64,000 nucleotides of DNA from Neoechinorhynchus agilis (lineage: Eukaryota; Animalia; Acanthocephala). The DNA lies in the NCBI GenBank assembly GCA_051530055.1, contig CM121341.1:1054001-1118000 (forward strand), read 5' to 3'. Below the pieces are notes generated by a model that worked only from the letters and a program-made list of their open reading frames with translations, did not search any database and was not told where the DNA came from. Below are positions 1 through 64,000 of this stretch, piece after piece; the first letter of the stretch is position 1, and each line of letters opens with the position of its first letter. The translations under genes were made by a program, and so were the position numbers.

Positions 1-2
1 GT

Positions 3-491
3 TTTCATTTTTGGCTTGAGACTCTACGGGAGATCAAATTAAGTCAAAGTGGATTCGAAAGAGTAACAGCAAAACTAAGACATATTTCACAATTTATGAC
101 CCAGGCCATACAGCAACTTTCCAATGAGTACTCCATTGACGTGTACATGCTTCTGGCTGCTGTTATATCGATTCCGTTCGTCGCTGAGACGGAACTGACC
201 GTTGAACGATCGTTTGTCACATTTTGCGACCTTATTGAGGATATTCTAAAGATCAACGGAATCTTAGAGTCTGAATTAAACGAGAGACATCATCATGGTT
301 TGGTACCAGATTTAAAGGCCAATATAAAACCGAAAAAAGCAAAGCTGTCCATTCTGGTAAATGCACTGTTCAATATCATCAATGAATTTGATCTAAATCA
401 ACAACAGTCGTATAGCAATGTACTCTCGACACCAGGGCAGAACAGAGATCATTTACAGAGATCATACCTTTATCCTTATGGTTACGTTTAA
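3..491 (+). CDS. Probable terminal exon of an unidentified gene entering from the left edge
   Basis: Frame open from position 3 to the stop at 489-491 (163 codons) in AT-rich DNA; no recognisable motif. Confidence 0.4.
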   Translation, partial: FHFWLETLREIKLSQSGFERVTAKLRHISQFMTQAIQQLSNEYSIDVYMLLAAVISIPFVAETELTVERSFVTFCDLIEDILKINGILESELNERHHHGLVPDLKANIKPKKAKLSILVNALFNIINEFDLNQQQSYSNVLSTPGQNRDHLQRSYLYPYGYV

Positions 492-1349
492 GTTGGATTT
501 TAAGCATTCTGTATACTCTTTCACTAATAAAGTTTTGTCGGCTCTTTTTTAGTTTATATAAATAGGCGATAACCAACCAGATCAGCCGAATTTTCTTTTG
601 TTTAATGTCTGAGTGACTGTTTAAACAAGTTATCTATCTAATCGACTTGTGGATTTTTTTAACTACGATGATTTTAATTCTTTAGCTTTAAGAGCGAAGT
701 GAATTCCTAAAAATTTATTTGATACATCTAGCAAATATGCAATCACTTATGAAATTACTATTCTTACTTTCTTTTTTAAGATTCCATGGTTTTCCCTTCC
801 ATTTCTGGGTTTTTTTCCAAAAAATGAACAGATTAACGTAATTAGAAGAGAGATATGGCGTTCTGTTTACTGCTCCTTTCAATGTTGCATTTCTATTGGT
901 CGGAACAGTAAACGTTGAATCAATTATCATTTCGCCATAATTCTGTTGAGATTTCAACTTCGAGAAAAGTTTAACTTGCGAGAAGAAATGAACGATTCAA
1001 ACTTTGATTATGAAACTTTGAGATTAAAAATCATACAAAGGAAAATGAAATCTGGGATTATAATTAATTTTACTTGGGTCATCAAATAACGTTCTTATAA
1101 AGTATTTCAAAAATGCTCAAGCAAAAAAACGACAACTAGGAGGATTCTGCGAAGTGAAATGTATACCGGAAGGCACGTTGAACTGGATCATCATTTTCAC
1201 CCTCGAAGCGAGCTGATGAGTACATCGAGAGACATTTGCTCAATGTGCGGGAGGGTAATCGTTACAGGGATCAGAAGCTTAAATTTAACCTTAATCGAGC
1301 TGAACAAGACGCACTTCCACGAATAAAAAGGAGAGGAAGGGAAAAGTCG

Positions 1350-2830
1350 ATTCATATTTCATTGAGTGACAAAGGCTTTGACCGAATTTCGATCGATAAA
1401 GGTGTAAAAGATGATCTTGCTACATTTATGACGGAATTGAAGCGCAGGAAGTTCAGCCGCAGGAGATTTTAAAGGAATGAGTGGCTTCATCCGTGGACCA
1501 TTACGGGTGTCCGTGGTGTTTAATGGTCAAAACAAAATGCCGATCGGCCCGATAACATTGACCACAGCGTCTTTGCTTAAAAGCAGACCAATTATTTCGG
1601 TAGTCAATGGACCCGCGTACCGATTTTCTCGCTTCCTAGTGATTAGCCCAATGCTTCAGTGTTATTTGCGGAATGTAGAGGGCTTAATTTTCTGAATGTG
1701 CGATGCAATGGTTTAAATGGTAGCCAGGTTATGTCCTTTGATTTTGTGGCAATGAGGGAACAGTACGAGGACTCGAAAAGCCGTTGAATGAGAACAAAGA
1801 AAACTTAAACGTTTTTCGGAATGCTGCCGACCGACGTGATTCGGCTCACTCGAATGGTTTTAGAGTACAACTTCATTCGATATAACGACCGAATCTATCT
1901 ACAAATCCGTGGATTGTCAATGGGAAACAGTCTTGCTTTCGAATTGGCAATCATTTTCGTCGATGATTTGGAAAAGTAGTGTACCTTCCCACATTAAAGG
2001 TTGAGTCAAATTTATCCCCGCTGCGTGGATGATGTGCTGTTCGCCTACAAGGAAGATTGGGAGATTGATGAAATGGCGAGGAGGTTGAATTCTATGGATT
2101 CTACTGGACGGGTTTAGGTGACGCGAAACCAACCATCAAATTATCTGCCGTTCCTATGTTTGTGTATCAAAGTTAATCCGATCACTGATTTCAGTTGGTA
2201 TCGCAAACAGTAAAAGGTTTAGTCATGCATCGAGATTCCCATAATCCTTGGGCAATGAAACAGGCAATTTACGCTGCGATGCACAGGACAGCACTGATTT
2301 GCTCATTGTCATTAACGGAAAAACGATTCACGTTTCGCTGATAATGGATATATGAACGTAACGAGATCATGCGGTTTAAAGAGACGAGAAACGGAATGAC
2401 GATCATCCACAGAATCGATATAAAGCAAAAAACCAATTCTCAAGATTCCAAATATCAATGAAAAGTTCACTAGCGACATTCGAAAGCGGCTGCGACGATC
2501 GAGAATGGATGCTCGGATTGTTCACAGAAACGCATTTAAACTTGGGTGAATCTTGATCGTTATGAAAAGCCTGAAAGATGCCCAGCATCGTTCTTAGGGA
2601 AGTCCGTGGACGATTCACGTGTGGCCGATGACAATCGCGAGTTGATCTACACGGGAAAACTGAACGGCATTAGCGTAAAAAAACGCTGACCGAAACCGGT
2701 TCACAACACATTGAAGCCGGACGCAAAATCGGCGAAACACCACCCAGAGTGCCACAGCGACGGAGAAAACTCTCGAAGCGATTTAGGTTTGTGGCAAAAG
2801 AATCGGTGGAACTATCTATCGTCGAGGCAT
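1350..2830 (+). mobile_element. Degenerate Penelope-like retroelement (RT plus GIY-YIG remnant), copy A
   Basis: Frameshifted fragments KMPIGPIT..KSRPIISVVNGPAYRFSRFL, LSMGNSLA, RCVDD and YTGKTER match the better-preserved element at 62590-64000. Confidence 0.85.
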
Positions 2831-3387
2831 TAATAATATCCCGGGCGGATGGAAAAAGATGGTGTTTCCCACAGACAATGCGACTGATAGTTCTGGTACA
2901 GACATGACGAACTTTCTACACTTCAATGTCGCTACTTTAACTCAGTTACGATCTGCATGAGCCTTTGTGGATTTCCGAAGAAGCCATAATTCTCTTCTCT
3001 CAACATAATTTCTATCCGGAAGATTTTGATCGCCACACTTCCAATTCGTGTAAGACGCTGCGAATTATTCAACAATTAATTTTTCAGCGCAACGATCAGT
3101 TCGACCAATTCGAAATTTAGTTTAAAAAGTTTACAGCAACAAGTCTGATAATCAAAGTCAATTTTCGCCGTCATTGGATTCTCTTCTTTCGTGCCCGAAA
3201 CTCCGCACATTCTCTGAAGCGCACACGGCGTTTTTACCAAAGCTCCAAGATTCCTCACTATTTTACGAAGGACTGAAATGATGAAGTCTAGATTTTCCGA
3301 TCGGATATGACGATACAACTAAATATTTCCAATCGATCCTTCTGATCAGTCTTCTATTGCCGCGCTTCAACTCACATACTTTTTAAG

Positions 3388-3543
3388 ATGTCGTCACATA
3401 AGACTCTTCGGATTAAAAAAGTCTTAGCAAAGAAGATGAACCAAAATCGTCCTTTGCCCGTCTGGATGCGACTACGTCATGGCGTCAAAGTCAAGTACAA
3501 CTTCAAGCGAAGACATTGGCGTCGTACTAAACTCAAATTGTGA
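3388..3543 (+). CDS. RPL39: 60S ribosomal protein L39 (51 aa, missing from the ORF track)
   Basis: Manual translation [51 protein letters not shown]; typical eL39 length and motifs. Confidence 0.97.
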
Positions 3544-3627
3544 TTGAACTTCAACATAAAAGACGTCGTTTTGACGTGCGAGTGTCTTCTTCTTTTCGCT
3601 TTTCAAATATGTTCATTAACATTCTAG

Positions 3628-3831
3628 ATGGGAAATCCTTTAGCTGAAGATGAAGCCAAATCGAACCCGAATCGACTTTGGAAAAGTCATACTAAAAGAA
3701 ACGGAAGAGGATCAAGGAAGTGCCGTATTTGTGCCAACGGACACGGAATTATGAGGAACTATAATCTTAATGTCTGTAGACAATGCTTTCGAGAGAATAC
3801 AGCGAATCTCGGATTCGTAAAGTTGAACTAA
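3628..3831 (+). CDS. RPS29: 40S ribosomal protein S29 (uS14) with short N-terminal insertion
   Basis: LWKSH..GRGSRKCRIC...GIMRNYNLNVCRQCFRE...LGFVKLN zinc-binding uS14 pattern. Confidence 0.93.
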   Translation: MGNPLAEDEAKSNPNRLWKSHTKRNGRGSRKCRICANGHGIMRNYNLNVCRQCFRENTANLGFVKLN

Positions 3832-4054
3832 TATTGAATTGGGACGTTTTCCAAAGAAATAGATATTTCGTTTAGAAATGCGTGGTTCTGTAGCGCCTCT
3901 TAAATTCTCGCCAATCAAATGCTACAGCCAAATCTCACCAATAAGAACTCCTGGTTTTACAAACGAACGATTATCGATGGGAACGGCGAACTTACAGGAT
4001 CTTTCTGAATCGCTGATTCTCTTATAAAAATAGCTCAATACACAGGGGTCCTTG

Positions 4055-4055
4055 G

Positions 4056-4090
<35 letters not shown>
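4055..4090. repeat. (GTT)12 microsatellite
   Basis: Direct reading of the sequence. Confidence 0.98.
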
Positions 4091-4789
4091 GCGATCAACC
4101 ATTTTTCAACCTTGCTCAAAGATTCTGCGGTGCTCGCTCCGACGGCATCAATTGTCTACATCGCGAGAGGCTTTTGACATGTTGAGCTACCGATCGAGAC
4201 ATTTGTATTTCTCCAACTCATGAAACTCTAAGGGACAAGTTGCTCTTAGCAACCGTATTCGGGTAGGTGAAGTTCCAAGGAAACTACCTCTTCGCCACGG
4301 AACTGTTGTTGCGACCTGCGCGAGGGAGATAGAATGCCAGCCCTCGCAAGAGCCCGAAGTTTTAGAACATTCACCATGTTGTGGTGATTGGGCTTAGCTA
4401 TCGTGTTTGGAACAATGGAATCGGTTCGTTACTTTGCTATCCCCGTCTTGGCACCGCACTTGCCTGTCGCAGGGATTGAACAATCCACGAATAAATGTAA
4501 TATTCAAGTGAGAACAATTTTAGCATCTAAAGTGTTAAAAAAACTACGGGATCATTTGGTAGCAGCAGCGAGTAAGCGTGCTCGTTCTTTGGGTTCTTCA
4601 CAAAAACCAAGGAGGTTTCGGAATTCCTTCTAAAACCAAGAGTCTGACCAACGTTTTTGTATTGATGGATTCGTTGGGGCTGGTAGTTCGAGTTCTTTAC
4701 TCCATTTTTCTAGTGCTATTTGATAAGATTGGTCGTCAATTTCGGTGTAGAGGCGATAATTTGTCGTTGAGAAGTAGAAAAAGATGAGT

Positions 4790-5320
4790 TTTGAAACATT
4801 TTTCAAGAATTTTTGAAAGAGCGGGCAGAATGGATATTGGACGGAGTGATTCCGTGGAAATAATATGTACATATTTCGTAAGGAGGATAACTTTAGCAGT
4901 TTTGAGGCATGATGGGTAGATGTTATATAAAAAGCTGAGGTTTATAATGTGGGTAAGAGGGTCGATGAGTTCGGGGATGATGTAGCGAAGTGCGTTATTT
5001 CTTGAGATGTTAGAGACCTTCATTTTATGAAGCAAAGTGGAATATTGGAGAGTTGACAGAAGTGTCAATTGTGGGAGTGATAGTTATTGCAGAGTCTTAG
5101 ATGAGCAATGGTTGTAATTTGAATCAGGTCAGAGGTTCTGATTGATGGAGTCAAGAACGTGTTTCAGTTCAGGAATGGATCAAGGTTGCGTAGACCAAAA
5201 GATTCTTTAAAGGCCTGCCACCATGTTGAATTGTCACATGAACAAATTTTGGATGAAAGAAAGTTTTTGCGGGCGATAAGTATTTTGGAATTATTGTTTA
5301 GGTCTGACGCTAGCGTCTAT
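4790..5320 (-). mobile_element. Non-LTR retrotransposon RT fragment (CR1/L2/Jockey-like)
   Basis: PLTHIINLSFL...PSCLKTAKVILL...RPISILPALSKILEK, RT N-terminal motifs. Confidence 0.8.
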
Positions 5321-5334
5321 TACTAACAAACAAA

Positions 5335-5368
5335 CTGATGATGAACCCGACGAGGTTCGCAGAACGTC
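5335..5368 (+). ncRNA. Degenerate minimal hammerhead-like motif
   Basis: CTGATGA-T-GAACC-cgacga-GGTTC-G(c)A(g)AAC-GTC; the GAAA core is broken by two insertions. A related tail at ~24670-24780 keeps CGAAACGTT but lacks CTGA. Confidence 0.3.
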
Positions 5369-6280
5369 TTTAATAAATAATCATTTACCGGCTGTAGACC
5401 TAAACAATAATTCTTATTACATTCTCCGGTACATCACATATCGACATTTTTAGATAAGTATTTTGCTAGTTAGAGCTATCTATAAACAGGGAAAGTCTGG
5501 AGAGTTATTGCGATTGGCTTTCGATGTTTGCTTTTGAAGGAGATTCAAGATGGAGGTTATTCGTGGTGGGTTGCGGTTGGATATTCGAATGAACTTCTTG
5601 GGAATTGTCGAAGTTGGGGAATTTTTATGATTGAAGTTATGGAAGACATGGATAAGGAAGGGTCATTTGTGTTGTCAAAGTGGTGCAGAGTGTCCTGAAG
5701 GTGCTGAAGTATGTGGATCCTCGGCCGTGACGTAGAATGAGGCCCGATGCTATTGGTGCAATTGCGACTATTGGTTGTTCCTCTGTTTTCATTAGCAAGA
5801 TGTAAAAATCGATTCTGATTTTAAGAATGAACGACGATCAATGCAGAAGAAGAGTGGTCGTCGAATCTTAGATTGTAATGAAGATATCCAATGAGTCATA
5901 CTTGCCACTTTGTAATCCATAAAAGATTGGCTAGAAGAAAAATTATTTACGGATTAAAACTTGCACAGATCCAAGTAGGAGAAATAATGTTTAAGCTTAA
6001 CCACTAATATTCCGTTCAGTGAATCCTGTTTCGGAATTTTGATGTTCTCGGGTAAATATTAAATGAATTTTTCATGATCGATTTTAGCGCTATGGCGATC
6101 GTATAATGTATATTGAGAAAACATTAAGAAAAACTAAAATTAGAAGCGAGTCTTCTGCACACGTACCAACGAGTCCATTTATTTTCTCTCTCCCTGAATT
6201 TTTCTACATCGTAGTTTCATAAAGAATTAATATTTCATGTATTTGTACATTATGTGTGCGCAACCAACCGATTGAAAGCA

Positions 6281-7217
6281 TCAGTTTCTACATTGCTCCT
6301 TCGTCGGTGGCTGAAGGGGTATTCGACCTTCGAACCGTTCGCAATCATACGCTTGTCTGTCTTCTTCAGTTTGCTCAGTTGAATAAACTTGAGTGGGGAC
6401 GTATTGATTAGCGCAATCAGTGTCTTCATTGCTCGAATTATCACACTCTCGCATCCATTGTCTCTAAAATAATTAGTGAATTTAAATTTGAAGAATGCAC
6501 TAACGATCTTGTCTCGAGTGTCATCATCCATCTTTGCCAACTGAGATAGGCAATCCAAAGAGACTTCATTCGCGTAATTCATTTCAATCTTCTGTAGAAT
6601 AAAAATAAATCGATCCATTTTCCACCTGCCGAAACTTACGAACTGTTCAAGATTGTTGTTTTTGAGCGCTTCGTTATAATAATATCGCGCTTCGTCCATC
6701 GAAATATTATGCAAGCCTTAACAATTAAAACTTGAAAATTCTCACTTCAGCCGGCGAAAGAGACCTTCGAAATTTCCTTTGACTGTAGCTACTCCAACGC
6801 ATGTAGTGACCCATCCATTAGAACCAATAATGTTTTTGGATGATTGTTGAAGGTTGTCACTGTCAAACGTTGATTTGTGGATTAAAAGACAAAAAGAACA
6901 CTCACATCGCTTTTTCGACGATACTATCGCTTTGCCCATGAACATGAATCTCCCTTGTATGTGTCGTTTCTAAACGACCGAAATAAAAAATTCGGAGTTA
7001 TGAACAATGGTTTACCTTCATTTGGCGCTCTAAGCCGGTTAGGACGACGGTCAATGTGGGTTCTGGGTCTTGGGGGAATGTAATTGCCACGTGGACAAAA
7101 TACATGAGCGAATGGACAATTCTCTCCATTACGGCATTGACCCATGTTAAAGAAGTAACAAGGACGCGTTAACATCGATCTACGAAATAAACCGTTTTGA
7201 TGGTTCAAATTGTTCAT
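6281..7217 (-). CDS. NUP42: NUP42/NUPL2-like nucleoporin, copy 1 (multi-exon, short GT-AG introns)
   Basis: N-terminal CCCH finger (CYFFNMGQCRNGENCPFAH), central NISMDEARYYY..LKNNNL block, C-terminal F.GRIPLQPP motif after manual splicing. Confidence 0.7.
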
Positions 7218-7847
7218 CTAAAGCATAGCGGATCGAGTGACATGAACTTCTTTTAAAAAGAGTGCAAAACGTGATTGATTTTGAACAACAATTGGATCGG
7301 AATCGCACAATTGAGAGGATTTCCACCAATAAACAGACGGGAAATACCGTAACGGTTATTTCAAAAAAAACGCAATGATTAACACTTTGCAATGCTGCAA
7401 CATTTAAAATATACACATTTGTTGTTTGAACATTCAAACAGAAAAATGAGAAAACAGTGTTGATCTATTGAACAAACAAAAATTCTTGATAACAAACTAC
7501 CGAGCATGAAATATTTCACGGGCGAAGTGTGTTATCTGGAAGGATTTTTCTATCGATGATTAAGAAATTGACGAAAAAATACGTCTTTCCATACAGGCGT
7601 TTTAATCGTATTATTGATTCAGAAATCACTTTCAATAAAATTCGTAATTGAGTTTCCATGGTAACAGTTGCGCATTTTCACTGAATCGTCAAAAAAACCA
7701 TAAGACTTTAAAATCCGTACAAGATTGTACGCCTTTATTAAGGTTGTTAAATGCGCATTTGATAAACGCGTACAAGATTGTGCGCTTCAGAAAAACCAAT
7801 CAGATTTTAAACTCATTTCAATTTGCCATGAAACAACCTATTAAATT

Positions 7848-8040
7848 TTATTTGTCGATAGGAGAAAATAAATGAAATTAAGAATTTATTTGATATTTCG
7901 GTCCAATATCTCGGATGTAGCGATTGCTTGTAAGTTATTAAATAGTTGAGTAACTTACAAGCAATCGCTACATCCGAGATAGTGGATCGAAATATCAAAT
8001 AAAATCTTAATTTCATTTATTTTCTCCTATCAACAAATAA
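7848..8040. repeat. Near-perfect palindrome (two 90-bp arms, 13-nt loop) derived from a Penelope 3' end
   Basis: Arms 7848-7937 and 7951-8040; arm matches 19632-19735. Confidence 0.9.
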
Positions 8041-9622
8041 CAACGAATTATCTTTTCACGACAACCTATTAATTCATCAAACAAAAACCGATAAAAGGCG
8101 TAACGATATCATTTTCCACGATCGAGGACCAAATATTTCACGACTTGCGAAAGAAACGCAATTCTCTTATTTTAAACTTACCTTAAATCGGAATAAAACC
8201 TCTCGCAGCGCAATTCCTCTAAGATTCGATAGAAAAGGTGCATTCACATTCTGAATCAAAAAAATTATAAACACACAACGAAATTTATTCGCAAACACAT
8301 TTTCTTTAGAACTAATTTTTTTCACAGAATTCAAGACGATAAAGCATTTTGTGTTTACAAAGACGATATTTGCGTTGATCGACACATGAATTCTTCCATA
8401 TCTAAAGCGCGCATTTAACTCCATCTTCTTTGGTTCATCTTCTACATCAAAAGAACGTGTTCAAAACTCCTTTTCATACGCCTTCGTCATATTTAAGAGT
8501 CTTTACGTGGTCTGTAATTTTGGGAGTCTGACTCTGTTTTTCTGAAGCAGCGCGCTCTTGAGCGTACTTGCTCTTTTTTTTGTGTGCACATTCGTGCGTA
8601 TGAAGATTGTTGGGATTTTAGCGGCTGGTGACGGATCTCGTTCGGTTGATAGAACACTATAAAAATGAGTTTCTCTTGGCAAAATTAACGATCTGTCATA
8701 GGGTGCATGCCAGAATGTGGAAAATACGATGTAGGCTGGGTAATGCGATTTTTTGTTGAGAAAAAAGCGTTTGAGACCTTGTTTCCTTTTTTTTATGCAA
8801 ACCAAAACTTACTAATCTTTTTTTAAATGCAATCCAAATATTTTCTCTTGATAATTTTTTAATCAGAATTGTCACTTTCTTAATTTTCGGATCGAAAAAC
8901 CATTTATGATCTTTATTATTTTCCGTTTTAATCAAATTTGATTTTGGTATTGATTTTTGTTTAGCGAGATGCTTAATTTGACTTTACGTTTTTCTCAAAA
9001 TGTGAATCATTTTACATCTCTCGCTTTTTGGATGCATTTAAACCGTAAACCCCATGAAATGAGCGAAAAATCTCCGTGAAATTTTAACTACTACCTTTTT
9101 CAATGAACGTTTCTCGATATTTTGTTCAGCAAACTCACATTGATGTTCGTTTCTGCAGAAATCTATGACTGAATTTAATGCTCTCGTTTTTCCCCAAATG
9201 TCATATGAAGTCGTTCTAGACATCGGAGATTTATTCTCTCATATCCACGTAAATGAGTTGTCCAAAGTTGCGATTTTAAAAATCTTCTCCTCGAACTCCA
9301 TCTTTTAACAATGATGAAAAACCACATTTTCACTCTTTTTGATTCGAACGTTTATTGAAATTGTTTTTGTTTGGAGATGGATCATGTTTTTTATATGGAT
9401 GAAAAAATTTAGGCCACAAATCTTTGAATCTAATCTTCGAATCGGACTCATTTTTCTTACATGATTATTTATTAAACCACGCAAAAAAATTCGTTGTAAC
9501 TTATATACTTTTAAACCAGGTTTGGCGTCCAAGTTTAAAGTACAACATCCCTCCTCCCCTTCAAAATTCTACGCTTATTTCACTACTGCAGAACAAAACT
9601 TTCGTCTTCCATTATCATCAAA

Positions 9623-12600
9623 ATGGACTCTACTCAGTCTCTTCCTATAAAGTTCCATGAGCATCTCACTCTTTCATCGGTTGGAATTCAATCTCCCAAC
9701 ATTGGATTCGCAACGGTCACGATGGAATCCGATCGGTTCATTTGTGTCCGAGACAAAGTTGGTGATGTGAGTCAAGTAGTCATAATCGACATGCGGTCAC
9801 CTTCTACACCAACTCGACGTCCTATAACAGCTGATTCAGCAATAATGAATCCTCAGCATAAGATCATTGCCCTCAAAGCTGGTCGCACTATTCAGGTGTT
9901 CAATATTGAACAAAAAGCAAAGATTAAATCACACGCATTGGCCGAAGACTGTGTTTTCTGGAAATGGCTATCCGTAAATACGCTTGGTTTAGTTACCAAA
10001 AGCGCTGTCTACTATTGGACATTGGAGATCGATACAAGTGAACCATTGGATCCACCTTCATCAAGTGAGCCACTGAAGCAATTTGATCTCCAAACAAATC
10101 TTCAAGAAAGTCAAATAATCAATTTCAGAACTGATTCTAGTCTCAAATGGGCCGTCATTGTCGGTATTGTCGCTAACGACAACCGGGTTGGTGGCAGAAT
10201 GCAATTGTATTCCATTGATCGGAAATTGAGTCAAGCAATCGAAGGACATGCAGCTGCATTCACCGAATACACATTTGATTCGAACCCGCAACCTTCAAAA
10301 TTGTTTTGTTTTGCTTTTCGATACAGCAACGAAATGAATGGAAAGCTCCATATCTATGAACTAGGCTCGCCCCCAACGAGTAATAAGGCATTCAAAAAAA
10401 GAACAACTGAAATTGTCTTTAGTGCTGATGCTTCTAATGATTTTCCGGTTGCTATGCAGATTGGTTCTAAACTTGGTGTTATTTACCTAATTACTAAATA
10501 TGGGTTTGTTTATTTATTCGACATACAAACTGGAGGAGAATTGTTTTCGAATCGAATCTCGGCTGAGACTGTATTCGTGACTGCCGTTGAAACTGTGACT
10601 TCTGGGATTATTGGAGTTAATCGGAAGGGACAAGTATTAAGTGTTAGCGTGGACGAGGATAATGTTGTTGGATATGTGAGTCAAGTTATGCACAATCCTG
10701 ATCTTGCATATGAATTCGCTGTTCGGAATAAACTTACGGGAGGAGACCAAATGTTCGTTGAAAGATTTAAGAGTCTTTTTTCGTCTGGTAATTATGCCGA
10801 AGCAGCAAAAGTCGCTGCCATTGCACCTGGAAACGTACTGAGAACTCCACAAACCATTCAAGCATTTCAAAACGCAGCTCAAACCACCGGACAGACCGCC
10901 GGACAGTCTTCCCCTGTCCTTCAATACTTTGCGGCTCTTCTAGAGCATGGAGGTCGTCTTACTAAATTCGAGTCAGTTGAACTATGTCGTCCAGTCGTAC
11001 AACAAAACAAGAAGAACTTGCTTGAAAAATGGCTGAAGAACGATCGTATCGACTGCAGTGAAGAACTGGGAGATATGGTGAAGCCGCTGGATGCAAACCT
11101 AGCACTCTCCATCTATATAAGAGCAAAATGCCCCGCTAAGATCGTTCAATCGTTCGCTGAGACTGGCCAACATGATAAAATTGTATTATACGCCCGAAAA
11201 ACGGGATATAGTCCTGATTATATCAGCATTCTGCGAAATCTATGCAAACAGAATCAATCCGATCAGGCCTTGACTTTTGCCAAATCTTTGGTTTCCAGTG
11301 AAGGAGAACATGCGATTGATGTAGACCGAGCAGTGGATGTTTTTTTAGAAAGTGGACTTGTCTTACAATGCACTGCTTTTATGCTTGAGGCTCTAAAGAA
11401 CAACAAACCAGAGGAAGGACAACTTCAAACGCGTTTACTCGAAATCAATTTAGTGCATTCTCCCCAGGTAGCCGATTCCATTCTTGCGAAAGGAGTTTTA
11501 ACTCACTATGATCGGGCTCATGTTGCTCAACTGTGCGAAAAAGCAGGTCTTGTACAAAGGGCACTTGAACATTATACTGACCTTTACGATATTAAACGAA
11601 CCGTTGTTCATTCGAATCTTTTAAATCAAGAATGGCTCGTATGCCCGTGAGTCTCAGAAGTTGTGGGTTCTTTCAAAGTTCATTTCTATTATCCGTTGAT
11701 TCTCGTATTATTTTGCTTTCCCTGAACTTGTTTCTTGTACGTCTAAGACTCACGGCAACTGTAAATTACTTTGGCCACCTCTCAGTCGAAGACAGTATTG
11801 ACTGCCTTCGTACAATGCTTCAAGGGAATCTTAGACAAAACCTTCCGGTCGTCTGCCAAATTTCCATAAAGTACCATCAACAACTCACAGATAACGCCCT
11901 GATCGAATTGTTTGAATCTTTTAAGTCATATGAAGGTCTATTTGTGTTCCTTCAAGCGATCGTTTCGTTCAGCGAGGATCCAAATGTCCATTTCAAATAT
12001 ATTCAAGTAGCTTGTAAGACTGGACGTTATAAGGACGTAGAACGTATCTGCCGGGAGAGCAGTTGTTACGACGCTGAAAGGGTAAAAAACTTTTTGAAGG
12101 AAGCAAAACTTCCAGATCAACTCCCATTGATTATTGTCTGCGACCGATTCAACTACGTCCATGACCTAATTCTGTATTTATTCAGAAACGGGTTTCAAAA
12201 TTATATTTCTATCTACGTTCAAAAAGTCAATCCCAAACGGCTACCGTTGGTGGTCGGTGCAATGCTGGATGTGGACTGTGGAGAAGATGTGATAAAACAA
12301 GCCATAGCGAGTGTTCCAGTGAACGGTTTCAGTGTTGAGGAACTTGTTGCTGAAGTCGAGAAAAGGAATCGAATAAGACTTTTATTGCCTTGGCTTGAAT
12401 CTCAAGTTCACAAGGGCGTTAACGATCCATCTATTCATAATGCGATCGGTAAAATCTACATAGAATCGAACAACAATCCCGAGAGGTTCTTAAAGGAAAA
12501 TCAGTATTATGATAGTTTGGTCGTGGGGAAGTACTGCGAAAAACGGGATCCTCATTTGGCTTGTATTGCTTATGAAAGAGGGAAATGTGATGATGAGCTT

Positions 12601-15016
12601 GTTAGTGTTTGTGAGGAGAATTCGTTATTTAAAGTAGAAGCTCGATATCTGGTTCGAAGGAAAGATCCTGACTTGTGGACCCGGGTTCTGGCAAATACAA
12701 ACGAGAAACGGAAACAGCTTATTGATCAAATCGTTCAAAGTGCTTTGTCTGAGACACAAGATCCAGATGAGATCTCCGTTACGGTTCGAGCCTTCATGGC
12801 TGCTGATTTGCCTAATGGACGCAAGTCTTTTATGCGAAGGGCCCTATAAGCAGACTCGAAACATTTTGTTCTTAATTTTCTTATTTTTGTTACCCACAAG
12901 AAGAAATTGCACCACGTTTACTTTGAACAAAAGACTTGTGTCCGATAAGCATTTGATTGAACTCCTTGAAAAGATAGTTTTGGAGAATTCCGTATTCAGT
13001 CAGCACCGCAACTTGCAAAATCTATTAATCCTGACAGCGATTAAAGCGGATAGTTCGCGTGTGATGGATTACATTAACAAACTGGACAATTACGATGCTC
13101 CAGATATCGCGAATATCGCTATCACCAATCATCTATACGACGAGGCTTTCGCGGTGTTCAAACGATTTGACGTGAACACGTCAGCTGCTCAGGTTTTAAT
13201 AGAGAATATTCGAGATCTTGATCGCGCTTATGAATTCGCCGAGAAATGCAATGAGCCATCAGTATGGTCTCTGTTAGCTCGAGCTCAACTCCAAGAAAGC
13301 CAAATCAAAGAAGCGATCGATTCCTACATAAAAGCCGACGATCCAACCAATTATATCGAAGTAGTTAACGCAGCAAGTCAGTCCGGAGCGTTCAATGACC
13401 TTGTTCGGTACCTAGGAATGGCACGTAAAAAGGCACCCCGGGAAACGTATATCGACTCTGAATACGCGTTCGCTCTGGCTAAAACCAATCGTTTACAAGA
13501 CTTGGACGAGTTCCTTGCAGCTCCGAACCACGCTCAAATAGGCGATGTCGGCGATCGATGTTTTGACGAAAAACTTTATGAGGCAGCGAAGCTTTTGTTT
13601 AACTCGATGTCGAATTACGGCAAACTCGCTGTGACTTTATGCCAGTTGGGCGATTATCAAGGAGCCGTTGACGGTGCACGAAAGGCGAATTCGGTGAAGA
13701 CGTGGAAACAAGTTTGTTATGTCTGTGTGGATCGACAAGAGTTCAGATTGGCTCAAATGTGCGGACTTCATCTTGTAGTTCACGCTGACGAGCTTCATGA
13801 ACTCATTCAATTCTACGAATCACGAGGTCATTTCGATCAACTCACTAATCTTCTTGAAGCAGGACTTGGCCTTGAGCGCGCTCATATGGGAATGTTCACT
13901 GAACTTGCCATCCTGTACACGAAATATAGACCTGAAAAACTAAAAGAACATCTCGAACTCTTTTGGTCTCGACTTAACATTCCGAAGGTATTGAAAGCAT
14001 GCGAGAAAGCTCATCTTTGGGCAGAGTTGGTTTTCCTTTATGACAAATACGAAGAATACGACAATGCTTTGCTGTCAATGATGGAACATCCGTCGGTAGC
14101 GTGGAAGGAAAGTCACTTTAAAGACGTCATTACAAGGGTAGCCAATACAGAGCTCTATTACCGAGCAATGCAATTCTATATTGATTTCAAACCTCTTCTT
14201 TTAAATGATCTCATGACGATAGTGTCCGCGAGGCTGGATCACACTCGAACGGTGAATTTCCTAAAGAACCATCCAGACGGAAGTCACCGTATTCGCATGG
14301 CAAAACCTTACCTACGTGCAGTTCAAAGTCTCAATAACAAATCCGTAAATGAAGCTTTGAATTCTTTGTTAATCGAAGAACGTGATTATTTTGGTCTAAG
14401 AAACTCAATAGACGGCTATGACAATTTCGACAATATCGCGTTGGCCTCTAAACTTGAATCTGATCCGAATGTCGAGTTCAGGAGATTAGCTGCATATTTG
14501 TTTAGAGGAAACAATCGCTGGGCGCAGGCTGTTGATCTATGTAAAAAGGACAATCTGTATGTTGACGCAATGACCTATGTCTCAGAATCCGGTCAACAAG
14601 ATTTGGCTGAGAGTTTGTTAAGATGGTTTGCAGATAATGACCTCAATGATTGTTTTGTCGCCTGTCTTTACCACTGCTACCATCTCTTGAGGCCCGATAT
14701 AGTCATGGAACTCGCTTGGAGTAATGGTTTTACCGATATTGCAATGCCTTATTATATTCAAACATTGGCTGATTTGACTTTGAGAGTCGAACGTCTTGAG
14801 TTGGCTGAAAAGAGGCGAGAGGAGGTGGAAGCGGGTGACGAAAACCATGGACCTCCAATGCTCGCTGATACGTTAGCCACTCAATTGATGTTGACTTCTG
14901 GCGGCGGCGGTGGCGGTTCCAGTTCTGCTTCTGGCAACGACGTGTATGGTGGCGGATTTGGAGGTAAACAAGCCGATCCAAGTGGATTCCTCGGAGCATC
15001 TTCTGGAAGGTATTGA
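9623..15016 (+). CDS. CLTC: Clathrin heavy chain, three coding segments (9623-11638, 11761-12816, 12950-15016; ~1,712 aa)
   Basis: [25 protein letters not shown]-terminus, CHCR repeats, QLMLT C-terminal motif; the three ORFs join in frame. Confidence 0.98.
11639..11760 (+). other. 122-nt TIR-bounded intervening sequence in CLTC (candidate non-canonical intron)
   Basis: TIRs 11642-11661 and 11739-11757 (17 pairs); GTA direct repeat at both ends; removal gives EWL|VNYFG. Confidence 0.75.
12817..12949 (+). other. 133-nt TIR-bounded intervening sequence in CLTC (candidate non-canonical intron)
   Basis: TIRs 12817-12831 and 12929-12943 (14/15 plus G-U); TAA direct repeat; removal gives DLPN|HLIELLEK. 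Confidence 0.75.
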
Positions 15017-15589
15017 TGTTGTTTGCGAACAATAGAGTGAGAGAATTGGCGCTTAAAAACGAAAAATACATCTTTAAAAATAAGGAATTTTTGAAAATTA
15101 ATTTCTTTAGTGTTCTGCGGAATATTAAAAATTCATTGGTTCTTCGTAAGGCGCCGCAATTAACTTGTGGATCATATCAATGAACACCTTCGTTCCGCTT
15201 CGAAATGTTCCAATGGAGAAAAGCTAAAATATTACAGAAAAGCTAGTGGCTGATAGTTTATTGCTGAGCGCTTTTGATAACAACTGCATGTTGCTTCTTT
15301 AGATTCATTGAGGTCTTTAACTTTGGCGGAATGCCCTAAAAGAGTAACCCTTGCATATCCCAACTTTTCTGTCACCGACGAGTTGAACCCATTTATGATG
15401 CATTTGCCCAAGCCATTTAGAACTTAGTTCAGTGCTAAAGTTTTACTTTTAATTACGAAATTCCGTGTGTTGCTTTCAGCGCCGTTCAAAAATTGAGGAA
15501 AAAATTGAATTGCATTGAATAATGTAATCCAAATATCTTTTACGTTGCAAATACAAAATCTTTAATACCGATAAGAAACGATGAATTTA

Positions 15590-16020
15590 CGAATCACTTT
15601 GATCTCTTATCTCGACCAAATCTTACCAACATTAACATCACCGCTCTGGAATACTGAGCTGCCGTCCTGGTTTAATGGTCGAGTGACACCGCCCGGTCTA
15701 CGGCGGATATCGAGTCGGCAAAGATTGGTTGGCTCTTGGATGTTGGGCGAATTCACAGTATTCAGGGTACGACTAAGAGCAGAATCCCAAACTAATTGTT
15801 TGCAAGCATTGACGGTTACCTGCTCGCTACCGGAATCTTCACACCAAAGATTAAGTGCCTTCACGAAATCTTCATCCAAAGTATAATTTTCACCAAGAAC
15901 GGATTTAACTATTGTGGGTTTGCTTCATACGATCCCAAATAAGAGGCTGGCAGAGAAATATCGGCTGTTTTCCTGATACCCGAACCGCCGGACGACACAG
16001 GTAAGGACGCTTGAACCGAA
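15590..16020 (-). mobile_element. CRE-type (restriction-like endonuclease) non-LTR retrotransposon fragment
   Basis: QASLPVSSGGSGIRKTADISLPA (RT C-terminus) followed by EPTNLCRLD.RRP.GVT (RLE motif). Confidence 0.75.
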
Positions 16021-16023
16021 GAA

Positions 16024-16700
16024 GTGCAACGCCAGGTGGATCCGCTGTCGTCCATGCGAGCACCACATCTCACCACTCTATCAGGTTTTTCTCTTCGCTT
16101 CTTAACTAGACCAATCCCCGAAGAAGTGCAACGCCTGGTTGATCCGCGATGGAGTCCACGCGCAAAGATCGCATCTCACGACTCTATCGGTTTTTTCTTT
16201 ACTTTTTAACTGGACCAATCAACGAAAAAGTGCAACGCCTGGTTGAATTGCGATGGAATTCAGCCGAGCACTGGATCTTCACGTCGATCGGTTTTTCTCT
16301 TTACTTTTTAACTGGACCAATCAACGAAAAAGTGCAACGCCTGGTTGAATTGCGATGGAATTCAGCCGAGCACTGGATCTTCTCGTCGATCGGTTTTTCT
16401 CTTTACTTTTTAACTGGACCAATCAACGAAAAAGTGCAACGCCTGGTTGAATTGCGATGGAGTTCAGCCAAGCACTGGATCTTCTCGTCGATCGGTTTTT
16501 CTCTTCACTTTTTAACTGGACCAATCAACGAAAAGGTGCAACGCCTGGTTTAATTGCGATGGAGTTCAGCCGAGCACTGGATCTTCTCGTCGATCGGTAT
16601 TTCTCTTCACTTTTTAACTGGACCAATCAACGAAAAACTGCAACGCCTGGTTGAATTGCGATGTTCAGCCGAGCACTGGATCATCTCGTCGATCGGGTTT
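16024..16700. repeat. Tandem repeat, 102-bp unit, ~6.7 copies
   Basis: GTGCAACGCC recurs at 16024, 16126, 16230, 16332, 16434, 16536 and (CTGCAACGCC) 16638; the first two units are more diverged. Confidence 0.95.
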
Positions 16701-17089
16701 CTCCAACACTTTTTTTAACTTATCTTAGTCCATCTCTTTCAGCTTTTGAGACTCAATGCTCTTACTTAGCCTATCAAAAATGGATGCACTCAGCCACGAT
16801 AATAGGCACTTATTTTTTAATGATTTCACCGACTACATCGTTTAGCTCGAAGTGCTGTTCCAACTGCGTAGCATAATTGACTCGTTTCTCCGATTCCTCG
16901 AAATACCTGAATGGCGTGATCTTCGTTTTCGGCCCATTCGGCGAAAGTACAATTGGACTCTAATAAATTCGTTGACGCCAAAGACACTAGCACTTCGTTT
17001 TCACCAATTAACAAAAGGCAATTTATTTGGACTAAGGCGTTTGTATTTTGTTAGAGGAAATTCTAGAATAAGGAAAAAAATTTGAGCAT

Positions 17090-17920
17090 AATTCCCCAAT
17101 TACTTTAGACTTTGACATTAAACGAATTGAGGATTGCCATTAATTGAGATATTTTAGCGGCATCTCCAATCATTTACCTTGGTATCCACAATATTAGCCG
17201 AAATTCGTTACTTTGTTTTTTTTGTCCCACATCGTGCACCAAAGCTGCAAGCAACATTGCAAGATTTTCTAATATTGAAAACCTGGATTATCGATTTTCT
17301 TATAAATGTGGTTGCGCCTAGTCATCAACTCATAAAGCAGCCGTTAAATTTCACTTTTGAAAAAAAAGCCTTCGACTTTAAAGTTTTGGCATTTAAAAAT
17401 CGCTGTTTTTCTGGACAGCAATCTCCATGCGAGCATATCGGTTTTTTATTTTGTTAGATTGATAAACCCGTGTTTCCATGGTTACTAGTCTCGTATAAAA
17501 CGAGTTCTACACTTGGTGAAGAAGAGTGAGATTTTGATTAGTTTCGATGGTTACGCATGGCTCTGCCAAACCTATGACCAAGGGACGAATTGAGGATTGC
17601 CATTAATTGAGATATTTTTCCGGCATTTCCAATCATTTACCTTGGTATCCACAATATTAGCCGGAAATTCGTTACTTTGTCCTTTATGTCCCACATCGTG
17701 CACCAAAGCTGCAAGCAACATTGCAAGATTTTCTAATATTGAAAACCTGGATTCCAATGTACACTGCGTACACTGAGTAGCACTTAGTTCCAATGGGTCC
17801 ATTGGTATCGAGGTTTTTTGTCTTTAGAAAACCTTTCGCTGTTCAGTGCTGCTTTAATGCACGATGTTGTTCATGAAGGACGTAGTAAGGAAATTCCGGT
17901 TAATATTAAGGATACATTGG
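17090..17920. pseudogene. Three copies of a cyclic-nucleotide phosphodiesterase HD-motif exon (two minus, one plus)
   Basis: ENLAMLLAALVHDVGHKGQSNEF (minus, ~17640-17760; damaged duplicate ~17170-17290) and ENLSLFSAALMHDVVHEGRS (plus, ~17826-17915); each followed by a GT donor. Confidence 0.6.
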
Positions 17921-19631
17921 TAAGTGAGATTTGATCTAGTTTTATGATATCGGACCCCCGTTGAAAATTAAATCGGACCTTTTGATAACGACAATCCTCA
18001 ATTCGTTTCATTATTTTCTTTAGTCAGAGGTGCGACAATTGCAGATTCAGCTATATCGCACTGGTGGAATTCGCTGTCTCGCTCTTATCCATCGTTAGCT
18101 TAAAATCGCCTTTATTTAGGATATTAGTTATGTTCTGCAGTGATTGGACATGGCGGGTATCTCATATGCAAGCTGTCCGAGGATTAGCCGTCTAAACAAT
18201 GACAGAAAACGGCGATGGAGAACTACAATTCATCACTCTCGTGCAAAATTACACTTCGCCTCGAAGATGATCTTATCCTTCATATCTGCCATGAGAATAT
18301 TCGAACTAAAAGGCAAGCGACGATCGACTTTACTCTAACTACGGATTTTACAAGACATTATCGCCGATGATTTTAAAACAAAAGTGAATTTTGGGAGAAT
18401 TTTAGTTCTAGATAATATTTTTTGTTGCACTTTAAGGATGAAGTCCTTCTGGATAATTTCAATTATAAATCCCCACAGAATCGACTTAATGCGTGTAGAT
18501 TTATTTAAGTCGTGGATGATATATAAGCAATATGCCAGTAAAATGCGAAACGGTTAGTACGATTAAACGGGATCAATTTTATTTGTTAACTTATTATCTA
18601 ATCAATTTGTTTGTCAACGATTTTAGGGTGACAAGGAAAATGGTAGAAAACTGCGTGTTTAAGTTGCGTTTCCGCTTTTGACCATAATGCCGAAAGAGTA
18701 GAGGGCTCGAAATAGCTGGACCGAACGATATTAAATTTATATGTTATTTACGGACAGTCAACAAGAGATCCCCTTCCGTAGCCTCTCTGAATTTATCTTT
18801 TTGATTATTTAATTTAAAAAATTCATAATTGATGTTCTGATTGAGTAAAACAATGCTGTTTCCGTTGGTAAGAGCGATATCGAGATCATAAAACAAAGCA
18901 AAGGTACCCATGTATCTTTTGGGTTCTCATGAGCACTCGAATTCGCAAGAGAGATTGTGAGGTTGGATCTTTCCTCCGGTTCATGATATTTTAAGTTTTG
19001 ATGCTCAAACCGATCTTAATCGGATTTTTACACCGAATGTCTCATAAAAGTGGAATAGCAGATAATTCGACATTACTGAGGCGGTAAAACACGAATTTCT
19101 AATAGCAGGCCAAGTAACATTACGGCGCATAAAATTATGCGTTTTTAAAGTGTTCCATTTACTTCGACTTAACGAAACGTGAAAGATTGCAGAATAACGG
19201 AAACAACGTGAATTTCCCGTATCAATCCTTGCAATTTTCAGGTTCGTGTTCGCTGGACTGCATTAATGAAACCATTCACGTGTATCAATCATACTTTTCT
19301 ATTTAAACAATTTCTACTGCTTCAACCCTGACGACTAAAATGCAACCAATTCAGACTGTTTTCATAATTCACCACTTAAAAGTTTCTTATCCAATCTCAT
19401 CGGTGTCAACAGCCACTCACTTCTTCGCTACCACAATGAAACCAATGGAACCATAAACACTTAAATGAGGGAGTTCGCTTCCGAAGACACTCTTCATCGC
19501 ATTGTTTATTAACAATTGACTAACAAACATAAAGCAATTTTGCACATTACCGTGAAACTCTTAAATTGTTAAGTCATCCATTTCTATCGTATTCTTTGTT
19601 TAAACACACATACGAAATTTAGATTTATTTT

Positions 19632-20700
19632 TTGAAAAGATAATTCATTGTTATTTGTCGATAGGAGAGATAAATGAAATTAAGATTTTATTGGATATTT
19701 CGATCCACTATCTCGGATCTTCTTCAGCGATCTAAAACACGTATACACAGGGATTCTCAATTCACGCGTCACATAACATCCGGCGGGAGTCGCATCCTTA
19801 ATTTGAAATCAGGTTTATTGCCCTCGAACGTTTCGAACATATTTATAAGGATTCGATGACAATACGTTCGAAACGCCGACCATTGCAGACTAGTGTTGTA
19901 GCGCCACTAAAATCAATAGTGTGCCCTGTGTTTTTTGCATGGGCCACCACTGCGGAACTAATATCCGTGTTGCAAACAAATCCGTCGGGTGAAATTGTTG
20001 GTCTGCCCCACATAGACCTGTTCACAACCGGAGCACGGAATTTTGGAGACCGCACCAGATGACTGTTGGCCATTCTTGGGACATATCAATCCGTGTAGAG
20101 TGCGTCCCACTCTCTTGGCCTCACATCCTGATTTTATGATGCGTTCCATAGCAAGAATGATCATCAGGGAATGGCAGTTTAACGTGGATTTCTTCATTTT
20201 TAGACTTTTTCTCCCCATTGAAGGTTCGACAAGATGGAGACCTGATATGTACTTTAGGTAACCAATCTCCTCGTTACACAACTTGGCGTTGCTACAATGT
20301 GTAAGAGCACGGTGGATGAGTGACCTAATCCTCAAAATTTTGTATTTGCGAGGTTGGGCTGATGTCCATGGTACAAGGCCCACTGGTATACTTCTCTTTC
20401 GGTACACGCTGGTCGTGTAGTTTCCACTGGCTAATCGGTATATCCACACATCCAGGAACGGAAACTTACCATGGTCCTCCTCCTCGATCGTCCACTGAAT
20501 ATTGTCGTCCCTTCCATTTAGTTCATGTTTAAGGCAATTCATATTAGTCTCTGAAGGGTCGATCAACAGGAACGTGTTGTATCGACGGCGAATGTTCGTC
20601 CTCCCAGTGCCGCATATACAAAATTTCGAGGATTAGGTTACTCATCCTCCGTGCTCTTACATTGTAGCAACGCTAAGCTATGTAACGAGGAGTTCGTTCG
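19632..20700 (-). mobile_element. 5'-truncated Penelope-like element with 3' end and an inverted internal segment
   Basis: RT thumb (FPFLDV, TSVYRK), GIY-YIG (CSGC.QVYVGQT); 20621-20695 is an inverted copy of 20266-20340. Confidence 0.88.
19694..19727 (-). ncRNA. Minimal hammerhead ribozyme core at the Penelope 3' end
   Basis: Minus strand CTGAAGA-A-GATCC-gagatagt-GGATC-GAAA-TA-TC: intact core, 5-bp helix II, palindromic ATAT helix III, AUC triplet; helix I imperfect. Confidence 0.72.
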
Positions 20701-20796
20701 CTTTGAACACAAGATTATTTGTTTGTACGTTGGCAAATCCTGTCCCCGGTGTTATCGATGCTCATTTATTGTAAAGAAATTATTCATTAAAGTTTC

Positions 20797-20981
20797 AGTT
20801 TCAATTAGCGATGTTTGATTCAGAAAAGAGAATTATCTTGAAAACTTTAGGCCTTTTCGTTGGCCTTCTTCAGTCAATTGTTAAATTGTTTTATTAACAA
20901 TTGACTGAAAAAAGCCAACGAAAAGGCCGAAAGTTTTCAAGATAAATCTATTTTCTGAATCAAACATCGCTAATTGAAACT
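20797..20981. repeat. Palindrome (two 88-bp arms, 9-nt loop), each arm carrying a hammerhead-like motif
   Basis: Right arm CTGAAAA-AA-GCC-aacgaaaa-GGC-CGAAA-GTTT; left arm (minus) CTGAAGA-AG-GCC-aacgaaaa-GGC-CTAAA-GTTT. Confidence 0.88.
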
Positions 20982-20994
20982 CATTTATTTGAGA

Positions 20995-21026
20995 AATATT
21001 TCACAAGGTTTTCCTTGCCTCTTCAG
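20995..21026 (-). ncRNA. Second hammerhead-like core
   Basis: Minus strand CTGAAGA-G-GCAAGG-aaaa-CCTTGT-GAAA-TA-TT; helix I poor. Confidence 0.5.
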
Positions 21027-21661
21027 TAACTATTGATTGTGAGTTTTTAATGGTCTTACCCTACGGGACCGACGATCCTAAGTCACTAGTCAAAATGAAC
21101 AATCATGTAGAGATTCAATCGGTCGAAATATATTCGTCTTTAACGATTTCCCTCGGGTGTCGATGAACCAAACTAAACAATTTAAATATTGCACGTTTGA
21201 CGTCATAAGAAAACCCTGTAAATAACGACGAAAGAATCTCAAAATATTTCCAATTCTGAGAAACAGTGTTTAAAATCATTCGGCATAAATTTAATGGTTG
21301 GGCGGTGATCAATTATTTGATATTTCCGGACGTTGCCGAATGGTGGAGCTGTATTTTTCGCATGTAATCACCCCCATTTTTCGCTCGTGATATTTTGTAC
21401 TTTTACATTGCTGTTAATTGGCCAATAATGGATTTGTGAATTCGTAAATTTCAACTCTCCTTTTTTTGTTGAATTTTTATTGATCGTCATTCTTTCTGCG
21501 ACAAAGCGCTTAAATAAAAAAAATCGTTCAGTTCAGAGTTCTGAAATGGGTTGGGTTTTATGGGATTTGAATTTTTTAAAGATCGTGAGTGTATTTTTGT
21601 GTATGGTCGACGCTTCTTTTTTTGCTTCCGGATTTCAGAAGATTTTTCAAAAAAAGGAACA

Positions 21662-23016
21662 ATGAACGCCGCAGTTTCCAGTACGGAATCGAATCCAAAC
21701 AGTATATGGCTCAATTCGAAAGGAACTTGGGTCACATATCTCTTTCTGGTTGCTTTAGTTCATTTATTCTGTTTAAGCATACCGTTCATCGGGACACCGA
21801 CCGCGTGGACGCTTACCAATACCATTCATAATGTCCTCTCGTTCTATTTGATTCATATGATCAAGGGAACTCCTTGGGAGAGTGTAGTGCGGTTTTAAAT
21901 GATCCAAAAATGGGGGCTTTTTAATGGATTTTTGAGCGCTCTTAAGACGCGACTCCTGATTCCCTTTCGACGGTATTTCGTCCACTTTTTTTAAAGAAAA
22001 AAAATTCATGTCTCAAGTCTTTATAGCGAATTATAATTGATTGATTTTTGATAACTCTCAGCCTTCTTCATCAGTCTATTGCTCTTGTAAATGGCCTACA
22101 CGAAGGCTGAAAATTATCAAAAATAAATCAATTATAATTCGCTATATGAAAAAAAAACAACCAAGGAATGTACAAACTTCGGCCAATTATTTTATCAGAT
22201 TTGTTGCTAGTCGGCCACCTTTTTTCTAAGTGTGTGTTGGCTGACTTCTGGGACACACAGCCCTCTCCGAAAATCACATTTAATAACCTAATTATCAGGG
22301 GAAAGGGATTTAGTAATCGGAAATAAATCAGTAAATTTAAATCCGAAGTGGCAAACCTACCAAAAGAAACTATCTTTCTCAAGAAAACTCATAGCCTTTT
22401 ACCTAAGAAATCAGCCATCATTTCTCAATACTTTCAAAATGTAACCATAAAATGATTAATTTTAATGTTAAATAAGACGAAAATCGTGAATTGTCTTGGT
22501 GTAGAATTTTTGTACAGAAAAATAATTCACAAAAGTTCAATTCTTTTTCAATGTCGCTTTTTACACTTCTACGAGACTTTTAAATGATGAACGGCGTTGT
22601 TTTTTCAATAGTTTTGTGAAGTATTAAGCGACATTGAATCGCCTACTCTTGTTGCTTGTTATTAAGAAACTCTAATTTTGATTTTGAACGTACCAAGAAA
22701 AATCGGTCATGATTTTTGTCATTTTAATGAAAACCCAATGGAATTTCACTTGTATTAACTGATCCTTCAAAACCGCATAGACCAAGGTGAAGCTAGAAAA
22801 TATACATATTGGGAACAAATCGATTATGGCGAATATTTCACTTCTACTCGGAAGTTCCTCATTTGTGTTCCGATCATATTATTTTTCTTGGCCAGTTTTT
22901 ACACCAAATACGACCAATTCCACTTCGTAATCAACTTGGTGACGATGCTAGTCGTAGTCATAGCTAAACTTCCTCAATTTCATGGCGTTCGATTATTTCA
23001 AATCAATCAGTATTGA
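21662..23016 (+). CDS. ORMDL: ORMDL family sphingolipid regulator (exons 21662-21887 and 22781-23016; 153 aa)
   Basis: [30 protein letters not shown]|[26 protein letters not shown]. Confidence 0.97.
21888..22780 (+). other. 893-nt TIR-bounded intervening sequence in ORMDL (candidate non-canonical intron)
   Basis: TIRs 21888-21904 and 22761-22777 (15/17); TAG direct repeat at 21885-87 and 22778-80. Confidence 0.8.
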
Positions 23017-24369
23017 ACACTTCTTTCCATTAAAGTAATCAACGAATCTACAAGACGGATCCACTATAAATTATGTGATTATGATAAAGAAACGAGTATT
23101 TCAAGTCGTTGCATGGTCGGATTTTCGGGTTGGAAATTAGGATTTCGAGAATTCGTCTCTAGAATAGCCAGCTCTCTCTGACGATCGGTCTTTTTAATCA
23201 TCAACGACTATTTTATCGTCTTTGTTTTCTAACAAATCCTCCCATCGCCGTCCTCAAATGGTTCATCGTAAAACCTAAGCTCTGATTTATATTATATTGC
23301 GGCAATCATTGCACATTGACGATGAATTCTTGTTAAAATATCTGCTCGCTACTAAAACATCGCTAATCATCCTTCGGATCGATTTTACGTGATTGACTAG
23401 TCGGTTTCGTCACCAACATCTTTTGTCTACCCATTTTTTAACATGTTATCGAAATGCACAAATCTACTTTGCTATTTATCCCAGTTGCTGATCAGATTGA
23501 TTTACTCACTTTTGATTATGATGATATGTTTTATCGCGAATGAGTTACTAAGTGGCTAATACTGAGACGAATGTTATTTCAATTATTAACTGTGATTAGT
23601 AATGATCTATAGAATGATTGAAAAACTCCACTTAACCTCCTTTGAAAGAGCTCATATTATTCGACTTCCTTACCAACGCTTTGACGCTTTCTAGTGCTGT
23701 TTTGACGGCGTAGATCGATTAGGCAAAAAAAGTCAATTTTCACAAGATGCAAAGATAGTTTCAGAACCATTTATAATCTTCCTAAATCTAATCTTAAATG
23801 TTATTTGCAATCTTCCACTATATAAAGCAAAATCCGTATATGTGAGTGTGTGAACACGGACGAAAACGGAGAAAAAGGAGAAAATGCAGTACTTCAAATC
23901 CTAAAAAAACTTTTCGAAGCATCATTGAAGACTCGCCAAAACCCGCCATCGTGGTTAGTCCTCATATTTTCAAAGAGGTTCTCATATAATATTAGAAGAC
24001 AGTAACAATCGATAACGGAAACCTTTTAAACAAGTTGGATACTCGATTTCCACAGTTAAATGACCACTCTCAAAAGTTAGATTCTCAGAGAAAAGAACTA
24101 TAAAGTAGAGAAACCAGCAGAGTATATAGACGACATTTTTAGATATGTTTTCCCTGTTGATGCCACAGAAGGAGCCTTCCTTTGCATTTTTCGTAAGCTC
24201 GTCGCTTTCCCTCAACAACTGATAGATGATGTCTACCGAGCCATATAACGGAATTATACAGATCGCAACTGGTTGTGTGATGGAGCGTAACATTATCAAC
24301 AGGGCTCAGAGTCTGTCACTCACCACGGACAATTGTATGTTTTGGATTATTGTATTTGGGAGAAAAGAG

Positions 24370-24572
24370 ACTTTCTTTTTCTTAGTTATACCACCACTCA
24401 GATTCAAAAAATTCACTAATCTGTATTTCCCCGATATTTCACCTCTCGGATAATTCCGAGATTTAAAACCTTGATGAAATGTCGGAATTATCCGAGAGGT
24501 GAAATATCGGGAAATATAGATTAGTGAATTTTTTGAATCTGAGTGGTGGTATAACTAACAAAAAAGAAAAGA
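24370..24572. repeat. Palindrome (~95-bp arms, 12-nt loop) with a degenerate hammerhead-like motif
   Basis: Right side reads TTGATGA-aatg-TCGGA-atta-TCCGA-gaggt-GAAA-TATC (24471-24508). Confidence 0.85.
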
Positions 24573-25134
24573 CAATTGTATGTTCACGAGTAGGGTCACC
24601 TGAGCATTTGTTTACCTACACTCCAACTGGAAAAACTAATAACGTTGTTTACAAACAAGTTTTTAAATCATCGAAACGTTTTTAATCGAAATAATCATTT
24701 ACCGCGGATGTAGACTTCTAAACAATAATTCCAATCATACAATTCGGTATCTCCTCACATATCGACATTTACACGAAGAATAGTTTTACTTTATTGAGAA
24801 TTGCATTCGGATGTCTAGATACGTTATTATTTTTGTCGATCGTTAATAACCGAGAGAGAGAGATCGCGTTAAAGAAACGAATGTGTATTTTGACTGATTG
24901 AATCCGTCATTATCAAAATGATACAAGATCAGTGTTCCTTTTACTCGGGAACCCGGGATCGTCGGGTTCGATAAGACTGAAGTTCTCCGTATAGAACAGA
25001 GAAGATTCCATCGACTTATTAAAGAGTCTCAAGGAACAAAGCAAAAGTTTCCCTCTAATTACTCTTAGATGGCCTATATAGAGCCAAAGAGGCAGGCATT
25101 CGCCTTTGATAATGATTGATTCAATTAGTCAGCA

Positions 25135-25557
25135 TCCCTCTCAGGTGTTCACGATCGACCAAAATAATACAAGGACGAAGTTTGTTTATTTTTTGTGCTT
25201 CTGTCCCATGATAGCGTCTGAAATGTCAAATACTAGCGACCCAATGGCATTGAACTTGAGAAACTTTAATGGCTCGGGAACCCAGGATGATAATGACTGA
25301 TCTAATCAATCGATATATAAATATACGACTTTAACAAACCCTCTCTGGTGTTCACGATCGACCAAAATAATACAAGGACGAAGTTTGTTTATTTTTTGTG
25401 CTTCTGTCCCACGATAGCGTCTGAAATGTCAAATACTAGCGACCCAATGGCATTGAACTTGAGAAACTTTAATGGCTCGGGAACCCAGAATGATAATGAC
25501 TGATCCAATTCGACTTTAACAAACCTTCTCGGATGTTCACTTTCGATCAAAATAATG
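25135..25557. repeat. Direct repeat, 203-bp period, two near-identical copies plus a diverged partial
   Basis: GGTGTTCACG at 25144 and 25347. Confidence 0.9.
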
Positions 25558-25793
25558 CCTGCTTAGAATACTGAACAATATTCCTAAAACAACAAATGTA
25601 AACGTTGCTATAAGTTACTCCCGTGCTAAGCCGGCTAAAACGACTAATTCGTCAAATGTACTTAAAGAAATGCTACTTCTTTTGATTCTATTGGTTGGTT
25701 TAGTATCCTATTTTAAGTACTCATTAATTAGAAAACTTATTTTAGTGGAGTTCGTCTTATAATTATCGCGAATTCGATAATATTTCTAGATAA

Positions 25794-26778
25794 ATGTCGC
25801 CGATTTCGACAATCTGCGTTATGAGCGGCACCAGTGGAAGTGGTAAAAGCACCCTGATTGAGAAGCTCTTTTCTGAATATAAAGGAAAATTTGTGTACTC
25901 AATAAGCCGTAAGTTTCCACCAACCTTTTTTTTCAGAAAAAGCTAAAGAACCTCATTTAGATACAACGAGAAAACCACGAAAAGGTGAAATAAATGGTCG
26001 AGGTAATTCGGTTATTTTAGTAAACTTATAGTTTCATTGATTTAGAGTACAATTTCGTGAGTGAGAAGGAATTTGAGGACCTTATCGCTGATAAGAAATT
26101 GGTTGAATATACTAAATTTTCGGAGAACTATTACGGAACAAGGTTTGATGAACGATCTCTTTTTTTAAATGGTTTAATTTAGTATTGACGCTTTGAACGA
26201 ATGCACTTCATGCGGATCTCGGATTTGCATTCTAGATGTTGACGTTCAGGGAGTTAAACAGTTGAAAGAGAATGGAATCAAGGCAGTCTTTGTGTTCATT
26301 AAGACACCTACGATGAAACATTTGGTATGTAATAATAGATCGTATTTAAAACATTTCGAAAAGTGTAATCTTTCAATTCTTGTGATTTTGTTGGTTTAAA
26401 ACGAATTCTTGACCTGTTATTCAAATTTTCGAATATTTTCGTCGATAAAACTATCATCTTGTTTCTATATTTATCAACTGTTAAAAAAGGTATTGATCTT
26501 AATTTTCCAATTTTCTTTATGCGAATCGTTCGCATCAATTATTTTCGATTGTCGATATCATCGTCCTTGTATTGATTTAGAAACAACGTTTATTCGCTCG
26601 AGGATCGGAAAGTGAACAAAGTCTTAAGAAAAGACTGGAGTCAGCAAAAGAAGCTGAGGAATATTCGGAATCTCCCGGAAATCCGTATGACCGCATTATT
26701 GTAAACGATACATTTCAGGAAGCGTACGAAGAGTTGAAGACATTTTTGAAACAAGTATACCCAGAAATTCTGAATTGA
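25794..26778 (+). CDS. GUK1: Guanylate kinase (5 exons, four canonical GT-AG introns)
   Basis: P-loop SGTSGSGKST, SH|TTRKPRKGE.NG, NYYGT, CILDVDVQG, YDRIIVND. Confidence 0.95.
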
Positions 26779-26821
26779 GTATTTACGAAGAAAAACGCTT
26801 TTTTGAAACTAACGACCACTC

Positions 26822-27088
26822 TTAATTCTTTGCATATTCAGCAGGAGTGAGAATCTTCATCGTGATTGCATGAATATCTTTTTTCATTTCTGTATCCAGA
26901 ATTGCGTAGACCCTTCGTTGCCTTGCGATTCGATCCATTGATTCGAATTCAGACGAAACCACAAAGACGTCCAGTTTGTGACCACATCCATCAGACAAAT
27001 CATCTACTCGAATGAATTGAGGCTTCAACTCCTCCCTCAGTTTGTTCTCAACAACACTTCGTAAACATTGCCCACTTTGCGATTCCAT
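26822..27088 (-). CDS. BOLA2: BolA family protein, BOLA2-like
   Basis: DLSDGCG, VVSSEFE, RQRRVY, IHAITMK..TP; 88 aa. Confidence 0.9.
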   Translation of the reverse strand: MESQSGQCLRSVVENKLREELKPQFIRVDDLSDGCGHKLDVFVVSSEFESMDRIARQRRVYAILDTEMKKDIHAITMKILTPAEYAKN

Positions 27089-27154
27089 CGAACGAATTTA
27101 AACGCCTTCTAGGCAGCGAAGTCGTGGCGAATCCACGTACGGAAGACCTTTTTG

Positions 27155-30100
27155 ATGGAGTTTTCTTTAGAATATTTGAATACTTTTTTGCATTTCGAAA
27201 ATTGTGCATCCGAAAACAATCGGATTTAATCGAAATTCCTTCAATTTTCAGCCGTCTTCTAGAAAAAGGTCATGGACAATTCAATCTTCTAACAAGCAGA
27301 ATGATCTTGATCGCTAAGAAAAGATTGAACAGTTTACAAAGTATTTATTGAATGATTTTTGAGCATAACCCCGGGTTTTCATGGAGTTTTCTTTAAAATA
27401 TTTAAATACTTTCTACATTTCGAAAATTGTGCATCCGAAAACAATCGGATTTAATCGAAATTCCTTCAATTTTCAGCCGCCTTCTAGAAAAAGGCCATGA
27501 ACAATTCAATCTTCTAACAAGCAGAATGATCTTGATTGTTAAGAAAAGATTGAACAGTTTACAAAGTATTTATTGAATGATTTTTGAACATAACCCCGGG
27601 TTTTCATGGAGTTTTATTTAAAATATTTAAATACTTTTTTGCATTTCGAAAATTGTGCATCCGAAAACAATCGGATTTAATCGAAATTCCTTCAATTTTC
27701 AGCCGCCTTCTAGAAAAAGGCCATTAACAATTCAATCTTCTAACAAGCAGAATGATCTTGATTGTTAAGAAAAGATTGAACAGTTTACAATGTATTTATT
27801 GAATGATTTTTTAACATAACCCCGGGTTTTCATGGAGTTTTATTTAAAATATTTAAATACTTTTTTGCATTTCGAAAATTGTTCACCTGAAAACAATCGG
27901 ATTTAATCGAAATTCCTTCAATTTTCAGCCGCCTTCTAGAAAAAGGTCATGGACAATTCAATCTTCTAACAAGCAGAATGATCTCGATCGTTAAGAAAAG
28001 ATTGAACAGTTTACAAAGTATTTACTGAATGATTTTTGAGCATAACCCCGGGTTTTCATGGAGTTTTCTTTAAAATATTTAAATACTTTCTACATTTCGA
28101 AAATTGTGCATCCGAAAACAATCGGATTTAATCGAAATTCCTTCTATTTTCAGCCGTCTTCTAGAAAAAGGCCATTAACAATTCAATCTTCTAACAAGCA
28201 GAATGATCTCGATCGTTAAGAAAAGATTGAACAGTTTACAAAGTATTTATTGAATGATTTTTGAACATAACCCCGGGTTTTCATGGAGTTTTATTTAAAA
28301 TATTTAAATACTTTCCACATTTCGAAAATTGTGCATCCGAAAACAATCGGATTTAATCGAAATTCCTTCAATTTTCAGCCGTCTTCTTGAAAAAGGTCAT
28401 GGGCAATTCAATCTTCTAACAAGCAGAATGATCTTGATTGTTAAGAAAAGATTGAACAGTTTACAAAGTATTTATTGAATGATTTTTGAACATAACCCCG
28501 GGTTTTCATGGAGTTTTATTTAAAATATTTAAATACTTTCTACATTTCGAAAATTGTGCATCCGAAAACAATCGGATTTAATCGAAATTCCTTCTATTTT
28601 CAGCCGTCTTCTAGAAAAAGGTCATGGACAATTCAATCTTCTAACAAGCAGAATGATCTCGATCGTTAAGAAAAGATTGAACAGTTTACAAAGTATTTAT
28701 TGAATGATTTTTGAACATAACCCCGGGTTTTTTTGGAGTTTTATTTAAAATATTTAAATACTTTTTTACATCTTAGAAATTGTGCATCCGAAAACAATCG
28801 GATTTAATCGAAATTCCTTCAATTTTCAGCCGTCTTCTAGAAAAAGGTCATTTACAATTCAATCTTCTAACAAGCAGAATGATCTTGGTTGTTAAGAAAA
28901 GATTTAGCACTTTACAAAGTATTTATTGAATGGTTTTTGAACATAATCCCAGGTTTTTATGGAGTTTTCTTTAGAATATTTGAATACTTTTTTGCATTTC
29001 GAAAATTGTGCATCCGAAAACAATCGGATTTAATCGAAATTCCTTCAATTTTCAGACGTCTTCTAGAAAAAGGTCATGGACAATTCAATCTTCTAACAAG
29101 CAGAATGATCTTGATCGCTAAGAAAAGATTGAACAGTTTACAAAGTATTTATTGAATGATTTTTGAATATAATCCCGGGTTTTTATGGAGTTTTCTTTAG
29201 AACATTTAAATACTTATTTACATTTCGAAAATTGTGCATCCGAAAACAATCGGATTTAATCGAAATTCCTTCAATTTTCAGCCGTCTTCTTGAAAAAGGT
29301 CATGGGCAATTCAATCTTCTAACAATCAGAATGATCTTGATTGTTAAGAAAAGATTGAACAGTTTACAATGTATTTATTGAATGATTTTTTAACATAACC
29401 CCGGGTTTTCATGGAGTTTTATTTAAAATATTTAAATACTTTCTACATTTCGAAAATTGTTCACCTGAAAACAATCGGATTTAATCGAAATTCCTTCAAT
29501 TTTCAGCCGCCTTCTAGAAAAAGGCCATGAACAATTCAATCTTCTAACAAGCAGAATGATCTTGATTGTTAAGAAAAGATTGAACAGTTTACAAAGTATT
29601 TATTGAATGGTTTTTGAATATAATCCCGGGTTTTTATGGAGTTTTCTTTAGAACATTTAAATACTTATTTACATTTCGAAAATTGTGCATCCGAAAACAA
29701 TCGGATTTAATCGAAATTGCTTCAATTTTCAGCCGCCTTCTAGAAAAAGGCCATTAACAATTCAATCTTCTAACAAGCAGAATGATCTTGATTGTTAAGA
29801 AAAGATTGAACAGTTTACAAAGTATTTATTGAATGATTTTTGAGCATAACCCCGGGTTTTCATGGAGTTTTATTTAAAATATTTAAATACTTTCTACATT
29901 TCGAAAATTGTGCATCCGAAAACAATCGGATTTAATCGAAATTCCTTCAATTTTCAGCCGCCTTCTAGAAAAAGGCCATGAACAATTCAATCTTCTAACA
30001 AGCAGAATGATCTTGATTGTTAAGAAAAGATTGAACAGTTTACAAAGTATTTATTGAATGGTTTTTGAATATAATCCCGGGTTTTTATGGAGTTTTCTTT

Positions 30101-30205
30101 AGAACATTTAAATACTTATTTACATTTCGAAAATTGTGCATCCGAAAACAATCGGATTTAATCGAAATTGCTTCAATTTTCAGCCGCCTTCTAGAAAAAG
30201 GCCAT
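27155..30205. repeat. Satellite-like tandem array, ~226-bp unit, ~13.5 copies
   Basis: ATGGAGTTTT at 27155, 27381, 27606 and onward; units highly similar. Confidence 0.97.
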
Positions 30206-30556
30206 GTCTTGTGTGAATGGTGTTTTTGTGTATGTGTAGGTGTGGCGTATACTTATTTTGCCAGTAAATGCCCCGGCACTGTAGCGACCGCAGCGGAGCG
30301 CCGGATAGCGGCAAAATACGCTGAGCTGAAGGAGAGTTTCAATTTTGTGCCTTTCGGGATCGAAACGTTCGGGGCCCTCGGAGAATCCGCACTTCAGCTG
30401 GTTTCAGATATAGCAAGGAGGTCGTTGGCGATGAAAAGGGACCAACGTGCTCCAGCGTTCCTTAAACAAAACATCTCCCTCGCAGTACAACGAGGGAAGG
30501 CTGCCAGCGTGAGGAAAACCGCGGCTTCACAGAACATTATCTTCCATAACTTGTAA
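30206..30556 (+). mobile_element. 3' end of a CRE-type non-LTR retrotransposon
   Basis: AAERRIAAKYAEL..FNFVPFGIETFG...FLKQNISLAVQRGKAAS, typical RLE C-terminus. Confidence 0.88.
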
Positions 30557-30639
30557 AAATTAATAAGTTCTTATATTGATAAAAACAGATTCAAGTCTAA
30601 ATATTTTTATCCTCAATAACAACAATTTGATAACGATGA

Positions 30640-30990
30640 ATATGTCTTGTCTTACCAAAATCCACTGTATGCCTAGCCGTCCTCGTCCTCAATTATCGCC
30701 CAAATGCTTGCAGTGTTGCCTCTCAACACGGCGATGCTGATATTTTGAAGACCTTGTGTCACCGGTCATCACTCTCTCCCTCAAGCTCAACACCTTTAAA
30801 ATTTATATCCTCAAACGTCTCCGACGTCTAGGAATCTCTTCACCCGATCTCTACAAATTTTACTTCGGCTTTACCCTTTTCACACCAGCAGAACACTCGT
30901 AATCCCAATTATTTTATTCCTCCGTCGATCTCGCACCTCCCTATACCCACGCTCCTTTTTCCATGCTGCCCAATCTTCTCGGATATCACA
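30640..30990 (+). mobile_element. Degenerate LINE post-RT fragment
   Basis: KIYILKRLRRLGISSPDLYKFY resembles the region downstream of RT in CR1/L2-group elements. Confidence 0.5.
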
Positions 30991-31039
30991 ACTTGAAATG
31001 AACCTGAGGAAAGACCAACTTTACAAGCGACCAATTCCC

Positions 31040-31500
31040 ATCCGAACGAACCTCCCCCGACCGGACATTCCCACCCGAACGTACATACCAAGAAACCCAA
31101 AGGTACATGGGTCTAATTTCTTAAATACAAAATCAATAAAATGGCCCAACATCCTAGAGCCAAGCAATCTTTGCCGGCTCGATGGCCGTAGACCGAACGG
31201 TGTCACAGTATTCCCGTGGCGAAAAGACAAATGCGTTTTCTGGGACGTCACGTTCATGGATACGCTCGCAGCCAGCAACATAAAATTCGCCACTATTAAA
31301 CCGGAGGGGAGCAGCAACCGCCACTGAGGAACGCAAAAGGACAAAATACAAGGATTTGGGTCGAAATCATTATTTCGTTCCCTTTGGCGTCGAGACAGTC
31401 TGGTCGTTGTGTACCACGGCGCAGAGGAGCATTCCTCGTACAAAACATAAGAATGGCTGTGCAACGGGGGGAACGCCGCATCCGTCCTTTCGACCGTTTA
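31040..31500 (+). mobile_element. Second CRE-type RLE fragment
   Basis: EPSNLCRLDGRRPNGVTVFPW...WDVTFMDTLAAS, then FVPFGVET and IRMAVQRG. Confidence 0.85.
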
Positions 31501-31614
31501 ACTTGGACGGAAGCTGAGTGATCCAGAGCAACGGTGTGAATGATCTAACGTGTAATATAAATTTCATTTTACTTTAAAAATAAAATAAAATGTGTTATTA
31601 TTATGTATGGCCTC

Positions 31615-32065
31615 ACGGCTGATAATTTTCCTTGGGCACACAGCCCGTCGCTCTGGTCCAGGGAAGCGCATAACGGCGAACTTCCAGGATGCATACAACA
31701 ATTCCCTAAAAGTTACCGGCTGGCCAGACTTCAAAAAATAGAACAAATTCAATTGGCCAAAATTTTAAAATCAAAAGTGGCAGAGTTTGTACATTCCGTA
31801 GTTGTGTCGAGGTGGTCAAGTGGACAAAAGCTCAAGCTCCCAGTTTGGGTCAAAGGATTTGAATCCATTACCGTCGATGACTCACAACCAAAGGGAACGA
31901 AATACCTCGATGAAGGGAGGAAACTCACTGATGAATCCCGACTCCGCGGGAGGAAGCTCTGAGGATCCGGAGGAATGTATAAAACTCTTTACCATTTGTT
32001 TGAGGGTATCAAGTGATTCAATCACTTCCCTAAACCAGATCTGTGGGCTATGTGCCCAAGGAAAA
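31615..32065. repeat. Unclassified dispersed repeat; two copies in inverted orientation
   Basis: AATTTTCCTTGGGCAC..AGCCC..TCTGGT..AGGGAAG at ~31624 (+) and ~32065 (-); related pieces at ~35385-35480, ~38664-38713 and ~61845-61890. Confidence 0.55.
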
Positions 32066-33100
32066 TTCAACGAATTCTTCATCTCTCTTAACTTTAACTT
32101 CTTAATGGTAACGACATTGACATTCTTAAGCAACAAGTTTCGGAAGCTATCTTCCAAATTCAAAAATAAATTCTTTAATTTAAAATTATCTATATGAAGT
32201 TAGTTCCAACAAAATCTAATCGTCAGTTTTTTAATTTTGGCTGGTAGGCTGACACTAATTCGATCTACGACTCGCTTTTCCTACCTAAACCAATCAAAAT
32301 TCATTTTAATGCCCGCTAAAACCTTATTGGTCAGTAAATCGCGGTTTAAACAAAGATAAAATATACAACTTCTTAATCCGAGATTTACATTGATCGATGT
32401 TTTATTCTTAGCAGTACAGCTGCTTATGAAACAAGTTCAGTTTCATCGATCTTACAAATGTTGGAAATCTCAATAAAGTAGTTTTTAGAGGGTTTCGACG
32501 TCCCTCGCGAAAAAGCGCGAAAAACTAAAGTTTTGAAGCGATGTTAATATTGAAATTTGAAAATCGCTGAAGCATGATAGTTAAGCGTCTATACACGAGG
32601 AAGAAATTTTATTAAAAGAATTGCTTGCTTTAGATCGAATTTATCGAGTTGTGCCACATTTATCGCTGGTGCCGTTGGTCACAATTCAATATTTAGCCTA
32701 TTATTTTGTCGACTTAAGGCATTCATTTCAACAAGCTTTTAGATCTTTGCTTTTATCTCAGAAATACGATGACTAAATGCATTGCTAATCTTTTAATCTT
32801 GTCCAGATTTATGGATTGTCGCAAACGAAATGAAAAAAGAGCACTGCCTTCATTGCTTTGCTCAAACTTTCTGTTTTTGTAATCCTTTCGTCTTCAAAAT
32901 CAGTTCTGACTTTTTCTTATAAATTTAAAAATAGGTTCAATAACGTTGAATATGTGTAAGAAATCGGCTTTAAAAATTATTATATGTAATAAGTGTATTG
33001 GTTTCTTTTAAAATAGCGACCACATAACACGAATTTAAATTTGGACATAATCTCCTCCGAAAATATTCTATATTTTAGACTAATTTTATAAGTATTAAAA

Positions 33101-36008
33101 ATGCCTAGACGATATTCCGGGAGCAGCTCAAAAAAAGATTTCGCATTAAGCGAGGGTCCAACTGCGAAAAGACCTATTAGAAAGTGCCGACAGGTGACAC
33201 AGCCAATGGGATACTACGACGAAGGGCGATCATTTGAGGAGAAAACGGACGAATGGCCGTGTTCCGAAAGGCCCCTAAAGAAGAAATCCTCGCCTCAAAA
33301 ACGAGAGGAAAGCGAAAGTTCCGAATGGGAAGACATCAGTTTAGGAAGCAACCATACAGTTTGTTGTGGCGATTTAAAGAGTGTTAAAGTTGAAATTGAA
33401 AAAACATCTATTGAACCACCTGATCGCGTAATGCGTGGATGTATTGCACGTTTGGTACGTGATTTTCGAGTTCAGTGCCATCAAACAGCACTGGTATGCG
33501 CGGTGGCTCATTGTCATTATCTGTTGGGACCGGTGTTGGATTTAATGAAGGCTCTGAAGATGTCAGTCAAAATAGGTAATGCTGATTTAATATTATCGGT
33601 TTCCAATTATTGATCCTCTCGGTAATCGATATTGTCCATTCTGCGTTTCCGGAAATCAATTTATTCGCAAGAAAATCTATCATATGCATATTGAACCAAA
33701 GAAGAAAAACGAGGCTCTTATTCGGGTTTTCGCTAATTCCAACAAGAGCCATAAAAACGGAATCATCTGTTTGTAGGTGCGGTAGAACGGATCTTTGGGT
33801 TACAGTGCAGAGTTCGTCGAAAAACTGTGCTATTTGTAATTCAAATCGTTTTGGCTATTGGGTGGAGGAATGGAAGGCAAACAATTGGGTTACTTGTGAA
33901 GATACGCGATACTTTTAACGACTAGATTTCGTGATTAAGGTCTTTCTAAAAAATGCAATTAATTTTACAAGAAAATCCTTGACCTTTTTTGCAATTGTAA
34001 CAATAGGCTAAATTACAAGTGAACTTGTAGTATCGGCAATAGTCGTATTTCCAAGTCTAATTCGAGCAGAGCCACCATTGCCAAATGTATATTTTACCAA
34101 TAAAAAACTCTTATTCCAGTTAATATTGAAAAATCTGCAACATAATGATTTTGTTCCATTTATCGCCGTATTCGTGGATCTTTCTTCGATAAACGGTATA
34201 CATTTCTCTTGTAAAAATTATTAACGTAGAATTAAAATTCCAACGCCGTAACATTTCTATAGCCGTTGAAAAGTATCGATTAAAGAATCTTTAAAAGCGA
34301 AATTCTCCTATGTTTACGCAGCGATTAGAGAAAACAATGAGGTATTAGTGGAAGATGTTTCAAATCAATACATCGATACGCACCGATTAATTCGTAGATT
34401 TAAACGAATTGAACGATTTAGATCGAATTGGTACGATTTTTTTAAATCTGTATGTTTAAGGGAATCCGGAGCTTCTAATTTGATTCGTCATCCGGATCAG
34501 TTGAAATTACCGTTAAAAATAGATGATTTTAAAAATCATCCGGTTTATGTTTTGGAAAGACATTTGCTTAAATATGACGGAATATATCCTCCTGACGCTA
34601 AAGTGATCACCGAATTCCGTGGTTCGAAAGTGTATTTACGTAAAAATGTAGTAAAATTGCATTCTGCTCAAACGTGGCTTAAGGAAGCCCGGGAAATAAG
34701 GAGCGGAGAAGAGCCTTACAAGACTGTTTTGGGAAGGATATCACAAAGCGCTTATCGAAGAGGAGAAAGGCAAAGGCCTTCACTTGCATTGTTTGGAGAG
34801 TGGCAAACTGAACCTTATCAACCACCAATCGCCCAGGATGGTATTGTACCGAAAAACGCCTTTGGAAATGTAGATATGTTTAAACCCGAAATGTTGCCAC
34901 TTAATTGCGTCCATCTACAGCAGAAGGATTTGTATTTTCTAGGAAGCTTTAGGATCTTAAAAAAATTAAAAATGATCGCGGCTCTCGTCAAAGGAATTCT
35001 TTTTATGCTACGCTCGTAGGTCGCTTCCATTTCTTATTGAAAAGGCAAAAATAAAAGATAAAAATTATTAAAATAAGTACCTTAAATTCTAAAGTGATTA
35101 AAAAATCGAGATTTTTAAATGCAAGGTTGAAAAATGTCGAATCATTAAAGGATGAATTCGACAGTGAAATGTCCTTTATTTTATCTTATGTGTAGCGAGC
35201 CGCTTACACTTTTCTAGGTGTTGGAGTGAACATCCCTTACACGATCTGGGTCAGGGAAACGCAAAAAATCAATAAATACCAAATTTTGTGAATATTCTCC
35301 CGATTAAAACGTATTTTATTGTTTTTCTCGAGGAAGCCTTGCCTCGTCAGTCATTGCTAAAGAGTTTTATTCGCACTCTGCCTCTTCGGGAGATATCTGA
35401 GGATCCGGAGGGATGTACAAACTCATAACCGCACGGTTCAAGGTATTAAGTGACTTTATGCGCTTCCTTGAGCAAAATCGGTGGACTGCGTAACCGTAGA
35501 CGGAATGTTCACTTCTCGATTTTATTTTGAAATGTTATTTCTGTACACTTTGAATGTTATATGATAAAGTAATACGAATAGGCGGTTCGGAATGATTCTT
35601 TAATACTGAGACAACGCTATTATAAATTTTGGCTTTTATAGTAATTTGAGACGGTTACGAGTTGTTCCCGGCTATTGATTTTAGGACAATTTCTTCTCAT
35701 TTTCAAAGACTTCTGATTTAAGACATCCAATGGCGTCGAAGGCTTGTAAAAAGCTTGAAATCGACTTTGGCGCTGCAACGGTAGATTTCGATACTCATGG
35801 AGGTGGCTTTAGTCATCCTGTTTTTGATGGGATCGTTATATGTGAAGAATTTTTGGAAGAGGTTAATGCAGAAGTCAAAATTTTGGAAAAAAAACACAAA
35901 GACAATGAACAGAAGCAAAAACTGAATAGAGCTCTCCATTTTTGGACATTATTCATGAAGCAATATTCAATCGGAATGAAGTTATCGGATCGTCATGGAA
36001 CCAAATGA
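33101..36008 (+). CDS. XPC: XPC/Rad4 DNA-damage recognition protein (multi-exon; first junction unresolved)
   Basis: SEWEDI, YWVEEW, FKNHPVYVLERHLLK (BHD1), LFGEWQT, VPKNAFGNVDMF..MLP, KKLEIDF...FD.HGGGFSHPVFDGIVICEE (BHD3). Confidence 0.95.
33907..34278 (+). other. 372-nt TIR-bounded intervening sequence in XPC (candidate non-canonical intron)
   Basis: TIRs 33907-33924 and 34260-34278 (17 pairs); in-frame stop at 33916; CG direct repeat. Confidence 0.7.
34918..35720 (+). other. ~803-nt XPC intron with weak terminal complementarity
   Basis: CAGAAGgaTTTG (34921-32) versus CAAAgaCTTCTG (35704-15), 10/12; removal gives HL|RHPMASKACKKL. Confidence 0.4.
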
Positions 36009-36852
36009 AGTCTTGACGAAAAGAGGAATTTTTGCTCTGAAATCCGATTTTCATCGTTTTCGAACACTAAATTTAAAGGAAGTAAAAGTGAGTTTTTCAT
36101 TCTTCAATCGCGATTTTGAGGCATTTAGAAGAAGCTGCGTTGCTATCTCGATTATCAACAGATCCATTTTTTTGTTATTATTAACGATTTACTAAAAATA
36201 TACAAGGATTTGCACTTGCCTTTTACGGTAGAAACTTTACGTCTTTTAGATGTCTACTTCTTTACGGTTTGCTTAATCGACGATTTTATTTGAACGAAGA
36301 TCTAGTAGAGAATTCAATTAATAAATTCAAAACTAGATCGTTTTTAGCTAGTATAATCCACAATCGATGGTTCAAATAATCGACATTTTTACTTCATCCT
36401 TTAAGCTACTATCCATAATACAGTCTCGTTACGTTTCAATACGGCCAGAGAGAAAAATTACGAATATTGCCTTTAATTTGCTTTAAGAAGGATGTAGCCA
36501 TGAAAGTAAATCAGGGTCCAACAATTCCGATAAACATTACGTTCGCTGCAAGATGATTTAAATAAAATCTATTAACCGTAACTATATTTAAAAATATTTG
36601 AATTTCGACAATTAGAATGAAAATCAAGTCATTTATAGCTTTGTTTTATTATTTTTAAATTTAAAAATTACACGTTGAATATATTTTTAACATTGTTACG
36701 TTTGTTTATCAAAAAACAATTAGCCTCCCCTACATTGACAATATGGCCGTTCCATTTAATCTCAAAACAGTTAACTCTCATCCTCTTTTAAGGATAACTG
36801 TGCAACTTTGTCATTCGCGGTACGCCCAAGTTGCCCATTGATCACTCTTTAG

Positions 36853-37805
36853 ATGAATAATCCAAGAAGTCCTTCTAGCATGCCTTATAGGTCGCAGTTC
36901 ATGCGTCCTTGTTACTTCTATAATGTGAGCCAATGCCGTAACGGGGTGAATTGTCCATTCGCTCATGTATTTTGTCCGTATGTGAGATTTATTCGTCCAA
37001 AATCCAAAACCTATGTTTACGATCAACCGACTCGGATTGCATTACCAGTTCAAGGTAAGCTACTGTCCATAACTCCGAAAAAAAGGTAATCTCGGCCGTT
37101 TAGAAACGACACATACAAGGGAAATTCATGTTCATGGGCAACGCTGTAGCCTCGTTGACAGAGCGATGTGAGTGTTCTTTTTATCGTTCAATTGTTTTAA
37201 TCCACAAATCAACGTTTGACAGTGACAACCTTCAACAATCAGCTAATGATATAGTCGGTTCTAATGGATGGGTCACTACATGCGTTGGAGTAGCTACAGT
37301 CAAAGGAAATTTCGAAGGTCTCCTTCGCTCTTTAAAGTGAGAATTTTCAAGTTTTAATTTTTAGATTTACATAATATTTCTCCGGAGGAGACTAGATTTT
37401 ACTATAATGAAGCTCTTCAGAACAACAATCTTGAACAGTTTGTGAGTTAAGTGCGGTCGATAAAGGTTTGATTTTTCCATACAGAAGTCTGTGTTTGAAG
37501 AGATTACCGAATCGTCCAGTGCTTGTCTAACAACGTTTGCAGAAATGGATGATAAAACTCGTGAGAATATTGTTAGTCGCTGTATATGGCCATGAACCGT
37601 GCCACTTACTTTTATTATTTAGAAATTATGGATGATGCATTGCGACCCTGCGGATTATGGGGATTTGAATAATGTGGAAATATACGTTCCCACTCAAGTT
37701 TATTCAACTGAGCAAACTGAAGAAGACAGACAAGCGTATGATTGCGAACGGTTCGAAGGTCGAATACCCCTTCAGCCACCGACGAAGGAGCAATGTAGAA
37801 ACTAA
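36853..37805 (+). CDS. NUP42: NUP42/NUPL2-like nucleoporin, copy 2 (inverted paralog, frame intact after splicing)
   Basis: Same exon structure as 6281-7217; CCCH finger, NISPEETRFYY block, identical last ~38 codons. Confidence 0.7.
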
Positions 37806-37899
37806 TGCTATCAATCGATTGATTTTTTTGTAAAAATAAGAGTAGAAATTTTTTAATTTTTTATGTTCATTCACACCGTTGCTCTGGATCACTCAGCTG

Positions 37900-38490
37900 C
37901 CGTCCTCGTGTAATGGTTGAAAGGACGGATGAAGCGTTCCCCCCCCGTTGCACAGCCATACTTATGTTTTGCAGAAGGAATGCTCTTGCCCTCGGATCGT
38001 CAGTGATTCGTCTCAATCTCTTGGACAATTGAATGACCAGGTTCTGAACCGCGGTAATAAAGCGATCCGAGTGTCTCGACTCCAGAAAAACGAAATAATA
38101 ACAACACGTTTATTTGCTAGTTAACAAACAAAAGGACCCATGTATCTTTGGGTCCTCACAAAACTCGGATTCAGATTTGTTCAATGAATGCGATTGTTGA
38201 TTTTGGAGTAAATTGCGGTTTCGGTCGAGTTGGAAGGTTTGTTCGGACGTGGATTAGTGGTTATTGTGTGCAGGAGAGCTTGGATTAATCCTCAGGTTCA
38301 TTTCGAGTCATGATATCCGAGAAGATCGACCAGTAAGGAAAAAAGAGCGGAGCGAAATTGTGGGAAGGATGAAATGAATTGGGATATAATGATTTCAATC
38401 CGGGTCTCTGTATTTTGTAATTTTGCGTTCCTCAGCGGCGATTGGCGAATTTTATGTTGCTGGCTGCGAGCGTGTCCACGAACGTCTTAG
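37900..38490 (-). mobile_element. Scattered CRE-type fragments
   Basis: Reverse complements of 31080-31110, 31250-31390 and 31425-31500. Confidence 0.65.
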
Positions 38491-39190
38491 ATAAGGCGAA
38501 ACCTTTTGCGGACGATAGAGTGTCCAGAATGACCCTTTCGTTAATTATGAGCTATATATGAATTATTTGGAGTTCTTTAATTGCTTTTCATATTTTCTTT
38601 GTTTCTAGGATTTCAACATCATTTGTAATACAAACATAAAAATGCTATCTATGTGTGGTTGTTTCTTCACGGCCGATAATTTTTCCTTGAGCACACAGCC
38701 CGCCGATCTGGTGCCGTGAAAAAGGCCACACATAGAGACTTCAAAAATAAAAAATACTGTTATATAAAATATATTTAATTACTTATTGATCGTCTTGAAT
38801 GCTTTATAAGTGGTCACTGAATGACTAAATTCATTATCATCGTGCCAGGCAAATGAATACACAGAAACGACATAAATTTAACCTGTTTGCAGAGACTGCA
38901 GATTGATAAGGGATTTTGGTTTAAATCCGGTTATGAAATTTTCACTCTTTCTCGTGGATTGGCATTAGTTCCATATGAATCTTTTTCGTTAAGTAACAGT
39001 CAAACTCAGATTACGATTCGAGGCACGCTTATTTTTGCATCAGAAGCCAATTTTCGTGATAAGGCGACAGAATTTATAAATTTAAATTCTGCCACGCAAA
39101 CTAAGCGTCCAAATGAAGTTACTTAAATGAAATCCATCACCATGGTAACAATCTCTGCTTTCTTTAGTATGGTTTAAATTTCGCAAAGAA

Positions 39191-42100
39191 ATGAATAACA
39201 ATCAGTCCTTTAAGTTGACTACCACTAATGTAAAAAATGCAAAAACTTTGGCTCGTGTGTGTAAAAAAGCAGATGGAACTCTAGAGTTACAGAGTAGATT
39301 TTCACGTCGATGCAAGCATTCGTGGGAGACAAAGAAAAATTTTAATAAAAGAAGTATCCATCTTGAGAACGAGGTATGAGTTAATCTTTAAAATTTTATC
39401 ATTCATCAACTAGCCAATCAGATTCCAGCTAAATTAAAATCAGATTTTAATTGGTTGAAGGAGCCAGAAAATGCAGTGAGTTTAGTTAGTGTCAAACGTC
39501 GAGTTAAAACCCAAGAAAGTGATGAATGTATATCAATCGAAGAATTGAATTTGAATTCGGGTGTTAGCGAACGTGATAGCTGTAGTCCTGGTTGCGAATC
39601 ACCGAACACCCAGGAAAATTCTTTAACCACACATCCGGATAACTCGCCATATGAAATTGAAACGATTGAAAATTCGGGAATATTAAGCGAAAAATACAGG
39701 CGTTGTATAGCCGCATTCGATTATTCATTGAAACGTTACATTAGCGAAGAATATGCAAAAAATGACGATAACATCCATGGAAATTTGGAACCGTCCAATG
39801 AAAAACGACAAAAAGGAAGAAATTCCACATGCGAATTTGTAGTGACCAAGGAGAATACAAATAAATCTTTACTTGTAGTAAAAAGTTGCATTTGTTTTAA
39901 GGAGGAAGCGATGCTCGACGCTTACGATAGACACTCAATATTAAATTTGGCAAAGGCCCCATTCCAAAGTAATCAATTCGATAGCAATTTAAGATCGCTT
40001 GAATTTTATTCAGTTATGGATGACCACTCGCAAATTAGCACACTAATCAGCGACGGATGCAAGTCAAAAACATTAATATTACATGAAATTCAATGCGACT
40101 CGAATACACCAGAACATTATAGGCAAATTCGGGAAATGGAATTTCATGTGAATGTTATTAATGCCGAAATATTAAATGGTCAATGGAATGGAATGAATAG
40201 CGGTGAAGATTGTAGTTTGATTGAACGTGAGGGACGTGTTGGATTTGCTGAGAGGTCGATGGGCGTAGAAAATTCTGTAAAAATGCTAACGAATAACATT
40301 GATCCACCTGGAAAATATCAGGTATTAAAATCGATGACCGATCTGCATATGACGAGTTCAGTGAAGAAACCGAGAGAAGTCAAATTAAAGTCACTTGGAA
40401 GAGGATTCTCGAAGACGAATACTCATGAGAACCTTTTGGAAAGACAAAAAGACAGTGCTAAAAGGCAAAACAACGATTCGCATATTTTTGCCGGGCATAA
40501 AACCAGCGAAGAAGTCAAAACTGTTAACGGGATCATAGATCGCCACACGGAATCAACAGTAAACGGATCCGATTTATTTTTAAGGCATTTTGAGCCTCGA
40601 AGTAATAAAATGAGCGAACAGTCTTCAACCAAGACAAAGTTTAATATAGACGACAAAATAAATGAATTACAAATACCAAAAAGTGAACATATTATTTCAG
40701 TGAGTACAGCTGAATTGAATACAACGAAAAGAGAAGAACACTTAAACGAAATTCTTAGAGGTTATGGATTAAAAACGGGACTAGGATCGAAGTGGAAAGA
40801 TGTAAAAAGTCGATCAATTGATGACGCAAAAAAATTGAATGAGTTAACTGAAATTTACATTGATCGACACTGCAAGAAAAGATCTTCACTAGAACAAGAT
40901 GAGCAATTGCAAGGAATTGAAGAGTCAAAATTGTTAACTTCGCCATTGACGGTGATTGGCTATTCGACAAAAGAAAAATATTCGGATACACAGAACAAAT
41001 ATGATAGCGACATGAAGAATTGCATCGAGGTGTTTCCTAAACATTACCTTGATCTCGTGGCTGACCGAGGTGCTAAGCAATTTTTCGATCCATCGAAGAA
41101 ATTCAATGACTTTAACATTGCACAAAAACCTGGAAGCGATATTGTTCAAGAGTTTGAAATAGGAAGAGATGAGAACAATGTTTCAATGGAACAACAAAAT
41201 GTTAAGAAATTGTTTGATGCAGCATACGGGTTGATTTGCTTAGCGAATCGGATAGCAACAATGGGCAAAGGCAGTAATTTTAAACCTGAGACAAAACAAC
41301 CAAATTTACTGAAAGATGAAGGTATAATGCATCACGTAAAGGACGATAAAAGATTAAAAGACGACGAAGCATTTAGAATGAAAGCAGATAAACTTATTAA
41401 ATCGGAATTGGTTAGAAACTCACAGAATTTAGATCAATCATTAAAACTAGCAATTGCGTCTAAATGCGTTCCTGAACACTACGACGAAATTGAAATTAAA
41501 TTGGGAAATCAAATCAGATCCAATAGAGGCATAAAAGAAGTGAAGAAGACAAACGCTGAAAATTTGTTAAATGATGCAACTTCTTCGCCGATTACAAAAT
41601 GGAGTAATGATTGCATTACATTGGACGCAATGAGTAAACCAAAGAAGTCGTCTGTAGGATTCGACCTAGCAGAATCTTTAGTCGTATATCAACTTAAGTG
41701 CAGATCGGAATCAAAATCAGACCGTAGTACAATGAAAGATTTTACGTCTTTAGATACTTTTGGAAAAGAGCAGAAAATTTCGCCCAACAAAGATTTACTT
41801 AATAAAGTTGTCTATGATGTTAATTGGACCCAGAAAAGTAGAAGAAAGTTGTTAGGAAGACTTAATAGAGACACAGATTTAAGAAAGGAAATACAGCAAA
41901 AAATCGCTCTCACGATCACTGATTGTAATTTTACCTCAATGCTAGAGTCTCAGGCTGAAAAAATAAGGCAGCCATCACGTGTGGAACCAAAAATCGGTAA
42001 CGAAATTCGAGTCAAATCGGATTTTAGAATAGTTCACGAAAGTGCGTGCACACCAACATCTTTTAAGATAGAGGAATCACCTAAGGAGGAACGGGAAGGT

Positions 42101-45100
42101 TTGACGAACGACGACGACTACAATTCGAGGTTCACAGACACCAACTTGGAATCGTATAAAAAATATCAATCTGAGATTTCGACCGATCGTAGTGTTCCAA
42201 GAATTTTCGCTATCAAAGAAACTTCAACGCGCTTAGAACCTTTTAGCTCAAATTTGGTTACTGATTTCAATGACGGTAAAGATGGAAATGGCGTTCGGAG
42301 ATTTAAATCTTCAAGTTCAGATGAAGTTACAACCGCGAATAAGACGATGAAAGTTAAATATGCATTAGCGACTTCAACGAGCGCAATTAGTATCATAAAC
42401 TGTTGTGGAAATGAAATGAAATTAAATCCTGAAGAAAATCTTTCAACGCTCATTGGAATTGAAAAAGAGAATGCAAGTGATTCTCATAAATATTCATTAT
42501 CTTCCAAAAAATATCCAAACTATAAATCCGTAAATACTATTGAAAAACAAATCGACGAAAAGTTTGAGGTACCAACTAGCCACATCGACAGTTTACCAAA
42601 GACTCAAGCGAAATTGATTTCTAAGGTGATTAAGAAGCCGGTCATAAGCGAATTAGATTCTTCTCGTCAACACAAATTGGTTCTTGGTTCTGATAGCGAA
42701 ACTTACGCTCAAGGGCTGAATAAGAGGATTTCAGAAACGAGTAAAGTGTTAAAGAAAAGTGAAGAACTTTTATTGCAATCTCCCGAAAAACAAAGATCAA
42801 AAGATGCAACTGTGATAAAAACCGTCAAGAATATAAGAAGAGTGAGATCTATGAATGTAGCGGAACTATCGTCTCCTGAATGTCACAAACCATCTATAGG
42901 TTTAATTGACAGAAAAAATTCGGTAATTCATAGAGGCAGTTCGTTAAAGTCACGAAGGATACCTAAACATAAAGAAGACATAGAATCAAAACAAAAGACA
43001 ACGTTTGGTGAAATCAGCAAGGAGAATTCAACACAAACGCCAGTCAGCGGTCAAATTTGGATGCAAGAATGTAGTTCGAAGGACGTTCCACCCAAGATTC
43101 TTCGCAATGCGCGAGCCATATACACAAAAAAGAAATCATTTTGCAATGAAGAAGACAATCCTTCAAATGGACAATCAAACAAAGGACATGAAAGCAAATC
43201 GATTAAAATGACGCCGAGAAGAGAGCGACTCTCATATTCAAATAAAGACACAATAAGAGCTATGGATGCGGTCCATCAAAAGGAACGGCTACCAGAAATA
43301 TTGCCTTTAACAGGGAGTCTATCAAAATTATCTGAAGAAACTCAAGAGATGCTTCAGCAAAATAAATTAACGGCAATCAAAGATGCGCCAGTAACGGAAA
43401 CCAAGACGAGTTTAATATCAGGTTATAAAAGTGAAAACATAGAAAACTTTTGGAACCCATCGCTACGAGAGGATCAACCACGAGCACTATCACCGGTTAC
43501 AGAGCTCAATGACAATATTTTAAAACAGGGGGAATCTTCTCTTTCGAGAAAAGACAAAAACGAGAGCCAAGATTGCTTACCTGAGGCATGTAAACTCTTA
43601 AATTCGAGTGAAAATGTGACACTTGAAAGGGTACAAAGGTTAGTAGAAAATCCAAATCGAGTCAAAGAATACCATCCAATGAACGATTACATGAAAGCAG
43701 GATTACATTTATCGGCGATTGAAAACGAATTACCGATTGTGGTAGATTGTATGATGAAGAAGGATACTCCAGTGCCAGAAAAACCAGTTAATTATAAAAA
43801 TGATAATCTCCCGAGTGCGGAAATGCTGGAAAGCGAAAGCAGTACCCGTGAGGATGTATTAAGTCCATCAGAGAAAAGCATGCAAATTGGTTTGGAGACT
43901 AAACCTGGACGCTTAACGGAGTGCACTAGTAACGTAGGGAACTATGTTAGAAAAAATGGGTCAAATGAACTGAGACGGGGATATCTGTTCAATGAAGATC
44001 AGCGGAACAGTAAGGAAGATAACTTCTTCAGGAAAAAGACGACAGTGCCGAACAAGTCTTTTAGTCACGAACATAAATCTGTGCCCAAAATGCAAACTAT
44101 TCGAAAAGGAAATTCTTTGCCAATACTTGTCATGGGTAACAAAATTAAAGAATCGGTTGACCAAAGATCGGTCTTGTCTGGTAATTTTGAAGCACCAAGA
44201 GGAAACGAAGGCTTAATACCAACAACGGCATTGTCGTCTTCGCTGAGCGATCTATCAAAATATTCTGGTGAGATTAAGAAATTCAGCAGTGTAGCATACA
44301 TGTCGGAGGAACCGTCGTCGGAAAATACGCAAATAAAAGCCCAGAACGACGCGGATAAAATGAGTTTTACTCGAAAAATTCTTCAAATGAATAAAAATGA
44401 TACAAGTTTAAAACAGGATTTATCGCAAAAGACACCGTTCTCAAAAGATTATACGGATCTTTATCGGGAAAAAAGAGAAGAAAAATCACAATTTATAAAA
44501 AAGGGAAAAATTTTAGAGGACAACGAACACATCAAACCGAAATTGCATTATGAACGTATGCCAAATGAGAAGAACCGGAAGGTTAGGAACAACGATGAAT
44601 CCGGTGAGATACGATCAGAATATACAGAGAACGAAAGGAAATCATCCATTGGTACGGATAGCAGCGAGAACGTTTCCGCAATGAGTGATAGCAGTCCAAC
44701 TACCAAAGAAGCTTTTTCTATGTTGGACAAAGTCCGAAAAGATATTATGCCACTGCCACAAAGTAGGTCACAAAATGATATTTCGGTTGAGGAGAGGCAA
44801 AATGCCGGCGAGTTGACTCAAAAAAACACAAAATCTGAGCTGCGTTCATTAAAGTACTCGATCGTTGCTGACAAAGCAACTACCACAACTGCTGAAGACG
44901 ACCAAACTGCAAGCGAATCCTTTGAGAATGAAGTCTCAGACCGCATTGAGAAATCTTCATTAAAATCATTGGACCGCTCACCTGTTAAAAAAGAAGGAAA
45001 ACCTGCACTAAAATCGAAAATTCAGTATCCTTCGCAACTTCGTTGGAGGTCGAAACATTCGCCGATGAAACAGAATATTCAGTCACTTTCTGGACCGAAA

Positions 45101-48100
45101 ATACCAAAGGAATCTAGCAGTTCAACTGAGAAATCAATCGATGCCCAATTAATAGTTAAGGATAGTGAAAATAGTGAATCTACTGCTGAAGACGATCAAA
45201 CTGCAAGCGAATCCTCAGACAGCACTGAGAGATCGTCATTAAAATCATTGGACCACTCACTTGCTAAAAAAGAAGGAAAACCTGATCTGAAATCGAAAAT
45301 GCAGCATCCTGCACCACTTCGTCGAATGTCGAAACATTCGTCGATGAAGCAGAATATTCAGATACTTTCCGGACCGAGAATACAAAAGGGATATAGACGT
45401 TCAACTGAGAAATCAATCGATCCGCGATTGATAACTAAGGATGGTAAAAATAGTGAATCAATTGCTGAAGACGATAAAACTGCAAGCGAATCCTTTGAAA
45501 ATGAAGCTTCAAGCCGCATTGAGAGATCTTTAAAATCATTGGACCGCTCACATGTTAGAAAAAAAGGAAAACCTGCACATAAATCGAAAATTCAGTATCC
45601 TGTGCCACTTCGTCGGAGGTCGAAACATTCGCCGATGAAACAGAATATTCAATCACTTTCCGTACCGAAAATATCAAAAAGAACTATCCGTTCAACTGAG
45701 GAATCAATCGATCCGCGATTGATAGCTGATGATATTGAAAATAGTGAATCAACTGCTGAAGACGATCAAACTGCAAGCGAATCCTCTGAAGCTGAATCCT
45801 CAGGCCGCATCGAGAGATCTTCATTAAAATCATTGGACCGCTCACCTGCTAAAAAAGAAGGAAAACCTGTTCTTAAATTGAAAATGCAGCATCCTGCGCC
45901 ATATCGTCGGAGGTCGAAACATTCACCGATGAAACAGAATATTCAGTCACTTTCTGGACCGAAAATACCAAAGGGATCTAGCCGTTCAACTGAGGAATCA
46001 ATCGATCCGCGATTGATAGCTAAGGATAGTGGATCAACTGCTGAAGACGATCAAACTGCAAGCGAATCCTTTGAAAATGAAGGCTCAAACCGCATTGAGA
46101 AATCTGCATTAAAATCATTTGAGCGCTCACCTGTTAAAAAAGAAGGAAAACCTGCACTAAAATCGAAAATTCAGTATCCTTCGCCACTTCGTTGGAGGTC
46201 GAAACATTCGCCGATGAAACAGAATATTCAGTCACTTTCTGGACCAAAAATACCAAAGGGATCTATCCGTTCAACAGAGAAATCAATCGATCCGCGATTG
46301 ATAGCTAAGGATAGTGAAAATAGTGAATCAACTGCTGAAGACGATCAAACTGCAAGCGAATCCTTCGAAAATGAAGTCTCAAGCCGCATTGAGAAATCTT
46401 CATTAAAACCATTGGAGCGCTCACCTGCTAAAAAAGAAGGAAAACCTGTTCTTAAATTGAAAATTCAGCATCCTGCGCCATATCGTCGGAGGTCGAAACA
46501 TTCGCCGATGAAACAGAATATTCAGTCACTTTCTGGGTCGAAAATACCAAAGGGATCTAGCAGTTCAACTGAGGAATCAATCGATCCGCGATTGATAGCT
46601 AAGGATAGTGGATCAACTGCTGAAGACGATCAAACTGCAAGCGAATCCTTTGAAAATGAAGGCTCAAACCGCATTGAGAAATCTGCATTAAAATCATTTG
46701 AGCGCTCACCTGTTAAAAAAGAAGGAAAACCTGCACTAAAATCGAAAATTCAGTATCCTTCGCCACTTCGTTGGAGGTCGAAACATTCGCCGATGAAACA
46801 GAATATTCAGTCACTTTCTGGGTCGAAAATACCAAAGGGATCTAGCCGTTCAACTGAGGAATCAATCGATCCGCGATTGATAGCTAAGGATAGTGAAAAT
46901 AGTGAATCAACTGCTGAAGACGATCAAACTGCAAGCGAATCCTTTGAAAATGAAGTCTCAAGCCGCATTGAGAAATCTTCATTAAAATCATTGGAGCGCT
47001 CACCTGCTAAAAAAGAAGGAAAACCTGCACATAAATCGAAAATTAAGTATCCTGTGCCACTTCGTCGGAGGTCGAAACATTCGCCGATGAAACAGAATAT
47101 TCAATCACTTTCCGTACCGAAAACATCAAAAAGAACTATCCGTTCAACTGAGAAATCAATCGATCCGCGATTGATAGCTGGTGATAGTGAAAATAGTGAA
47201 TCAACTGCTGAAGACGATCAAACTGCAAGCGAATCCTCTGAAGCTGAATCCTCAAGCCGCATTGAGAGATCTTCATTAAAATCATTGGAGCGCTCACCTG
47301 CTAAAAAAGAAGAAAAACCTGTTCTTAAATTGAAAATGCAGCATCCTGCGCCATATCGTCGGAGATCGAAACATTCGCCGATGAAACAGAATATTCAGTC
47401 ACTTTCTGGACCGAAAATACCAAAGGGATCTAGCCGTTCAACTGAGGAATCAATCGATCCGCGATTGATAGCTAAGGATAGTGAAAATAGTGAATCAACT
47501 GCTGAAGACGATCAAACTGCAAGCGAATCCTTTGAAAATGAAGTCTCAAGCCGCATTGAGAAATCTTCATTAAAATCATTGGAGCGCTCACCTGTTAAAA
47601 AAGAAGGAAAACCTGATCTGAAATCGAAAATTCAGTATCCTTCGCCACTTCTTCGGAGGTCGAAACATTCGCCGATGAAACAGAATATTGAGTCACTTTC
47701 TGGACCGAAAATACCAAAGGGATCTATCCGTTCAACTGAGAAATCAATCGATCCGCGATTGATAGCTAAGGATAGTGAAAATAGTGAATCAACTGCTGAA
47801 GACGATCAAACTGCAAGCGAATTCTCTGAAGCTGAATCCTCAGACCGCATTGAGAGATCTTCATTAAAATCATTGGAGCTATCACCTGTTAAAAAAGGAC
47901 AATCTGCACTTAAATCGAAAATTCAGCATCCTGCGCCACTTCGTTGGAGGTCGAAACATTCGCCGGTGAAACAGAATGTTCGGTCACTTTCTGGACCGAA
48001 AATACCAAATGTAATAAATTACTTGACCGAAACTTCAAACCGAATCTACTATCATGATATTGCATGTTCGCCACGATGGAACGATTGTTATGATTATTAT

Positions 48101-49300
48101 AATGATGATTGTGACGGTTCAAGTTTTAACGCCGAAAAATATAGCCCTAAGTTGTCTTACAATTTCGCTGGTTTTAGACCTCAACTTAGAGGAAAGATAT
48201 CTTTCAAAAGCGCTGTGATAGATTATGAGGTATTTGGTCAGCCGCAGAAACCAATAATCTTTGTGATGTATGATTTTTAGATTTCCGTGTATATTATCGT
48301 TATACTCCGTTTAGAAATCCATTTTCATCCTTTCCGGAAAACTTGATTTATCAATCTGCCTTGGATCCAGATTGCTATAGAACAGCGGTGTGGAAAATTC
48401 ACAGCATCAGTGACATGTATAAACCTGAGGTTCGACTAAAAGTTTCTTTTTCTTATGCTCCGCTTATACTTTTTGCTTTTGCAATATCTAAATTTTTAAA
48501 GTATTTGCCATTGACGCGGTCCATTTAACAGCAATTTAATTAATTGTTTTTATTTTGCAATTGGAATGCTTGCTCGAATTTAATGATTAGTTTCATCGTG
48601 TTTGAAACTGAAACAGGGAAATTAAAACCCTTCACAAAATAATCGAATAGCTCATTGCCATCTTTATGAATAGTAACGCTGACTTTTGTATCGTCTAGAA
48701 ACCCGACAGTTTTTCATGCTTTGTTTTGCGGTTTCATCTTTTTCTATCTTGAATTTTCAGAAGTTCTTGAAACTACAGGTGCAGATCGTTAATGCACTTA
48801 AAGAAAAATTAGAATGTGATACAATAATTCTTTGTGGAATCGGACTTGGATCATGGGTTGTGTTGGCATTTATGGTATTTCGTCCGTCATGCGTTAAAGC
48901 CTCCATTTTATTAAATCTACCGATTATTGATTGGTAAATTTTCAACTTTTCAATCGCTGATAGCATGAAATATAGGCGTCGATTAAAATACTCATTGACG
49001 GAAAAATGTGCCATGGAATTTGGAACAGAAGCTTATTTGAGAAATATAATGAAAACGTTAAGCAAACCCACTTTAAAAGTTCGTTTAAACGTATTTTAAT
49101 CTTACTATTTAATGTTTCACATATAATTTAAGCTTCTCAGTGCAGAGAGAATAATCGATGCCGTTTGTCAATCTCAAAAACGACATGATAATTCGGATGT
49201 TATACAGGAATGGAACAATCTGCAAGCTAAAATCGGATGTTGGTTTATGCCCGGACAGTCTCATTCGACTCGTTCAAATCTCACTACGCTATTAAGGTTA
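39191..49300 (+). CDS. Very large S/E/K-rich repeat protein (>3,000 aa) with possible C-terminal NDRG-like alpha/beta-hydrolase fold; gene ends uncertain
   Basis: 8.8-kb uninterrupted ORF joined in frame to an upstream exon by GT-AG intron 39374-39421; downstream exons give FGQPQKPIIFV and TIILCGIGLGSWVVLAF..PSCVKASILLN. Confidence 0.65.
44885..48008 (+). repeat. Coding tandem repeat, 11 units of 279-294 bp (93-98 aa)
   Basis: AEDDQTASES recurs at 44894, 45188, 45467, 45758, 46043, 46337, 46622, 46916, 47210, 47504 and 47798. Confidence 0.97.
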
Positions 49301-50511
49301 GATTATTATACTAGTGCCTATTCTAAACTGGGATGGTATCTCTATAAATATACCGCTCAGGTGTCCAAGGATAAAAAATTACCCTTATTTTAATAGAAAA
49401 TTATTGTGAACCTGTGATGTAGGTACGTTGTGAAATGAACTCTCATTGGGAATTCTTTAATTCCATTCACTCGATCATCAGTATTGTAAAAAAGACAGGA
49501 AAAATTTATAAACAAAAATATTTAATCAGCTTTATGTTTTTTAGAAATCTTATATGCCAACGGACGAAGATGATTAGAGAAAAATCGCTATTTAAGAATC
49601 TCCAGATTCAGCTTTGCGATCGAATTCCAATATTCTACCTCTCAAGTTTCCAATCTAGACAAGTAGCTCAGTATAACTTGGAATCATTACATAGGTTGAA
49701 AAATGTTGGTAAAAAGTTAAATTCGAATACCTTGAACTTAAAATTATAGTATATTAAACTCACAGAGATTATCGTGAAGATTCCAAATGAAGTTACACAA
49801 AACCATCATAACATCCTAAACGATCTGGTACAAGTTGGCAAACGCATTTCGAAGATATTTTCATAAAGGCAATTAACAGATCGTCTCTTATAAATTTCTT
49901 CATTTCTTTGTGAAAAGACGTTGTTTTGTAGCTGTTTCCTGCATTAAAATCAAAAAGCATTAAAAATTAGGGATAACGTATAAATTTAAATAATTGCGAG
50001 AGAAAATTTGAAGCATAAAAGCAGTTCAATGTAGACAGATTTCCTTAGATGGAAAGGAAGCATATCTTTTGGATTTTAATCCAAATTTCCACATTAATCT
50101 TTTTTTGGAAATATTTATAGAATCGCTGATGTATTCAACCAATAAAGCATCAAAAACTGAGGATAAAACAAATACGGCTAACATTTTGCTTTGATGGAAA
50201 CTAGTGCACTCTAAGAAAAGGTCGCAACAAAAAATTAAAACTTGGAAAAATAGGAAAAGATTTTGATCGAAATCGCTTTTTATAGTTGAATGTCATAAGT
50301 ATACGAACATCTCGATTTGATTTAACTCTATTAGAGTAAAACGAAATGATGAATTTGGGGCATTAGAAATAAATATGTACGTCTTAAAATCTATTAGTTA
50401 GACATTAGGATGCGGACTTTTTATTATAACGAAACAAAGATATAATTTAAAATAACAAAAAATGCGTTCATTGAACAACGTTAAAATTCTATTAAAAGTA
50501 CAAGATTTGTC

Positions 50512-51623
50512 ATTCATATTTCATTGAGTGACAAAGGCTTTGACCGAATTTCGATCGATGAAGGTGTAAAAGAGATCACAAGATAGAGGAATTACTGCGA
50601 GATCTTGCTACATTTATGACGGAATTGAAGCGCAGGAAGTTCAGCCGCAGGAGATTTTAAAGGAATGAGTGGCTTCATCCGTGGACCATTACGGGTGTCC
50701 GTGGTGTTTAATGGTCAAAACAAAATGCCGATCGGCCCGATAACATTGACCACAGCGTCTTTGCTTAAAAGCAGACCAATTATTTCGGTAGTCAATGGAC
50801 CCGCGTACCGATTTTCTCGCTTCCTAGTGATTAGCCCAATGCTTCAGTGTTATTTGCGGAATGTAGAGGGCTTAATTTTCTGAATGTGCGATGCAATGGT
50901 TTAAATGGTAGCCAGGTTATGTCCTTTGATTTTGTGGCAATGAGGGAACAGTACGAGGACTCGAAAAGCCGTTGAATGAGAACAAAGAAAACTTAAACGT
51001 TTTTCGGAATGCTGCCGACCGACGTGATTCGGCTCACTCGAATGGTTTTAGAGTACAACTTCATTCGATATAACGACCGAATCTATCTACAAATCCGTGG
51101 ATTGTCAATGGGAAACAGTCTTGCTTTCGAATTGGCAATCATTTTCGTCGATGATTTGGAAAAGTAGTGTACCTTCCCACATTAAAGGTTGAGTCAAATT
51201 TATCCCCGCTGCGTGGATGATGTGCTGTTCGCCTACAAGGAAGATTGGGAGATCGATGAAATGGCGAGGAGGTTGAATTCTATGGATTCTACTGGACGGG
51301 TTTAGGTGACGCGAAACCAACCATCAAATTATCTGCCGTTCCTATGTTTGTGTATCAAAGTTAATCCGATCACTGATTTCAGTTGGTATCGCAAACAGTA
51401 AAAGGTTTAGTCATGCATCGAGATTCCCATAATCCTTGGGCAATGAAACAGGCAATTTACGCTGCGATGCACAGGACAGCACTGATTTGCTCATTGTCAT
51501 TAACGGAAAAACGATTCACGTTTCGCTGATAATGGATATATGAACGTAACGAGATCATGCGGTTTAAAGAGACGAGAAACGGAATGACGATCATCCACAG
51601 AATCGATATAAAGCAAAAAACCA
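50512..51623 (+). mobile_element. Degenerate Penelope-like fragment, copy B, nearly identical to 1350-2435
   Basis: Same stops and frameshifts as copy A; differs by a ~27-bp indel near the left end and a few substitutions. Confidence 0.9.
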
Positions 51624-51641
51624 GCATTAAATTTTGCTAAG

Positions 51642-53132
51642 ATGACGGACAGAAGACCACAATTGAAAATTGATCCCAGAACTGGAGAATACTATATTCC
51701 AAGCCAACAGCTAAGAGATGGAACGTGGACAGCACGAATAGTCTTCCGACCGGCCAGAAATAACAATGAGCCACAGATGTCAAATGATAAAATGAGCGAA
51801 ACTGCAATGCCCAATGGAAATTTGAATTTAAATCCTGTTTCTCAGCAAAGATCATCTTTAGAGATTCATACTGCAAACAACAGAACCAGGAGTGTACCGA
51901 GGCCGAATGAAATTTGTTGGGCAAATAGAAATTGCTGTGGATCGGCGTGTCTCGCTCGCTATCAACCAGATCGCCGACAAAATCAACTAATGAGGAGCAA
52001 TAGTTCCACATACTCCGCATTTCGGTCAGAACATCGAAACCAAAGACCAACACCAATGAGTGCTGTAAATACAGCGGGACAATTCAGTGAATCGGTTGAT
52101 CAAAGAGTTCATTTGGTTCAAAATAACCAAAATATTACGTCGCAGCAACAACCACAAACAACAGGTATACAAAACGTAAACCTGTTTCCTGGCTTTCCGG
52201 CACCACGATTTGCTCAGTTACCGCTTGGACCAGCCGTATATCCAATGCCACAGCTTATCGCAAATATGCAGGCAATATCCTTGGGCAATCAATATCCATT
52301 GAATCAACAAAATGCGGCTTATGGATTTGGATGTGGCGACATCAGTATTAATCAAATTCCTTCGGGATTTACACATCAATCACTGAGGACACCAAGTGAA
52401 CTAAACGGCCCTAATAAAACCTGTGAGTCGGATAAAACAATCGATGAGAGGGAACCTGTAAAAACCGAGTCAAAAAATGATCATTTCCCCTCGGCAAGAC
52501 TTTATATTAACCGAAATAACGGCGATCAAGAGGAAAAGGTTCCAGTCATCGTTGAATTGAGCATTCGGGCCGAAGGCCAATCAAAAGGTGGGCTTAAAAA
52601 TTGCTCAAAAAGCAGAAACAATAAGTATTTACGGCAGCGACATCAAGAGGATTCAATAATCCCAAGTTGTTTATCAACCTATCTTCGTCCCGCTCAAGGA
52701 AAATACACAAAAAATAACAAAGCCAAGATGGAGGAGGCCAGCGACAGCGAGGATATCGAAGACATTGTCTCGGCCTTAGAACGTGAAGACGAGATGCCGC
52801 CGATCCCCGAAAAATTTATCGTCGAAGTCCATAAGGCAGGAAAGGAACAAGAAATTCCAGAATGGTTTACCTGCCACAACGACGAACAATGCCAAGATAT
52901 CTACAATGAAACCTTCATGGAAGAGCTGCTATTGGGCGACGAGGAATTCGAAATTTTAACATTGAATGCCGAAACATTGAACAAAAACAAAGATATGGCT
53001 TTCATTATAAAGTCTCTGTCCAACAGTAAAGTAGACACTCAGGCGGTCACCATTGTAGATGAGGAATATTCTATAAAGAATGAAAACCATAACATCCATA
53101 TGTTTTCTGTCAGCCCAGAGTGCAAGAGATGA
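51642..53132 (+). CDS. Intronless 496-aa orphan ORF (Q/N/P-rich N-half, acidic C-half)
   Basis: 1.5-kb open frame in an AT-rich genome; no family recognised; last ~14 codons come from the satellite. Confidence 0.5.
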   Translation: MTDRRPQLKIDPRTGEYYIPSQQLRDGTWTARIVFRPARNNNEPQMSNDKMSETAMPNGNLNLNPVSQQRSSLEIHTANNRTRSVPRPNEICWANRNCCGSACLARYQPDRRQNQLMRSNSSTYSAFRSEHRNQRPTPMSAVNTAGQFSESVDQRVHLVQNNQNITSQQQPQTTGIQNVNLFPGFPAPRFAQLPLGPAVYPMPQLIANMQAISLGNQYPLNQQNAAYGFGCGDISINQIPSGFTHQSLRTPSELNGPNKTCESDKTIDEREPVKTESKNDHFPSARLYINRNNGDQEEKVPVIVELSIRAEGQSKGGLKNCSKSRNNKYLRQRHQEDSIIPSCLSTYLRPAQGKYTKNNKAKMEEASDSEDIEDIVSALEREDEMPPIPEKFIVEVHKAGKEQEIPEWFTCHNDEQCQDIYNETFMEELLLGDEEFEILTLNAETLNKNKDMAFIIKSLSNSKVDTQAVTIVDEEYSIKNENHNIHMFSVSPECKR

Positions 53133-56100
53133 ACATGAGAAGGATGCATTGTGGGAGATGTTGGACTCGCGGCTATAAACCTCTATATAACGGCAAGACA
53201 CGGACCTGCAACGGTGTGGGTATCGGCATCTCTGAGAGATTCCGTGATGCCATAAAGGATGCCGAGAGATAAGATGACATACTGATGAAGATCACCATAG
53301 TAAGAGCCGAACGAACCATCCATATGTTTTCGGTCCACGCGCCCCACAGTGCAAGAGATGAACATGAGAAGGATGCATTCTGGGAGATGTTGGACTCGCG
53401 GCTATAAACCTCTATATAACGGCAAGACACGGACCTGCAACGGTGTGGGTATCGGGATCTCTGAGAGATTCCGTGATGCCATAAAGGATGCCGAGAGATA
53501 AGATGACATACTGATGAAGATCACCATAGTAAGAGCCGAACGAACCATCCATATGTTTTCGGTCCACGCGCCCCAGAGTGCAAGAGATGAACATGAGAAG
53601 TATGCATTCTGGGAGATGTTGGACTCGCGGCTATAAACCTCTATATAACGGCAAGACACGGACCTGCAACGGTGTGGGTATCGGCATCTCTGAGAGATTC
53701 CGTGATGCCATAAAGGATGCCGAGAGATAAGATGACATACTGATGAAGATCACCATAGTAAGAGCCGAACGAACCATCCATATGTTTTCGGTCCACGCGC
53801 CCCAGAGTGCAAGAGATGAACATGAGAAGGATGCATTCTGGGAGATGTTGGACTCGTGGCTATAAACCTCTATATAACGGCATTGCACGGACCTGCAACG
53901 GTGTGGGTATCGGCATTTCTGAGAGATTCCGTGATGCCATAAAGGATGCCGAGAGATAAGATGACATACTGATGAAGATCACCATAGTAAGTGCCGAACG
54001 AACCATCCATATGTTTTCGGTCCACGCGCCCCAGAGTGCAAGAGATGAACATGAGAAGAATGCATTCTGGGAGATGTTGGACTCGCGGCTATAAACCTCT
54101 ATATAACGGCAAGACACGGACCTGCAACGGTGATGGTATCGGCATCTCTGAGAGATTCCGTGATGCCATAAAGATGCCGAGAGATAAGATGACATACTGA
54201 TGAAGATCACCATAGTAAGTGCCGAACGAACCATCCACGCGCCCCAGAGTGCAAGAGATGAACATGAGAAGGATGCATTCTCGGAGATGTTGGACTCGCG
54301 GCTATAAACCTCTATATAGCGGCAAGACATGGACCTGCAACGGCGTGGGTATCGGCATCTCTGAGAGATTCCGTGATGCCATAAAGGATGCCGAGAGATA
54401 AGATGACATACTGATGAAGATCACCATAGTAAGAGCCGAACGAACCATCCATATGTTTTCGGTCCACGCGCCCCAGAGTGCAAGAAGATAGACATGAGAA
54501 GAATGCATTCTGGGAGATGTTGGACTCGTGGCTATAAACCTCTATATAACGGCATTGCACGGACCTACAACGGTGTGGGTATCGGCATCTCTGAGAGATT
54601 CCGTGATGCCATAAAGGATGCCGAGAGATAAGATGACATACTGATGAAGATCACCATAGTAAGAGCCGGTTTGAACCATCCATATGTTTTCCGATCCACA
54701 CCGCTGAGTGAGATGTTTGGAAGAATGCATTCAGGAGTATTGTTGTAATATAAACCCTCATATAACGGTAGACGGACCTGTGGTGATGGTATCGGCATCT
54801 CTGAGAGATTCCGTGATGCCATAAAGGATGCCGAGAGATAAGATGACATACTGATGAAGATCACCATAGTAAGTGCCGAACGAACCATCAATATGTTTTC
54901 GGTCCACGCGCCCCAGAGTGCAAGAGATGAACATGAGAAGGATGCATTCTGGGAGATGTTGGACTCGCGGCTATAAACCTCTATATAACGGCAAGACACG
55001 GACCTGCAACGGTGATGGTATCGGCATCTCTGAGAGATTCCGTGATGCCATAAAGGATGCCGAGAGATAAAATGACATACTGATGAAGATCACCATAGTA
55101 AGAGCCGAACAGACCATCCATATGTTTTCGGTCCACGCGCCCCAGAGTGCAAAGAGATGAACATGAGAAGGATGCATTCTGGGAGATGTTGGACTCGTGG
55201 CTATAAACCTCTAAATAACGGCAAGACACGGACCTGAAACGGTGTGGGTATCGGCATTTCTGAGAGATTCCGTGATGCCATAAAGGATGCCGAGAGATAA
55301 GATGACATACTGATGAAGATCACCATAGTAAGAGCCGAACGAACCATCCATATGTTTTCGGTCCACGCGCCCCAGAGTGCAAGAGAGATGAACATGAGAA
55401 GAATGCATTCTGGGAGATGTTGGACTCGCGGCTATAAACCTCTATATAACGGCAAGACACGGACCTGCAACGGTGATGGTATCGGCATCTCTGAGAGAGT
55501 CCGTGATGCCATAAAGGATGCCGAGAGATAAAATGACATACTGATGAAGATCACCATAGTAAGTGCCGAACGAACCATCAATATGTTTTCGGTCCACGCG
55601 CCCCAGAGTGCAAGAGATGAACATGAGAAGGATGCATTCTGGGAGATGTTGGACTCGTGCCTATAAACCTCTATATAACGGCATTGCACGGACCTACAAC
55701 GGTGTGGGTATCGGCATCTCTGAGAGATTCCGTGATGCCATAAAGGATGCCGAGAGATAAGATGACATACTGATGAAGATCACCATAGTAAGAGCCGAAC
55801 GAACCATCCATATGTTTTCGGTCCACGCGCCCCTGAGTGCAAGAGATTAACATGAGAAGGATGCATTCTGGGAGATGTTGGACTCGTGGCTATAAACCTC
55901 TATATAACGGCATTGCACGGACCTACAACGGTGTGGGTATCGGCATCTCTGAGAGATTCCGTGATGCCATAAAGGATGCCGAGAGATAAGATGACATACT
56001 GATGAAGATCACCATAGTAAGAGCCGAACGAACCATCCATATGTTTTCGGTCCACGCGCCCCAGAGTGCAAGAGATGAACATGAAGGATGCATTCTGGGA

Positions 56101-59100
56101 GATGTTGGACTCGTGGCTAAACCTCTCTATAACGGCATTGCACGGACCTGCAACGGTGTGGGTATCGGCATTTCTGAGAGATTCCGTGATGCCATAAAGG
56201 ATGCCGAGAGATAAGATGACATACTGATGAAGATCACCATAGTAAGAGCCGAACGAACCATCCATATGTTTTCGGTCCACGCGCCCCAGAGTGCAAGAGA
56301 TGAACATGAGAAGGATGCATTCTGGGAGATGTTGGACTCGCGGCTATAAACCTCTATATAACGGCAAGACACGGACCTGAAACGGTGTGGGTATGGGGAT
56401 CTCTGAGAGATTCCGTGATGCCATAAAGGATGCCGAGAGATAAGATGACATACTGATGAAGATCACCATAGTAAGTGCCGAACGAACCATCCATATGTTT
56501 TCGGTCCACGCGCCCCAGAGTGCAAGAGATGAACATGAGAAGTATGCATTGTGGGAGATGTTGGACTCGCGGCTATAAACCTCTATATAACGGCAAGACA
56601 CGGACCTGCAACGGTGTGGGTATCGGCATCTCTGAGAGATTCCGTGATGCCATAAAGGATGCCGAGAGATAAGATGACATACTGATGAAGATCACCATAG
56701 TAAGTGCCGAACGAACCATCCATATGTTTTCGGTCCACGCGCCCCAGAGTGCAAGAGATGAACATGAGAAGAATGCATTCTGGGAGATGTTGGACTCGCG
56801 GCTATAAACCTCTATATAACGGCAAGACACGGACCTGCAACGGTGTGGGTATCGGCTCCTGAGAGATTCCGTGATGCCATAAAGGATGCCGAGAGATAAG
56901 ATGACATACTGATGAAGATCACCATGTCAGTGCCGAACGAACCATCCATATGTTTCGGTCCACGCGCCCCAGAGTGCAAGAGATGAACATGAGAAGGATA
57001 TGAATTCTCGGAGATGTTGGACTCGTGGCTATAAACCTCTATATAACGGCAAGACACGGACCTGCAACGGTGATGGTATCGGCATCTCTGAGAGATTCCG
57101 TGATGCCATAAACGATGCCGAGAGATAAGATGACATACTGATGAAGATCACCATAGTAAGTGCCGAACGAACCATCCATATGTTTTCGGTCCACGCGCCC
57201 CAGAGTGCAAGAGATGAACATGAGAAGGATGCATTCTGGGAGATGTTGGACTCGTGGCTATAAACCTCTATATAACGGCGAGACATGGACCTGCAACGGT
57301 GTGGGTATCGGCATTTCTGAAATTCCGTGATGCCATAAAGGATGCCGAGAGATAAGATGACATACTGATGAAGATCACCATAGTAAGAGCCGAACGAACC
57401 ATCCATATGTTTTCGGTCCACGCGCCCCAGAGTGCAAAGAGATGAACATGAGAAGAATGCATTCTGGGAGATGTTGGACTCGCGGCTATAAACCTCTATA
57501 TAACGGCAAGACACGGACCTGCAACGGTGTGGGTATCGGCATCTCTGAGAGATCCGTGATGCCATAAAGGATGCCGAGAGATAAGATGACATACTGATGA
57601 AGATCACCATAGTAAGTGCCGAACGAACCATCCATATGTTTTCAGTCCACGCGCCCCAGAGTGCAAGAGATGAACATGAGAAGGATGCATTCTGGGAGAT
57701 GTTGGACTCGTGGCTATAAACCTCTATATAACGGCAAGACACGGACCTGCAACGGTGTGGGTATCGGCATCTCTGAGAGATTCCGTGATGCCATAAAGGA
57801 TGCCGAGAGATAAGATGACATACTGATGAAGATCACCATAGTAAGTGCCGAACGAACCATCCATATGTTTTCGGTCCACGCGCCCCAGAGTGCAAGAGAT
57901 GAACATGAGAAGGATGCATTCTGGGAGATGTTGGACTCGTGGCTATAAACCTCTATATAACGGCAAGACACGGACCTGCAACGGTGTGGGTATCGGCATC
58001 TCTGAGAGATTCCGTGATGCCATAAAGGATGCCGAGAGATAAGATGACATACTGATGAAGATCACCATAGTAAGAGCCGAACGAACCATCCATATGTTTT
58101 CGGTCCACGCGCCCCAGAGTGCAAGAGATGAACATGAGAAGAATGCATTCTGGGAGATGTTGGACTCGCGGCTATAAACCGCTATATAACGGCAATGCAC
58201 GGACCTGCAACGGTGTGGGTATCGGCATTTCTGAGAGATTCCGTGATGCCATAAAGGATGCCGAGAGATAAGATGACATACTGATGAAGATCACCATAGT
58301 AAGTGCCGAACGAACCATCCATATGTTTTCAGTCCACGCGCCCCAGAGTGCAAGAGATGAACATGAGAAGGATGCATTCTGGGAGATGTTGGACTCGTGG
58401 CTATAAACCTCTAAATAACGGCAATGCACGGACCTGCAACGGTGTGGGTATCGGCATCTCTGAGAGATCCCGTGATGCCATAAAGGATGCCGAGAGATAA
58501 GATGACATACTGATGAAGATCACCATAGTAAGAGCCGAACGAACCATCCATATGTTTTCGGTCCACGCGCCCCAGAGTGCAAGAGATGAACATGAGAAGA
58601 ATGCATTCTGGGAGATGTTGGACTCGCGGCTATAAACCGCTATATAACGGCAATGCACGGACCTGCAACGGTGTGGGTATCGGCATTTCTGAGAGATTCC
58701 GTGATGCCATAAAGGATGCCGAGAGATAAGATGACATACTGATGAAGATCACCATAGTAAGAGCCGAACGAACCATCCATATGTTTTCGGTCCACGCGCC
58801 CCAGAGTGCAAGAGATGAACATGGGAAGGATGCATTCTGGGAGATGTAGGACTCGCGGCTATAAACCTCTATATAACGGCAAGACACGGACCTGCAACGG
58901 TGTGGGTATCGGCATCTCTGAGAGATTCCGTGATGCCATAAGGATGCCGAGAGATAAGATGACATACTGATGAAGATCACCATAGTAAGAGCCGAACGAA
59001 CCATCCATATGTTTTCGGTCCACGCGCCCCAGAGTGCAAGAGATGAACATGAGAAGGATGCATTCTGGGAGATGTTGGACTCGTGGCTATAAACCTCTAT

Positions 59101-59768
59101 ATAACGGCAAGACACGGACCTGCAACGGTGTGGGTATCGGCATCTCTGAGAGATTCCGTGATGCCATAAAGGATGCCGAGAGATAAGATGACATACTGAT
59201 GAAGATCACCATAGTAAGAGCCGAACGAACCATCCATATGTTTTCGGTCCACGCGCCCCAGAGTGCAAGAGATGAACATGAGAAGGATGCATTCTGGGAG
59301 ATGTTGGACTCGTGGCTATAAACCTCTATATAACGGCAAGACACGGACCTGCAACGGTGTGGGTATCGGCATCTCTGAGAGATTCCGTGATGCCATAAAG
59401 GATGCCGAGAGATAAGATGACATACTGATGAAGATCACCATAGTAAGAGCCGAACGAACCATCCATATGTTTTCGGTCCACGCGCCCCAGAGTGCAAGAG
59501 ATGAACATGAGAAGGATGCATTCTGGGAGATGTTGGACTCGTGGCTATAAACCTCTATATAACGGCAAGCACGGACCTGCAACGGTGTGGGTATCGGCAT
59601 CTCTGAGAGATTCCGTGATGCCATAAAGGATGCCGAGAGATAAGATGACATACTGATGAAGATCACCATAGTAAGAGCCGAACGAACCATCCATATGTTT
59701 TCGGTCCACGCGCCCCAGAGTGCAAGAGATGAACATGAGAAGGATACATTCTGGGAGATGTTGGACTC
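53090..59768 (+). repeat. Satellite of ~29 x 229 bp derived from the APE endonuclease domain of an RTE LINE
   Basis: Unit reads GYKPLYNG..RTCNGVGIGISERFRD..ER*DDILMKI....IHMFSVHAPQ...EKDAFWEML; the last unit runs on into unique RTE sequence. Confidence 0.93.
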
Positions 59769-61105
59769 GGAACACAAGCTGCATTCCCACAGAATATTAT
59801 TTGATAATAGCAGGAGACATGAATGGTCATGTTTGACAGGCTACTGATAGGAATCGTTGCCACGGAGGAGGCAAAGGCTATGGAATTCGAAATGAAGACG
59901 GCGACCGCATCACTGATTTCTGCGACTCACAAAGTGTGGTCATCACCATTACGTGTTTCGTGAAGCGAATATCACACCTACCAACTTTTTACAGTGGCAA
60001 CAATAAATCTTAGATCGATTTCCTCGTCGTCCGTCGTTAGCACTTATCTACAGTTTATAACGTAAGAGTCGTTCCCTATGAAACAGTCGCTGCTCAACAC
60101 CGACTTCTATTTGCTTGCCTGACTATAAAACCACCCGTACACTTCAAAGAGCAAAGAACTGACCCAGGTAGAATCAAATAGTGGCGCTTTCACGAGATGG
60201 AGTCTAAAATGATGTCGAACATGGGTTTTATTCGAAATCACAAGTGTAGATGATGCGTGAAGGAAGCTCAAGAAGACAGCTCGCGCAACGATCGGCATCA
60301 CCAAACCCGGTAAGCGATACATTGACCACTGCTGCGCATGGATCTGGACGGATAAACAAAGGTGCATGAGAGAAAAATGAAAAATACCATGCGTTTCTCC
60401 GCTTCAAAACACACGCTAACTAGCAGAAATACAAAGAAGCCAAGCGTAGTGCAAAGAAGGCGAATGCTGCCGCAAGATCTGTTCACTACGATAAAATCAT
60501 TCGCAACCTAGAACATCGAGGCGAAGATCGAACACTCTTCGGACTGATGAAATTGAGGCATCTGCAGACGCAAGACGTTGAAAAATTTCACTGCGTTAAT
60601 AAGGGAAATGGTAGGATGATATCGTGAAGCAGCACGAAGAGAAAGATGGCGTCGCTCCGAGGAGTTTCCGCACCCATCAATTGAGTCGACACCACCAATC
60701 GACCTATCTATTCTATATATCGATACAGTTGAAGCTGAACAGGCCATCAAAACAATGAATAACGGCAAATCAACAGGTCCAGACGATCTCCGAGTGAGCG
60801 GCAAATTAGCACGACAATACCTATATGGAAACGGAAAGGAAATCCGGCCGAATGCAAAAATTACCGATCCGACTAACATCCCACACTATGAAAATCTATG
60901 AACGAATTATCGAAGCGCGCATCCGTAATATTGTTGAAATCAACGCCAATCAAACAGGTTTCGTGAAGGACTGTGTAGCACAGTCGATGCGATTTATGCT
61001 GTGCGACTTTTCTTTGAGAAATATCGTGAGAGAAACCTAGCAATCCACGCAGCCTTCTTTGACCTCAAAAAAGCGTTCGACCCTGTACCGCATGAACTCA
61101 TCACA
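59769..61105 (+). mobile_element. Degenerate RTE-clade LINE (rest of EN, linker, RT N-terminus)
   Basis: GYGIRNEDGDRI.DFC, VVPYETVAAQHRLL, MNNGKSTGPDD, PIRLTSHTMKIYERII, FFDLKKAFD.VP. Confidence 0.88.
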
Positions 61106-61479
61106 AGAGATTCTGCTCGAGGAAATTGGCTTCAACTGCATGGATAGGAAAAGACACAATTGCGGGAATGGTTGAATAAATAATCCTCCATCAGTTTCCG
61201 CTGGGAATCATATCAATCTGTCGGTCCATGAAAATCTCAAAAACTGATATAGAGTTCGATTTTAGGATACGCGGTCGACCTTCAGAATTAAGAAACCTAT
61301 TTTAAAAGCTCAAGAAATGATGTTGCAAATTACACAACGATTCTATTGTATCTCGCTTTCTGTTGGTTCGTTGTTTTCGTCGCCAACATTTTTCCCGTGG
61401 TACCAAACGACTTGAGTGTCTCGGCGCCAAAGGGAACAAAATAATGATTTCGATCCCGGGGGCCACCTCTTAATCTCAA

Positions 61480-61830
61480 CCCCCTTTGACGCGTTTAAAT
61501 TCCGGGATTATCCATTACGGCATGGAACGAAACAAAACTTTTGCTTAAAGCTCTACCGGTCATCAATGTGTTAAAAATCAATGACCAATGCAACACATCG
61601 CAGGCGCCACCATTTCATTAGATCCGGAATTCTACTGTACACTTAATGCTCCCAATTAGGCAGAGATCGGTTTATGCGGGTCCTAAGGAAAACTCCATCG
61701 CCACTTCTTCAATCTGATCATAAATTTCACCATTATATTGAAAGGCATTCTTAGAAAGCACATCTTAAAAGAACTTTGATGTAAAGAGTAACAACACCGA
61801 TCTCTTACATCAGAAAAGTGATTGAACCAC
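61480..61830 (-). mobile_element. Penelope RT fragment
   Basis: NAFQYNGEIYDQIEEVAMEFSLGP resembles the F.YNG..Y.Q..G.AMGS.LGP motif. Confidence 0.6.
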
Positions 61831-62589
61831 TTAGACTCTGATGCGTACGGTAAAGAGTTTGTACATCCCTGCGGATTATCAGATACCTCCAGGACGGGAT
61901 GTAATAATCTGAATCAATAGAACCGGCTTGCCAGTAACATTTATGAAGTAAAGAATAACATCAAGTTTTCCATCGTTTTTAAGTTTTAATAGAAGAGTTG
62001 AAGTTCCCTTCTTTTTATTTCGTAGGGTCCTAGTTTAGTTTTGAGAATTTTCACGGGACGAGTAGACTTAAACGTCTAGAAACATATATGGGTCCCGATC
62101 AATGATCACCACTGTTTTACCTTTGGTGTTGTGAATAGAGCCGTCTCGTATATAATATCGATTATTATTTTAAGTTGTGTTGGCGTGATTGTTAATAGCG
62201 TCGCATCGTGACAGTTCAGCTTTTAGCCCTGAGAAGCGCTTTCTTTTTCTCTAATGAAATTGATTTTGTTGATTCCCGCAGTTCTGTTCCATGGAAATTT
62301 AAAGAATCATACAAATTTACTAGTTTGTAATTCAACAAACATAAATTGCAAAATGTTTAAATTTGTTGTTAATTTTTGATGCCAGCATAGATCTATATAA
62401 AGCCCCAAATTTCTTGCACAATCTTACGAAAAATAGCTACATTCTATCGAAGAATAGGATTGCCGAAATTATTACTAATCGTCTAATTTCGATTAACAAT
62501 AAAATAATTCGAAATTCCTCAGTGAACGTTTTTTCAGTTTTTAATTTTCACAGGCCTTTAGATGCGGTTAATAATATTCTAACATTTCT

Positions 62590-64000
62590 TGTTTGATGCA
62601 TTGGCGAAGTGGCCTTTCTGTTTTTCCCACGTACGTGACCAAGTGGCCACGGTCAATCCGACACCGTTCACACCGGATCTCGTAGACTACACTGCTCTGA
62701 TCGCACATCTTCCAGTCACGATCAATGGCTTGCTGACGCTCCTCGTCCATCCGCGCACCTGCTGTGTATCTGCACATTAGGCACGACCGAGGGCATTCCT
62801 GATGATCCTCATGATGCCTCGTTCTCGTCAGCATCCTCCGCAGCGTTCTACACCCTCTGTGCACAATACGCACATTCAACCCTGCTTGCCTGAGCAGTAC
62901 TTTAACTCTCTTCGTGAACATTTCACTCACGTACGGAATTCGTAGGATCGGACTATCGTCCTTTCGTTCCCTCATGGGTCCAACGTCCCGTCTAATTCTA
63001 TTTTCCACTTCTCGCTGGAATCCTTCGATCTCCTCTGTCGAATATCCGTTGTCCGCGAAGATCTTGTTTACTGCTTCCACCGCTCCACGCTTCGCGTCCC
63101 ACGACGATGAGCAGGTGGTTGCCGATTTATGCATACCAGCGTATATCGCCGCTTTCATCGCCCAAGGATGATGAGAATCTCGGTGCATCACAATCGACTT
63201 CCTGCATGGCTTTCGATACCAATTGAAGTTGGATACATCGTCGGATTTGAAGCGGAGATTGAGGAATGGCAGGTAGTCCGAAGGTTGGTCTCTCGTAACC
63301 CGAATCCTCCTATTCGAGTCCATTGAATTTAATAGTGACTTAATGGTATCGACCTCATCATCCTCGGTGAAGGTCAACAACACATCGTCCACATAGCGGA
63401 GGTAAACTTGACTCGACGCTAAATGTGGATAGATGTGCTGTCTTTCCAGGTCATAAAGGTAGAGGATGGCCAATACCGGAGCTAAACTATTTCCCATTGC
63501 AAGACCACGAACTTGCTTATATAGCTGGTTTCGATAACGAAAAAGGTTGCACTTCAGTACCAATCGTGTCGGACCAATAACATCGTCTGGTAGTAGACCA
63601 AAGAGGTCAAGATCCTCATTCTCCTTCAACCTTTTCTCCAGCGCACGTACTGCTCCCTCGTTGTCCACATTGGTGTACTATGCTACGAAATCAAAAGACA
63701 TTACGCGACTGTTGGTCAATTCATTCTGTCGCGATCGCAGGGTTGATAGCAGCTCATCAGTATTGCTCACAAATGCCCGTGTCCTCCGTAGCAATGGACC
63801 GATAGCCGAAGCCAGGAAACGAGAAACACGGTACGCTGGTCCATTAACCGCAGATATGATTGGTCTGCATTTCAGCAACGAGGCTGCTTGCGGTGTAACC
63901 GGACCAATAGGCATCTTGTGTGTCTTGACCAATCCGTACATCGCCAGCGTACGTAATGGTCCGTGTGTGAAACTGCTCATCCCTTTCAACTCTCGAGCCG
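62590..64000 (-). mobile_element. Penelope-like element, best-preserved copy; one nonsense codon; truncated inside GIY-YIG; continues past the window edge
   Basis: CRPIIS, SFDFVA*YTNV (stop 63678-80, both ORFs in one frame), QVRGLAMGNSLAP, YLRYVDD, CERC..TYVGKTER. Confidence 0.93.

Follow-up and report, generated by a model that had tools for sequence, protein, structure and literature searches.

We found that two inserts in the clathrin heavy chain (CLTC) gene of Neoechinorhynchus agilis are cut exactly from the mRNA at non-GT-AG sites, as a sequence-only reading of the window (the whole 64-kb stretch of DNA analysed here) had proposed for inserts bounded by terminal inverted repeats (TIRs). 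That reading had named five interruptions, two in CLTC, one in ORMDL and two in XPC, and upon checking the sequence we located every one of them (Table 1).

Table 1. Coordinates in the window of the genes, inserts and comparison introns.
Feature	Coordinates	Strand	Details
NUP42-like gene, two predicted 46-nt GT-AG introns	7015-6970, 6905-6860 (span 6860..7015)	-	Sequence-level prediction, canonical comparison
Canonical AG acceptor, 5' end of CLTC mRNA	9590..9591	+	All contigs begin matching at 9592, directly after ctgcAG
CLTC (clathrin heavy chain) mRNA	9592..15074	+	Assembled RNA runs; exons 9592-11638, 11761-12812, 12946-about 15074
CLTC hairpin intron 1 (CLTC-1)	11639..11760	+	122 nt; 'skips 122' in 4/4 runs, both=3
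CLTC hairpin intron 2 (CLTC-2)	12813..12945	+	133 nt; 'skips 133' in 4/4 runs, both=3
ORMDL gene	21662..23016	+	PF04061; exon 1 21662-21885, exon 2 22779-23016 (T|A register)
ORMDL hairpin intron (predicted)	21885..22777	+	893 nt; slide 0 to +3 (TAG repeat)
XPC/Rad4-like gene	33101..36008	+	ATG 33101, stop 36006-08; at least 3 interruptions; 1976 XPC-family matches, ortholog alignment
XPC interruption A (XPC-A, predicted)	33903..34280	+	378 nt in TA register, slide 0 to +2
XPC interruption B (XPC-B, predicted)	34916..35718	+	803 nt, TA register, slide 0 to +2

The CLTC joints are based on assembled contigs, in which rare variants are lost, from transcript runs labelled 'RNA?', meaning that the library type is guessed. 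Each of four runs yielded one CLTC contig with the TA-restoring joint and zero depth across both inserts. The contigs of X1, X2 and X4 are 5.2 kb long, with depths of 218-327 and 0 mismatches to the window, UTRs included; depth beyond the mRNA limits is about zero, and the CLTC ORFs bear Clathrin Pfam domains. The joint of CLTC-1 can slide by 0 to +3, giving the registers GT..CT, TA..TG, AT..GT and TG..TA, and that of CLTC-2 (12812|12946) can also slide by 0 to +3, giving TA..GA, AA..AT, AT..TA and TG..AA; none of these is GT-AG. The TA copies lie at 11640-41 and 11762-63 in CLTC-1 and at 12813-14 and 12946-47 in CLTC-2, and the joined mRNA reads EWLV|NYFG and ADLPK|HLIE, respectively. The register previously put forward for CLTC-2 (12817-12949, GG..AG, ADLPN|H) is off by one and conflicts with the RNA joint. 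The arms of CLTC-1 (11645-11661 / 11739-11755) span 17 nt with a complementarity of 88%, and those of CLTC-2 (12809-12839 / 12921-12951; 31 nt, 77%; fold z = -3.5) form a helix that extends into both exons and, because it spans both junctions, sets the two T|A steps opposite each other.

The inserts might instead be MITEs masked by ordinary splicing at cryptic canonical GT-AG sites, a reading we find scarcely credible. As the sequence-only reading had cautioned, each case has an in-frame GT-AG alternative: every one of the five junctions has such a pair no more than 30 nt away, and that of XPC-A (33896-34273) equals the TA option in length and has a plausible GTGAAG donor. RNA excludes such use for both CLTC inserts, where the four runs carry the TA-restoring joint: the stem of CLTC-1 holds an in-frame GTGAGT..CTAAG pair (11647-11747) with a consensus GTGAGT donor that is ignored in RNA, and the stem of CLTC-2 encloses an in-frame GT..AG pair (12825-12933) that is likewise unused. 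For ORMDL and XPC-B, all GT-AG options add or delete residues relative to gap-free acanthocephalan relatives, and the XPC-A option drops the acidic residue of a W-x-x-x-[DE] motif that is present in 15/15 orthologs. Short direct repeats beside a stable hairpin are also the classic setting for template-switch deletions, and either a reverse transcriptase jump over the hairpin between the direct repeats or an insert-free paralogue, the window copies being dead, could account for the contigs; an insert-free full-length CLTC copy could have escaped length-limited protein searches. We nonetheless regard this as very improbable. Artefacts normally affect only a minority of the molecules in a library, whereas neither CLTC insert has depth at 218-327x in four libraries, and the agreement of the 5.2 kb contigs with the window and the presence of the 675-aa CLTC ORF at only one place speak against a paralogue. 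If unremoved, the inserts would end translation of CLTC at 11650 and leave ORMDL with 75 residues, but the exons of these genes have stayed intact and conserved.

Upon examining ORMDL, whose protein shares 76% identity with the Pomphorhynchus laevis ORMDL, we observe that colinearity with acanthocephalan relatives, free of gaps, fixes the predicted junction: the P. laevis gene is intronless and colinear across the TA-restoring joint. The predicted XPC-B junction is fixed in the same way by relative P0004 (74% identical), in which ...GCVRVHHPHAVKAC... aligns gap-free with ...NCVHL|RHPMASKAC..., and for both genes this exact colinearity bears out the core of the earlier proposal. Neither the spliced ORMDL form nor those of XPC were seen directly in the RNA libraries, and RNA runs X7-X10 contain 0.96 of the words of 21640-23020, corresponding to unspliced ORMDL with insert and boundaries. 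Its arms (about 21888-21905 / 22760-22777) are paired at 15/18 positions, and a nested inverted repeat of 45 nt and 93% (22022-22066 / 22102-22146) lies inside the intron. XPC-B has a core stem of 6 bp (34921-34926 / 35710-35715) with further pairs, and a repeat in its interior is common to 31958-32049 and 61844-61890. The register of XPC-A appears ambiguous between TA and CG (33905-34276, 372 nt), and its arms (33907-33916 / 34269-34278) pair over 10 nt at 100%, or over a longer stretch with one bulge.

Next, we investigated what the five inserts have in common. Terminal pairing was measured as the duplex energy between the first 25 nt and the last 25 nt and compared with 3000 random same-distance pairs from this window (mean -6.5, sd 3.2 kcal/mol). 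The end duplexes reach -22.7 kcal/mol in CLTC-1 (p = 0.0007), -25.0 kcal/mol in CLTC-2 (p < 0.0003, with 0/3000 random pairs equally stable), -17.7 kcal/mol in both ORMDL (p = 0.006) and XPC-A (p = 0.002) and -12.5 kcal/mol in XPC-B (p = 0.048), so that in four of the five inserts the pairing is of a strength found in fewer than 1% of random pairs. Excising the two predicted introns of the NUP42-like gene joins its zf-CCCH ORF in frame, and their end pairing amounts to only -4.3 and -4.6 kcal/mol; the earlier statement that canonical introns are free of end pairing holds for four sequence-predicted NUP42 introns only (-2.1 to -5.7 kcal/mol). Every one of the five inserts shares a TA direct repeat (T|A...T|A), XPC-A included, since it can be read in the TA register. 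Among the direct repeats listed earlier, GTA, TAA, TAG and TA stand, and CG in XPC-A becomes one of two readings, the 378-nt TA one fitting as well. The spacer between TA and stem ranges from 0 to 6 nt across inserts, and the cut sites are therefore not explained by a fixed distance measured from the base of the stem. In the 64-kb window, over which inserts and arms were compared, the five inserts do not match one another, in agreement with the view that their TIRs are unrelated, and the dispersed TIR copies that the earlier reading had thought worth seeking were not found. The shared trait is therefore structure plus TA rather than sequence, and with no insert copies in the 64 kb the case for a transposon origin is solely anatomical.

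We give about an even chance to the reading that these are old TA-duplicating MITE-like inserts, cut from RNA through a hairpin-triggered, SOS-like route that is precise and constitutive. Non-autonomous inverted-repeat inserts of this kind would have entered coding exons long ago and would now be obligatory introns. The gene would be transcribed together with its insert, whose ends would pair into a stem that places one TA copy next to the other; the insert and one TA would leave the RNA, and the exons would be rejoined, restoring the pre-insertion sequence. The terminal stem would be the recognition signal and may guide excision, and the machinery would be spliceosome-independent SOS splicing (AKAP17A / CAAP1 / RTCB ligase), acting here on fixed inserts. 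SOS splicing, reported from C. elegans and human cells (Zhao et al., Nature 2025, PMC12779559), frees animal mRNAs of DNA transposons. It responds to pairing between inverted repeats irrespective of their sequence, cuts within or near the repeats and rarely at GU-AG, has TA-duplicating Tc1/mariner elements among its targets and is conserved between nematode and human. Stem-guided excision is consistent with such a trigger (PMC12779559). Further likenesses are that base-pairing inverted repeats bound the excised segment, that the cuts are non-GU-AG and at or near the repeat ends, that the element is kept in DNA and missing from mRNA, and that the host is an animal. Published SOS splicing is imprecise, with multiple isoforms, indels and many out-of-frame products, and is known from recent or engineered insertions, exonic insertions being described as rare and purged (PMC12779559). 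In contrast, each CLTC insert has one exact joint assembled in four runs, which counts against the SOS reading, and the inserts lie in conserved domains of essential genes and are apparently fixed, with one TA-restoring joint each. The stems are also much shorter and imperfect, 10-20 bp with mismatches against the 54-nt Tc1 repeats.

Paramecium IESs, thought to be Tc1/mariner descendants, are short, intragenic, TA-bounded segments that a domesticated transposase cuts precisely from DNA, leaving one TA, in an organism with a separate somatic nucleus, and our inserts have this anatomy (TA at both ends, one TA left, 0.1-0.9 kb, intragenic). With a comparable programmed somatic DNA excision, the assembly would represent germline DNA and the mRNA would come from insert-free nuclei, and RNA contigs alone do not separate RNA removal from DNA removal. 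We consider this unlikely and lean towards removal at the RNA level. In contrast to the IES situation, the inserts are present in the chromosome-level assembly and in DNA run X6 while absent from CLTC mRNA, and the unspliced ORMDL stretch in X7-X10 indicates that the transcribed template keeps the insert, unless the libraries carry genomic DNA. All arms differ, so there is no single transposase site, and we know of no soma-germline genome difference in Acanthocephala.

The main rival to hairpin-guided RNA removal, possible though on the whole doubtful, is a relaxed major spliceosome resembling that of Fritillaria borealis, the hairpin being a transposon relic or an aid that draws the two ends near each other. 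In that animal about 95% of introns are non-GT-AG, mostly AG/AC or AG/AT with YAY triplets (Henriet et al. 2019; Soo et al., NAR 2026, PMC13326754), many derive from inserted MITEs, removal depends on the U2-type spliceosome and U2AF occurs in duplicate, which provides an animal precedent with a proven spliceosomal route and, as here, efficient non-GT-AG intron removal with a short repeated motif at both boundaries. A working spliceosome is present in our species as well, judging by the normal AG acceptor 9591|9592 in the same CLTC mRNA (the contig letters upstream of 9592 vary between runs and do not match the adjoining genomic sequence) and by predicted GT-AG introns nearby. However, the Fritillaria hallmarks do not fit: 0/8 allowed registers of the two CLTC introns are AG/AC or AG/AT, the YAY triplet is absent before the 5' site and at the intron end in both of these RNA-verified introns, the repeat is TA and the ends pair strongly. 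The consensus GTGAGT donor of CLTC-1 is bypassed together with its in-frame AG, and the stem locks both ends, which is expected to impede the binding of U1 and U2AF. At the sequence level, the canonical introns nearby seem to have retained strong GTRAGT..YAG signals, and a general relaxation of splice-site recognition is thus not apparent.

In Amoebophrya, a dinoflagellate parasite in which >60% of introns are non-canonical, introners have 8-20 nt inverted repeats that join the intron ends and 3-5 nt direct repeats that overlap the boundaries; their terminal dinucleotides are not fixed, they are MITE-like without transposase, and the authors suspect a non-standard mechanism (Farhat et al. 2021, PMC7789003). 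The terminal inverted repeats, boundary direct repeats and MITE-like anatomy recur in our inserts, whereas the Amoebophrya direct repeats vary and ours always include TA, and its introners form repeated families, of which this window yielded none. The nonconventional introns known from Euglena have the signature N3-CDG...CH'G-N5-6|R and no TA repeat (Nomura et al., PNAS 2025, PMC12501133). They likewise coexist with conventional introns and pair their ends near the boundaries, but the signature fits only XPC-B, and neither RNA-verified CLTC intron can be read in this way. None of the publications that we searched describes this intron class. Overall, these findings point to a second, structure-guided route of intron removal in an animal.

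We found that two inserts are removed exactly from the clathrin heavy chain (CLTC) mRNA at sites that are not GT-AG, as seen when contigs from public RNA runs are placed on positions 9400-15300. In four runs of one 2025 study (X1-X4), 0.93 of the words sampled from 10000-15000 are present, the value expected if nothing but the two inserts and the words across their boundaries is missing. X1, X2 and X4 each provide a single 5.2-kb contig and X3 several shorter ones, spanning 9592 to about 15050-15074 at a depth of 218-327, with 0 mismatches and approximately zero depth outside, which is an mRNA-like pattern. In 4/4 runs, 122 nt are skipped at the first insert, CLTC-1 (joint 11638/11761), and 133 nt at the second, CLTC-2 (joint 12812/12946); both inserts have zero depth, the bin means being the exon depth multiplied by the exonic fraction. 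Each joint can slide by exactly 3 nt, with possible termini GT..CT, TA..TG, AT..GT and TG..TA for CLTC-1 and TA..GA, AA..AT, AT..TA and TG..AA for CLTC-2, and none of these eight registers is GT-AG, GC-AG or AT-AC, in agreement with the non-GT-AG removal proposed in the sequence-only reading. Each joint falls outside its stem, by 0-6 nt, and across the joints the mRNA encodes EWLV/NYFG and ADLPK/HLIE. The register previously proposed for CLTC-2 (12817-12949, GG..AG, ADLPN/H) is wrong, lying 1 base past the allowed slide. Furthermore, each insert contains an in-frame GT..AG pair inside its paired arms (11647-11747 in CLTC-1, with the consensus donor GTGAGT, and 12825-12933 in CLTC-2), the use of which had been named as the refuting case; no assembled transcript uses either pair, and the canonical sites within the stems are thus bypassed. 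There is a single joint per insert across the four runs, as represented in Logan contigs, which lose rare variants. At 14899, the mRNA of 3/4 runs has GGC inserted compared with the assembly, an in-frame length polymorphism.

Ordinary splicing is found in the same transcript. All CLTC contigs start matching at 9592, directly 3' of ctgcAG, and upstream of it they carry differing letters that do not come from the adjoining genomic sequence, indicating that a normal acceptor is used. At this acceptor (9591/9592) three upstream sequences occur in three runs (...ACTTACAAGCA, ...ACTTTAACA and ...CTACTATAACA), one of which resembles the centre of a palindromic element at 7925-7963 with 1 mismatch in 18 nt. 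The varied 5' sequences could be alternative 5' exons or the result of spliced-leader trans-splicing; bdelloid rotifers have a spliced leader (PMC1925144), and we found no literature report of one in acanthocephalans. The ends of the two predicted introns of the NUP42-like gene pair at -4.3 and -4.6 kcal/mol, which is background level and, for these predicted introns, in line with the earlier remark that the short canonical introns show no such repeats; in the hand-picked set, only the first three exons of the NUP42 gene model were joined. A NUP42-like part (...STFDSDNLQQS..GSNGWVTTCVGVATVKGNFEGL...) is present in two copies of opposite orientation 30 kb apart, at 37104-37337 (+) and 6742-6945 (-). 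Few of the other ORFs of the window are named by Pfam.

Upon examining all the inserts, we confirmed that conserved coding sequence is interrupted at five places on the + strand of this part of CM121341.1 (assembly GCA_051530055.1), twice in CLTC, once in ORMDL and twice in an XPC/Rad4-like gene; the ends are complementary in every case. The pairing energy of the ends was compared with that of 3000 random 25-mer pairs at the same distance in the same window, and the pairing is significant at p <= 0.006 in four of the five. The whole-element fold reaches z = -1.9 for CLTC-1 and z = -3.5 for CLTC-2.

Inserts with their terminal arms, and predicted canonical introns (window positions; p, end pairing against 3000 random pairs)
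Feature	Insert	Arms	Strand	p	Remarks
CLTC-1	11639-11760	11645-11661 / 11739-11755	+	0.0007	17 nt, 88% complementary
CLTC-2	12813-12945	12809-12839 / 12921-12951	+	<0.0003	31 nt, 77% complementary; pairing reaches into both exons
ORMDL insert	21885-22777	about 21888-21905 / 22760-22777	+	0.006	
XPC-A (TA register)	33903-34280	33907-33916 / 34269-34278	+	0.002	complementarity perfect
XPC-B	34916-35718	34921-34926 / 35710-35715	+	0.048	short core stem; further pairs besides
NUP42-like introns					46 nt each; GTAAAC..TTTAG and GTGAGT..GACAG; predicted from sequence, ORFs joined in frame

The five insert sequences do not match one another, as had been noted for their TIRs, and neither further copies of their arms nor repeated families among them were found within the 64 kb searched. 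All five can be written as T/A...T/A (with the repeats G-TA, TA-A, TA-G, TA and TA). A TA target-site duplication is the product of Tc1/mariner-type elements, and the pattern is the footprint of such a duplication. In the CLTC-2 fold the helix runs on through both TAs into the exons, placing the two T/A steps opposite each other with single mismatches on either side. The geometry is variable, with 0 to 6 nt between TA and stem. Screening the 64 kb for TA...TA pairs that combine ORF continuity with a terminal stem returned hundreds of chance matches, while the ORF filter made it miss CLTC-1 and CLTC-2, and the screen was dropped as a census. Overall, the observation of the sequence-only reading is confirmed and its interpretation supported.

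Hairpin repeats of the MITE-like kind are also present outside coding sequence, as indicated upstream of CLTC by a foldback element with TA on either side (7848-8040, about 193 nt, 92% self-complementary) and by its partial copies at 19643-19718. Another strong palindrome, about 177 nt long (24382-24558, 92% self-complementary), has end pairing down to -46 kcal/mol. An array of units of about 228-229 bp with a purine-rich strand occupies 54400-59700, contains repeated ORF fragments (...MHSGRCWTRGYKPLYNG...GIGISERFRDAIKDAER) and adjoins a reverse-transcriptase-like ORF at 62571-63668 (-). No Rfam family was found at gathering thresholds anywhere in 1-64000, and a hammerhead palindrome candidate at 20797-21026 therefore lies below the Rfam cut-off.

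In the XPC gene the joints were assessed by comparison with relatives. For XPC-B, a UniParc relative (P0004, 74% identical), which reads ...EMLPIGCVRVHHPHAVKACRRL..., aligns without gaps to ...EMLPLNCVHL/RHPMASKACKKL..., placing the join at TA (34916-35718, slide 2); the insert had been called a weak case, which holds for its stem but not for its junction. XPC-A has three in-frame options, namely TA (378 nt), the previously preferred CG (372 nt) and GT..AG (378 nt). The last would change WVTCE to WVTLS, losing an acidic residue kept in 15/15 orthologues. TA and CG are not separated by the orthologue alignment because the loop length varies. XPC is also out of frame at 33560-33690, where either a 110-nt in-frame GT..AG interval or one of several TA-bounded intervals of 68-74 nt with weak pairing could be removed. 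Within XPC-B, 35389-35487 is a dispersed repeat shared with 31958-32049 and 61844-61890 at 73-85% identity.

The closest ORMDL protein is that of the acanthocephalan Pomphorhynchus laevis (76% identity), the gene of which is intronless and collinear at the nucleotide level with the TA-restoring join. The spliced ORMDL form is a prediction from homology and the intact conserved second exon; the proteins searched for N. agilis itself are apparently ORF calls from the assembly only, with no transcript-derived ORMDL, CLTC or XPC among them. Among P. laevis proteins, no CLTC fragments with which to date the CLTC inserts were found within the searched length ranges. The ORMDL insert contains a nested inverted repeat at 22022-22146, with a 35-nt loop between 45-nt arms that are 93% complementary; it looks as though another hairpin element had inserted there.

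We also considered whether the inserts are removed from DNA. They are present in the assembly and in the DNA run X6, and those of CLTC are absent from its mRNA, in DNA and RNA data that are not paired by animal. The stretch 21640-23020, 65% of which is the ORMDL insert, has 0.97 of its words in X6 and 0.96 in the best RNA runs (X7-X10), indicating that unspliced ORMDL RNA, or contaminating DNA, was assembled in some libraries. If this signal is pre-mRNA, the transcribed template retains the insert, which counts against DNA excision, and one may speculate that the long ORMDL insert with its weaker stem is less efficiently removed. The occurrence of the insert in RNA runs as well as in the DNA run argues against removal from DNA of the type seen for ciliate IESs, and DNA excision is unlikely. 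It is likewise unlikely that the CLTC joints, identical in four runs, were produced by reverse-transcriptase jumping, or that the mismatch-free contigs derive from an insert-free paralogue.

The main rival explanation is a relaxed spliceosome accepting non-canonical sites, as in Fritillaria (PMC13326754). Removal outside the GT-AG rule is common to both, but the diagnostic AG/AC and AG/AT termini of Fritillaria occur in none of the CLTC-1 and CLTC-2 registers and its YAY triplets are absent at both sites: the triplets before the 5' site are CTC/TCG/CGT/GTA in CLTC-1 and GCC/CCT/CTA/TAA in CLTC-2, and the last three intron bases are ACT/CTG/TGT/GTA and CGA/GAT/ATA/TAA, respectively. The signature of Euglena nonconventional introns (5'-N3CDG ... 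CH'G-N5-6 / R(exon); PMC12501133) fits no CLTC-1 or CLTC-2 register, and fits XPC-B only, in one register (CAG-CAG...CTG-ATTTA/A). The anatomy most closely resembles that of Amoebophrya introner elements, in which an 8-20 nt inverted repeat joins the ends, with a short boundary direct repeat and non-canonical termini (PMC7789003); here the inverted repeats measure 10-31 nt and the direct repeats 2-3 nt, and the termini are also non-canonical. Canonical introners, in which a TIR/TSD element is spliced at GT-AG, do not fit, as the internal GT..AG pairs of the CLTC elements go unused, and neither do U12-type (AT-AC) introns, the AT registers reading ATGCCC..GT and ATGGAC..TA with no ATATCC-like 5' site. 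The bulge-helix-bulge of tRNA-type splicing has two 3-nt bulges at the cut sites with a 4-bp helix between them; CLTC-2 has instead a 2-bp UA/UA step between 1x1 mismatches, and CLTC-1 is different again.

Among animal mechanisms, the closest known is SOS splicing, which is triggered by inverted-repeat pairing irrespective of sequence. Its cuts fall at the repeats or close to them and seldom at GU-AG, and it depends on AKAP17A, CAAP1 and the RTCB ligase, with conservation from nematode to human (PMC12779559). Like SOS substrates, the excised segments here lie between inverted repeats able to base-pair, and excision occurs in or near the repeats and not at GU-AG; the stem is inferred to be the removal signal. 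In its 2025 description, SOS splicing is an imprecise emergency repair with barely known natural targets, and exonic transposon insertions are rare and purged (PMC12779559), whereas each CLTC insert shows one joint in the contigs. Inserts with an exact main product may have been retained by evolution, or the pathway itself may now be precise. We consider it possible, though somewhat short of probable, that in acanthocephalans an SOS-type, RTCB-sealed and spliceosome-independent cut-and-ligate route has become a precise, constitutive second intron system, with inserts in the cores of essential genes being tolerated and fixed genome-wide.

The word 'intron' is absent from the papers on the N. 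agilis genome and transcriptome (PMC12690905), the P. laevis genome (PMC7310846) and rotiferan gene loss (PMC12256650), and we found no literature linking Acanthocephala with non-canonical introns. What is new here is the transcript-level proof of exact CLTC joints for N. agilis and, with it, a new phylum for hairpin-defined non-canonical introns. Annotation based on GT-AG would break genes with such inserts. Of the metazoan BUSCOs, only 47% are complete in the published N. agilis genome (PMC12690905), and where BUSCOs are missing, gene loss during parasite evolution has been the interpretation (PMC12256650); the shortfall could in part be an annotation artefact of inserts that GT-AG gene finders cannot remove. 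If the spliceosome is responsible, acanthocephalans would be the second independent animal lineage after Fritillaria to move beyond the GT-AG rule, with different signals. If the SOS-type route is responsible, this would be an animal counterpart of the Euglena dual splicing code: a whole animal genome would depend on exact hairpin-guided excision for the expression of clathrin, ORMDL and XPC, the inserts would be natural substrates for finding the determinants of the cut sites, and it would follow that transposon insertions can give rise to a second class of introns in a bilaterian.
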